Shown here piece by piece: positions 1 to 64,000 of a DNA stretch of 64,000 nt. The stretch is from Chiloscyllium plagiosum. Lineage: Eukaryota. The translations under genes were made by a program, and so were the position numbers. The stretch spans positions 18,514,542 through 18,578,541 of the forward strand of contig NC_057750.1 of NCBI RefSeq assembly GCF_004010195.1, given 5' to 3'. The notes below the pieces were generated by a model. That model did not search any database. It saw only the letters and a list, made by a program, of their open reading frames with translations, and had not been told where the DNA came from. Position 1 is the stretch's first letter. Each line of letters begins with the position of its first letter.

Positions 1-344
1 CCAAAGTGACGTCTTCCACATCTTGTGACTGCTACAGTTAAAAACAAACTAGGAAAAAAAACTTGAACAGGCAGAACTGACCTCTCTCCTTCCATTGTTA
101 AATTAGCCGCTTCCCAGGAACTCTTTTGAAAAAAAAGGCAACGGCAAAATAACCTTTTTAAAGTGACAGCATTGTCATACATACACTAGGGGAAGTTTGA
201 AATTCGCAGATAACAAGCAACTCAGTTGTTAGTGAACAATGAAGAGAATATATTAGATACCTGTCGCATGCCAGTTAATACAAATGTAAATAATACATTT
301 CTAGAAAGTATGTAGTAAGGAAATATGAATTAAACTGAACCTTA

Positions 345-672
345 AAAAATCCCGACAGTAAGGAAACAGGTCATTCATCCAATTGAGTCTGCACCCGACC
401 CTCTGAAGAGCAACTCACCCAAACCCAAAACCCTTCATTTACCATGGTTAAAACACCTAGCCTTCACATCCCTGGATATTACGGGGCAAGTTTAGCATGG
501 CCAATCCACCAGAGGTATAAATCTTTGGAGGAAACCAGAGCACCCAGAAGAAATCCACCCTTACACGGGGAGGATATGCAAACTCTGCACAGACAGTCAC
601 CCAAGGCTGGAATCGAGCCTGGTCCTTGGTGCTGTGAGGGAGTTATGCTAATACTAAGATAACAGTGCTTCC
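345..672 (-). mobile_element. tRNA-derived shark SINE (V-SINE/HE1-like)
   Basis: Reverse complement of the SINE at 35381 (tRNA-like head, TGTGCAGAGTTTGCA core, TTGGCCATGCTAAA). Confidence 0.75.
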
Positions 673-2949
673 CAAACAATTTTCCAATGAAGCTTTATTG
701 CCACATATATTTTAAAAACAGTGAAAAATGTTAATTGTCACCATGTTCCAATGCCATGAGGATGACGGAAAAGATTAAAAGATGTTACTAAAACAGAGTT
801 TATCTTCTTACCTTCTTGCTCGTCAACCAGTGCTCTGCTTGACATTGGCCAGGATCTCTGTAACAGACTTCTGGATATCTGTAAGGAACTCCAGGCCCAC
901 CAATGTTGATGCCATCACCAGAAGTCTCGCTCCCAGCCCACCAATCCAGGTCTGCCCTTTATCTTAAATCTGTCGGTTGCTGGCAGGTGGGACTAGATTG
1001 GGTTGGGATATCTGGTCGGCATGGACGGGTTGGACTGAAGGGTCTCTATGACTCTATGCCCCCAGTCACTGCTCTCTCCATCAAGGGAGAGGTTCCTTCC
1101 TGTCTACCATACCTATACACCTCATGGTTTTATACATCTCAATTGTGCCCCTTCTCAATCTCCTCTGTTCTTAAAAACAATCCCTTTCTATCCAATTTCT
1201 CTTCATAAGGAAACTCTCCAGCCCAGGTAACAACCTGGTAAATCTCTTGTACACTCTCTTGTGTGCTATCCTGAAAGTGTGAATTTCAGAACTGCACACA
1301 ATACACTAGTTGTGGCCTAACCAACATTTTATACAGTTCCAGCATGATTACCCTCCTCTTAAACTCTATACCTCAACTAATAAAGCTAAATATCCCATAT
1401 CCTTTCTGAACCATTTTATCCACCACCTGTCTGTGGATGTATATATTAAGGGTGTTCTGATCCTTAGTGCTTCCCAGGATCCCTCTGTGTGGTATGTACT
1501 CCATTGCCTTGTTTGTCCTGTCCAAGTGCATCAGCTCATATTTGTCTATACTGAATTACTTAGAAAAATAAAGAAATAAATAGTCCAGCAGGAATAAATT
1601 AGAAAAATAAGTAAGTAAAAGGTTGAGAGTGTCAGTCTTTTCAACCCAGTCCATGCTGGCATTTAGCCTCAAAGGCAACTTCTACTGCTTCGCCACTGCC
1701 TACACCGGACCCACCAACATGGGGGTTACCCCACTCAGGTGCCAACTCTTTGCCACTGGGCCCACTTTGCTGATATCGCTGAACCCACAATCCCCCCTTA
1801 AACCAAGAGTCCTTTGCTCTGCTGTTAGGATAGGCTACAGCCCAGCCACAAGTCCTGCTTCGACTGCAGAGGTCGGCTTGCTGGCGCCACCATCTTAAAG
1901 AGCCCACTGTCGCTGGAGGACTTTGCTGCCTCTACTGCCAGCCCTGAACGCCAGGAGAATGGCCTCGCTGTCATTTCCACAGCCCAGAATAGCAGAAGTA
2001 TGCAATTTCAAGGGGGAGGGGTTGGGGGGGGAGAGGGCTGGGCTACTGTTGAACCTTCATCACTGAGCCTGAGGGTAGAGATTATTATGGAACCAGATGC
2101 CACAGGACCTATAGCATCCAATGGTGCTTACAGCATTCAGAACGACAATTATGTTTATGTCTTGTGTGCTTTCTTCACAGCCAGCTTTCCCCCCCACCAA
2201 CCTCCTTGCAGGAGTGACATCATGAACATGAAGAGGTCTTGAAGAGAGAACGCAACTGATTGATTGGAGATGTGCCAATAACCACAGGAGCCAGCTACTT
2301 CAAATATGAAGACAGTGAATAGTACATTTGACTGAGAAACAGGCAAAGTATTTTGTTGCTAGAAGTAAACAAACAGACTTGAACATTCTAATGGAAGATA
2401 TCAGTGAAATATTCATTTGTTGGAACTAAGCCAACAGATTTTTATTCATGACATTTTGTCCACCTGTTAAACATGAAATAATTTCATGTAAACATTTAGT
2501 TTTCTTGTCATCATTTCAAATATGTGCCCATTTTAAATCTGTACAAGTAAACTAACACTAAGGACATGAGCATTTTGAATGAGCCAACAATTTATTTTCT
2601 TCAACTTGGAAGCAAGGAAATACCAGTCAAGTAGGCTGTTTTACAAAAGACAGGAAGTTCAATCACATGCACATACCAAGTTTGAAAGATGTGCCACATA
2701 GCTGCTGGATAGATATATTCAGGCTCCTCCTTTATGCAGGAATATGGAAGGTATATCTGAAATGGTGTCCTGCCCAGCTTGGGGCCTGGAACACTGTGTA
2801 GGTCATGACAGATATAGCATTGTGACCAGTTTGTGCAATTGTGATCAGGCATGGGTGTCAAAGGTCATCAGCCTGGTACTAACTCTCTGATTGGTTCCAG
2901 GGTAGCTAAGCACCTTGTGGATGTAAAAGGGACAGTAATGTGTCAAAAA

Positions 2950-4110
2950 GTCAGAGGTGTACAGCACAGAAACAGATCATTCTGTCCAACTTGTCCATGC
3001 CGACCGAATATCCTAAATTAATCGAGTCCCACTCTCCAGCACTTGACCCATATCCCTTTAAACCTTCCTATTCGTGAGCTACCAAATGAAGTGGTGGAGG
3101 CTGGTTAAAATTATGGCATTTAAATAGCATCTGGAAGGGTATATGAATAAGAAGGGTTTAGAGGGATATGAGCCAAGTGCTGGCAAATGGGACTAGATTA
3201 AGTTAGGATATCAGGTCGGCATGGACGAGTTGGACCGAATGATTTGTGCTGTATATCTCAGTGACTCTATTCGTGAGACTTGATTTCCCATGCACAAAGC
3301 CATGTTGTCTATCCATAATCTGTCCTTGCCTTTCCAAATACATGTAAATCCTAAACCTCAGGATTTCCTTTAACAACATGCCCACCACTGATGTCAGGTT
3401 CACCGGTCTATAGTTCCCTGGCTTTTCCTTACAACCTTTCTTAAATTGTGGCAACACATTAGCAAACCTTCGGTCATCCAGCACCTCACCTGTGGTTATT
3501 GATGATACAAATATCTCAGGAAGGGGCTCAGCAATCACTTCCCTAGCTTCCCACAGTGTTCTAGGATCCACCTGATAAGGTAAAGGGGATTTATCCACCT
3601 TTATGCATTTTAAGACATCCAGCACTACCACTTTTGTAATATGGACATTTTTCAAGATGTCACAATCTATTTCCCCATATTCTGTATCTTCCATGTCCTT
3701 CTCCGCAGTAAACACTGATGCAAAATACTCCTTTAGTATCTCCCCCATCTCCTGCAGTTCCACACATAGGCTGCCTTGTTGATCTTTGAGGGGCCCTGTT
3801 TCTCTCCTCAGTTATCCTTTTGTCCTTAATGTATTTATAAAATACCTTGTGATTCTCCTTAACTTTATTTGCTAAACTATTTCAGGTCCCCTTTTTGCCC
3901 TCCTGATTTCCCTCCTAAATGTACTCTTACTGCCTCTATTCTCTTCTAAGGATTCATTCGATCTCTGCTGTCATACCTGACATATGCTTCCTTCTTTTTC
4001 TTGACTAAAACCTCAATTTCTGTAGTCATCCAGCATTTCCTACACCTACCAGCCTTGCCTTTCACTCTAACAGGAACATACTGTCTCTGGACTCTCGTTA
4101 TCTCATTTTC
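2950..4110 (-). mobile_element. CR1 LINE fragments (ORF2 remnant with rearranged 3' tails)
   Basis: ORF 3203..3763 KSP..PGNYRPVNLTSVVG..QHGF; CR1 3' UTR on both strands at 2950-3270. Confidence 0.85.
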
Positions 4111-4544
4111 ATTGAAAGTTTTGAGTTCAGAATTCCAAACTCATTTCGTTGCACACAGAACACTTTTCACCCTCTGTTGCATATTTTCTGAACTCAACTT
4201 CTGAAAATAGCCAGTACTGATTTCATAAAATTTCATAGCCCACAGTGGGATCGGTTGCAGACAAGCCACTGCCCACAGGCTGTCACCTCAATTCTAGTGG
4301 GTGTAATGGGTGGAGGTTGGGGGCTGCTGGTAAAGGGCTTGTTAAAGCCTCATTATTCCACTCTACCCTCTTGTTTCTGTCAGTTATTTCAAAAGAGCAG
4401 ACCAGATCATTTCAATACATTAGGCTTCATCAATCTCTCTGGAAATAATTAAACTGCCTTAAAGTCAAATGTGTCCATGTGATCGAGTTAGTACATGTTA
4501 CTGAGTCTGATGATCCAGTTTAACTGGACACCTGGATAACTTTC

Positions 4545-4815
4545 TTTAACATAGAACCCCTACAGCATGGAAGCAGGCCATTCAGTCTATCAAAGTCATA
4601 ACAACCCTCCAAAGAGCATCCCACCCAGACCTAACCTCATCCCTGTAACCCTGCATTTCCCAAGGCCAATCCACTGAGCTGGCACATCTTTGGACTGTGG
4701 GAGGAAACCGGAGCACCCAGAGGAGAATGTGCAAACTCCACACAGGTAGTCACACGAGGTGGAATTGAACCTGAGTCCCTGGCACTTTGAGGTAATAGTG
4801 GCAACCAGTGAGCCC
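4545..4815 (-). mobile_element. tRNA-derived shark SINE
   Basis: Same family as 35381-35713. Confidence 0.75.
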
Positions 4816-5214
4816 AACAATGTTTACGCAATATTTATTGAAAAAAACCCTCTCCCTATCTCGTCAGTTTTTTTTATTCTTTCATGGGAAATTGGTTTAG
4901 CAGGCCAGATAGCATTTGTTCCCCATCGTAAGTGCCATTGCACTGAGTGGATTTCAGTAAACAGTTAAGAACTGGATCTGGAATCACATGTAGGACAGGT
5001 AAGGTAAGAATGGCAGATTTCCTTCCATGAAGTGCATTAGTAAATTAGATAGGTTAGTTAGTGGCAATTTCATGGTAACACCGACAGACTGTTCTTACAT
5101 CTCAGATCACTAGTTGCTGTGATGAGATTCGAACCTATGTCCCCAGCACATTATTCCAAGTCCATTAACCTGGCATGCATTGGTACAGACACCCTCTAGG
5201 AAAGGAGTCACAGA

Positions 5215-7696
5215 GAAGGAGAGGATTAGGCAAAATGGGAGGATATTTAATTGGGGAAGAGGAAACTATGATGCGATTAGACATGACTTAGGAAGCAATT
5301 GGGAGCAATTGTTCCATGGTAAGGGCACTATAGACATGTGGAGACTGTTTAAGGAACAGTTGTTGCAAGTGATGAATAAATATGTCCCTCTGAGACAGGC
5401 AAGAAGTGGTAAGATAAAGGAACCTTGGATGACGAGAGTGGTGGAACTTCTCGTCAAAAGGAAAAAGGTAGCTTACATAAGGTGGAGGAAGCTAGGGTCA
5501 AGCTCAGCTCTAGAGGATTACAGGCAGGCGAGGAAGGAGCTCAAAAATGGTCTGAGGAGAGCCAGGAGGGGGCATGAGAAAGGCTCGGCAGAATGGATTA
5601 GGGAGAACACAAAGGCATTTTACATTTAGGTGTCAAAGAAAGAGTAGGCCCGATCAGGGATAGCATAGGGAATTTGTGTGTGGAGTCTGAGGAGGTAGGG
5701 GAAGCCCCAAATGAGTTTTTTCCTTCTGTTTTTATGAAAGAAACGAACTTTGTAGTGAATGAAACCTTTGAAGAGCAGGTGTGCATGCTGGAATGGATAG
5801 AGATAGAGGAAGCTGATGTGCTGAAAGTTTTGTCAAACATTAAGATTGACAAGTCGGCAGGCCCGGACCAGATTTGTCCCTGGCTGCTTTGGGAAATGAG
5901 AAATGCAATTGCTTCACCACTTGCGAAGATCTTTGCATCCTCACTCTCCACTGGAGTCGTACCTGAGGACTGGAGAGAGGCAAATGTAATTCTTCTCTTC
6001 AAGAAAGGAAATAGGGAAATCCCCGGCAAGTCTCATGTCTGTTGTCTGCAAGGTGTTAGAAAGGATTCTGAGGGATAGGATTTATGACCATCTGGAAGAG
6101 TATGGCTTGATTAAATGCAGTCAACATGGTTTTGTGAGGGGCAGGTCATGCCTCACAAAGCTTATTGAGTTCTTTATGTATGTGACTAGAAAATTTGATG
6201 AGGGTCGAGCTGTGGATGTGGTGTATATGGACTTCAGCAAGGCATTTGATAAGGTTCCCCATGGTAGGCTCATTCAGAAGGTCAGGAGGAATGGGATACA
6301 GGGGAACTTAGCTGTCTGGATACAGAATTGGCTGGCCAACAGAAGACAGCGAGTGGTAGTAGAAGGAAAATATTCTGCCTGGAAGTCTGTGGTGAGGGGT
6401 GTTCCACAGGGGTCTGTCCTTGGGCTTCTACTGTTTGTAATTTTTATTAATGACTTGGATGAGGGGATTGAAGGATGTGTCAGCGAGTTTGCAGACGACA
6501 CAAAGGTTGGAGTTGTATACAAGATGATTAGGGGGTTAGATAGGGTCGACAGTATGAACCTTTTCCCGCGTATTGAGTCGGGTATTACAAGGGGGCATAG
6601 CTTTAAATTAAGGGGGGGTAGATATAGGACTGATGTTAGGGGTAGGTTCTTCACTCAGCGAGTCGTTAGTTCATGGAATGCCCTGCCAGTAACAGTGGTG
6701 GACTCTCCCTCTTTATGGGCATTTAAGAGGGCATTGGATAGGTATATGGAGGATAGTGGGTTAGTGTAGTTTAGGTGGGCTTGGATCGGCGCAACATCGA
6801 GGGCCCAAGGGTCTGTACTGCGCTGTATTCTTCTATGTTCTATGTTCTATGTTCTATGTGTCGTTGACAGTATAAAGGGCTGTTGTAGGCTGCAGCGGGA
6901 CACTGACAGGATGCAGAGGTGGGCTGAGAGGTGGCAGATGGAGTTCAACCTGGATAAATGCGAGGTGATGCATTTTGGAAGGTCGAATTTGAAAGCTGAG
7001 TACAGGATTAAAGATAGGATTCTTGACAGTGTGGAGGAACAGAGGGATCTTGGTGTGCAGGTACATAGATCCCTTAAAATGGCCACCCAAGTGGACAGGG
7101 TTGTTAAGAAAGCATATGGTATTTTGGCTTTCATTAACAGGGGGATTGAGTTTAAGAGTCGTGAGACCTTGTTGCAGCTCTATAAAACTTTGGTTAGACT
7201 GCACTTGGAATACTGCATCCAGTTCTGGTCACCCTATTATAGGAAAGATGTGGATGCTTTGGAAAGGGTTCAGAGGAGGTTTACCAGGATGCTGCCTGGA
7301 CTGGAGGGCTTATCTTATGAAGAGAGGTTGACTGAGCTCGGACTTTTTTCATTGGAGAAAAGGAGGGGACCTAATTGAGATATACAAGATAATGAGAGGC
7401 ATAGAGTCGATAGCCAGAGACTATTTCCCAGGGCAGAAATGACTAACACGAGGGGTCATAGTTTTAAGCTGGTTGGAGGAAAGTATAGAGGGGATGTCAG
7501 AGGCGGGTTCTTTACACAGAGTTGTGGAAGCATGGAATGTGTTGCCAGCAGCAGTTGTGGAAGCAAGGTCATTGGGGACATTTAAGAGACTACGCATATG
7601 GTCACAGAAATTTGAGGGTGCATACATGAGGATCAGTGGTCGGTACAACATCGTGGGCGGAAGGGTCTGTTCTGTGCTGTACTGTTCTATGTTCTA
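5215..7696 (+). mobile_element. 5'-truncated CR1 LINE (ORF2/RT, frameshifted)
   Basis: QHGFVRGRSCLT, YMDFSKAFDKVPH, GVPQGSVLG, FADDTK, LEYCIQFWSP; (GTTCTAT)n tail. Confidence 0.95.
6513..6857 (+). mobile_element. Second CR1 3' end nested inside the host RT
   Basis: Interrupts FADDTKVG|GVVDS; reads YKMIRG..TRGHSFKL..RVVSSWNALP; has its own (TTCTATG)n tail. Confidence 0.9.
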
Positions 7697-8279
7697 TTAT
7701 ACTTTACTCCAATGCTGCACACCATACCAAATCAGAAAGAGAGGGTAGACGGTTTCTCTTACAAGTAACTGAATAGGTCAAATTGATCTCCTCCCTCCCT
7801 CCGCCCCGCCTCCTGGCGAACAGCTCACCTGGACTTGTCACTTGACTTGGGGATGTAACTGTTCAATAAGAATCCCCAGAGTAGGCAGGAAACACCTGTT
7901 AACGATAAAGCCAGATAGAGCAAAATCTTGTTTCTCTTCTGAAGACTGAGCGTGTTTATTCCAACAAGAAACAGGTTACTATGAAAGTGAGGGAATATAT
8001 TTAGAATTTCTGGTGATAAAGAAATGCAGGTACTGTCTGCAAAGTATAACAGTCAAAATGCTGGCAATTTCTCCTGTGTGTTTCTACATAGGCTCCGTAG
8101 ATGGCGCTCTATGGCCATGAACGAAAGCAGTACTGGTACCTGGTGTGACAAGAACATAAGGACAGGGGAAACCCATCTGAACCAATATCATTGGGAAAGA
8201 AAGAAAATAATTCAGTCCCTGCATGGAAACAGGAGTATTCAGTATAGAACAAGAAAAGGTTCATTCATCTTCAAAAATC

Positions 8280-8640
8280 GTAGAGTTACACCGCACAGAA
8301 ACAAACCCTTCGGTCCAATTCATCTGCGCGGACCAGATATCCAAAACTGACCTCGGCCCATTTGCCAGCCTTTGGCAGATACCTCTCTTAACTCTTCCCA
8401 TTCATGTACCTCTCAAGATGCCTATTAAATGTTGTAATCGTATGCTCCTTCACCACCTCCTCTGGCAGCACCTTTCATACATGCGCCACCGCCTGTGTCA
8501 AAACGTTGCCCTCAGGTCCCTTTTAAATCTTTCGCCTCTCACCTTAGACCCATGCTGTCTAGTTTTAGACTCCTCTACACTGGGAAAATTACCTTGGCTA
8601 TTCACTCTATCCATGCTCCTCATGATTTTATAAACCTCTG
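8280..8640 (-). mobile_element. CR1 3' fragment
   Basis: Minus-strand YKIMRSMDRV..RGERFKRDLR. Confidence 0.8.
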
Positions 8641-9605
8641 GAGGCCATTCTGCTTTTCTAATTATTGTAGGAAGCGTCAGCATCTAAAGGCTATTCAGTC
8701 GTTTAATTAGATCAGGGCAAGGTTGTTTCTAAGCTCCAGTTACTCATCTTTATTTTGCAGTTTTCTTTATCCTCATAATTTAAAAAAAAAGATCAATTTG
8801 AGTGGTGACAGTGCCAACTGAATTTCAGCCTCGGGAGATTATTGTTCGCGAGACCCAATGCAAATTGTGTGGATACTGAGCCGAACCCTGATCAACCCTC
8901 AGGATAAATGGTTTCTCTCTCCATGTTCCATCAAATCATCTTATATCTCTTGAGGAGGTGACAATGCGAATGTCTAAATTCAAGGGGGGGGAAAATCCTG
9001 ATCGGAGAATGATCTGTCCCGGAAACACACAAACAGACCATTCGGTCCCTCAAGCCTACTCCGCGATTCAATGAGACCCAGGTTGATCGGATTGGCCTTA
9101 ACTTCATGTTCTCGCTTTTCGTCACACCCCAAACACTCTTGCATCTGCCTACGTGCAAAACCCTCTCATCCTTGAATCTATTCAATGGTTCCATTGCTCT
9201 CTGCTGAAGAGAATTCCACGCTATTCTCTGCGAGAAAAAAAAAGACTGCTTCTCATTTCCGTTTTAAACTGGGAAAATGGTTCTCTTTGATCCAGAAGGA
9301 AACGTCACGATGGGTGGGAGGGGGGATGCGGAGGGACGAATTCTCAGCATTTGATAACCTCCTCTGATACAATTCAGTACAAATGAAATGTCTTTTGGGT
9401 TTCGATGACTTTACCTCCGATTCTTCTAAACTCCAATTTGAAGTTTATTCCAACATGTTGTGGATCTGCCCGCGAGGGCGAGTTGATCCTCTCTATGAAA
9501 CAGCCCGGAAATCATTTTTTGCATTATAAGTAGTTCACTTGAATCACGTCTCAATATTTCACTTTGAAGTGAAGTGCCCGTGTTGGACTGGGGCGGACGA
9601 AGACA

Positions 9606-9752
9606 AGAAATCACACGACACCAGGCTATGGTCCAACAGGTTTACTTGAAATCACGAGCTTACTTCAGGTGAAATGAAGAAGTGGCAACGCTCGGAAAAC
9701 TTGTGATTTCCAATAAGTTTGTTGGATATAACCTGGTGTCGTGCGATTTGCA
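9606..9752. repeat. Short palindromic Penelope-terminus-like repeat
   Basis: AAATCACACGACACCAGG..CCTGGTGTCGTGCGATTT inverted arms. Confidence 0.6.
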
Positions 9753-9914
9753 GATTGAAGGGTATGACAGACATGTTTATGCAGTCTGTATTGTCCCCTC
9801 CACGCCTTCTGTTGTTCTGGTGAATCTGAGCTGCGGCCCCCTCTAAAGTTTGTCCACTCAGCAACCCCTCCTTTGGATCTTGCTGTTCCTAATAGACCCT
9901 CATTATCCAAATAG

Positions 9915-10070
9915 GGGATGAGGGGCGTGGCTGATAATAAAACGGGGCGGGACTATCAATCTGATTGGGTGGGATCGGGATATCAATCAGAGTGAGGAGC
10001 GAAGCAATGTATTTTCAAAACTGTCTTGCCGCTGATAAAGGTTGTTTGAATGGGAACTTTAAAGTGGAAG
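9915..10070 (+). promoter_or_regulatory. V1 promoter (GC boxes, CCAAT, GATA-like sites)
   Basis: GGGGCGTGG 9922-30, GGGGCGGG, CTGATTGG, TGATAA. GGGGCGTG recurs about 120-170 nt upstream of the ATG at V2 (13014), V6 (29320), V9 (45510) and V11 (62928); GGGGCGGG occurs at V3 and V4. Confidence 0.6.
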
Positions 10071-10606
10071 ATGCATCTGTTGGTGGCTCTGTTCATCATG
10101 TTTCACTGTAAAGGTCTCGACAAATAAAACAAATCCTAACATCTAACTTTGTTTCTGCTGGCTGTCCTTCCCATCTGCTGTTTTTCTTTCTGTTGCCTTT
10201 TCTCTCAATTACACTTAATTTATCTTGTTTCTCTTATTTAATATTTTTTTCCTCCAAGACCCCAAGCGTTCAATTTCCTGACCTCTGCTGCTCCCTTGTC
10301 TTTGCCTCAGATGTGAAATCGCGGACAATCCACCAGACTCCCGCTGCCGTCTCCCAAATCCCAGAGACGAGAGTGAAGCTGCAGTGCCGTGTGGAGACAG
10401 CAAGTACCATCAACATGTTCTGGTACAGACAAGCCCCGGGAAAGGGGCTGCAGCTGATGTTTTACTCCAATATCGCAAATCGCGTGGATCCAGAGGGGCT
10501 GGTGGACGGTTTCACCGCCGAGAAACCAAATAACAACGAGTTTAACCTGGAGACCCCCAACTTGTGGTTGAACAATTCGGCCGTGTATTACTGCGCCTGG
10601 AGCATT
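10071..10606 (+). CDS. TRBV: TCR V segment V1 (TRBV30-like, subfamily A). Leader 10071-10107, intron 10108-10310, V exon 10311-10606
   Basis: Leader MHLLVALFIMFH, phase-1 GT..AG intron, V exon VKSRTIHQTP..LQC..MFWYRQAPGKGLQLMFYS..SAVYYCAWSI, followed directly by a 23-RSS. Confidence 0.92.
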
Positions 10607-10645
10607 CACAGTGACTCAGAGAGAGGGAGCAGCTCAACAAAAACC
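10607..10645 (+). promoter_or_regulatory. 23-RSS of V1
   Basis: CACAGTG + ACTCAGAGAGAGGGAGCAGCTCA (23 nt) + ACAAAAACC. Confidence 0.97.
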
Positions 10646-13150
10646 CCCAAAGGTTGCACGAAACAACCGCGAATGACATCACTCATCGCCTCAGCTCGTC
10701 TTGCAGGTGTCTGTATCGCAAACGGAGCATTTTGCTCTGTTAATTAATAGAATGACATTGTAAATGATGACATCAGAGAGGACAGGTTATAACTGACTGA
10801 GGGTTGGAATGCTCTCTACTAAACGGAAGCCAGATGAGGGAGAAAGAAATTAAATACTTTGTTCATTCGTGAAAGGAAATGTAAATGGGAAGAGGGTGTT
10901 GCATAAACATTAGCACTCCGACGCGGGCTGAATGGCCTCCTTTTGGGATATACATTACCTGCATTTAGAGTGAGCAGCGAATATACCAAAATTATGGCAA
11001 TTGATTTACTCCTCATAGGATGTCGATCTCAGTATCATTCGTTGCCCGCCCTTAGTTGCCCTTGAACTGAATGCCTTGATGGGCCATTTGAAAGGGCAGT
11101 TAAGAGTCAAATATATTCCTGGGGTCCGGAGGTAGACCAGATCGGATTGGTGACCCCAGATTTCATTTCCCAGGTGTATTCTTTTTTTTACAGCAAATCC
11201 ATAATAGAGTCATAGAGATGTACAGCATGGAAACAGATGAAGTGCTGTAGTGTGATTAAAACTAAAATCAGCAGAACACGAGCCAGGGCTTGGGGATTAA
11301 TAGCTCGGTTACATTATCACCACTCCACCAGCTCTCCAAAAATAATCTGTGGTATAGAAATACTGTTTGGCGAGGGAATCGCGCAATAACTAGTGCGGGA
11401 ATACACGTGACTGAACGGCTTTGAACATGGCCCTTTCTACACCTCGCATCTAGTGAATTTGGCAGGTATTTCAAGCGAGTGTCTTGACTTCTAATCAAAG
11501 ACATTTATCTAGAGCAGGAATGTGCAAAATAATCCACAAACCATTAACTGTTGTATGGACAAAAAGATGCTAATTAAGGATGAGTTACAGAAAGACAACG
11601 AACGAAAGATAGTTCAAGGGAGAAACGGAAATACGAAGGCTTGGTAATTTATCCAAAACTTGTGTTCAGGCAGAGTGACAGCAGAGAGAGTGGTAAGACT
11701 ATGTAACTGATGCGTCGTAGAGGAACAACAGGTGGCCATTCAACCTAGCGCACAGACACAGAAGGAAACCATTATCAGTCCGCGCTCACTTACACTGGAA
11801 CACACCCAGACATAGTTTTTTCTGTAATCAACATGTTATGACACAGTTCTGTGATCATTAAATTCTGAGCTGGGACTTCAACCCGGTCGGGACACTGCCA
11901 CTGAGCATCTCAAATTGGATTATTTGGCAAAAAAAAACACTTCGTCTTTCTGATTCGCGAATATTTAGATGGGCAAGTGGTAATCTTTTATTAACTATTC
12001 TTAGATGAACGTATCTGTCTCATTGGGAACTGGAAGGAAGGGAGCAGTCCGTACCCGTGTCTTAGACATTCTGAAAGATTGATGGGAAACTCGGAATGGT
12101 TTCCTACAATTTCAAAATTGTCAGCAAGAAGGCTGGGAGTGAGATGAGGAGAAATCTCTTTACTCAGAAGCAACAAAAAAAGCAAATTGCTGGAAAAGCT
12201 CGTCAGGTCTGGCAGCATCTGGGGCCAGAAACCAGAGTTAACATCGAGTGACCCTTCCCCAGAACTGATGGTAGCTGCGAAAATGGGGAGAGGGTGTTGC
12301 ATAAACATTAGCACTCCGACGCGGGCTGAATGGCCTCCTTTTGGGATATACATTACCTGCATTTAGAGTGAGCAGCGAACATACCAAAATTATGGCAATT
12401 GATTTACTCCTCATAGGACGTCGATCTCAGTGTCATTCGTTGCCCCCCCCTTAGTTGCCCTCGAACTGAATGCCTTGATGGGCCCCGTTTACATGCAGAA
12501 GATAGGCTGGGAGAAGGGGGAAAGGAGTAAACAGTAGGTGGGGATAGAGCCCAAAGAGAGAGACACGAACAGTTGGACTGACAGAAGAGTGGGTAACGAT
12601 CCGGCCAAGGGCTGAGTGAGGATTGTTATTGAATAATAATGTGTGTAATAGCTGACTATGTGTTAACAAGGCCTGGTGTGTGGGTGCTGGGGTGCTTCGG
12701 AGCAGAGCATTTAGAAGGTGATGATGCTTAAGTCCTAAAGTTGTTGCACTCCATATTGAGTCTCGAGGGCTGCAGGGTCCTCAAGCGGCAAATGAAGTAC
12801 GACTTTTCTCAAGTTGATAAGATTTGAAATGCGCTGCCTGGGAGAGTGCTGGAGCCAGATTCCTTAAGAGAAATCACAAGCTTTCTAAGCGCTGCCCCTT
12901 CTTTAGCTGAAATCCAACATCAGCATTAATGGGACGAGACAGACACTGTTCATCGTAAACTGGGAAGCTCTGCTAACAGGCAAAACAATCATTCCAGTTG
13001 GTTGAAGGGCTTGGGGGCGTGTCCAATCCTGTCCCTCCCCATACCGACCTGATATACCACTCAACAGCTTGGAAAGAGCGAGTTGGTTCTCCAGCAGACG
13101 CCAAGCTGCTGTGCACGCACCTTCTCTCTCATACAAGAAACTTCAAGGGA

Positions 13151-13604
13151 ATGATGATTCGGATCCTGGGTCTAATGACACTGTTACACTGTAAGGGATT
13201 TTCTCAAACAATGGTTGTGCTCATGAGCTTTTTATTCATCGCTATCTTTCTCTGTTGCCCTAATTGTCTCCATTTACTGACTTCATCTCCTCCCTGTCTC
13301 TGTTGCAGTCGTGGATTCGCAGATAATCCAACAAATTCCCGCTGCTGTCTCCAAAATTCCCGGGGAGAATGTGACTCTGAAGTGCACCGTGCAAGGGATC
13401 AGCAACACTTGGATGTATTGGTACAGGCAAAGCCCCGAAAAAGAGCCGCAGTACATGTTTCACTCCGCAGGTAGCAATATCGTAAGTCCCGATGAACCGG
13501 TGGACGGTTTCACCGCCGAGCGACCCGGTGACACCGAATTTAATCTGGAAGCCCTCAGCCTCCGAGTTGATCATTCAGCCGTGTATTTCTGCGGCTGGAG
13601 TCTT
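13151..13604 (+). CDS. TRBV: TCR V segment V2 (subfamily B). Leader 13151-13190, V exon 13309-13604
   Basis: Leader MMIRILGLMTLLH, GTAAG donor, TTGCAG acceptor, VDSQIIQQIP..LKC..WMYWYRQ..AVYFCGWSL. Confidence 0.9.
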
Positions 13605-13643
13605 CACAGTGACTCAGAGAGAATCAGCAGTTCAACAAAAACC
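13605..13643 (+). promoter_or_regulatory. 23-RSS of V2
   Basis: CACAGTG-23 nt-ACAAAAACC. Confidence 0.97.
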
Positions 13644-13721
13644 CCAAACTGCAGCTGGAAACAAAGCTGTTTCCTCTCACCGCAGATCTTTGAGTTTAAG
13701 GAGAGATCATGTTCAATAAAA

Positions 13722-14510
13722 GTCATAGCGTCACAGAGACGTACAGCACGGAAGCAGACCCTTGGGTCCAACTTGTCTATGTCGACCAGATATCCCAACC
13801 CAATCTAGTCCCACCTGCCAGCACCCGGCCTACATCCCTCCAAACCCTTCCTATTCATATACCCGTCCAGATGGCTCTTTAATGTTCCAATTGCACCAGA
13901 CTTCAACACTTCCTCTGGCAGTTCATTCCATACACGCACCACCCTCTGCGTGAAAATGTTGTCCCTCAGGTCTCTTTTATATCTTTCCCTTTTCACCCTA
14001 AACCTATGCCCTCTAATTCTGGACTCCCCCAACCCAGGAAAAAGACTTTGTCTACTTATCGTATCCATGCCTCTCGTGATTTTATAAATCTCTATAAGGT
14101 CACCCTCTCAGCCTCCGACGCTTCAGGGAAAACAGCCCTAGCCTATACAATCTCTCCCTGTAGCTCAAATCCTCCAACCCTGGCAACATCCTTGCAAATC
14201 TTTTCTTAACCCTTTCAAGTTCCACAACATCTTTCCGATAGGAAGGAGACCAGAATTGTACGCAATATTCCAACAGTGGCCTAACCAATGTCCTGTACAG
14301 CCGCAACATGACCTCCCAACTCCTGTACTCAGTACTCTGACCAATAAAGGAAAGCATACCAAACGCCTTCTTCACTATCCTATCTACCTGCGACTCAACT
14401 TTCAAGGAGCTATGAACGTGCACTCCAAGGTCTCTTTGTTTAACAGCACTTCCCAGGACCTTACCATTAAGTGTATAAGTCCTGCTCTGATTTGGTTTCA
14501 CAAAATGTCG
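13722..14510 (-). mobile_element. CR1 LINE 3' part
   Basis: RDLGVHVH..LYRTLVRPLLEYCVQFWSP..TQRVVRVWNELP; ATGAC tail. Confidence 0.92.
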
Positions 14511-14769
14511 CACCAAAAGTGAATGATGAAATTGAGTAGAGCTGGAGAAATTGCCAACAAAAGTGAACAATTCAGAGACGTTTTAACTTTCCGGAAAGCT
14601 GAATATGTCGCAGGTCTGAAGAATATCTATTCCAGACTCGACGGCAATAATTCTCTCCCCCTTTCGCTCCACAGACGTTGCCAGATCTGCTGAATTTCTC
14701 CAGCATTCTTGAGGTTTTGTTTCAGATTTCCAGCAATCTCAGTATTTTGCTTTTAATAGCTGAACGTAC

Positions 14770-15920
14770 ATAGACGCATGGAAGACAGAAGAGGCTCTTC
14801 GAGAGTGTTCCACCATTAATCACCATCGTGGTTGATCGTCCTACTGAATCGCCTAATCCTGTTTTCTTCCCATAACCTTTCATCCCATTCGCCTTCTCTT
14901 GAATACATTCAATGTTTTGACATTAATTTCTTTCCGTAATTCCACAGGCTCACCATTTTTTGTTGAAGAAATATCTGCTAATCTGCGTCCTAAATGGTCC
15001 AGTCCAAATCCTCAGAGTTTGACCCCTGACTCTGGACACACCCACCATCGAGAACATCCTCCCTGCACCTGCCCTATCTAGTCCTGTTAGAACTTTATAA
15101 GTGTGTATGAAATCCCCCCTCATTCCAATGAACTCCCGTGAAAACAACCCTAACCTAGTCAATCTCTCCTCATACGTCAGTCCCGCCATCCCCGGTATCA
15201 GTCAGGCAAACCTTCACTGCACTCCCTCGAGAGCAAGAGCATCCTTCCTCAGAAAAGGACACAAGAACTGCACACAAGGCCCTGCATAACTGCGACAACA
15301 TATTCCCGGTCTTTTACTCGAAACCTCTCGCTATGAAGACCATTTGCCTTGTTTACCGCCTGCTGCACCTGTGTGCTTACCTTCAGCAACTGGCGCACAA
15401 GGACACCCAGGTGCCGCTGCACACCCACCTCTCACTACTCACAGCCATTCAGGCAGTAAACCTGCCTTTTTGTTTTTGCTTTCCAAGTGAATAACCTCAC
15501 AGTTACTCAAATTATATTGTTTCTGCCATTAATTTTCCCACTCACCCAACCTGTCCAGACCATGCTGAAGGATCTCTTCATGCTCGTCACAGTTCACCCT
15601 TCCACCCAACTTGGTATCAACTGCAAACTTTGATATGTTACATTTTGTTCCCTCATCCAAATCATTAAAAATATGTGAATAGCTGGTCTTCTAGCACAAA
15701 TCCACGTTGCACCGCATTGTTTACTGCCTGCCAATTTGAAAAGGACCGAATAATTCTTACTATTTATGTCCTCTCTATCAATCACTTTTTCTATCCAGTT
15801 GAATACACCTCCCCCAATCGCATGTTCTTTAATTTTGCACAATGATCTCTTCTGCGGGACTTTGTCAAATTCTTTCTGAAAGTCCAAGACCACATCGACT
15901 AGCTCCCCCCTTGCTGCTTC
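14770..15920 (-). mobile_element. Older CR1 fragment, duplicated with the V3/V4 unit
   Basis: DFQKEFDKVP remnant; paralogous copy at 18145-19020. Confidence 0.8.
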
Positions 15921-16216
15921 ATCGAGAAATGAATATGAACAGCCGTCCTTATACATTTATTAGAAAAGGATTAGCATATAAAAGCGGAGAGATGTATTGC
16001 AGATTTATTAATCCCTCCTTTGGATGTTGCTGTTCCTGGCAGTTCCCTGTCAGCCAATTAGGAGATGCGGGGCGGGGCGGGGCGGGGCTGATCTGGTGAC
16101 GGGACTATCAATCTCACTGGCCGGGACCTGGATATCAACCAAAGTGAGGAACGGATATTTCCAATGTTTTCTTACCAGTGACCAAGGTCGTTTGAAAGGG
16201 AACCTTAAAATTGAAG

Positions 16217-16720
16217 ATGTATCTGTTCCTGGCTCTCTTCATGTTTCACCGTAAGGTTCTGCGCAAATACAAAACTCCTTTATCCATCATCTAGTTTGTT
16301 TCCACTGCCTCCTTCTTCCTGCTGGTTTTCTTTATACTCCCGCTTGTCTCTTTTTCACTTAATTTATCTCGTTTCTTTTTTTTTTCAATTTCCTGACCTC
16401 GGCCTCTCCCCATCTTTGCCTCAGATGTGAAGTCGCAGACTATCCACCAGACTCCCGCCGCCGTCTCCCAACTCCCAGGGACGAGAGTGAAGCTGCAGTG
16501 CCGTGTGGAGACAGCAAGTATCGTCAGCATGTTCTGGTACAGACCAGCCCCGGGAAAGGGGCTGCAGCTGATGTTTTACTCCAGTACTGCAAATCGCGTG
16601 GATCCAAAGGGGCCGGTGGACGGTTTCACCGCCGAGAGACCAAATAACAACGAGTTTAACCTGGAAGCCCTCAGCCTGTTGGTGAACACCTCGGCAGTGT
16701 ATTACTGCGCTTGGAGTCTA
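16217..16720 (+). CDS. TRBV: TCR V segment V3 (subfamily A). Leader 16217-16250, V exon 16425-16720
   Basis: Leader MYLFLALFMFH, GTAAG/CCTCAG splice sites, VKSQTIHQTP..LQC..WYRP..AVYYCAWSL. Confidence 0.9.
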
Positions 16721-16759
16721 CACAGTGACTCAGCGAGAAGGAGCAGCTCAACAAAAACC
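16721..16759 (+). promoter_or_regulatory. 23-RSS of V3
   Basis: CACAGTG-23 nt-ACAAAAACC. Confidence 0.97.
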
Positions 16760-18144
16760 CCCAAAGGTTGCACGAAACAACCGCGAATGACATCACTCAT
16801 CGCCTCGGCTCATTGTGCTGGTGTCTATTTTGCAAACGGAGCATTTTGTTCTGTTAATTAAGAGCAATGGGTGAAAGGCAGAACACAGGAGATGCATAGA
16901 AAGACTTGTCAGGGATGACGTCAGAAAGGACAGGTTATAACTGACCAAAAACTGGGAGGTTGGAATGCTCTCTCCAGAATCGGCCGATGCGCCCTGATCA
17001 AGATTTAAAAACATTTACGCGAGTTGTTAGGGAAGTCGTAACGAATAGATTTCCACTTTTCTACGTGGGTGTGGGGTTTGAAATGGGACGCATTTGTTAA
17101 AGACAATGAGTGAGAAATGCAATGGGATATTCAGGAGATTTCTTTACCCTGGCAGTGATGTGAGTGTGGGACTTGCTTTCATGGTTGGAGCGACTGTCGT
17201 AGCTAGGGACGCCAGATGAGGGAGAATGAAATGAAATCATTTGTTGATGGATGAAAGTTAATGTTAATGGGAAGAGAGTGATGCATAAACAGCACACTCA
17301 GAGGCAGGTTGAGCGGCGTGCGTGTGTGATGTACATTTACAGCGAGGAGCAGAAATATCAAAATTATAGGAATTAATTTATTCCTCACAGGATGTAGACC
17401 TCAGTGTCATTTCTTACTCATCCTTAGTTACCCTTGAACTGAATGCCTTACTAGGCCATTTGAAGGGGCAGTTAAGGGTCAACCATATTGGTGTGGGTAT
17501 GGAGTCACATGTCGACCAGACTGGGTATGTGACCCCATATGTTATTTCTCCAGTGTATTCTTTTTACAGCAAAGCCATGATGGTTAAGATCATGATCATT
17601 GAGACAAGCTGTCATTTTCAAATTTCATTCATTGAATTGTTGTGGTGAGATTTAAACTTAAGTCAGCAAAGCACGAGCGGGGGCTCGGGGATTAATAGCC
17701 TGGTTACATGATCATCACTTCACCAGCTCCCCAAAAACAATCTGTTGTAAGGAAACAGCTTGGCGAGGGAGTCGCGCAATAATTAGTTTGGCATAAGCGT
17801 GACTGAATGATTCTGAACATGGCCCTCTCTACACTTTCCCTCGAGTGAGCTTGGTAAATCTTTCAAGCGAGTGCCGAGATATGTAATGAAGACAGTTCTC
17901 TAGAGCGGGAATGTGCAATCACTTTTGTATGGACAAAAGATGCTGATGAAGAAGACAGCGACACAACGAAGGAAAGAGAAACCAAAGCAGGAAAGGAAAT
18001 AAGAATTCTTGGTATTTCTTCCAGAGATGGTGTTCAGACAGCAGACGGAGCGCTACTACCATGTAATTGATCAGTTGGAGAGGAACAGTAGGTGGCCATT
18101 CAACCTGTTACACAGGCACAGAAGGAATCCATTAACAACCAGCT

Positions 18145-19020
18145 CTGCCCAGTCCTGTTAGAATGTTATAAGTCTCTATGAGATCTCCCCTCATTCCCAT
18201 GAACTCCAGTGAAAACAATCCTAACGCAGTTAATCTCTTCATTCATCAGTCCGGAATCAGCCTGGCAAACCTTCACTGCACTCCCTCGAGAATAAGAGCA
18301 TCCTTCCTCAGAAAAGGATACAAAAACTGCACATAATATTCCAGGTATGGCTTCACCAGGGCCCTGTATAACTGCAACAACACATCACCGGTCTTTTACT
18401 CAAAACCTCTCGCTGTGAAGACTATTTGCCTTCTTTACCGCCTGCTGCTCCTGCGTGCTTACCTTCAGCGACTGGTGTACAAAAACACCCAGGTGCCGCT
18501 GCACACTTCCCCCTCACTATTTGCAGCCATCCAGACAGTAAGATGCCTTTTTGTTTTTGCTTTCCAAGTGAATAACCTCACAGTTATTCAAATTATATTG
18601 TTTCTGCCATTAATTTGCCCACTCACCCAACCTGTCCAGACTATACTGAAGGATCTATGCATCCTCGCCTCAGTTTATTCTCCCACCCAAATGGTATCAA
18701 ATGTAAACTTTGAGATGTTACATTTTGTTCCCTCATCCAAATCATTGATATATATTGTGAATAGCTGGGGTCCTAGCACCGATTGGTGGGACACTCTTTA
18801 CTGCCTGCCAATCTGAAACTGACCCATTACTTCTATGTTCTATGTTCATATTCTTTGAGTCCTATCTGCCAACCAGTTTTTTTTTTATCCATCTGAATAC
18901 ACTTCCCCCAATCCCAGGCACTTTAATCTTGCATAATCAACTCTTACGCGAGATTTTGTCAAATGTTTTCTGAAAATTCAAATTTACCACATCGACCAGC
19001 TCCCCCTTGTCTGCTTCATG
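18145..19020 (-). mobile_element. Older CR1 fragment (paralog of 14770-15920)
   Basis: Colinear similarity to 15080-15920. Confidence 0.8.
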
Positions 19021-19302
19021 TCTGCTTCACCGAGAAATACGTTTATTAGAAAAGGGGTAGCGTGTAAAAGTGGAGAGCCTTATTGCAGATTTATTAATCC
19101 CACCTTTGGATCTTGCTGTTCCTGGCACTTCCCCGTCAGCCAATTAGGAGGTGAGGAGCGGGGCTGATCTTGAGACGGGGCGGGACTATCAATATGACTG
19201 GGCGGGACCGGGATGTCACTCAAAGTAAGGAGCGAAGCGATATATTTCCAATGGTTTCTTACCAGTGACCAAGGTTTTTGAAAGGGAACTTTAAATTTGA
19301 AG

Positions 19303-19820
19303 ATGTATCTATTGCTAGCTCTCTTCATCATGTTTCACCGTAAGGGTCGGCATATATACAAAACCTTACCCAACATCTAACTCTCTTTTCACTGGCTCTC
19401 CGTGTCTCCGGCTGTTTTTCCCTATTATCTCTCTTTTACTGAATTCATCTTGTTTCTTTTTTTTAACTGCAAGACCACACGTGTTCAATTTTCTAACCTC
19501 TGCCTCTTCCTATCTATTCCCCAGATGTGAAATCTCAGACAATCCACCAGACCCCCGCCGCCGTCTCCCAAATCCCAGAGACGAGAGTGAAGCTGCAGTG
19601 CCGTGTGGAGACAGCAAGTACCATCAACATGTTCTGGTACAGACAAGCCCCGGGAAAAGGGCTGCAGCTGATGTTTTACTCCAGTATCACAAATCACGTG
19701 GATCCAAAGGGGCCGGTGGACGGTTTCACCGCCGACAGACCAAATAACAACGAGTTTAACCTGGAGACCCTCAGCCTTTTGGTGAACAACTCGGCCGTGT
19801 ATTACTGCGCCTGGAGCATT
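19303..19820 (+). CDS. TRBV: TCR V segment V4 (subfamily A; open frame but aberrant RSS). Leader 19303-19339, V exon 19525-19820
   Basis: Leader MYLLLALFIMFH, GTAAG/CCCCAG splice sites, intact V exon ending AVYYCAWSI. Confidence 0.9.
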
Positions 19821-19862
19821 CACAGTGACTCAGAGAGTCAGTGACTCAGCTCTACAAAAACC
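19821..19862 (+). promoter_or_regulatory. Aberrant RSS of V4 (26-bp spacer)
   Basis: CACAGTG + ACTCAGAGAGTCAGTGACTCAGCTCT (26 nt) + ACAAAAACC. Confidence 0.9.
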
Positions 19863-20799
19863 TCAAAGGTTGCACGAAACAACCGCGAATGACATCACTC
19901 ATCGCCTCGGCTCATCGTGCAGGTGTGTATGTTCAAACGGAACATTTTGTTCTGTTAATTAAGAGCAATGGGTGAAAGGCAGAACACAGGAAGACTTGTA
20001 AAGATGACATTAGAGAGGACAGGTTATAACTGACTGGAGGTTCTATAGAATCGGCTGAGGTATCCGGATAAACCTTAAAAAGATTATCGTGGGTTGTTAG
20101 GGAATTCGTAACGAATAAATTTCCACTTTTCTGCGTGGGAGTGGGATTTAAAATTTGTTAAAGACAATGAGTGTGGAATGCCATGGGATATTCAGGAGAT
20201 TTCTTTATCTGGCAGTGATGAGAGCGTGGGACTTGCTTTCATGGTTGGAGCGACAGCTGTTACCAGGAAGCCAGATGAGGGAGAATGAAATGAAATAATT
20301 TGTTGATGGATGAAAGTTAATGTTAATGGGAAGACAGTGATGCATAAACAGCAGCACTCAGACGCGGGCTGAGTGTACATTCCACCCATTTACAGTGTGG
20401 AGCAGAAATATCAACATTATGGGAATTAATTTATTCCTCACAGGATGTAGATCTCAGTGTCATTTGTTACTCATCCTTAATTGCCCTTGAACTGAATGCC
20501 TTACTAGGTCATTTGAAGAGGCAGTTAAGGGTCAACCATATTGGTGTGGGTGTGGACCAGACTGGATTGGTGACCCCATATTTTATTTACCCAATGTATT
20601 CTTTTTACAGCAAAGCCATGATAGTTAAGATCACGATCGCTGAGACAAACTGTCATTTTCAAATTTCATTCATTGAATTGTTGTGGTGAGATTTAAACTT
20701 AAGTCAGCAAAGCACGAGCGGGGGCTGGGGGATTAATAGCCCGGTTACATGATCATCACTTCACCAGCTCCCCAAAAACAATCTGGTAAGGAAACACAG

Positions 20800-21014
20800 G
20801 GCGAAAGTGAGGACTGCAGATGCTGGAGATCAGATTCAAGATTAGTGTGGTGCTGGAAACGCACAGCAGGTCGGGCACCAACGGAGGAGCAGGAAAATCG
20901 ATGTTGTGTGCAGAAGCCCTTCATCGGCCCTTCCTGATGAAGGGCTTTTGCCCGGAACGTCGATTTTCCTGCTCCTCGAATGCTGCTTTGCTTTCCCAGT
21001 ACCACTCTAATCTT
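20800..21014. mobile_element. Palindromic Penelope-derived mini-element
   Basis: Inverted arms; degenerate 15-bp TSD GGTA[AT]GGAAACA[CT]AG (20785-99, 21015-29); empty paralogous site near 17745. Confidence 0.8.
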
Positions 21015-22582
21015 GGTATGGAAACATAGTTTGACGAAGGAGTTACGCAATAATTAGTTCGGCATTCGCATAACGGAATGACTTTGAACTTGGCCCTCTC
21101 TTCTGTTGGCCTCTCGTGAGTTTGTACCTTTCAAGCGATTGCCTAGATTTGTAATGAAGACGGTTCGCTAGAGCAGGAGTGTGCAAAAGATTCCACAAAT
21201 CACTTTAGTCATTAAGTGTTGTATGGACAAAAGATGCTGATGAAGAAGACAGCGACACAACGAAGGAAAGAAAAATCAAAGCAGGAAAGGAAATAAGAAT
21301 TGTTGGTATTTCTTCCAGAGATAGTGTTCGGACAGCAGAGGGAGCGCTACTACCATGTAATTGATCAGTCGGAGAGGAACAGCAGATGGCCATTCGACCT
21401 GTTACACAGGAACAGAAGGAACTCATTTACAACCAGCGCTCTTTTACACTGGAACGCATCCAGATATTGTTTCCTGTTTAATCAATCTGTTATGACACAC
21501 CTCAGTGTCCATTAAGTCCTGAACTGGGACTTGATCTCGGTAGTGACACTGCCACTGAGCAGCTCAGAAACGATTAATTAGCAAAAAAGAAATCGACTAT
21601 TAGCTTTTCTGATTCGCGAATATTCAGGAGGCAAACAGACCTTTTATTAGCTTTTGTTAAATGAACATCTCTTTCGGAACTGAAAGGAGGGGAGCAGTTC
21701 GTACATGTGTCTTAGAAAGCCTGAAAGATTGATGGGAAACTCGGAATGTTTTCCAACAATGCCAAAGTTATCTGCAGGCGAGCTAGGAGTGGTATGATGA
21801 GAAACGTCTTTACTCAGAAACGAAAAGGAAAACCAAAAGTTGCTGGAAAATTTCTGCAGGTCTAGCAGCATCTGCGGAGAGAAATCAAGAGTTAACGTTT
21901 CGGGTGGAGTGGCCCTTCCTCGGAACTGATGATAGCTAGAAAAATGTCGGTTTATATGCAGAAAGTAGAGTGTGGAGAGGGGTTAAGGAGTAAACGGTAG
22001 GTGAGGATAGAGACCAAAAAAAGAGAGAATAGTAGCACAGACAAAGGAGTGGATAACAATCCAGTCAGGGGGTGAATTGTTATCAATGAGGACTGTTATT
22101 GAATAACAATAGGTCGTGTGTAACAGCAGACTATGTGTTAACAAGGCCTGGTGCGTGGGTGCTCGGGTAATGATATGGAAGCGCTTAGACCCTCAAGTTG
22201 TTCACTTGGAGTTGTTAGGATTTGAAACGTGCTGTCTGGGAGAGTGGAGTTGGTGGATTCCTTAAGACTGTTCAAAGAGGAGCTGATATATATATATACT
22301 TGCAAGCGATGAATTTAAAAGTCTACAGAGATTGGATTAAATTTTTGGTTTAAGAAAGGCAGATTTTAACAGAATGAGGCAGATACTGTCCATGGTAAAC
22401 TGGGAAGGTCTGCTAACAGGTAAAATACGCATGTTAGTTCCGATTGGTTGAAGGGTCTGGGGGTGTGTTCAATCCATCCCTCCCCTTAAAACCTTGATGT
22501 ATCCCTCAACAGCTTGAAAACAGTGGACTGGTTCTCCAGAAGACGTCGAACGCTGTGCCTGCAAACGGAAAATTTCAAGCAA

Positions 22583-23032
22583 ATGATGAATCTGATCTTG
22601 GGTGTAATGACTCTGTTTCACTGTAAGAGATTTTCTCAAATATGCGTTTTGTTTATGAACTTTCTTTTATTGCTACATGTCTTTGCCCTAATTGTCTTCA
22701 TGTACCGACCTCATCTTCTCCCTGTCTCTGTTCCAGTCGTGGATTCGCAAATAATCCAGCAGATTCCCGCCGCTTTCTCCAAAATGCCAGGGGAGATGGT
22801 CGTTTTGAGGTGCACAGTACAAGGCACCAGCAACCCTTACATGTACTGGTACAGACAACGTCCAGGGAAGGAGCCGCAGTTCATGTTTTACTCCACAGGT
22901 CGCAGTATCGTAACTCCAGGCGAAACGGTAGACGGTTTCAAGGCCGATCGACCGAGTAACACCGAGTTTAATCTGAAATCCCCCACCCTCCTCGTCAATC
23001 ATTCGGCTGTATATTTCTGCGCCTGGAGTCTT
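22583..23032 (+). CDS. TRBV: TCR V segment V5 (subfamily B). Leader 22583-22622, V exon 22737-23032
   Basis: Leader MMNLILGVMTLFH, GTAAG/TTCCAG splice sites, VDSQIIQQIP..LRCTVQGTSNPYMYWYRQ..AVYFCAWSL. Confidence 0.92.
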
Positions 23033-23071
23033 CACAGTGAGTCAGAGAGAGGGAGCAGCTCAACAAAAACC
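23033..23071 (+). promoter_or_regulatory. 23-RSS of V5
   Basis: CACAGTG + AGTCAG.. (23 nt) + ACAAAAACC. Confidence 0.97.
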
Positions 23072-23504
23072 CCAAACAGCAGCTGGAAGCAAAGATGTTT
23101 CCTCTCACCGCAGACCTTTGACATTAAGAGATCAGTTCCAATGAAAGTAGATAATGAAATTGAGTAGCGCTGGAGAAATTGCAAACAAAAGTGAACAATT
23201 CTGAGAAGATTTAACTTTCAGGGAAACTGAATATGTCTCAGATCTGGAGACGTTATACTAGACTCGAAGCATCAACCCTCCCCCTTTCTCCCCACAGACG
23301 TTGCCGAATTTCTCTAGCATTCTATGCTTTTTCAGATTTCCAACATCCCCTCAGTATTTTGATTTTATTGGGTGAACATATCGGCCTCGTTGAGAAATTC
23401 GTTTTCCTGCAAAATGAATATCATGTAAAAGTGGAGAGCTGTATTGTAGCGCCATGGTGAGACCAGGTCTGGAGTACTGATTGCAGTCTTTTCCTTAGTT
23501 GAAA

Positions 23505-23732
23505 AAAGGTGAGGTGGAACAGAAATGCACCTGGAATGTACTGGTACAGACAATCCCTCAGAAATGAGCTACAGATTGTACTTTACTCTGATGCTGCACA
23601 CCATTTCAATCCAAAGGAAGAGCATAAGCGGTTTCTCTGTCAAGCAACTGAGTGACTCTGAGTTCAAACAGATGTCCCCCACCATCCCCCCTCCTGGCGA
23701 AAGCCCCATCTGGAGTTGTCACAGTGACTCAG
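23505..23732 (+). pseudogene. Decayed V relic with orphan heptamer
   Basis: GAGGTGGAACAGAAATGCAC..ATGTACTGGTACAGACAA..AGTGACTCTGAGTTCAA..TGGAGT; CACAGTG (23720-26) followed by ACTCAG, rest of spacer and nonamer deleted. Confidence 0.8.
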
Positions 23733-24169
23733 GGCAGGAAACACCTGTTAACGATAAAACAAGGCGCAGCAACATTTTGTTTCTCTTCTGAAGACTCCAA
23801 AATAAAGGTTATTTTGAAAGCGAGGGAATAGATTTAGAGTCTCTGGCAAGCAGGGTAATGAAGATGACTAAGGGAGATCTGAACTGGAACATTTAACAGT
23901 CAAAAGGGATGTATAGACGGTGCTCTAGGGCCATGAACAAAAACGATACTGGTACATGGTGGGACAGGAATGCAAGTACAGGGGAAGCCATTTGGTTCTT
24001 CTGTACTGTATCTGAAATACCTCCATTCACCAAGTCACCCATTATTTACACGTGAATAGTACATGAGGCTGACCCAGCTAGCACCGAGCCGTCTCATGGA
24101 GTAGGCAGAACCCTTGATACCCTCATTTATCTTTTTTTAAATGAGAAACAGGATGTCTGACACCCCATG

Positions 24170-25255
24170 TTCTTTTTTTCTTTATTTTCCCCCACACCAC
24201 TGCCTAACAGCGATAGTGCTTATTGCTCCCCAGCACCCATATTGTGTGTGTGCAGGTGTAGGATGCAGTGAAGAACAACAAGTGTGTAAATCTTTATTTA
24301 CATTCCACCACCAGGAAGAAGGGAAACATCAGAGTGGCCGGTGACAAGCATTGCCCTTCTCAACAAAGGGCAAAGCTGCGTGATAAAAAAGGTGAAGGAG
24401 AGGGCAGGGATTAAATCAAAATAGAGTTGGAGGAAGAAATAAAACCCTCCACTCCCTGCTGTACCCACCTTTCCCTGGACAGCTCAAATGTGTTAATGGG
24501 CGCTGTGTGCTCCTTCTTCAGGGACACACTTGCTCGAACGTAACCACAGAAGACGGGGAGGCAACCCCTTCTAAGGCCTTCTGCTTGGGCCTGTTTTGAC
24601 CAGTTTGGCCAGGCCCAGGAGCAGACCCACGAGGAGGTCTTGTGACCTACCTTCCCACCTCCACACTGCGTGCCCAAAGATCTGGAGCGATTATTTGATA
24701 TATTGTTTCAGAACCCCTGACTCTCCTTACTAATTTTTTCTTTCCTTTTCTTCTAGTTTTAAAAGCCAAACACCGGTATGCTTATTTTTCTCAGCACCGT
24801 GTCGTATGTGTGCAGGTGTCAGACATAGTGAGAAACCATAAATGTGTAAGTCTTTATTTATATTTCACCACCAGGAAGAAAAGAGACAGCCAAGTGGCCA
24901 CTGACAAGCAGTGCCCTTCTCAGAGGGAAATGCTGCATGATCAAACAGTGAAGGGGATGGCAGGGAGTAAATCAAAATAGAGTGGGAGGGGGAAATAAAT
25001 CACTCCACTCCCTGTGGTGCCCACATCTCCCTGAAATCTCCAGGGTGTTAGTGGACACCACGTGCTCCTTCTTCAGGGACACCCGGACTCTGACATAAGA
25101 GGGGCAGGCAACTGGCCCTAACGAGCCCCTCCATGGCCGGCTGCCTGAATCTGTTTATGGCCAGTTTGGCCAGGTCCAGGAGCAGACCCACAAGGTGGTC
25201 CTCTGACCTACCCTCCCCACTCCGCATTGGGTGCCTAAAGATCAGGAACGATACC
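24170..25255 (-). mobile_element. Two tandem L1-Tx1-like 3' ends
   Basis: Minus-strand LVGLLLDLAKLAINRFRQ / GYVRASVSLKKEH..FELSRERW; T-rich tails at the left ends. Confidence 0.7.
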
Positions 25256-25724
25256 TTAATTTTAAATTTTCTTTTAAAAAGGAATACCACTTAACAAAAC
25301 TGACTTTCAAAACTAGCCAGTTTAGGAATCATGTTCTCCCCGCCATTAAAAAAAATCAGAAACCAACTGCAGCAGTAATACACTGATTGTGGTCTAGCAA
25401 GCACAGAATCAGTTTGCTAAACCAAGGAGAGTCTACCTTTTGGTTTTTTCGGTCAGCCAGGGCTTTCCTGATTGTCCCAGGTTAACAGTGCACACTGACT
25501 GTGGCCCAGCCAGCGTGGAGTCCATCCCCTTCCTGACACAATTGGGGAGTCCATGACACTAACAGAGCTTCCTCAGACCAGCTCTCAGAGAGCAGAACCC
25601 CTGACAAGCCTGTTCTTTTTTTTCTCTAGAAAAGAAAAGCCAGAAAACAATCACAATAAACAATTAAGAAGAAACAAAAAACTTCAAAGTAAACTCTTCC
25701 TCTGCCTGGGAAGACACCAAAAGT

Positions 25725-26560
25725 ATCAACGAGGTAAAAACAATGACTGCAGATGCTGGAAACCAGATTCTGGATTAGTGGTGCTGGAAGAGCACAGCAG
25801 TTCAGGCAGCATCCTAGGAGCTCTGAAATCGACGTTTCGGGCAAAAGCCCTTCATCAGGAATAAAGGCAGTGAGCCTGGAGCGTGGAGAGATAAGCTAGA
25901 GGAGGGTGGGGGTGGAGAGAAAGTAGCATAGAGTACAATGGGTGAGTGGGGGAGGGAATGAAGGTGATAGGTCAGGGAGGAGAGGGTGGAGTGGATAGGT
26001 GGAAAAGGAGATAGGAAGGTAGGACAAGTCTGGACAAGTCATGGGGATAGTGCTGAGCTGCAAGTTTAGAACTAGGGTGAGGTGAGGGAAGGGGAAATGA
26101 GGAAACTGTTGAAGACAACATTGATGCCCTGGGATTGAAGTGTTCCAAGGCGGAAGATGAGGCGTTCTTCCTCCAGGCGTCTGGTGGTGAGGGAGCAGTG
26201 GTGAAGGAGGCCCAGGACCTCCATGTCCTCGGCAGAATGGGAGGGGGAGTTGAAATGTTGGGCCACGGGGCGGTGTGGTTGATTGGTGCGGGTATCTCGG
26301 AGATGTTCCCTAAAGCGCTCTGCTAGGAGGCGCCCAGTCTCCCCAATGTAGAGGAGACCGCATCGGGAGCAATGGATACAATAAATGATATTAGTGGATG
26401 TGCAAGTAAAACTTTGATGGATGTGGAAGGCTCCTTTAGCGCCCTGGATGGAGGTGAGGGAGGAGGTGTGGGCGCAGGTTTTACAGTTCCTGTGGTGGCA
26501 GGGGAAAGTGCCAGGATGGGAGAGTGAGTTGTAGGGGGGCGTGGACCTGACCTGGTAGTA
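25725..26560 (-). mobile_element. Penelope-like element 3' part (GIY-YIG end plus terminal repeat)
   Basis: AQHFNSPSHS..RRLEEERLIFRLGTLQSQGINV; hammerhead-like core at 25831-25858. Confidence 0.85.
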
Positions 26561-26689
26561 TCAGTATCAGACTCCTCTCCTCTTTAATACAATGGGAAGA
26601 AAGAGCAGAGTCTTTCACTCCACACTGACCCAGAGCACTCAGAGGCTGCTCTCAGAATCAATAGAACCTCTGACACTCCTGTTTGTTGT

Positions 26690-27215
26690 ATTTTATAAAA
26701 TCCCAACACTATCCCCTAACTGCGGTAGTGCTTATATTTTCCCCAAGCACCCATGTTGTCTGTATGCTGACACAAGATTTACAACTCTTTATTCGATTTC
26801 CACCCAAGAAAGGAAGGAAACACCCAAGTGGCCCTTGACAAGCAGTGCCCTTTACATCGAAGGGCAATGCTGCATGGTCAAACAGTGAAGGGGAGGGGAG
26901 AGCATAAATCAAAATTGAGTTAGAGGGGAAAATAACGCATTCTACTCCCTGTGGTACCCAGCTTTCCCTGAAAATCTTGAGGGTGTTAGTGGACACCACG
27001 TGGTCCTTCTCCAGGGATACCCGGGCTCTGACAGAACCACGGAAGAGTGGCAGGCAGTAGGCTGTAATGACTACCTCCACGGCTAGCTGCCTGGACCCGC
27101 TTATGACCAGTTTGGCCAGGCCCAGGAGCAGACCCACGAGGTGATCCTCTGACCTACACCCCACCCCACCCCACTCCCCCGCCACACCGGGTGCCCAAAG
27201 ATCAGGAATGATACT
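26690..27215 (-). mobile_element. Third L1-Tx1-like 3' end
   Basis: LLLGLAKLVISGSRQ..LFRGSVRARVSLEKDH. Confidence 0.7.
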
Positions 27216-27944
27216 TTCATTTTCAGATAATTTTTGTTATTCTAAACTTGATTTTCTTTTGTTTGTGCGTAACCAAATTCTATTTTGTTTAAAACTGAGT
27301 GCTTGGGCTGGCTGCATCAATCCTGGTATAGCCACTATACATCTGCTTAAAACAACAAGAAAAGTCAGTGGGCTACCTTCTTAAAATGTTTTGAGGGGGT
27401 CTGGTCTGATTGATAACAGTGGAGAGAGAAACAGAATTAACGTTTTGAGTCTAGCATGTCTTCAGGTCACTGAGCTTCAACATTGTGTATCACTCACACA
27501 ACTAACAAATGGAACAAAAATAATAACAAGACTGGAAAATACGAACAGAAAGTGAAAAAAGACTTGCATTGCTCTGGTTCATGAAGGCAGCTCCTCACCA
27601 TCTTCTCCAGGGCAATCACGGGTGGGTAATAGATGCTGGTCTTGCCAGTCATGCCCTGATCCAATAACAAATAAAACTCAAAACAAGCTGCAGAGGACGC
27701 TCTAGGATCACGATACACACTAGTACCTTGAAAGTTATTCAATATTTACAGTGTCAGAGAGAGGACATTCAGCCCTTCTGGCCTGCACCACCAACCAGTT
27801 ACGGTTGATCTGTTTAAATACATTGACTAAAAAAAAACCCAGTATTAAAATGGCTACCGGCATCAAATGTTTTTTTGGAAGATGTTTTTGCGTCAATAAA
27901 TGCTTCCTTATTCACTCCATGAAGGCCAGAACCTAATTATGAAA

Positions 27945-28297
27945 ACATAGAATTTCTATCGTGTGGAAACAGGCCATTTGGCCCAACAGGTCGACACCGC
28001 CCCTCCAAAGAGTAACCCACTCAGACCCATTCCCCTACCCTAAACCTCTGCATTTACCCCTGACTAATTCATCTAACCTACAGTCCCTGGACACTATGGA
28101 CAATTTAGCATGGCCAATCCAGCCTAACCTGCACATCTTTGGATTGTGGGAGGAAACTGGAGTACCGGGAGGAAATCCACACAGACACAGGAGAATGTGT
28201 AAACTCTACACAGAAAGTCACCCAAGGCAGCAATTGAACCCGTGCCGCTTGGCGCTGTGAGGCAACGGTGCCAAACACTGAGCCACCTTGCCGCCCC
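27945..28297 (-). mobile_element. tRNA-derived shark SINE
   Basis: Same family as 35381-35713. Confidence 0.8.
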
Positions 28298-29484
28298 TAA
28301 AAATTGAGCCTCATTTTTCTCGGCACTGGCAGTAACCATGATGTCTAATTATTTGACTATAATAGCAAGCAGGGAATCCTATGGCTGGTAACCTACCTCT
28401 CAAATCTCTGAAGCCAGTCCTGCATTTGTAATTTGCAAGTCACGACTGTGATTGAATCACCTTCACTTCATTGCATAAGTAAAATCCCAACAACACCAAA
28501 GTAATTTGACACTGTCCACGATATAGCAGCCTGCTTGACTGGCATCCCATTCATCATCATCAACCTTCACTCGATCCACCACTAATGCGTAATATGCCAT
28601 CTACCAGATACAGCAATTTTGTCTCGGCAAGGACAGTGCGGTGGTCACTCTTACCAAAGCTGTCAAGGGCAGATGCATCTTCAGTCGGTAGTTTGATATG
28701 AATGTGGTCAGGTATGTTCTTCCCTCTAGTTGGTTCCTTCACCACCTGCGGCAGACTCAGTCTAGCGGCTATGTCCTTTAGGACCTGGCCAGCTTGATCT
28801 TACTACTGTCAAGCCAGTCTTGGTGGTGAGCATTGAAGTCCTCCATCCAGACTACGTTTTGTGGCAATGCCACCATCTGTGCTTCAACATGGAGGAGTAC
28901 CGACTCATCAGCAGAGGAAGGACGATAAGAGGTAATCAGTTGTCCGTGTTTAATTTGATGCCATGACGCTTCATGGAACCTTTTGTAGGATGTGGCTAAA
29001 TTGTCAGCATTCGTTGCCCAGTTGCACTAGAATTGGGTCAGCATTGCAGAGGGCAGTGAAGAATCAACCACATAGCTATGCGCCTGAATCCAATGTAGGC
29101 CACCCGGTCGAGGTGACAGATTCAATCCCATAAAGTATATCATTTGATGTTTCATAATTTCATGGTCACCATTACTAAAACTGCATTCAAATTCCAGGTT
29201 TATCAACTGAATTCAAATTCTACCAAATGCCCTGAAACGGAGTCATCAAAGCTTCACCCTGGTCCAATGACACTGCTTCACGCCACCGCCTCAATGGAAC
29301 GACAGTGACGTGTACAGAAGGGGCGTGACTTATCAGCGAGGGAGGGACTTGTTCAAGAATTGGTTTATTACCTTGACATTTCATTTTTCTCGAAATCATT
29401 TAGAAGGAGATGGTTTAACCCACAATAAGTTTGGATTTTTTTTCTCGTTCTTTACCTCATTACAAAGAACGTTCACGGTTCAAA

Positions 29485-29966
29485 ATGTATCTGTTATTGA
29501 GCTTCACGATTGTATTTCAACGTAAGCGATTCTCGATGCAACCATTTTTTTTTAGCACCCATCGTTTACCATTTATTCCTTGTTTCGCTTCCAAATTCTT
29601 TCTTTCCTTCTCTGCTGCACCAGAACAATGTCCCTGTTTATTGATCTTTGCCTCTTCCGATTTCTTTCTCAGACGTGAATTCCGCGACGGTCCTCCAGAC
29701 TCCCTCAATTGTCTCCAAATCTATTACCGAGAGAGTGGTGTTGAAATGCACGGTGGAGGGAAAGAGTACAGGTACCATGTACTGGTACAGACAAAATCCG
29801 GGGAAGGAGCTACAGCTGATGTTTTATTCTACATATGCACCCAGCGTGAATAAAGGGGAGGCGGCGGGTAATTTCACAGCCGAGCGATCGACTGGCTCCG
29901 ACTTTAACCTGGAGTCTTCCAGCCTAAAGGCAAATGACTCGGCATGGTATTACTGCGCCTGGAGTG
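29485..29966 (+). CDS. TRBV: TCR V segment V6 (subfamily C). Leader 29485-29521, V exon 29673-29966
   Basis: Leader MYLLLSFTIVFQ, GTAAG/TCTCAG splice sites, VNSATVLQTP..LKC..MYWYRQ..SAWYYCAWS. Confidence 0.9.
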
Positions 29967-30005
29967 CACAGTGACTCAGAGAGAAAGAACAGCTCAACAA
30001 AAACG
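29967..30005 (+). promoter_or_regulatory. 23-RSS of V6
   Basis: CACAGTG-23 nt-ACAAAAACG. Confidence 0.95.
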
Positions 30006-31606
30006 TCAAAGGCAGTATGAGCAGCGGAGAATGACACTGCTCATTGCATCCTCATGTCCGTATTTACTTCTTGCATGGAGTCCCATTTAGTCAAATTGTA
30101 TGTGGCAAATGAGATACATAAACACTGCCAAAGTTGAGCGAAAGTATTTGTTAATGATGTCATTAGATCTGTTTGGTTATAACCATCAGAAAATACTGAA
30201 AAGATTCAGGATATTTTCCCTAGTAAAGGAAAGGCCGAGGGGTATAAGCGTTTAAAACGATGAGCGATTTATCCAATCAGCGGGGAGAGACCATGTTCAA
30301 CAGCAGCAAGACGTAGACAATATCCACACTTAGAGTAAAAAAAGTGGGAAGTAACATTAACGTCACAAAGATGTCAGACAGTGACCATCTCCAATAAAAC
30401 AATCCATCTACTGCCCTTGACAGTCAATGGCTTTATCATCACTGAATCCTCTATTATCAATTTACTTGGCTTAGCACGGATTAGAAACTGAACTGGACTC
30501 ACCAGATAAAGACAGTGGCTACAATAACAAGTCAGAAGTTAGGATTCTGGCAACACTTCCTGACTCACTGAAACCTGCTCTGCAAGGCACAAGTCAAGAT
30601 AGATTACTCCTGGATGGGCGCAGCTCCAAATTCACGCAAGGAACTTGAGGCCATTCAAGACTAAGTGGGATTGATCGGGTCCACATCCATAAGCATTCAC
30701 TCCCTCCATCACCGAGGTTCAGCAGCAGCAGTATATGCTATCTACGCGGTGCACTGCGGAAATTTAAAAACGATCCTTCGACAGCACCTTCCAAACCCAC
30801 GGCCACTTGCATCAAGAAAGACAATGGTAGCAGATAGATAGGAACACCACCAGCTCCAAGATTCCCTCTGCGCCACTCATCACCCTGAATTGGAAATATA
30901 TCGCCGTTCCCTCAGTATCATTGGATCAAAATACTAGAGGTCCCTATTTAACAGCATTGTGGGTCTATTACAGAACATGGACTTCCCTGAAGGCAGCTCA
31001 CCACCAGCTTTTCATGGGCAACTAGAGACGGGCCAGCTAGCGACCCCATGTCCCGCAAGTGATTAAATAAAAAGTTCCCAGCTTGCACGGTGTGCAAAAT
31101 TGGAGACCACCGTTAAAGGTAATGAGTAATAACTCGAATAGAAAATACAGCCGCAGTCTATTTGATAGGAGTTAATACCCTCAGTCTTGAGCCTCCTTGC
31201 CAAAAGTGGGAGGATGATGCTTGAGCCGTTCGAGTCCATTACGCAGGATCACAAGGTGATTTCCATCCGTTTCTTTAATTGAAATATGAGGAGGCTATTC
31301 AGCCTCACCTAATCGGTCACCCATGAACAGGATAAACCATTCAGTATGGCTTCAAGGTGGAATAGGATTGTCCTTCATTGGGAATTCAGACCTGAGGAAT
31401 TATGTTTCTGATTTGCAAAATAAAAGAAAGGTGTAGGGGGTGAGAATTATTCTGATTGGTTGAGCAAAGTAAGGGCGCGTCCAAAATGTCCTCACTACTT
31501 CTCTAGATGTTCCTCAATAATTTGAAGAGAACGAGGTAACTCCTGACAAGGCTTAAAATCTCCATTCTTCTTCCCTTCCCCTTTAAGAGGAAATTCGGAA
31601 ACGAGC

Positions 31607-32094
31607 ATGATATCTCTTCCTGCCTCAGATTTTCCTATTTCACCGTAAGTGAACCTTCCAGGTATTGACTTATTAGGGAACCCTATATTCTTTCTATTTC
31701 CCTCTCTCAGTGGCCCAAAAAGTGACCAGTTACTGATCTCTTCCTGTCTGCCACAAACAGAAACTCACCGACAATCGGTCAGATTTCCCTCTCTGTCTCC
31801 AGGTTTCACGGGGACAGTGTGGAGGTGAACTCTACTCTGGAGGGAGACACTTTTATCCCTGTCATGTACTGGTACAGTGAAGCCCCGGGGAAGGAACCGC
31901 ACCGAATGTTTTAGTCTATCGGTACCAATGTGGTGCAAGGAGCGGGGTCTATGGGCGGTTTCTCTGCCAAGTGAGCGAAGGACAAGGAGCTCAACATGGA
32001 GTATCCCAGCCTGAAGGCAGATGACTTGGTCGTGTACTACTGCGCCTCCAGTGTTCACGGTATCTCAGAGCGAAGGAGCAGCTCGACTAAAAAG
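31607..32094 (+). pseudogene. TRBV: TCR V pseudogene ending in YYCASS
   Basis: Frameshifted leader 31607-31644 with GTAAGT donor; first Cys replaced by Ser; in-frame stops TAG 31912-14 and TGA 31972-74; VYYCASSV; degenerate RSS CACGGTA-23-ACTAAAAAG (32056-32094). Confidence 0.9.
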
Positions 32095-32948
32095 AACTGA
32101 AGTTGTCAGGAAACAACTGTGAAGGACACCGCAAGCAGTGCTCCAGCATGTTATGTTTATATCTTTCTTCTTAGCAGATGATTGGTGTTTGTGCAAAGAG
32201 ACGCATTAGAATATCAGAATGACAATAAGTACTGAAACATTGAAAAGATAATATTTGCAGTTACTGCATAAGGAAAGCCTGCCACTGTCTGCACTTCAGC
32301 AAACGGACTTGGGCTTTCTTCACTGACTATGCTGTTTCTCCACAGGAGCAGGAGAGGGCGCTCTAAGACAACAGAGCATAGCCCTACCGAGATTTAGACT
32401 GAAGATGAACAAGAGGAGGCCAATCAGCCAATCACACATGTGAGATAAGAGCAGGTGGTGGACATTCGGCCCCTCGGTCCTGTGATAGTAGAGTAGTCCA
32501 TTCAGTCTTATGTCGAGCCTGTTACATAAGATCAGGAGGAAGCTGTTTCATTCTGCAGTCCATAGTTCGGAGTTCTACAAAGCAAGGACAAAGGTCTTAA
32601 ACCCATCGAGTCGCTTCGTCGTCAAGCTGTTCATTATCTTTAAATTATCTGCTCCTGATCCAACTATTTACCTACTCTGTTGAGCTCTGAGGTTTTATAT
32701 TGAATATTTTATCCCTTTTTTCTAGACTCCCTCAGACCAGAGGAAATAGTTTCTGTCCATGTTATTTGTACTGCATATTAGAAAATTCATTCAGCTTTAC
32801 ATCGAATCTTTTATATACAAATGAATGGAAGATAAGTGTATGGATCAAAAGCTATTAATTTAACCGTAAAACAACCCAGGGAGCATTTTAATGAATCTGC
32901 ATTATAAGTCACCCAAAGCCCAGATGTAAGTTGATTTCTGATGGAGTC

Positions 32949-33240
32949 GAGAATGTTGCACTGGCAAAGCTCAACAGGTCAGGCAGCATCCGGGGAGCGG
33001 GAGAATGGACGATTCGGGCATAAGCCCTTCATTAGGATGAGAACTTCTTCAAGGTAGGTATTCTTGGAAGGCGCTTCACAGTAGGGTTGAAATCAACTAG
33101 GAGAAAATGAGGACTATAGATACTGGAGATCAGAGTTGAGACTGTGGTGCTGAAAAAGCACAGCATGTCAGGCATCTGAGGAGCAGGAGAATCGACGCTT
33201 CATCGGGATGAAGGGCTTATGCCTGATACATCGATTCTCC
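32949..33240. mobile_element. Penelope-derived mini-element (tandem and inverted terminal repeats)
   Basis: 17-bp TSD TGATTTC[TA]GATGGAGTC (32932-48, 33241-57); empty paralogous site near 54135. Confidence 0.75.
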
Positions 33241-35380
33241 TGATTTCAGATGGAGTCAGTCCACGTGTTTGGAAAACTGAAGTACTTGTTCCAGTGTCTT
33301 TGTGATTAAAAATCAACATTAATTTATTGGTTGTATCCAAAATAAAAGCTTCTAAATAAGGATTCGTGAATTTGAATCTTTTTGCCTTGAATCAGAGTGA
33401 ATGCAAGATACTAAACTTTGACAGGTAACTCCAACTTACACAGAGTGTTGATTGATGGAATGGAAACAACATTCCCCATGGCGAAATTCTGACGTAACGA
33501 TCTACCTCGGTGATGTCTGAGTAATTAGCTGATTTGTGGATCCTTCTGCATCGCCATTCCAAATATGGTCCATCGTGCGGGAATCTATCAGTAGATGCCT
33601 CACCTCCTGACTCCTCAAATCCTGCCTAATATCTGCAAGGCACAAGTCACGAATGTTTTTGCACGTACCTGGATATGTCCAACGTCAACCATACTCTAAA
33701 AGCTTGACACCATCCTGGGTAAAGCAGCCTGCTTGATTGGCACCACATTCACAAGCATCTGCTCCCTCCACCACCAATGCTCAGTAGGAGAAGCATGTGT
33801 TACATACAAGATGCACTGCTGAAATTTAGGAATGATCCTTAGCCAGCACCATCAAAATCCACGACCACTTACATTAAGAAGGACAACTGTAGCAGAAATT
33901 GCAAGATCATCACAATGTTAGTCACCATCCTGACTTGGAAATAATGTAACCGTTTTTTCATTGTTGGCGGGGAAAAATCCTGGAATTCCCTCCCTAAAGG
34001 CATTTTTGATCAACCTACAGCACATGAAGTGCAACAATTTAAGAAGACAGTCCACCACCATCTTCTCAAGAGCAACTAGTGACAGACAATAAATACTGGC
34101 CAGCCAATGTCACCTACATTCCACCACTGAATAATAAAAAAAACAAATTGATACGCAGTGAAGCCAACGTGTACCACCTTCGAGATGGACTGCAGACATT
34201 CATAAAGGTGCCTTAAGCAGCAGTTTCGAAACTCACCACCAATACCATCTAGAGGGACAAGAGCAGTAGATACATGGGAGACCACCATCTGCAAGTTTCC
34301 CTCCAAGCCACACATCACCCTGACTTGGAAATATATTACCACTGAAAAAAAAAACTATAGATTCTGGAAATGAGAGACTAAAACAGAAATTGCTAGAAAA
34401 ATTGAGCAGAAATGGCAGCATCTATGGAGATAGAGCAGGGTTAATGTTTTCTGACCCCGTGATCCTTCATCAGCACTCAGGTGTTATCGTTCCTTCAGTG
34501 TTGCTGAATCAAAGTTTTGAAAATCCTTTACTAACAGGGTGCCTTGTTACTTAGACTAGAAGATTTGCTGCACTTCAAGACGGCGGCTAAACTATATCTG
34601 TAAGACATTTAGGAACGAGCAGTAATCAATCACTCTGCGTGACCATGCCTTCGGAGCAGGTGAGACTTGAACAGACTCACATGCCATACAAGTACAGTGA
34701 GGAGTAGTAATAGACCACTATGGATAAAATTGTGTAGTTAGACATCTGTCACCCGGGTGAGGAGACAAATGAGAAAGGGAGATTAATTTTAGTCTCCTGA
34801 TGGTTTCTTCTGTTTTTGTTGTCAAGTGGTGAAGCTTCAATCTGGAGTCAGCAATGTTGAAGAAATTCGAGTTCCAAATGAGAGTGATTTTGGACGGGAA
34901 ACATTAATTCTGTTTCTCCCTTTACAGCTGCTGCCAAACCTGCTGAGTTTCTCCATCACTTGCATTATTCCTTATTTCAGATCTCGGCTTTGCTACTAAC
35001 CTTGGGCGACTGTCTGTGTGAACTTTGCACATTCTCCCAGTGTCTGCATGGGTTTTCCCTGAGTGCTCCGGTTTCCTCCTGTCGTCCAAAGATGTGCAGA
35101 TAAGGTGGATTGGCCATGCTAAATTGTCCCAGAGTGTCCAGGGATGTGTGGGCTTGGTGGATTAGCCACGGTATGCTGTTCAGAAGGCTGGTGCAGGCTC
35201 TTTTGGTACAACAGAAAAATAAAGAACGAGAATGAAATTAGTAAGAATGAAAAAAAAACAGAAAGGTAGGCAGTAGTAAATGAAAGAGATGGTGTGGGTT
35301 TTCATCTACTATCACTTTGCTGCCTTTCTCCATTGAGACACAAGTGAGGGCACATTAGGGTCAGTAAACGATTATTTTAA

Positions 35381-35713
35381 TGCGGCACGGTAGCACAGTG
35401 GTTAGCACTGCTGCTTCACAGCGCCAGAGACCCGGGTTCAATTCCCGCCTCAGGCGACTCTCTGTGTGGAGTTTGCACATTCTCCCCGTGTCTGTGTGGG
35501 TTTCCTCCGGGTGCTCCGGTTTCCTCCCACAATCCAAAAATGTGCAGGGGTTAGGTGAATTGGCCATGCTAAATTGCCCGTAGTGTTAGGTGAAGGGGTA
35601 AATGTAGGAGAATGGGTCTGGGTGGGTTACGCTTCGGCGGGTCGGGGTGGACTTGTTGGGCCGAAGGGCCTGTTTCCACACTGTAAGTAATCTAATCTAA
35701 GTAATCTAATCTA
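35381..35713 (+). mobile_element. Full-length tRNA-derived SINE (V-SINE/HE1-like)
   Basis: A box GTAGCACAGTGG, B box GGGTTCAATTCC, central core, (TAATC)n tail. Confidence 0.88.
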
Positions 35714-36697
35714 TAAAATACAAGAGGAGAGATTTCATTGCCAAATCGGGTTCTGTGCTTTACTCTTTATTTTCTGGATGTTTCGGCTGATAAATAATTT
35801 CTCTCTGCCCATTCTGTGGGTTTTAAAAACAATTTTTTCCCCTCTTTCCGTCCTTTCACTTCTGTCAGTGGAAACTGAGGCAATTTGTTTTGATGTATGT
35901 TGCCCTGGTGGGTTCACATCTATGCAGAACAGCCGTGAGACAAAGTGAGTTGGCCAAGTTGTTATATCATTCTACATTGAACTGAACTGAACTGAACTAC
36001 TACGCATACATGTTTGGTGACCGGCAGCGTGGAGGGTCGATTCATGTCGGAGTAGAAAACTGTCAAAAATGATAACGACGGCAACGCATAGGTTGAAGGA
36101 AATGTTTAAATAGCAAACTAGAGAAAAAACGAAAGCAGAGGGAAATGAAGAAAGAAAGGGAAGGCAATATAACAAATTGTTTTGTTGGGTGCCTTTTTTC
36201 AAACGGCCAGCAGAGGCGCTGTAAAGTGTCGACAAACCAATGCCTGGTATTTTGATTTGAAAGGAACACCGAATCAGGAGACAGAATTTGCAGTGCAGTG
36301 AAGATATGACCCTAGGCCAATACCTCGGTGTTGATGTCTCATTTCAGGACTTGATGGTATACAAGTGCATGTAGTATGAAAAGTAACACAGATTGAGTTT
36401 CAACGTGGAACAAGGCAATGCGAGAGAGAAAAGCTGGAAGCCATGAGCTTCCATCACCATTAACCATCACTTTAGTCTGCAGCAGCCAGATGACAACATC
36501 CGAGAGGGAGGACAAGAGACAATCAATGAGAGGCGTTGTCGAGATCTTATTCAGGAGGAGGGGCTGCCGTGCCGCATCATTTCCTTGGGCTCGCCAGGAT
36601 TTCCTCTATGTAATAAAAGAGCAGAATGGCACCTCCCAGGAAACTGCACGCATCTTTGCGCTCCACTGCATATTCAGCGCACGTTTTAAAGTTTAAA

Positions 36698-37216
36698 ATG
36701 TATCTGTTCTTCGGATTGGTGATTTTATTTTACTGTAAGACAATTCTTAAACATGATAGATCTAATTCATAACCTTTACATTTTTTCTACCTTTCAAAGC
36801 ATTTCTTTCTGTCTTTCTCTTTTGTTCTGTCTTTTCTTTTGCCCTCTGTTACAGTTTCTCTTTCTGTCATTTCACTCAATTTACAAATAATCCCAACATC
36901 CGTTTCTCGCTCTTTTCCAGATGCAGACTCACAGACTATCCACCAGACTCCCGCTGTTGTCTCCAGCTCTCCCGGGGATGAACTGGAACTGAAATGCACC
37001 GTTCAGGGTACTAGTAACCCTAACATGTACTGGTACAGACAAGACTCAGGGAAGGGGCTACGATTTATGTTTTACTCCACAGGCACAGCTCACAAAAATC
37101 CAGACGAAGCTGTGGACGGTTTCACCGCCAAGCGGCCCAGTGACTCTGCGTTCAACCTGCACACTTCCAGCCTTCGAGTGGATCATTCGGCCGTGTATTA
37201 CTGCGCCTGGAGTATT
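36698..37216 (+). CDS. TRBV: TCR V segment V7 (subfamily D; closest to TRBV30). Leader 36698-36734, V exon 36921-37216
   Basis: Leader MYLFFGLVILFY; ADSQTIHQTP..LKCTVQGTSNPNMYWYRQDSGKGLRFMFYS..AVYYCAWSI. Confidence 0.93.
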
Positions 37217-37255
37217 CACAGTGACTCAGAGAGAGGGAGCAGCTCAACAAAAACC
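37217..37255 (+). promoter_or_regulatory. 23-RSS of V7
   Basis: CACAGTG-23 nt-ACAAAAACC. Confidence 0.97.
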
Positions 37256-37499
37256 CCAAAGCAGCAGGAAACACCTGTGAAAGAGAGAGGAAGGCAGAAA
37301 TGCTTCCTGTTGTTTTTTTTCTGCTGAAGAGTAACCATGTTTAACACAATTTGAGATGGGTTACTATAAAAGTGAGAGAATACCTAACAATTATTGAGAC
37401 ACAGACTAACGAGGTTGACCCGGAATGGAGAGTCTCTCGCGATTGTTAAAGTATAACGTCAAAATACTTAGATATTATTCACTCTGCATTTCTCCAGAG

Positions 37500-40330
37500 A
37501 CCAGACGACACCATGTTACAGTCCAACAGGTTTATTTGAAATCACAAGCTTTCTAAACACTGCCCCTTCGTCAGATGAAGTGGAAGAGAATCACTCAGGC
37601 ACAGAATATATAATCAGAGAGATCAAATGATTATACAAATGGCATGAGTGGAGGTCCACAGGCTGAATATTAGGTCTCTACAGGTGATAAAGAATGTCAC
37701 GTGGTGTGAGTAAATTATCAACAGCTGAATAACAAGCGAAGTGGTGACCTATAATCCGAATAATTGAGCCAGAGAGATGATTACAAAATATAATAATAAG
37801 GAGTTGCTGGACACAAAACAAATGACTGGAATAATATGATAGATGTAAGAGTCATATGCCGAGCGTCTAACCGAAGTAGCAAATAATCTAAACTAATTGA
37901 GGTAGAGAGACCATGACATGATATCAAGGTAAAGGTGTAAAAACAGGACAGTAAGGGAGATTTTACAGATACAGAAGTGTTGTGAAGTTATGTGTAGCGC
38001 GACATGAACCCAAGGTTGTGGTTGAGGCTGTCTTCATGGGTATGGAACTTGGCTGTCAGTTTCTGCTCAGCGGTTCTGTGTTGTTGTGTAACCCAAAACC
38101 TGCCTTGGATCTTTGGGGAAGTGTCCGCCAACGTAGCCTTCAAAATATACAACAATGCGGAATTGCTGATAGCTAAGTTCCATACCCATAAAGACGGCCT
38201 CAACCACGATCGTGGGTTCTAAAATTCTAAAAGGTCTAAAAATTGATAAATCTCTTGATCCCGTTGGGCTACAGCCCTGAGGGAGGTGGCTGAGGAAATA
38301 GTGGAGGCATTGGTTGTGATCTTGTAAAAGTCACTAGAGTTGAGGAAAGCGCCAGTTGATTGGAAAATCGCTATTGTAACCCCCTTGTTCAAGAAAGGAT
38401 CAAGACAAAAGATGGGAAATTATAGGCCAATTAGCCTAACCTCGGTTGGTAAAATTCTAGAATCTGCGATAAGCATGAGATTTCTAAATTCATGGAAGAG
38501 CAGGGTCGGATTAGAACAAGTCAGCATGAATTTAGTAAGGGGATGTTCTGCCCGAAAAAACTGTTAGAATTCATTGAAGAGGTAACAAGTAGGTTAGACC
38601 AGGGAAACCCAGTGAATGTTATGTATCTAGATTTCCAAAAGGCTTTTGATACGGTGCCTCACTGGAAGCTGCTGAATAAGGCAAGGGCCCCTGGGTTTGA
38701 GGTGAGCTACTGGCATGGATTGAGGATTGGCTGTCTATGACAGAAAGCAGAGAGTTGGGATAAAAGGTTCTTTTTCGGAATTGCAGCTAGCGACAAATGG
38801 TGTCCCGCAGGGTTCAGTATTGGAGCGCCAGCTGTTCACTTTATATATTAATGATCTGGATGAAGGGACGGGGGGCAATTTGGAGAAGTTCGCCGATGAT
38901 ATGAAGTTAGGTAGACAGGCAGGTAGTACTGAGGAGGTGGGGAGGCTGCAGAAAAATTTAGACAGTTTAGAAGAGTGGTCCAGGAAATGGCTGCTGAAAT
39001 TTCAATGTGAGCAAGTGTGAGGTCTTTCTCTTTCGAAAAAAAGAATACAGGCACGCACTATCTTCTAACCAGTGAGAAAATACATAAAGCCAAAGTACAA
39101 AGGGATCTGGGAGTGCGAGTCCAGGATTTCCGAAAGGTTAACTTGCAAGTGGAGTCCGTGATTATGAAAGTGTTGTAATTCATCTCAAAAGGGTTGGAAT
39201 ATAAAAGCAGTGATGTGCTCCTGAGACTTTATAAAGCTCTCGTTAGGCCCCATTTAGAACACCGTGTCCAATTTTGGGCCCCACACCTCAGGAAGGACAT
39301 ACTGGCACTGGAGCATGTCCAGCGGAGATTCACACGGATGATCCCCGGAATGGTAAGCTTAACATATGATGAACGGGTGAGGGTCCTGCGATTGTGTTCA
39401 TTAGAGCTTAGAAGGTTGAGGGGAGATCGAATAGAAACTTACAAGATAATGGATGGCTTAGAAAGGGTGGACGCTGGGAAGTTATTTCCGTTAGGCGGGG
39501 AGACTAGGACACGTGGGCACAGCCTTAGAATTGGATAGGGTCAATTTAGGGCGGGAATGAGGAGGCATTTCTTCAGCCAGAGAGTGGTGGTCCTGTGGAA
39601 TTCATTGCCACGGAGTGCAGTGGAGGCCGGGATGCTAAATATTTTCAAGGCAGAGATTGGTAAATTCTCGATCTCACAAGGAATTAAGGGCTACGGGGAG
39701 AATGCGGGTGAGTGGAGGTGAAATGTCCATCAACCATGATTAAATGGCGGTGTGGACTCAATGGGCTGAATGGCCTTAGTTCCACTCCTACATCTTATGG
39801 TCTTATGATATGCACATTATATCATAAGATATCATACCTGTCCCACTGTAATGCAACTGTAAAATCTTTCTTACTGTCCTGTTTTGACACTATCACCTTG
39901 ATAACTTGTTATGATCTCTCTACCTTAATTAATTTGTACAGCTTTGGATTACTTGTTACTTTGGTTAGACCCTTGGCATGCAACTCTTATGTCTATCATG
40001 GTGTTTCAGTGATTTGGTTTGTCTCCAGCAGCACAGTATTTTTTTTGTAATGATCCCTGTGCTTCTGTTAATTGGATTATAGTTCATCTCTTCGTTTGTT
40101 ACTGAACTGTTGATACTTTACTCACACCGTTTGACACTCCAGAGACACCCGCAGAGACACTCCACTCACACCATTTGTACAATCTTTTGATCTCTTCGAT
40201 TATAAATTCATGACCTGAGTGTTTGTCTTTCACATTGCCTGATGAAAGGGCTGCACTCCGAACGCTTATGATTTCAACCTGGTGCCATCTGACGTCTGAT
40301 CTCAGTGTAATACTGGCAACTCCACATCAT
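37500..40330. mobile_element. Head-to-head Penelope 3' ends (large inverted repeat) split by a CR1
   Basis: 37500-37990 is the reverse complement of 39850-40300; (EQK)L[TI]AKFHTH..LNH..GF motif on both strands around 38110. Confidence 0.75.
38220..39808 (+). mobile_element. CR1 LINE (RT remnant)
   Basis: GNYRPISLTS, YLDFQKAFD, GVPQGSVL, FADDMK, LYKALVRPHLE. Confidence 0.93.
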
Positions 40331-40391
40331 ATTTCTCCTAAGAAACAGTGGGCGGTGCTCTGGGCCATGAAAGAACTCAGTGTTTGGTTAA

Positions 40392-41250
40392 ATAGAGTCA
40401 TAGAGATGTACAGCATGGAAACAGACCCTATGGTCCAACCTGTCCATGCCGACCAGATATCCCAACCCAATCTAGTCCCACCTGCCAGCACCCGGCCCAT
40501 ACCCCTCCAAACCCTACCTATTCATATACCCATCCAAATGCCTCTTAAATGTTGCAATTTTACCAGCCTCTACCACTTCCTCTGGCAGTTCATTCCATAC
40601 ACGTACCACCCTCTGCGTGAAAAAGTTGCCCCTTAGGTCTCTTTTATATCTTTCCCCTCTCACCCTCTAGTTCTGGACTCCCCGACCCCACGGAAAAGAC
40701 TTTGCCTATTTATCCTATCCATGCCTCTCTTAATTTTGTAAACCTATATAAGGTCATCCCTCAGCCTCCGACGCTCCAGGGAAAACAGCCATTTGTTCAG
40801 CCTCTCCCTGTAGCTCAGATCCTCCAACCCTGGCAACATCCTTGTAAATCTTTTCTGAAACCTTTCAAGTTCAACAACATCTTTCCGATAGGAAGGAGAC
40901 CAGAATTGCACGCAATATTACAACAGTGGCCTAACCAATGTCCTGTACAGCTGCAACATGACCTCCCAACTCCTGTACTCAATACCCTGACTAATGAAGG
41001 AAAGCATACCAAACGCCTTCTTCACTATTCTATCTACCTGCGACTCCACTTTCAAGGAGCTATGAACCTGCACTCCCAGGTCTCTTTGTTCAGCAACACT
41101 CCCTAGGACCTTACCATTAAGTGTCTAAGTCCTGCTAAGATTTGCTTTCCCAAAATGCAGCACCTCGCATTTTATCTGAATTAAACTCCATCTGCCACTT
41201 CTCAGCCCATTGGCCCATCTGGTCCAGATCCTGTTGTAATCTGAGGTAAC
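40392..41250 (-). mobile_element. CR1 LINE 3' part (same subfamily as 13722-14510)
   Basis: Near-identical to the 13.7-14.5 kb copy; ATAGAGTC tail. Confidence 0.9.
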
Positions 41251-41992
41251 AAAGTACTGTAGATACTGAAAATCAGAAACAAAAACAGAAATTTTGGGAA
41301 ACTTTTAAAGAAGGGTCACAGAACCCGAAACATTAACTCTGATATGTCCCCACAGATTCTGGCAGACCTGCTGAGTTTTTCCAGTTCTTCTCAATCGAAA
41401 TGAATTCCAAATGATGCTCTACAGACGAAGCTCTTCCTTAAGCACACCGTAAACTGGTCAAGCCTACTTTGGAATTATTTCAGCCCAGTTCAAAAACTCC
41501 CATGATGGGTATACCTTCTCTCAGCACCACATCTATCAAGCTTTCCTCAAATATGACTTCACTTCCAACGCTTCGAAGTTTCAACTTTAAGTTTGTTCCA
41601 CTATATTATGGACTCCTCCTAGGAATGGAAATATTTTCGATACATAAAATACTGTGGGATGCATTTTCCCAGTTTGATCAGCCTCAACATTCCATATTGA
41701 AGATTAGAGAAAGCGATGTTTATGCTACCCATTCTATGATTTCCACTGTAAGTCCCGCTATTATTCTGGAGAGTTTCGAACCCGCCACAGTTTTCTCCTT
41801 AACGCATTTCTTCCACTTGCTTTTGAATCTTCCTACTCCTTAGATCTCTCCCTCATTCAATCAGAGATTTGTGAGTCGGGGCTGGTAAGCTGAGGGTTGG
41901 AGCTGCGTTAATTACCTTGAGATGAGGGGCACTATATTTTTAATGTCTCACCAGTGATGGAGATTGTTTAAAAGGGAACATTACAGTGGAAG

Positions 41993-42528
41993 ATGCATCG
42001 GTTCCTCGCTCTGTTCATCACCTTTTACTGTAAGGGTCTTTATAAATAAAGAAATCTTGAATGCAATTACCTTTCTGTTTGGTAACATTCAATGCGATCC
42101 CTCTTTCTCTGCCCTTTCAATTTAATGAATTGATTTTATTTTTTTTTTGGGTATATTTTCTTCTTTCATTCCTTCTCCACGTCCCGAGTGTCTGAATTTT
42201 CTGATCTCTTTCTTTCCCCATGCTTTCCTCAGGTGTGAAATCGCAAACTGTCAATCAGTATCCCGCCGCAATCTCCAAACTTCCTCGACAGAGAGCAGAA
42301 CTACTATGCACGGTGAAGGGAGCAAGTAGCCTTCGTAGGCACTGGTACAGGCAAGCGCCAGGAAAGGAGCTGCTGCTGATGTTTTCCTCTATGGTTGCAC
42401 AACGTGTGACTGAAGAGGCGGCCGCTGACGGTTTCACCGCCGAGCGACCCAGTGACTCGACGTTTATCCTAAAGTCCCCCAGCCTGAAGGAGAATCACTC
42501 GGCTGTTTATTACTGCGCCTGGAGTCTT
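41993..42528 (+). CDS. TRBV: TCR V segment V8 (divergent; A-type promoter and leader). Leader 41993-42029, V exon 42233-42528
   Basis: Leader MHRFLALFITFY; VKSQTVNQYP..LLC..RRHWYRQAPGKELLLMFSS..AVYYCAWSL. Confidence 0.88.
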
Positions 42529-42567
42529 CACAGTGACTCGGAGAGATGGAGCAGCTCAACAAAACCC
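42529..42567 (+). promoter_or_regulatory. 23-RSS of V8
   Basis: CACAGTG-23 nt-ACAAAACCC (one A fewer than consensus). Confidence 0.92.
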
Positions 42568-45500
42568 CAAAGGCAGCGGAAAATAATTTTAAAGGATGAC
42601 ATTGCTCCTCGTCTTGGTTCCATCTGCCGGAAGTATTGTTATTAATTAAAGATGAGTGGAATAGATACGAATACACTTCAAGCGGTGTAACGAAACAGGT
42701 ATAAAGTGCAGCACAGAGAAAAATATAAATATCACGAAACGTTGAAAGATTTGTGTATGCTGTCTATGGTTTAAAAAAAACATTATTGGTGATCCAAAAA
42801 AGATCTTAAGGAGAATTAAATGGTTTCAGTGGGTGGACATAGGGAAGATGTTTTCACTGTTTAGTGTGTTCCAAAAGTCGAGGGAATAATTCAAGATAAT
42901 GGTAAGAAATTGTACAGGGTGGTGAGAATGTGAAATCCTTACCCACAGAGTCCGTTATCGTGACAGCAGAGCTAGATTTGACCGGGGAAGCTGGATAAAT
43001 AAATATGGAAGAAAGACGCAGAAGAATATCTTGATGGAGTGAGATGAAATAGTACTGGGATGAGGAGGGTTGCGAAGCATGAACTGCATTGAAAGGCAGC
43101 GCCGAAAGGCTTCTTTCTGCGATAAGTATTCGATGATTTTAGAATGGGAAGCAGAAATAACATTAATGTGGATTGTGCGACTGACTCCTGGGCCAAGAAA
43201 ATGCACGTGTTACTACAGGAATAAAAGGGTCCTCTGTACACTTTGCCCCGGAACTGTTTTAAGCCTGGAGTTAGACAAAATGTATTTTAGCAAGAATGTA
43301 AAGATTGCACAAAGTATTTACACATTGGAATAACAAAACGATCTGATAAGCATCAAAGGAAAACAGAGATAAAAAATGAAAGACTGAAAGTTAGAATCAA
43401 GGAAATATAGGTATAACATTGGAACGCTAACAATAAGCTGGCAAGCAATAAAGGAACTCTGGAACCAGGTAGCTCGTCAATGTCTGAAACACGTCTGGAA
43501 GAAACCAGAGTTAGTCATTCATCCACTCAGTGCTAGTCCAGAATGTTTCAGAAGAGCAGGAGGTGTCCCATAGTGCACCAGCCGAGACTATTACACGTTA
43601 AGAACAACAATCCATTAAGCCACTCTCTTAAGTTACTATAAAATTGGAGGACGCCCGTCAAAGCCCTCCCATGCTCTGCATTGGAACGCGCGAAATCTAT
43701 CACCCCTTGTAACATTTTACACAGGAACGGGAGGTGGCCATGCAGAAATAATTAATTGGGAATGAATATGTGTTTCATCGACGATACAGATGTGTGTGAT
43801 TGCAGCTCTACTCAGAAAATATTAAACGGAACAATTCGGGGCCTTTTGTGGCACAATAGTGGTGCCACTACCTTTGCGACACAAGGTCTGGGTTCGAATC
43901 CTACTTGCCCAAGAGGTGCATCATAACACCTCTGAGCAGGTTGGTTGAAAGTACAGAAGGCTGCATATCCTACTATGAAAAATATTTGGGGTTCTTATGG
44001 TCCACTGGTTGTGCCCTTAGCTCCTTGACAGGAGGCTGGAGTTCAAATGCCACTTTTCATGTATGTAATAGCATCTTGGAACAGATTGACTAGGAAATAT
44101 CTATATCAGGTAGCCAAATGCACTGAGAGAATGCATAGAACTCCTGCTGGGGCCAAAATTGAGTCGAGCGAGCCAGCAAAACAGAAGGTTGCCTTCATGC
44201 TGTTATATGAATTCTAGTCCACAAAGAGAACACTTGGAAACAAACAGCCATATTAACTTTGATTGATCAAAGGATATATCCGAAACTTTTCCATGATAAC
44301 TTTCAGGTTTTCTTCAACAATTTGGAAAGAATGTTTTGTCCCCTGACAGGGCTCCATGATACTATTTTCCACAATTCTGTAATAAGTAATGACATGAATG
44401 AAAAATCTCGAAGGATTATTTAATCATTTTGTATGCAATAATTTTTGCTGCTGAGCATTTGACTTTGGGTTTTCTTTTTCGTCATTGCCCTGAATGTCCT
44501 CATTTACTGACCTTTCTATCTTCCTGTCAGTAAAGGAGATGAATAAACTTCATCCAATTATGCTCAAAAGTCTCTGCTGGAGGAAAACTGGTACAAACTA
44601 ATGGTTTAACCCTTTAAGTCCCAAAATTATCCTGTTGGATGTAGCTTGCATTTTCTCTAAAAAAAAAACTTATTTCTGAGGTGTATTAAGGTGGAACTGA
44701 AAGAAATGTTTCAGATGGAATCTACTCAGGGTGCATGATCTCTTTGACTTAATATTTCAACTCGCATTAAGTAAAGACAAACATTCAATTTTGTATTTAT
44801 TGATTTGTGTCAAGCTGGTCAATGAAATCACTTTGCTGACCACTATTTCCTTGCTTTTCACCAATTAGAAAATATTCTAATCTTGTTTGAAGTGGCCGAA
44901 AGTGGGTGACCTTAGATTATAAAATCATACGAAATAGGCACAGGGATAGGTTATTCAGCCCTTCGAGTCTGCTTCAACATTCAATAGCATCTGGGCTGAA
45001 ACAACTTTCCTCATGTACACTCTCTTGGGTTTTCCTAATAGTCTTGACTGTACTCCAGACCAAGAAACTACACAATAAACACTGCCTCGACAGCTCAATG
45101 TGGCGAGGAGTGAAAAAAAGACTCACAAACCTTGAGAGAAGAAATTCTTCCTCACCACTGTCTTAAATTGGGGGCCCTTTATGCTGAGGCGATGTCCTCT
45201 GCAGCTGCACTCTCTCATAATAGCAAACATCCTCCCAGCACTTACCGTTAAGAATCCTATATGATTTAATGAGATTGACCCACATTAAAGTGTATCTGCC
45301 ACAGTTTTGCCCACTTCATTTCTTTATGGTCCCTTTCTAACCTTTTGTGTTTATCAGCTACAGTTTTCGATATTTAATCGATGCTAGAGACTTTATTACT
45401 TAACTCTGGAGTAGGGGGTCACCAACCCAGGCCTCTAGCTCAGAGGCAGGGGTACTAGTATTTTGCCACAACATCTCCTGGCTCCGGCTTTAAAACAAGT

Positions 45501-45677
45501 CTCGGAGACGGGGCGTGGCTTCTCATCAGCGAGGGAGGAACATATTGGCGCTTGCATCATTACTCGGGGCCCTTCATGTCTCCTTAATTACTTTGAAAGA
45601 AGATGATTTGAAGCACAGCAAATCTTGGCCATTTTATTCGTTTATCTCCCTGTTGGAAGAAAATATCGAAGTTGAAG

Positions 45678-46139
45678 ATGTACCAGTTGCTGACTCTCAC
45701 GATAGTATTACAATGTGAGTGATTTGTGAAGCAACGATTTTTGCTATCGCCGACCCTTTATCATGTCCTTTCTTGTAATTTCTTTCGTATTTTCTTTCCT
45801 TCTCTGTCCCTGTTTATGACCTCTTCCTCTTGCGATTTCTTTCTCAGACGTGAACTGCGCGACTGTTCGCCAGACTCCCCGAATTGTTTCCAAACTTGGA
45901 GAGGAAGTGGAACTGAAATGCACAGTGGAGGGGCAGAGTACGGGTACCATGTACTGGTACAGACAAAACCAGGGAAAGAAGCCGCAGCTGATGTTTTATT
46001 CTGCAGCTGTACCCAGCGTGAATGCAGAGGGAGAGACGGACGGTTTCACCGCCAAGAGAGCGAGTGGCTCTGACTTCAACCTAAAGACCCCCAGCCTCCG
46101 AGCTAATCACTCCGCCGTGTATTACTGTGCCTGGAGTTT
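45678..46139 (+). CDS. TRBV: TCR V segment V9 (subfamily C-related). Leader 45678-45714, V exon 45848-46139
   Basis: Leader MYQLLTLTIVLQ, GTGAGT/TCTCAG splice sites; VNCATVRQTP..LKC..MYWYRQ..AVYYCAWS; FR1 one codon shorter than in paralogs. Confidence 0.9.
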
Positions 46140-46178
46140 CACAGTGGCTCAGAGAAGGGGAGCAGTTCAACAAAAACC
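46140..46178 (+). promoter_or_regulatory. 23-RSS of V9
   Basis: CACAGTG-23 nt-ACAAAAACC. Confidence 0.96.
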
Positions 46179-47299
46179 CCAAAGGCTGCAAGAAGAAGCT
46201 GTAAACGGCCAGGTCAGGCGATGCTGCCACATGTTTCTCCGAAAACTTGCTTATGAAAAGAGATAGGTTAGTAGAGCAGTGAGAAATCGGACAGTGAATG
46301 AACCTACACAGACATTTATAAGAATAATTTCAGGACTGAAAATTTGCGATTGTCTGGAAATAAATCGTTCGAAAGGAACAAAAAAGACTCAAGCAATCAG
46401 TTGCCCATAATGGAAAGCTGAAATAAAACAAACAAAAAATTCAGAAAGTGCTGCAGAACCACAGGCAGGTTTGGCAGCAACTTTGGGAAAAGAAACAGAG
46501 TTAAATTTCGAGTCCAGTATAACCTTCCCCAGGGACACCAGCCATTATTTACGGTAAAAAAAGACTTTGTTCTTTCACTGACTCTGAGTTGTTTTTCTAC
46601 AAGACCAGCAGAGGGCGCTGTAAGATAAGAAAATAAGATACGTCCAGAATAACCATGAAGTGGATTAAGAGGAGGCTGTTCAGCCGAGCAAGCGGGTGAG
46701 ACACGAATAGGCGAAGGATATTCAGTCCCTTGGTTCCGTGATAATGGAGAGGAGGTGGCCATTCAGTCCCACATCAGCCTGTCTCACAGAAATTTCAGGA
46801 AACCACTTAATCCAGAGTTGCTGGCTATTCAATCTTTAAAGCTGTTGGAAGGGGGGCAGGAAATGACTATTTTGTCCAGAACTTCTGCTTTGGAATCAGG
46901 CTGTTCTTCAACTTTTAATCTATTGTTTCCAATCCATTCATATATTCACCCGCAAGCAGCTATGAACACGTGATGCAGGCTGGAATTAAGCCTTGGGGGG
47001 ACTAAGTTTCAGTCCATTTTTAAAGGCTTTTTGCCCCTTGATTTTGCCTCTATCACACTAGAGGAAATAGTTTTTCTCTATTTTATCTCCCAACACCCAT
47101 GGTCAATAACTTGATCAGCTCACCACTATATTTTTTATATTCAAAAGAAGGGAACCTATGTCAATGGATCATATGTTCTCAGTTTACACACCAATCACAT
47201 TCTGCATAATCTGTATTGCACCCCACCTAAGTCCAAGTACAGTATAGATTTAAGTGAAGTTAGTCCATACGCTTGTGGAATTGAAGTTCATCTTTGATA

Positions 47300-48490
47300 A
47301 ATAAAGAACAAAGAGCAGCATAGCACAGGAAGAGACTCTTCAGCCCACCAAGTCTGCACTGACACAATGCCTTTCTAAGCTAAAAACATTTTGTGTATAT
47401 GCATTCCATATTTCTCCATTTCCTGATTGTTCATATATCTGAAAAGATACCTCGTAAACATTGCTATTGTATCTTCCCCCACGATTTCATCTGGCTGGGC
47501 ATTGTAGACATTTACCACACTCGGTGTAAAAAAATGTGCCTCTCACATCTCCTTTAAACTTACCCTTTTTACCTTCAACTTATGTCCCCTAATAATTGAT
47601 TTTTCTACTCTGGCAAAAAAGATTGCAGCTCTTCATTCAATCCATGTGTCAGGTAATTTTATAAACTTTTGTCAGGCCACTACTTACCTGTCAACATTCA
47701 AGGGAGAGCAAATCAAGTTTGCCCAAACTCTTGTCATATCTAGTACACTCCAAACCAGGGAAATCTTATTAAACAATCCCTGTACTTTCTCCAAAGTTTT
47801 CACATCCTCTGGTAGTGTGGCGACTAGAACTGTACATAATATTCCAAATGTTGCCTAACTAAAGTTCTATACAGCTGCAACATAACTTGCTAATTTTTAT
47901 ACTCCACGTCTCAACTGATCAAGGCAAGCATGCCATTTCCATTCTTGACCATATTATCCATTTAAATAGCCAGTTTCAGGGAACTGTTCACCTGCATGCC
48001 CAGATCCCTCTGTATGTTAATGCTACTGAGAGTTCCCTCGTGCATTAGGTCTTCCATAATGAATCATCCTACATTTCCTTTGGGATTAAACTCCAAATGC
48101 CATTTCTGCGCCTAAGTCCCCAGCCTATCTGTATCTTGCTGCATCCTTTGGTAATCCTGTTCACTATCCACAGCTTCCTAATATTTGTCCATTCGCCAAT
48201 TTACTGATCCGTCCACCTACATTCCCCTCTGAATTTATGTATATTACAATTAACGGGTCCCAACACTGATCTCTGCAGAAAACCGCTGGTCCCAGATGTC
48301 CAATCTGAAATAATATCCTTCCACTGCTTTTCTCTGTGTTCTATGACTAAGCCAGTTCTGGATCTATCTTACAGTTTACTGCAGATCCCATGTGACTTCA
48401 CCTTTTGTACCAACATGCCTTGAAGTCATTTGTCAAGGGCCTTGCTAAAATCGCTATGACAACATCTGCGGCCCTGCCCTCATCAGTCAA
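47300..48490 (-). mobile_element. Decayed CR1 fragment
   Basis: CR1 3' UTR and ORF2 remnants. Confidence 0.7.
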
Positions 48491-48505
48491 CGTAGTATAA
48501 CATAA

Positions 48506-48729
48506 GTTGAAAAATACGATGCTGGAAAAACACAGCAGGCCAGGCAGCATCCGAGGAGCTGGAGAAGACGTTTGGGCATAAGCCCTTCTTCAGGAATGTT
48601 CTTCCTGAAGAAGGGCTTATGCCCGAAACGTCGATCCTCCTGCTCCTCGATGCTGCCGGGCCTGCTGTGTTTTTCCAGCATCACATTTTTCAACTCTAGT
48701 CTCCAGCATCTGCAGTTCTCACTTTCTCC
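48506..48729. mobile_element. Palindromic Penelope-derived mini-element
   Basis: Near-perfect inverted arms around TTCAGGAATGTTCTTCCTGAA; hammerhead-like core at 48605-48632. Confidence 0.8.
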
Positions 48730-49950
48730 TAGTATTACAACATAAACCAACGTATTCCAGTCTTCTTCTGTAACGGCCAACCTTGCATCAATTTTTTGAT
48801 GGTAGGATAATGTCTTGTCACTGGGTTTGTAATCTGAATCTCCAGCACTCCAACAGAGTAACTGGTGAATCTTTTGTACAGAAATTCAAAAATATCTGGA
48901 ATTGAAAGATAGATCGTTAATGTGCGCCATACCAGCACGTCTGGCTTGCTAATGTCTGCTGTCTGCTGTACTGGTGCAAATGTGAGTTCAGAATCACAGA
49001 AGTGTTGTTGAGGCGTAACGGACCCATGAAATGGCTGAACACGTTATTGTGTTCTCGCACTTACTTGCCACCTTTGTTCTTCAAAATGGTTGTGGGCATG
49101 GGCTTGGAATGTCGAAGGAACCTTGAAGAGTTTCTGTAGCGCATCTTGTAGATAGCACACACTGCTACTACTACGTGTCAGTGGTGCAGGGAGCGAATGT
49201 TTCTGGATATAGTTTTAACCAAGTGGGTTTTTGTTTTGCTCTGGATGGTGTCAAGTTTGATGAGTGCTGTTAGTGCGGCACTCATCCAGACAAGTGAGGA
49301 GTATTCCATCATTCTGCTGACTTTTGTGCCTTGTACCACCTTTGGGGAACGGAAATGAATTACTCACTATTGGATTCCTATCCTCTGGCCTGTTCACAGT
49401 ATTTGTGTGGCGAGACCCAACTTTTTTTAAAATGTAGTTTTTTCGTAGGATGTGGGTATTCCCAGCAAGATGAACATTTATTGCTCAACCCTAACTGCCA
49501 TTGAACTGAACAGGCATTTCAGAGGGCTGTTAAGAATCAAACACATTACTATGCATCTGGAGTCAAATATAGGACATATTTGTTAGAAATGGCACGTTGC
49601 CTTCGCCAAAGGGCGACATTTAATGGTGGTCGCCATTACTAAGTTTGTATTCAAATTCCAAATTCAGGGATTGAATTTGATTTCTCGTAGCTGCTTTGGA
49701 ACAGGATCCGCAGAGCATGAGCCTGGTGTAATAGCAGTACCACATGCCACCGCCTCAATGGCTTAAACAGAAGCATATAGAAGGAGCGTGACTTGCCATC
49801 AGTGAGGGAGGGACATGTTCAAGACTTGGTTAATTACCATGGCTCCTTCATTTGTCTCGAAATAATTTAGAAAGAGATGGTTTGAGACGCAAGACGTTTG
49901 GATATTTTGCTCGTTAATTTCTCCATCACAAGAACAGCTGACGATTCAAG

Positions 49951-50417
49951 ATGTATCTGTTGCTGAATGTCATGGTTGTATTTCAATGTAAGTGCAACAT
50001 ATTTTATTACTTGTCCTTTACTATCTCTTCCTCCTCATTTCATAATTTCTTTCTTTCCTTCTCTGCTGCACCAGGTCATTTTCCCTTTCATTGATCTCTT
50101 CCTCTAACGATTTTTTCTCAGACGTGAACTCAGTGACGGTCCGACAGACTCCTTCAGCTGTCTCCAAATCTATGAAAGAGAGCGTGGAGTTGAAATGCAC
50201 GGTGGAGGGAAAGAATACAGGTGCTATGTACTGGTACAGACAAAACCCGGGGAAGGAACTACAACTGATGTTTTATTCTCCGGTTGCGTCAACTGTGAAT
50301 AGAGAAGAGGCGGAGGATGGTTTCAACGCCGAGCGACCGAGTGGCCCCGACTTTAACCTGGAGTCCTCCAGCCTGAAGGCAGATGACTCGGCCGTGTATT
50401 ATTGCGCCTGGAGTATT
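49951..50417 (+). CDS. TRBV: TCR V segment V10 (subfamily C). Leader 49951-49987, V exon 50122-50417
   Basis: Leader MYLLLNVMVVFQ; VNSVTVRQTP..LKC..MYWYRQNPGKELQLMFYS..DDSAVYYCAWSI. Confidence 0.92.
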
Positions 50418-50456
50418 CACAGTGAGACAGAGAGAGGGGGCAGCTCAACAAAAAAC
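50418..50456 (+). promoter_or_regulatory. 23-RSS of V10
   Basis: CACAGTG-23 nt-ACAAAAAAC. Confidence 0.93.
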
Positions 50457-51009
50457 CCCAAAGGTAGTAGTAAACAACAGGGAATTACAGCGCTCATCGC
50501 CTCCTCCTGTTCGATTTGACGTTTTGCATGTAGCCCCGTTTAGAATTAGACTGACATTTTATTGTCACGTGTACTCAAGTATTGGAATGTAAGAGTACAA
50601 TGAAAAGTGTTACTAAACCAGAATTAAAATTAAAAATAGAGAAAGAAAAGAAACAAAAGCAAGAGGAAAGAAAAACGTCCAGGTATTTTGAAAATCCCAT
50701 CTCAAAAATGGGAGAGACAACTCGAGACAGGCAATAAATGCTAGCCAAACCAGTGATGCTCACGTCCTATGACTGAATAAAAAAATCCCACTTTCCCCGA
50801 TGTGCAGAACTGGAGGCTATCAGTAAAGTTAATGAAGAATTAATCAGACAGAAATTACAGGAGCAGTCGTATTTATAGGATCAAAGTGAAGTAACTTACT
50901 TAGTATTAAGCCCGTTCGACATAAGCGAGAAAATGACACTTAAGCCCCTTTAGTAATTGAAACCTGTTTGGGATCCCTGCAGTTTACGTCATACATTAAC
51001 AATTTGGAC

Positions 51010-53070
51010 CTGCAGATGACATAAAGTTGACTTTGTGGTGGATCGTGTAGAGGACAGTTGTAAGCTTCAAAATGATATCGATGGGTTCGTGGAACAGGGT
51101 GGAAAGCTGCAGGTGGAATTCAACACTTTTAAGTGTGAGGTAATGCAGGCTGAACAGGCTGGGGCTGTTTTCCCTAGAGCATCAGAGGTTGAGGGGTGTC
51201 CCTATAGAGATTTACAAAATTTTGAGGGGCATGGGTAGGGTAAATAGGCAAAGTTTTTTCCCGGGGGTTGGGGAGTCCAGAACTAGAGGGCATAGGTTTA
51301 GGGTGAGAGGGGAAAGATATAAAAGAGACCTACGGGGCAACCTTTTCACACAGAGGGTAGTACGTGTATGAAATGAGCTGCCAGAGGAAGTGGTGAGGCT
51401 GGTACAATTGCAACATTTAAGAGGCATTTGGATGGGTATATGAATAGCAAGGGTTTGGAGGGATATGGGCCGGGTGCTGGCAGGTGGGACTAGATTGGGT
51501 TGGGATATCTGGTTGGCATGGACAGGTTGGACCAAAGGGTCTGTGTCCAAGCTGTACATCTCTATGACTTTATGACTCTAAGTCAAACAGTAAAAAGGGA
51601 ATACACAATAAATAGGATTATACTGAGAAAGGTATTGGTGAAATGAGAAATATTGGTGTGCAAATGCACAGGTTCCTAAAGGTACTAATACAGGTAGATA
51701 AGTTTGCAAAGACTGCGTATGGACTGATCTTCGTCATTGGCAGAGGTATAGAACACAAAATTAGGGACAATAATGAAACTGAATAAGGCACTGGTGAGGT
51801 CACAACTGATTTGTGGTCTGCAGTTTGGTCACCACATTATAAGAAAGATGCAATTGCTCTGGACAAAGTGAAGAGAATGTTTACTAGAATATCACCAGGC
51901 TGAAGAATTGTAGCTGAAAGGACGGATTGAAGAGGTTGTTGACGTTGTTTTCCTTGGAACAGAGAAGGCTAAGGGGGTGACATGATTGAGGTACACAACA
52001 TTGTGAAGATTAGAAATGAAGTAGAGAGGAATAACCTATTTCCCTTGGCAGAGCAGGGCTCCTGATCCCTGGGCCCGTCCTCTCCATCTGCTTTTCTCTT
52101 TACATACCTTCTTTTTCTCTTTGCTTGATTTTATTTCTACTTATATTGACCGCCTTTGAAAAGCTCGGTTATGGCATCAACATCAGTGGTGGCCACTGAG
52201 GCCATTGTGGACTTGAGTGGGCTCACTGCATACTTGAATGACCTCAATGCCGAAGGTTTCAGTCAGATGGAGTTGGAAGAGGACCGAGAACAGAAGTTGA
52301 CAATGGCATTGATTGCACCTACATTGGTGGAAGTGACATTGTTGAGGTAGGCCCAACCGTGAAACATGGTGGCTGAGGAAGGCGACTTTGACATTTATTG
52401 GGTCCAGCACTGGCAGCGGCAAAGCAGTGGTGAAATGGGCATCACAGTGATGGCACCAGAGAAGGCAAAATATGTGATTGGCATTTTAATCTGAGATGTT
52501 AGGTTTCAGTTGTGACTGTAGGCCCGAACTGGTACTCCTGAAATAGACTGCAAAGGAGGGACATTGGTGGGTGGAGAGCCTATTGTGGAAAACACCACCT
52601 CTCCCCTACGTGGAGTGGAGCACAAGAAGGGAGGAAGATGAACTCTATTTTTATTAATATTTAAGTCTTATATCTTAATTTCATGTCTTTTGTCTTAATA
52701 TCTTCTGTAAGTCAAAATGGCACTAAAGAGTCGGGACATATTGCAATTATCACTGTACTTATTTGCAAAATGCAAGTGACAATAAATCATTCAAATCATT
52801 TAATTCAAACTAGGGTCATAAATTCAAACGAAGTGGCAGAAGAATTAGAGGGGATCTGAGGAAAAAAGATTTTTTATGCAGAGGGTGGTGGATGTCTGGA
52901 ATTTGCTGCCTGAGTTGGAGGTGGAACAAATGCATTAAATTCTTTAAAGTGTACCTGGGAATGTGTGTCAAGTGCCGTAATCTGCAGAAGTATGTGCCGT
53001 TTGCAGGAAGATGGGATTAATAAGGGCATTTGGGTGTCCTTGGGCCTGCTTATCCAAGATGGGCCGAATG
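51010..53070 (+). mobile_element. Old CR1 with nested younger CR1 3' end (about 51148-51580) and another insert (about 52050-52800)
   Basis: RT remnants ADD..KLQNDID; inner TRGHRFRVRGERYKRDLRG and ATGACT tail. Confidence 0.7.
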
Positions 53071-53169
53071 GCTCGATGGTGGCCATCTTGCCAAAGGAGG
53101 TGGGACGGATTAGATTGGACAATGTTGTTGATTCAGATTGGTTAAACAGGATTGGCCTATGTCCAAACC

Positions 53170-53290
53170 TTCCTCACCTCCAAAGGCAGGTGACAGTGAT
53201 GTATTACTGCATCTGGAGTATTCATTGTGTCTCAGAGAGAGGGAAGAGCCCTTTAAATTCTCCAACTGTAGCAGGAAACACCTGTGTAGG
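53170..53290 (+). pseudogene. 3' V fragment (YYCIWSI) with dead RSS
   Basis: ATGTATTACTGCATCTGGAGTATT, then CATTGTG (53223-29) TCTCAGAGAGAGGGA; downstream flank homologous to that of the 32-kb pseudogene. Confidence 0.8.
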
Positions 53291-55494
53291 ATAAACCGAG
53301 AGGTGTGACAACGTTTAATGTCTTTATTTTGCTTATTAGCAGATGATGCATGTTTATAAAATTAGACAGATTAGAATAGCAGAAAGAGATTAAATATTGA
53401 AGCATTGAAGAGTTAATATTTACAATTTTTGGTAACGAAAAGAGAACTGAGAGTCTACGACTGTCTGGAAAATACGTCAGAAAAACAGACTTGGGTTTTA
53501 TCTGCTGTCTCTGTGTTGTTTCTCCATAGGAGCAGCAGAAGGTGCTCTAAGAGAGAAGCAGAAGGCTTCCTAGATTCAGACTGAAGAAGAATAGGAGGAG
53601 TCCATTCAACCCATCGAACGTGTGAGACACGAACAGGTGGTGAGGCATTGTGTCCAACAGCTCTTTGATAGTGGAACAGGAGGAGACCATTCAGCCTTAT
53701 GTTGATACTGTTACAGAGGAATGGGACAAAAACACAAAGTCACTCGATCAAAGCTGCAGGGAGTTTTCAATCTTCGAAGATGCTGCAAAGCAATGAAGAG
53801 ACCATTAAGTCCATCAAACCTGCTTTGTCATCAGGCTGATTTGCAGCTTTAAGTCCTTTGTTCCTAATCCTACCAGATATTTACTCAGCAAAGAGCTATG
53901 AGGCTTTATATTGAAGTTTGTATTCCCTTGTTCCAGAGTCACTCCAGCAGAGGAAATAGTTTCTCTCCATTTTACTTTCAATACTCTATACTCAAAAACT
54001 CATTCGGCTCGCCGTTGAATATTTTATATTCAAATAAATACAAGATAAATGTACAGATCAAGAAGTGTTAGTTTAGCCATCAAAACTACTCAGATGCATC
54101 TTCATTATATGTCAGTCAAGGCCCAGAACGAAAATGATTTCAGATGACGTCAATCCACGTGTTTATGCAATTTGAAGTGTAAGCTGTTCCAGTGCCCTGT
54201 TCATGATAAAGAGAACTTTAATTTCTTGTTAGTAATGAACATAAGCATTTCTAAAAAAATGTCATGAATTTGAGGTTATTGGTCCGGTGCTCATCAGGAT
54301 TGGGATGCATAAAATCAGATTTTGAAAAGGAACACTAAATTATACAGCATGGCAGGAGAATGCTGACTGATTGAACCACTGCTGGCATGGAGAAACAGCA
54401 TATCCTTTGGCAACACCCTGACCAATCAGTCTACCTACCTAATCTGATATTAAACAGCTGATTGACTGATCCTTCTGCAACTCCATTCCAAATTTGGCCC
54501 AATGTGCAGGAATCCTTCAGCACGTAACTCACCTCCTGACTCCGAAACCCATTCACCATCAAAGCACAGGTGTATGGAATACTGCCCACTCACCTGAATG
54601 AGTGAATCTCCAACAACATTCAAGAAACTTGACATCTTCCAGGACAAAGCAGTCCACTTGGTAGACACTACACGCACTAGTATTCAGTTCCTCCACCACT
54701 GAGACAGGAGGAGCCAGTGTATTTAATTTCTAAGACGAACTGCAGAAATTCACCAAGGCTTATGAAGCAGCAACTTCAAAATTCACCACCACTACCATCT
54801 AGAAGGACAAGGGCAGCAGATGCATGGGGACAGCAGTACCTGCAAGTTCCTCTCCAGGCCACAGCATCCACAGAGAGGAGAATTGAAAGACGAATATGGG
54901 ATTTGATGCTCAGCTGGGGGGAGGTGCATGGGAATTGTGAGGATGCACGGATTTTTTTTTATTCATTATCATTTCTTCTGCTTTTAATGTCAAGTGGGTG
55001 AAACCTAGGAATATAATAATTAGGAGGAGGAGTAGGCAATTCAGCCCTTCAAACGCACTCCAACATTTAATATGATCATTGCTGATCTCATCCTTGTCTC
55101 AACTTCACTTTCCTGCCTGCTTTCCATGGCCCTTTATCCCGCTTTTCATCAAAAACATATTTATTTATTTCTCGAATTTGTTAATTGATTCTGCCTCCAT
55201 TGCACTCTGGGGTAGTTGAGTTCCACAGATTCACAATTCCCTGAGAAAAGTAGTTTCTCCTCCTCTTAGTTTCGAACCTACCTCCTCTCACTCCATACCT
55301 ATGACCTCATGTTTGAGACTGTTTCAAAAGGAGGAGCATCTGTTCAATGTCCATGTTATCAATCCTATATAGCATTTCATATACTCCAAACCTGAATTTG
55401 TAGTCAGCAATGCTGAAGAAATTCGAGTTTCGAAAGGTGAGGCATATTGGACTTGAAACATTCATTTTGTTTCTCTTTCCACAGACACTGTGAG

Positions 55495-56206
55495 GAGAAA
55501 GTGAGGTCTGCAGATGCTGGAGATCAGAGCTGAAAATGTGTTGCTGGAAAAGCGCAGCAGGTCAGGCAGCATCCAGGGAACAGGAGAATAGACGTTTCGG
55601 GCATAAGCCGATGACGTCACTTCCGCCCCCACCGACCTTGCAGCCTCCGCGATCGCCGCCCAGACAACCGCCTCCGCGATCGCCATGAAGACAATCGCCG
55701 ACAGATTCGCGACCTCCGCGGCTATGGGGAATAACTCTGTCTCTGCGGTCGCAGCAGCCACTTACACCCCCCAGTGACGTCACTAACCTACACGCCCACA
55801 ACGCCGCATGTGTCTCCGCCCCCACGCCGATCTCCACGCCTAACCCCGCCCCCCGGCGAGTTCCGTCACCACGGCAGGGCTGGGAGGTTGAACAGTTCAT
55901 CCACTTCACCAACACCTTCCACCCGACCTCAAATTCACCTGGACAGTCTCAGATTCCTCCCTCCCCTTCCTCGACCTTTCTATTTCTATTTCTGGATCAG
56001 TGGTGCTGGAAGAGCACAGCAATTCAGGCAGCATCCGAAGACAGGCAAAATCGACGTTTCGGGCAAAAACCCTTCATCAGGAATAAAAGGACTATTTCTA
56101 TCTCAGGCGACAGATTCCTGAAGAAGGGCTTATGCCCGAAACGTCGATTCTCCTGTTCCCTGGATGCTGCCTGACCTGTTGCGCTTTTCCAGCAACACAT
56201 TTTCAG
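55495..56206. mobile_element. Young composite Penelope-derived element with inverted termini
   Basis: Perfect 15-bp TSD CACAGACACTGTGAG (55480-94, 56207-21); inverted termini; internal CpG-rich repeats and RT fragment EVEQFIHFTNTFHPDLKFTW..LPFLDL. Confidence 0.85.
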
Positions 56207-57669
56207 CACAGACACTGTGAGACCTGTCGGGTTACTTGAGTATTCCCTATATTTTTATTTCAGATCTTTAGCACCCGTGGCATGTTGGGTTTTTTCCTCG
56301 CAAACAGGGACTTATGGTCTGGAAGAGTTAGAAACTCTTCACAGAGTATTTGTCCATATGGTTCAAATAAAGGGCCAATAGAGAAGTAGAGAGCAAGAAT
56401 AAAAGAAGTAAATTAACGAGATTGTGAAGGTTATAGAAATCAAGAAGGATAGGTAGGCAGTCGTAGACAAAACAAAAGTGTAGGTTTTCATCTCTTCTAA
56501 CTCTGCGGTCTTTCTTCACAGAGACAAAGAACAAGGCAATAGGAATCTCCTTGATTTTGACACCATTCATATTCTTGACCAATAAAACCTATCAATTTAT
56601 GTCTACAATTCTTCAGTTGTTCTGCCACATTGACAGCATTTTTTAAAAGAGTTACTGTTCCAGATTCTGTTGTGTGAAATATTTCTTGACTTCACACTAG
56701 TACAGCCCCAAGGTCTTATTGTAAAATTCTGCCTATTCTGTACTTCCCAAAAGACAAAAATTGAACATAAGGCAGAATAGCACAGGAGTAAGCATTTCAG
56801 CCCAGCATGTATGCACTGACCATGACGCCAATCTAAGATAATCCTATTTACCTGCATATAGTCCACACCCGTCTATTACTTGCCTACTTATATGTCTGTC
56901 TAAATGACTCTTAAACATTGCTATCGTATCTACATCTACCACCTGCATTGTTAAGCTGAAAGTGCGTAACAGATTCTTTAAGGTCTGTTCAAAATTATTA
57001 CAAGAACACACGGGCACTTTGATATATAGCTATATATTAACCCATTTAATCAGTTTTCTAAACTGTTCTACTCTCATTTGCCTGCGTTTGGTCCATATCC
57101 CTCTAAACTCTCCCTATTCATGTACCCATATAGATGCAATTTAAATGTTGTTAATTGTACCCGCCCTCAACACTTCCTTTAGCAGCTTGTTCCATATATG
57201 CACCACCCTCTGCATGAACAAGTTGCTCCTTAGGTCCCTTTTAAATCTCCACCCCTCCCCACCCCCAACCCGCCATCATAAACGCATGCCCTCTGCTTTC
57301 AGTCTCCCGTACCCTGGGAAAAAGACCTTTACTATTCACTCCATCCATGCCTCTTGTGATTTTATAAAACTCTCCACAGGCAAAGTGACAGAAGATTGGA
57401 GGTTAGCTGACGTGGTGCCACTATTTAAGAAAGATGATCAGGAAGTCAGGGAAGTATAAACTGGTCAACCTTACATCAATGATGGGCACATTGTTGGAGG
57501 GAATCCTGAGGAACAGGATTTACACGTATTTGGAAAGGCAAGGACCAATTAAAATTAGTCAAATTACTTGTGTGTGGGAAATCGTTTCTTGCTAACTTGG
57601 TTGAGATTTATGCAGAAGTAATGAAGAGGATTGACGAGTGCAGAGTGATGGATACGGACTATATGGTCT

Positions 57670-59650
57670 GCTACTCGCCCTCAATCTCTTAATTTCCAAC
57701 TACCACTGTGACATTGACCGCCTCAACCTGTCCAACCCCCTTCCATCCACTCCAACCTCTCACCCTCACAACGCACAGTCCCAACATCATCATCAAATGT
57801 GCAGACAAAAGGGGTGCAGTGGCAGCTTAGTGCATAGACTTCGAAATGGCAGAAGCCAGGTGCCAACTTGCAGACATCTCCTCCTACTGCCCCTTGATCA
57901 CAACCTCACCTCCCATCACCAACCCATCATCTCCCACACCATCCACAACCTCATCACCTCAGGGGAACTCCCACTCACCGCCTCCAACCCCATAGTGCGG
58001 AGGTCCTACACTGCTCAGTTCTATCTCCTGCCCAAAATTCACAAACCTGATTGCCCGTGTCAACCCATCATCTAGGTTTTTTCCTGCCCCACTGAACTTA
58101 TCTCTGCATATCTTGACACAGTCCTGTTCTCCCTTGGTCTAGGAATTCCCCATCTACATTCAAGACACTACCCATACCCTCCACCTCGTCCAGGACTTTC
58201 GTTTCCCTGGCCCCCAAAGCCTCATCTTCACTACTGACATCCAATTCCTGTGCCATTCATTTACCATGACGAAGGCCTCCAAGCACCCCGTTTCTTCATC
58301 TCACACCAACTAACCAGTAACCTTCCATTGACATTCTCAACTGATTGGCTGAACTGGTCCTCACCCTCAACAATTTCTCCTTTGAATCCTTCCACTTCCT
58401 CCAGACCAAAGGAGTAGCCATGGGGACTTGCATGGGCCACAACCCTGCCTGCCTCTTCATTGGGTACATGGAAACAGTCCATCTTCCGCAGCTACACTGG
58501 CACCATTCTCCACATTTTCTTCCACTACATCAATGACTGTATTAGCGCCACCCCATGCTACCACGAGGAGGCTGAACAGTTCGTCAACTTCAGTAACATC
58601 GTCCACCCCGCAAGTTCACCGGAACCATCTCAGACACCTCCTTTCCCTTCCTAGACCTCCCCATCTCCATTTCTGGCGCCCGACTCAACACAGACATCTA
58701 TTACAAACCCATTAACTCCCACAGCTACCTGGTCTACAATGTCTCCCACCCAACCACCTGTAAAGGTGCAATCCCTTATTCCCAATTCCTCCACCTCCGC
58801 TGCAACCTCTTCCAGGAGGACCAACTCCAACATAAAATGTTCCTGATAGCCTCCTTCTTCAAAGACCACAATTTCTCCTCCCACGTGTTTGACAATGACC
58901 TCCATTGCATCTCATTCACTTCTCGAACTTCTGCCTTTGCAATTNNNNNNNNNNNNNNNNNNNNNNNCCGCAGTCCCCGGTCCTAGCCTTCCACTCCACC
59001 AACCTTCGGATCCAGCACATCATCCTCTGCCATTTCCACCACCTACAAACAGACCCTGACACCAGGGATATATTTCTCTCCATGCCCCTATCTGTGTTCT
59101 GGAGAGACCATGTCCATTGCGACTCCTTGTTAGGTCCATTTCTCCCACAAAAATCACCCTCCACACTCTGCACCTATCCCTGCCACTGCAATAAGTGCAA
59201 AACCTGAACCCACACCTCCCCCTTACCTCCATCCAAGCCTCCAAAGAATGCTTTGACATCCAATCTACCTGCAATTCCACACATGACATCTACTGTGTCC
59301 GTTGCTCCTGATGTGGTCTCCTCTACAGGACACCAACTTCAGGACGTTTCAGAGAACATCTCTGGGACAATTGCACTAACAAACACACTACCCGGTGGCT
59401 GAACACTTTAACTCTGCCTCCCACTCCGCCAAGGACATGCACATCCTGGGTCTCTTCCACCGTCAAACCCTAACCACCCTACACCTAAAGGAAGAACGCC
59501 TCATCTTCCATATTTGGAGCCTCCAACCACATGGGATCAATGTGGATTTTACCAGTTTCCTCATTTACCTGCTCCCCACATTAGCCCTGATCCAATCTTC
59601 CAACTCAGCACCACCCTCTTGAACTGTCCTACCTGTCCTTCTCTATCTGC
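57670..59650 (+). mobile_element. Penelope-like element (RT plus GIY-YIG, decayed)
   Basis: FYLLPKIHKPDCP, LTLNNFSF..QTKGVAMGT, YINDCI, AEHFNSASHS..EERLIF. Confidence 0.9.
58945..58967. other. Assembly gap (23 N)
   Basis: Run of N. Confidence 1.
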
Positions 59651-60375
59651 ATATCTGGGCAGCATGGACGAGTTGGACTGACAGCTCTGTTTCCATACTG
59701 TACATCTCTATGGCTCTCTGACTCTCCACGATCATCCCTCAACCGATGAATCTCCTGTGAAAAGAGAACCAGCCTACTCAGCGCTCCCTATACCTCAAAC
59801 TCTCCAATTCCACCCACATCCTTATGAATCTTATCTGAACCCTTTCAACTTTAACATCATCCTTCCTATACGAGGAAGACGAGAATTGTTCACAGAATCA
59901 TGAAACTGTGCCTCCCCCCACGTCTTGTATAGCTGCACCACGACGTGTCAAATTCTTTCCTCAATTAATTGACCAAGGGAGGCCAGTGTGCAAAATGCCT
60001 TTTTTACCACTTGTTACATCTGCGACTCCACATACAAGGAACTAGGCACGTGGTCACTTCCTTCGGCAACATTTCCCAGGGTACTATCATTAATTGTCCT
60101 GCCCTGATATGCCTTACTAAAATGCAAAGGCTGACAACCATCTAAGTTATACAACATCCATCACGACTTAGCCCATTGGCCCATCTGATTGACGTCCTGT
60201 TATACTGCCAACTCGACTAGCTATTTTGGTGTCATCTGCAAGCTTTCTAACAATGCCTACAATATTCACACCCAAATCAATTTTGAAAAACAATGGACCC
60301 AGAACTGGTCCTTGTGACACATCACTGTTCACAGGCCTCCAGTCTTAAAAACAACCCTCTACCACCACTCTCTCA

Positions 60376-61200
60376 CAGGGGAAAGTGAGGACTGCAGATG
60401 TTGGAGACCAGAGTTGAAAAGTGTGGTGCTGGAAAAGCGCAGCAGGCCAGGCAGCATTAGAGGAGCAGGAGAATCGACGTTTCGGGCATAAGCCCTTCTT
60501 CAGGAATGAGGCTGGTGTGCCAAGTGGGCTGAGATAATAGGTAGGGGGGGAATTTGGGGAAGGGGCGCTGGGAATACGATAGGTGGAAGGAGGTGAGGAC
60601 GAGGGTGATAGACCGGAGAGGGGGTGGGGACGGAGAGGTCGGGAAGAAGATTGCAGGTCAAGAGGACGGTGCTGAATCCAAGGGTTGGGACTGAGATAAG
60701 GTGGGTGGGGAGGAGAAATGAGGAAGCTGGAGAAATCTACATTCATCCCGTGTGGTTGGAGGGTTCCTAGGCGGAAGATGAGGTGCTATTCCTCCAGGCA
60801 TCGTGTGGCCAGGGTCTGGCGATGGAGGAGGCCAAGGACCTGCATGTCATTGGTGGAGTGGGAGGGGGAGTTAAAGTGTTCAGCCACGGGGCAGTTGGGT
60901 TGGTTGGTGTGGGTGTCCCAGAGGTGTTCCCTGAAATGTTCCGCAAGTAGGCGGCCTGTCTCCCCAATGTAGAGGAGACCACATCGGGTGCAGCAGATAC
61001 AGTAAATGATGTTTGTAGAGGTGCAGGTGAATTTTCGACGGATATGGAAGGATCCATTGGGGCCTTGGAGGGAGGTGAGGGAGGGAGGTTGGGTTGGTAG
61101 GTAGTGTGGACCTGACGAGGGACTCCACACCAACCCAACCTCCACTCCCGGCACCTTCCCCTGCAACCACAAGAAGTGCAAAACTCGTGCCCACACCTCC
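60376..61200 (-). mobile_element. Penelope-like GIY-YIG fragment inserted into a minus-strand CR1 (59710-60375)
   Basis: FTCTSTNIIYCICCTRCGLLYIGETGRLLAEHFREH; hammerhead-like core at 60476-60503. Confidence 0.88.
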
Positions 61201-61959
61201 CTTTTTTTAAGCTCAACACTACGTAAATTCCTCTGGCATTGTATTTCAGGCTTCTACCACTTTTCACATAGGAAAAATACCACTTTTCACATAGGCAGGT
61301 CACATCCTGCCAAACATCTTTTGCATCCTCTGCGATGCCTCCAGATCATTCCCATAGTTTTGAGACCAGAACTGCACACAAAACTTCAAATGTGGCCTGA
61401 CAAAAGTTTTATACTTTACGAGGAAGCAGCATTTTCTGTAACTATCATAAAAGGCAACCCAGCAGTTCACCTTTCATTCACAACTTGAAGGGAGAGTTTA
61501 CTAAAGTTTCTGTAATAATGGTAGAAGTATCCTGACCTAGGATTGTAATGGGGTACCTGAAGCTACCTCGAGGAGACCATGTCTTACCATATTTCTCAAA
61601 AAAGGTTTAAAGTTAGATTGCAAACGAGGAACGTTTAAGTTAATCATGCAGCTTTGCCAGATCAAAAAAAGCTTTTAAAGCAATTTGAGAATTACGGACG
61701 TCAACATTGAACTGATGAGCCTCTCAAGATGACAGTGATCTATATCAGAGAAGTGAATTCAAGTGGATCCCAAAATGAAAGTGTTAGCTTGAAGGTAAAG
61801 AATCATTTATGATATGCCACCTAACTATTAGCTTTGCATGGAAGAATTTTTTTTATTGCACGTTCTTTAGAAAAAAAAACAGCGTGAGAGCAGCTAGGAG
61901 AAAAGAAGAGATAAAACATGTCCTAGGTTCGATTCTCTTTTACCTTCTTTTTCTCCACC

Positions 61960-62085
61960 ACATCTCCGACTGTCTGAATTTTCTGATCTCTTTCTTTCCA
62001 CATCTCTTTATAAGCTGTCAAGTCGCAGACTACCTATTGGACTCGTGTTGCAATCTCAAAATTTCCTGGACAGTGTGTAAAACAC
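61960..62085 (+). pseudogene. 5' V fragment (intron end plus FR1), V8-like
   Basis: TGTCTGAATTTTCTGATCTCTTTCTTTCC matches the V8 intron end; after AG at 62013-14 it reads VKSQTTYWTRVAISKFPGQ, then homology stops. Confidence 0.7.
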
Positions 62086-62224
62086 ACCAAATGGTTATCA
62101 AAAGCTAAAGAAGAGTTATTGAACTTCAATGTCACAAGTGAAAAATGCAAGTCACAGAGGTGAGTTGGGGTGATCTACAATCATGAGATATTAATGGAGG
62201 TTAGCTCAATGCCAAATGTTGGAT

Positions 62225-62550
62225 CATAGAATTCCCCTACAATGTGAAAACCGTCCATTTGACCCAACAAGCTCACATCGATCCTCTGAAGAGCAACCCA
62301 CCCAGACCCATTCCCGTACCCTATTACTTGACATTTACCCCTGACCAATACACGTAACCTACACATTCATGAACACTATGGGAAATTTAGCAGGGTCAAT
62401 TCACCTATGCTGCACATATTTAGATTGTGGGAGGAAACTAGAGCTCCGTCAGGAAACCTACACAGACACCGAAGGGAATGTGCAAACTTCACAGACAGTC
62501 ACCCGAGGCTGGAATCGAACCCGCATCTCTGGTGCTGTGAGATAATAGTG
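62225..62550 (-). mobile_element. tRNA-derived shark SINE
   Basis: Same family as 35381-35713. Confidence 0.75.
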
Positions 62551-63057
62551 CTATCCCAAAAAGAATTCATATATCAGAGAGTAGTTGAAATGCTGAAAGA
62601 CATAAAGTGAATTCAGGAGATCTGTAGCACACTTTCGTTTAGCTCCAAAAGACGTGAATGAAGCTATAAGATCGTATAACACATAAGGATTCTTGCCTTC
62701 AACCAAAATATAAAACTGGTTTGAAAGTCAGGCAATTACGGAAGATATGATTGATTTAATAGCTCTTTTTGGTAATAATCTGAAATCCAATGGCGTAGTT
62801 CCTTCAAACGATGGAAGTTCGAACTTCTCTTTAAATGTGGATAGTCTTTATTTGGATGATAATGTCAGAGTTAAGGAGGGCAGAAAGCATCAATAAGAAG
62901 GAATTGTCGAAGCCTTATTCAGAGGGAGGGGCGTGTCCAAAGACACATCACTTGCTAGGTTTTCATCAATATAATAAATGAGCAGACTGGGACTTCCAGG
63001 AGTCCACACTTCTATTTATGCTCCACTGTGTACTCGGCGAAAGATTTTAAGTTTAAA

Positions 63058-63595
63058 ATGTATCTGTTCCTGGGATTGATGATCTCGTTTTATTGTAAGT
63101 GAATTAGTAAAAACAGTAAATCTGATTAATAACCTTGTTCGACATTTTTCTTCCGACAATATAATTCTGCCTTCGTCTTTCTCTGTATATTTTTGCCCTA
63201 CTGTCGTTCTACAACTTGAGGGTCTATTTTGTTCTCATTTCCCGAAAGTCAAATTTACTAACTTTCCACCCCCACACCCGTTTCTCTTTTTTTTCCCAGA
63301 TGCAGACTCACAGACTATCCACCAGACTCCCGCTGTTGTCTCCAGTTCTCCCGGGAAAGAACTGAAACTGAAGTGCACTGTTCAGGGCACTAGTAACCCT
63401 GACATGTACTGGTACAGACAAGACTTCGGGAAGGGGCTACGATTTATGTTTTACTCCAGGAGTACAACTCACATAGATCCAGAAGAGCCAGTGGATGGAT
63501 TCACCGCCAAGAGGCCGAGTGACTCTGAGTTCAACCTGCACACTTCCAGCCTTCGAGTGGATCACTCGGCCGTGTATTACTGCGCCTGGAGTATT
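63058..63595 (+). CDS. TRBV: TCR V segment V11 (subfamily D, paralog of V7). Leader 63058-63094, V exon 63300-63595
   Basis: Leader MYLFLGLMISFY; ADSQTIHQTP..LKCTVQGTSNPDMYWYRQ..AVYYCAWSI. Confidence 0.93.
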
Positions 63596-63634
63596 CACAG
63601 TGACTCAGAGAGAGGGAGCAGCTCAACAAAAACC
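63596..63634 (+). promoter_or_regulatory. 23-RSS of V11
   Basis: CACAGTG-23 nt-ACAAAAACC. Confidence 0.97.
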
Positions 63635-64000
63635 CCCAAAGCAGCAGGAAGCAGCTGTCAACGAGAACACAAGGTTGGGCTGCATCCTGTTGGGTCTTTT
63701 TTCCTGCGGAAGCATGAGTCAGTACAGTAAGAGATGTACATTGACTGAATCGCTGAAAACCCCCAATGTACATGAATTAATCGGAAAAGCAGACGGCTTT
63801 CTGAGGCCTGAAAGAGCTCACTGTTTTGTATATGATTTACAAGTCACACAGATACAGGAGTAGGTCATCCGGTCCCTGAATGCAAGTAACATTGAAAGAA
63901 AATAATTCAGTCTCTTTGTTACTGCTGCAAACAATCAGAAATTGCATTCACTTTCTTTCGAACCATTTATAAAAGAACAGGAGGACGTTCATTCAACTTT

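What the first reader, a model, noticed from the sequence alone, without database searches (positions are those of the whole stretch)
10071..63595. Expanded family of TRBV30/TRBV31-like V genes, a lineage that is single-copy and inverted in mammals
Seen: all 11 intact V genes end in C[AG]WS. V7 reads SQTIHQTP..CTVQGTSNPNMYWYRQ..GKGLRFMFYS..RP..CAWS after a very short leader ending xxS-QTIHQ. Recalled from memory, human TRBV30 reads VRSQTIHQWP..CTVEGTSNPNLYWYRQAAGRGLQLLFYS..SRP..CAWS and lies alone, inverted, 3' of C-beta. Inference: the clade predates the shark/bony-fish split, CDR1 (GTSNPN) has been conserved since then, and here it radiated into at least 4 subfamilies. The array may itself lie inverted relative to D-J-C.
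Basis: partly seen in the sequence, partly recalled or inferred. Interest (0 to 1): 0.7.

Follow-up and report, generated by a model that had tools for sequence, protein, structure and literature searches.

The report
Shark TRBV30-type T-cell receptor array
These eleven shark T-cell receptor beta gene pieces belong to the same old lineage as the single back-to-front piece of mammals and also sit back-to-front behind a constant gene, which would date that odd layout to before sharks and bony animals split, although the gene map itself is already tabulated for a sister species.

Summary
Observation confirmed. Eleven open-frame V genes on the + strand end in C[AG]WS; 10 of 11 have a 23-bp RSS; they form 5 subfamilies. 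They group with donkey, crocodile and reedfish TRBV30 (100/92; 90/86 with the CAWS columns removed), and a single shark-only clade is rejected (AU p=0.014). GTSNPN is exact in only 1 of 11.

The window is the left arm of a mirror-shaped bamboo-shark TRB locus with two head-to-head D-J-C-beta clusters. The array lies 3' of and inverted to cluster A, and 5' of and in line with cluster B. Two transcript contigs join CAWS ends to cluster-A J segments, likely by inversion; a RefSeq model joins V11 to cluster B.

Much is known. The same map is in Giorgetti 2023 Supplementary Table 3 (C. punctatum), and multi-copy inverted TRBV occur in tuatara and newt. Eight searches found no paper placing shark genes in the TRBV30 clade. 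This scan already noted the mirror arm with the same reading (e1-9994225).

Side find: a second, unlinked TRB locus (C46) with no CAWS V gene matches the nurse-shark cDNAs. Whether the inversion is ancestral is open (about 55%).

The parts
10071..10645 (+). V1: leader, V exon 10311-10606, 23-RSS at 10607; subfamily 1
13151..13643 (+). V2 (CGWS): exon 13309-13604, 23-RSS at 13605; subfamily 2
16217..16759 (+). V3: exon 16425-16720, 23-RSS at 16721; subfamily 1
19303..19862 (+). V4: open exon 19525-19820, RSS with a 26-bp spacer (likely weak or inactive); subfamily 1
22583..23071 (+). V5 (CDR1 GTSNPY): exon 22737-23032, 23-RSS; subfamily 2; a 240-nt contig of run X12 lies on the exon
23521..23634 (+). 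V fragment (pseudogene remnant)
29485..30005 (+). V6: exon 29673-29966, 23-RSS at 29967; subfamily 3; a contig of run X12 enters at the splice acceptor
31762..32055 (+). broken V (two in-frame stops, poor RSS)
36698..37255 (+). V7 (CDR1 GTSNPN, the copy most like mammalian TRBV30): exon 36921-37216, 23-RSS; subfamily 4
41993..42567 (+). V8: exon 42233-42528, 23-RSS; subfamily 5
45678..46178 (+). V9 (CAWSF): exon 45848-46139, 23-RSS at 46140; subfamily 3; one of two best matches to a V-D-J-C(A) transcript contig
49951..50456 (+). V10: exon 50122-50417, 23-RSS; subfamily 3
63058..63634 (+). V11 (CDR1 GTSNPD): exon 63300-63595, 23-RSS; subfamily 4; joined to a cluster-B J and C in RefSeq model XP_043536992.1

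Best explanation
The window is the left arm of a shark T-cell receptor beta locus: a tandem array of TRBV30-lineage V segments lying behind, and back-to-front to, one D-J-C-beta cluster and in line with a second, and the segments likely join the near cluster by inversion and the far cluster by deletion. Shown: the genes, their 23-bp signals, the two head-to-head clusters, strand and order, the tree position, and CAWS-type V ends joined to cluster-A J segments in transcript contigs. Inferred: that those ends come from + strand genes (short matches); that the V11-cluster B RefSeq model reflects a real rearranged mRNA; that an inversional join to A leaves B free for a second attempt, whereas a deletional join to B removes A (180-233 kb); and that the locus arose by inverted duplication of a unit V-D-J-C plus a 3' inverted array, so that the mammalian layout is ancestral to jawed vertebrates (this last step about 0.55).
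For: Best single-domain PDB matches are human TCR-beta chains 5xov_J and 3hg1_E (90.9 and 89.2 bits; the next listed natural TCR-beta V domains score 63.7). The TRBV30 label for these two is recalled, but their motifs match the donkey protein named TRBV30. 11 of 11 window genes score higher against donkey TRBV30 than against 5 other references. Trees: 45 of 45 CAWS rows on one side of a 100/92 branch, with 3 unlabelled fish domains inside; 25 of 25 at 90/86 with the CAWS columns cut and a mixture model; an all-shark clade is rejected, p-AU 0.0144. Layout: C-A minus strand at C41:18.642 Mb, C-B plus strand at 18.778 Mb, no N-gap between them, D cores GGGACAG, 7 J each plus one J-like remnant in B. 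21 of 23 intact CAW-type V lie in the two outer arrays. The same order and strands appear in C. punctatum, where 10 of the first 11 V are marked transcribed. Joins: cluster A; cluster B. In C. punctatum the reported VJ combinations (265 and 177) exceed same-strand V times 7 J (126 and 119; my arithmetic).
Against: Alignments are only 92-97 columns, and support without the CAWS columns is unstarred (90/86). The AU group was named after I had seen the first tree. Only one mammalian TRBV30 was in the trees. The transcript evidence is two contigs from one run of unrecorded type, matched over 15 and 30 nt. The 30-nt end fits V7 and V11 but also one minus-strand V with a broken heptamer; the 15-nt end fits V9 and a middle + strand V. 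6 of 11 intact non-CAW V also lie in the outer arrays, and 2 CAW V lie in the middle in line with their cluster. The count 265 also exceeds all 35 V times 7 J (245), so that number includes something other than simple germline pairs. The first read-laying was swamped by repeats and showed no junctions.
Confidence: 0.8

Rival explanations
1. The clade is ancient but the inverted position is not. This array is an ordinary 5' V array for cluster B and became 'inverted behind C' only when a shark-lineage inverted duplication placed cluster A between them; the tetrapod inversion arose separately.
For: The array is in line with cluster B and a RefSeq model joins V11 to it. Non-CAW V share the outer arrays (6 of 11) and 2 CAW V are central and direct. 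A catshark gene model strings a CAWS V, a J and a C on one strand (P0111). Pike and salmonids have head-to-head clusters with V in the middle (PMC10464911, passages), so such duplications recur.
Against: Both halves independently show the layout central V, D-J-C, 3' inverted array rich in this clade. The same clade is the 3'-inverted one in amniotes (PMC11754216). Bichir and sterlet also have opposite-strand V just 3' of C genes, though I could not test their clade.
Confidence: 0.35
2. The likeness to TRBV30 is convergence or a tree artefact, and the shark genes are a shark-only V family.
For: Short alignments; 51% is the donkey gene's highest identity to any row; GTSNPN is exact in only 1 of 11.
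Against: The clade persists with CAWS removed; an all-shark clade is rejected; exact GTSNPN is shared by shark V7, bichir, reedfish, donkey and the human chain; intermediate lineages are present.
Confidence: 0.06
3. The orientation is an assembly artefact across the N-gaps between the array and C-A, or the genes belong to TRA, TRD, TRG or an Ig locus.
For: Three N-gaps lie between the array and the C-A C1 exon. C1-exon searches of PDB did not rank TCR-beta first.
Against: An independent C. punctatum assembly gives the same order and strands. The D core, J segments and the transmembrane exon are beta-type and match shark proteins named TCR-beta. The genes fall away from the TRA/TRD/TRG/Ig rows.
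Confidence: 0.02

Closest known systems
Mammalian TRBV30 (human), TRBV31 (mouse), TRBV28 (opossum); PMC2275272 passages
   Same: Same V clade, QTIHQ start, CAWS end, GTSNPN in V7, position 3' of and inverted to a C-beta gene.
   Different: Single copy in mammals; here 23 intact CAW-type genes of 34 intact V in the locus, CDR1 diversified, a second cluster usable in line, and no EPHB6 found on the scaffold.
Chiloscyllium punctatum TRB locus, Giorgetti et al. 2023 (PMC10322711), Supplementary Table 3 (part 1 of 5 read) and Table 1
   Same: Same order and strands: + V array, minus C1-J-D, central V, plus D-J-C2, minus V array. RSS offsets of 14 and 15 match V6 and V9. Genes are marked transcribed.
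   Different: A coordinate table only; the main text has 0 hits for 'orientation' or 'TRBV30'. It lists one scaffold and no second locus.
3'-inverted TRBV clade of amniotes and amphibians, and squamate TRE (PMC11754216 and PMC12698447, passages)
   Same: One clade of inverted V; multi-copy in tuatara (5) and newt (three clusters, expressed); multiple inverted genes described as common outside mammals.
   Different: Those passages trace it to amniotes, amphibians and salmonids. The only shark input was three nurse-shark entries, and no shark member is mentioned in the passages seen.
Head-to-head TRB loci of pike and salmonids (PMC10464911, passages)
   Same: Two D-J-C clusters in opposite orientation with V genes between them.
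   Different: There V genes sit in the middle and almost all in line with their cluster; here most V lie outside, and the two C exons are only about 48-50% identical.

Membership tests
TRBV gene segment | Leader exon, intron, V exon with Cys-Trp-Cys core | tested here: met
   11 of 11
TRBV gene segment | 3' RSS with 23-bp spacer | tested here: met
   10 of 11; V4 has 26 bp
TRBV gene segment | Linked D-beta (12/23 RSS, GGGACAG core), FGxG J segments and C-beta | tested here: met
   two clusters 64-200 kb beyond the window end; C regions group among shark TCR-beta C
TRBV gene segment | Expressed as V-D-J spliced to C-beta | tested here: met
   one contig CAWS-V, D, J, C-A and one CAWS-V, J; RefSeq model V11-J-C-B; orthologues marked transcribed. 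Assignment to a single gene is ambiguous.
TRBV30/TRBV31 (3'-inverted) clade | Groups with mammalian TRBV30 to the exclusion of other TRBV | tested here: met
   one mammalian member (donkey); human and mouse genes were not in the trees
TRBV30/TRBV31 (3'-inverted) clade | CAWS end | tested here: met
   10 CAWS and 1 CGWS
TRBV30/TRBV31 (3'-inverted) clade | CDR1 of GTSNPN type | tested here: inconclusive
   exact in 1 of 11, GTSNP in 3 of 11; Pro kept in 16 of 16 bony-vertebrate members
TRBV30/TRBV31 (3'-inverted) clade | Lies 3' of C-beta in inverted orientation | tested here: met
   met for cluster A; in line with cluster B
TRBV30/TRBV31 (3'-inverted) clade | Rearranges by inversion | tested here: inconclusive
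   best matches of both cluster-A joins are + strand genes, but over only 15 and 30 nt
Mammalian TRB layout | Single inverted V | tested here: not met
   21 intact CAW-type V in two outer arrays
Mammalian TRB layout | Flanked by EPHB6 and trypsinogens | tested here: not met
   0 of 15 Eph ligand-binding matches on C41. The two trypsin-family places listed on C41 are single-exon domains; only 150 of 296 candidates were scored. The right flank holds CUB exons and a single-exon protease.
TRA/TRD/TRG/Ig V | Groups with alpha, delta, gamma or Ig V | tested here: not met

The most novel reading that the evidence does not exclude
The first jawed vertebrates already had TRBV30-type segments parked back-to-front behind C-beta. 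Bamboo sharks doubled that unit head-to-head and made this clade about two thirds of the locus's V repertoire, used in both directions, while keeping a second TRB locus free of it. The nurse-shark cDNAs used in published trees come from that second locus, which is why the shark members were missed.
Probability: 0.5. Interest if true: 0.6.

Novelty: new member of a known kind. Interest (0 to 1): 0.45.

Why it matters
The inverted V behind C-beta is a long-noted oddity whose age and purpose are open (PMC11754216 says a fitness advantage is unclear). Shark members move the clade, and probably the layout, to the base of jawed vertebrates. In this locus every outer V can reach one cluster by inversion and the other by deletion, so existing repertoire reads could measure the cost or benefit of inversion directly. 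The second locus means shark TCR-beta repertoires built on one locus's C primers may be incomplete.

Tried and rejected
Laying four runs on window 10000-29999 was dominated by repeats and showed no V(D)J junction. The look-up of sequencing runs listed no holder on record as RNA; single-cell run X19 laid 0 reads on the J region. C1-exon searches against PDB did not separate C-beta from Ig C, so beta identity rests on D, J, the transmembrane exon and named shark homologues. Alignment A3 placed the C exon on V columns and was not used. The profile search of representatives returned mostly multi-V gene models; 34 stored proteins carried a CAW-type domain. No V was found in 100 kb left of the window or 90 kb right of the right arm. 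The C tree did not resolve which shark C genes are orthologous beyond close relatives, so the duplication is undated. The clade of the opposite-strand V in bichir and sterlet could not be tested because the table has no sequences. PMC3222143 is not held; PMC7677710 has no TCR hits in its main text. I considered and rejected misassembly and a non-beta locus (see rivals).
Full report
Observation. The window (G000:C41:18514542-18578541) holds 11 open V exons on the + strand, from the leader ATG at 10071 to the coding end at 63595. Ten end CAWS and one CGWS. All have a leader exon and splice sites; 10 of 11 have a near-perfect 23-bp RSS, and V4 has a 26-bp spacer. They form 5 subfamilies at 75% nucleotide identity. 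Exact GTSNPN occurs in 1 of 11 and GTSNP in 3 of 11. Homologue tables name the closest proteins as Chiloscyllium, bamboo sharks.

Identity of the V genes. The best single-domain PDB matches to V7 are two human TCR-beta chains at 90.9 and 89.2 bits; the next listed natural TCR-beta V domains score 63.7. That these two are TRBV30 is recalled, but their motifs match a donkey protein named TRBV30. CAWS-type relatives came from other sharks, rays, reedfish and bichir (named TRBV30), sturgeon, gar, tarpon, amphibians, skink and crocodile. All 11 window genes score higher against donkey TRBV30 than against five other references.

Trees. From 169 domains I dropped 54 (broken, short or near-duplicate; listed). 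In the 115-row tree (97 columns, LG+G4) all 45 CAWS rows, including all 11 window genes, lie on one side of a 100/92 branch together with three unlabelled fish domains. With the CAWS columns cut and a mixture model (56 rows, 92 columns, 8 window genes) the clade remains at 90/86, unstarred. Forcing all 30 cartilaginous-fish TRBV rows together costs 42 log units, p-AU 0.0144; I named that group after seeing the first tree. The outgroup rows were not one side of a branch, so the deep root is unsure. V7 has a short branch near the base of the clade. The CDR1 proline is kept in 16 of 16 bony-vertebrate members but in 3 of 11 window genes, so the shark expansion came with CDR1 change.

Locus. I read 654 kb around the window. 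In window-continued coordinates: a + V array at 10-94 kb; cluster A on the minus strand (C exon 127 kb, 7 J, D 143 kb); central V at 184-235 kb on both strands; cluster B on the plus strand (D 244 kb, 7 J plus a remnant, C exon 264 kb); and a minus V array at 316-456 kb. No N-gap lies between the two C1 exons; three gaps lie between the window's array and the C-A C1 exon. The two C exons are about 48-50% identical. Of 50 V-like exons, 34 are open with a near-canonical RSS: 23 CAW-type (12 left, 2 central, 9 right) and 11 other (3 left, 5 central, 3 right). Each half therefore reads central V, D-J-C, then a 3' inverted array rich in the TRBV30 clade. Each outer array is also in line with the far cluster. 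No Eph ligand-binding exon is on C41 (0 of 15), and the right flank is a CUB plus single-exon protease gene.

Use of the genes. On the cluster-A J region, run X12 gave two joins. A 645-nt contig runs CAWS-type V end, D-A core, J, then the first bases of the C-A exon, so it is spliced. Its 15 V bases fit V9 and one central + strand V best. A 97-nt contig joins a V end directly to another J. Its 30 V bases fit V7, V11 and one minus-strand V whose heptamer is broken, and none of 10 orphan or unplaced V ends. Joins of + strand V to the minus cluster need inversion. RefSeq model XP_043536992.1 joins V11 through a D-like stretch to a cluster-B J and C; I infer, without the nucleotide record, that it rests on a rearranged mRNA. 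Two further X12 contigs lie on V5 and V6. This is thin evidence: one run, short matches.

Mechanism. Each V offers a 23-RSS to the 12-RSS side of a D. With cluster A (79-132 kb away, opposite strand) the join inverts the intervening DNA and keeps cluster B. With cluster B (180-233 kb, same strand) it deletes the interval, including cluster A. That geometry follows from the sequence and the 12/23 rule. A second-chance role for B and an origin by inverted duplication of a mammal-like unit are inferences.

What is known. Supplementary Table 3 of PMC10322711 (part 1 of 5 read) lists the C. punctatum TRB locus with the same order and strands and marks 10 of the first 11 V as transcribed. This removes the misassembly worry and means the map is in print. 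The main text has no hit for 'orientation' or 'TRBV30'. Its Table 1 reports 265 and 177 VJ combinations for the two C genes, more than same-strand V alone allow (126 and 119), though 265 also exceeds all V times 7 J (245). PMC11754216 (passages; supplement rows) shows the 3'-inverted TRBV as one clade with five copies in tuatara, extends it to salmonids and amphibians, and used three nurse-shark entries. PMC12698447 (passages) calls multiple inverted V common outside mammals. PMC2275272, PMC5278385, PMC10464911, PMC12529555, PMC12227049, PMC13433984, PMC3964593, PMC6795676 and PMC11372145 were seen as passages only. Eight searches found no paper placing shark V genes in the TRBV30 clade. The library lacks most subscription papers, PMC3222143 was not held, and the elephant shark supplement was not read. 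The scan's note e1-9994225 reached the same reading for the right arm and pointed me to the table; it is not independent support.

A second locus. Contig C46 (8.25-8.36 Mb) holds 13 V-like exons, none CAWS, plus a D, 5 J and an intact third C-beta. That C groups with four nurse-shark cDNA clusters at 99/100, and their V genes group with C46 V. I infer that this explains why shark TRBV30-type genes were missed in published trees. A broken, much more divergent C-beta-like gene lies behind it; its best stored match is a catshark model that also carries a CAWS V.

Verdict. It is a new member of a known clade in a locus already mapped in a sister species. The new points are the clade assignment in sharks, the likely two-way use, and the second locus. 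Interest 0.45.

Noticed in passing
G000:C46:8251571-8363499 (L084-L095): Second, unlinked TRB locus: 13 V-like exons (none CAWS), one D, 5 J, intact C-beta 70% identical to nurse-shark cDNA C regions; not in the C. punctatum table.
   Followed up: partly
G000:C46:8384754-8391093, minus strand (L097-L098): Broken, deeply diverged C-beta-like gene (C1 and transmembrane exons) facing the C46 C gene. It is 46-55% identical to the C of catshark model XP_072356531.1, which carries a CAWS V and is only about 35% identical to other shark C-beta. Possibly a fourth C-beta lineage, loosely parallel to squamate TRE.
   Followed up: partly
L060:4875-5190 (G000:C41 about 19.722 Mb): Orphan CAWS-type V about 750 kb from the locus, with an altered WYRQ motif and no J within about 25 kb on either side; a single-exon trypsin-family ORF lies 17 kb away.
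   Followed up: partly
L052:2515-3058, L054:5127-5441, L055:9039-9575 (minus strand): C1r/C1s/MASP-like gene (two CUB exons, single-exon protease; family name from domain order, recalled) flanks the locus; the protease exon is split over two frames in this assembly.
   Followed up: no
L008:5346-5375: A transcript contig joins an untrimmed V end directly to a J with no evident D or N bases; one low-depth contig only.
   Followed up: no
L078-L080, L101-L104 (unplaced contigs): Eight further CAWS-type V ends with RSS; several are only 76-90% identical to placed copies, so the right arm's gaps likely hide more genes.
   Followed up: partly
L019:4659 and 6125: Two cluster-B J segments with identical coding sequence 1.5 kb apart; the matching pair is marked untranscribed in C. 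punctatum.
   Followed up: no
L049-L050 (within 20 kb left of the window): LTR-retroelement remnants (integrase, protease and env-like Pfam hits); observed only.
   Followed up: no
PMC10322711 Supplementary Table 3, bichir and sterlet sheets: Opposite-strand V genes sit just 3' of bichir TRBC2, TRBC4 and TRBC5, and about 25 sit 3' of sterlet TRBC1; their clade is untested.
   Followed up: no
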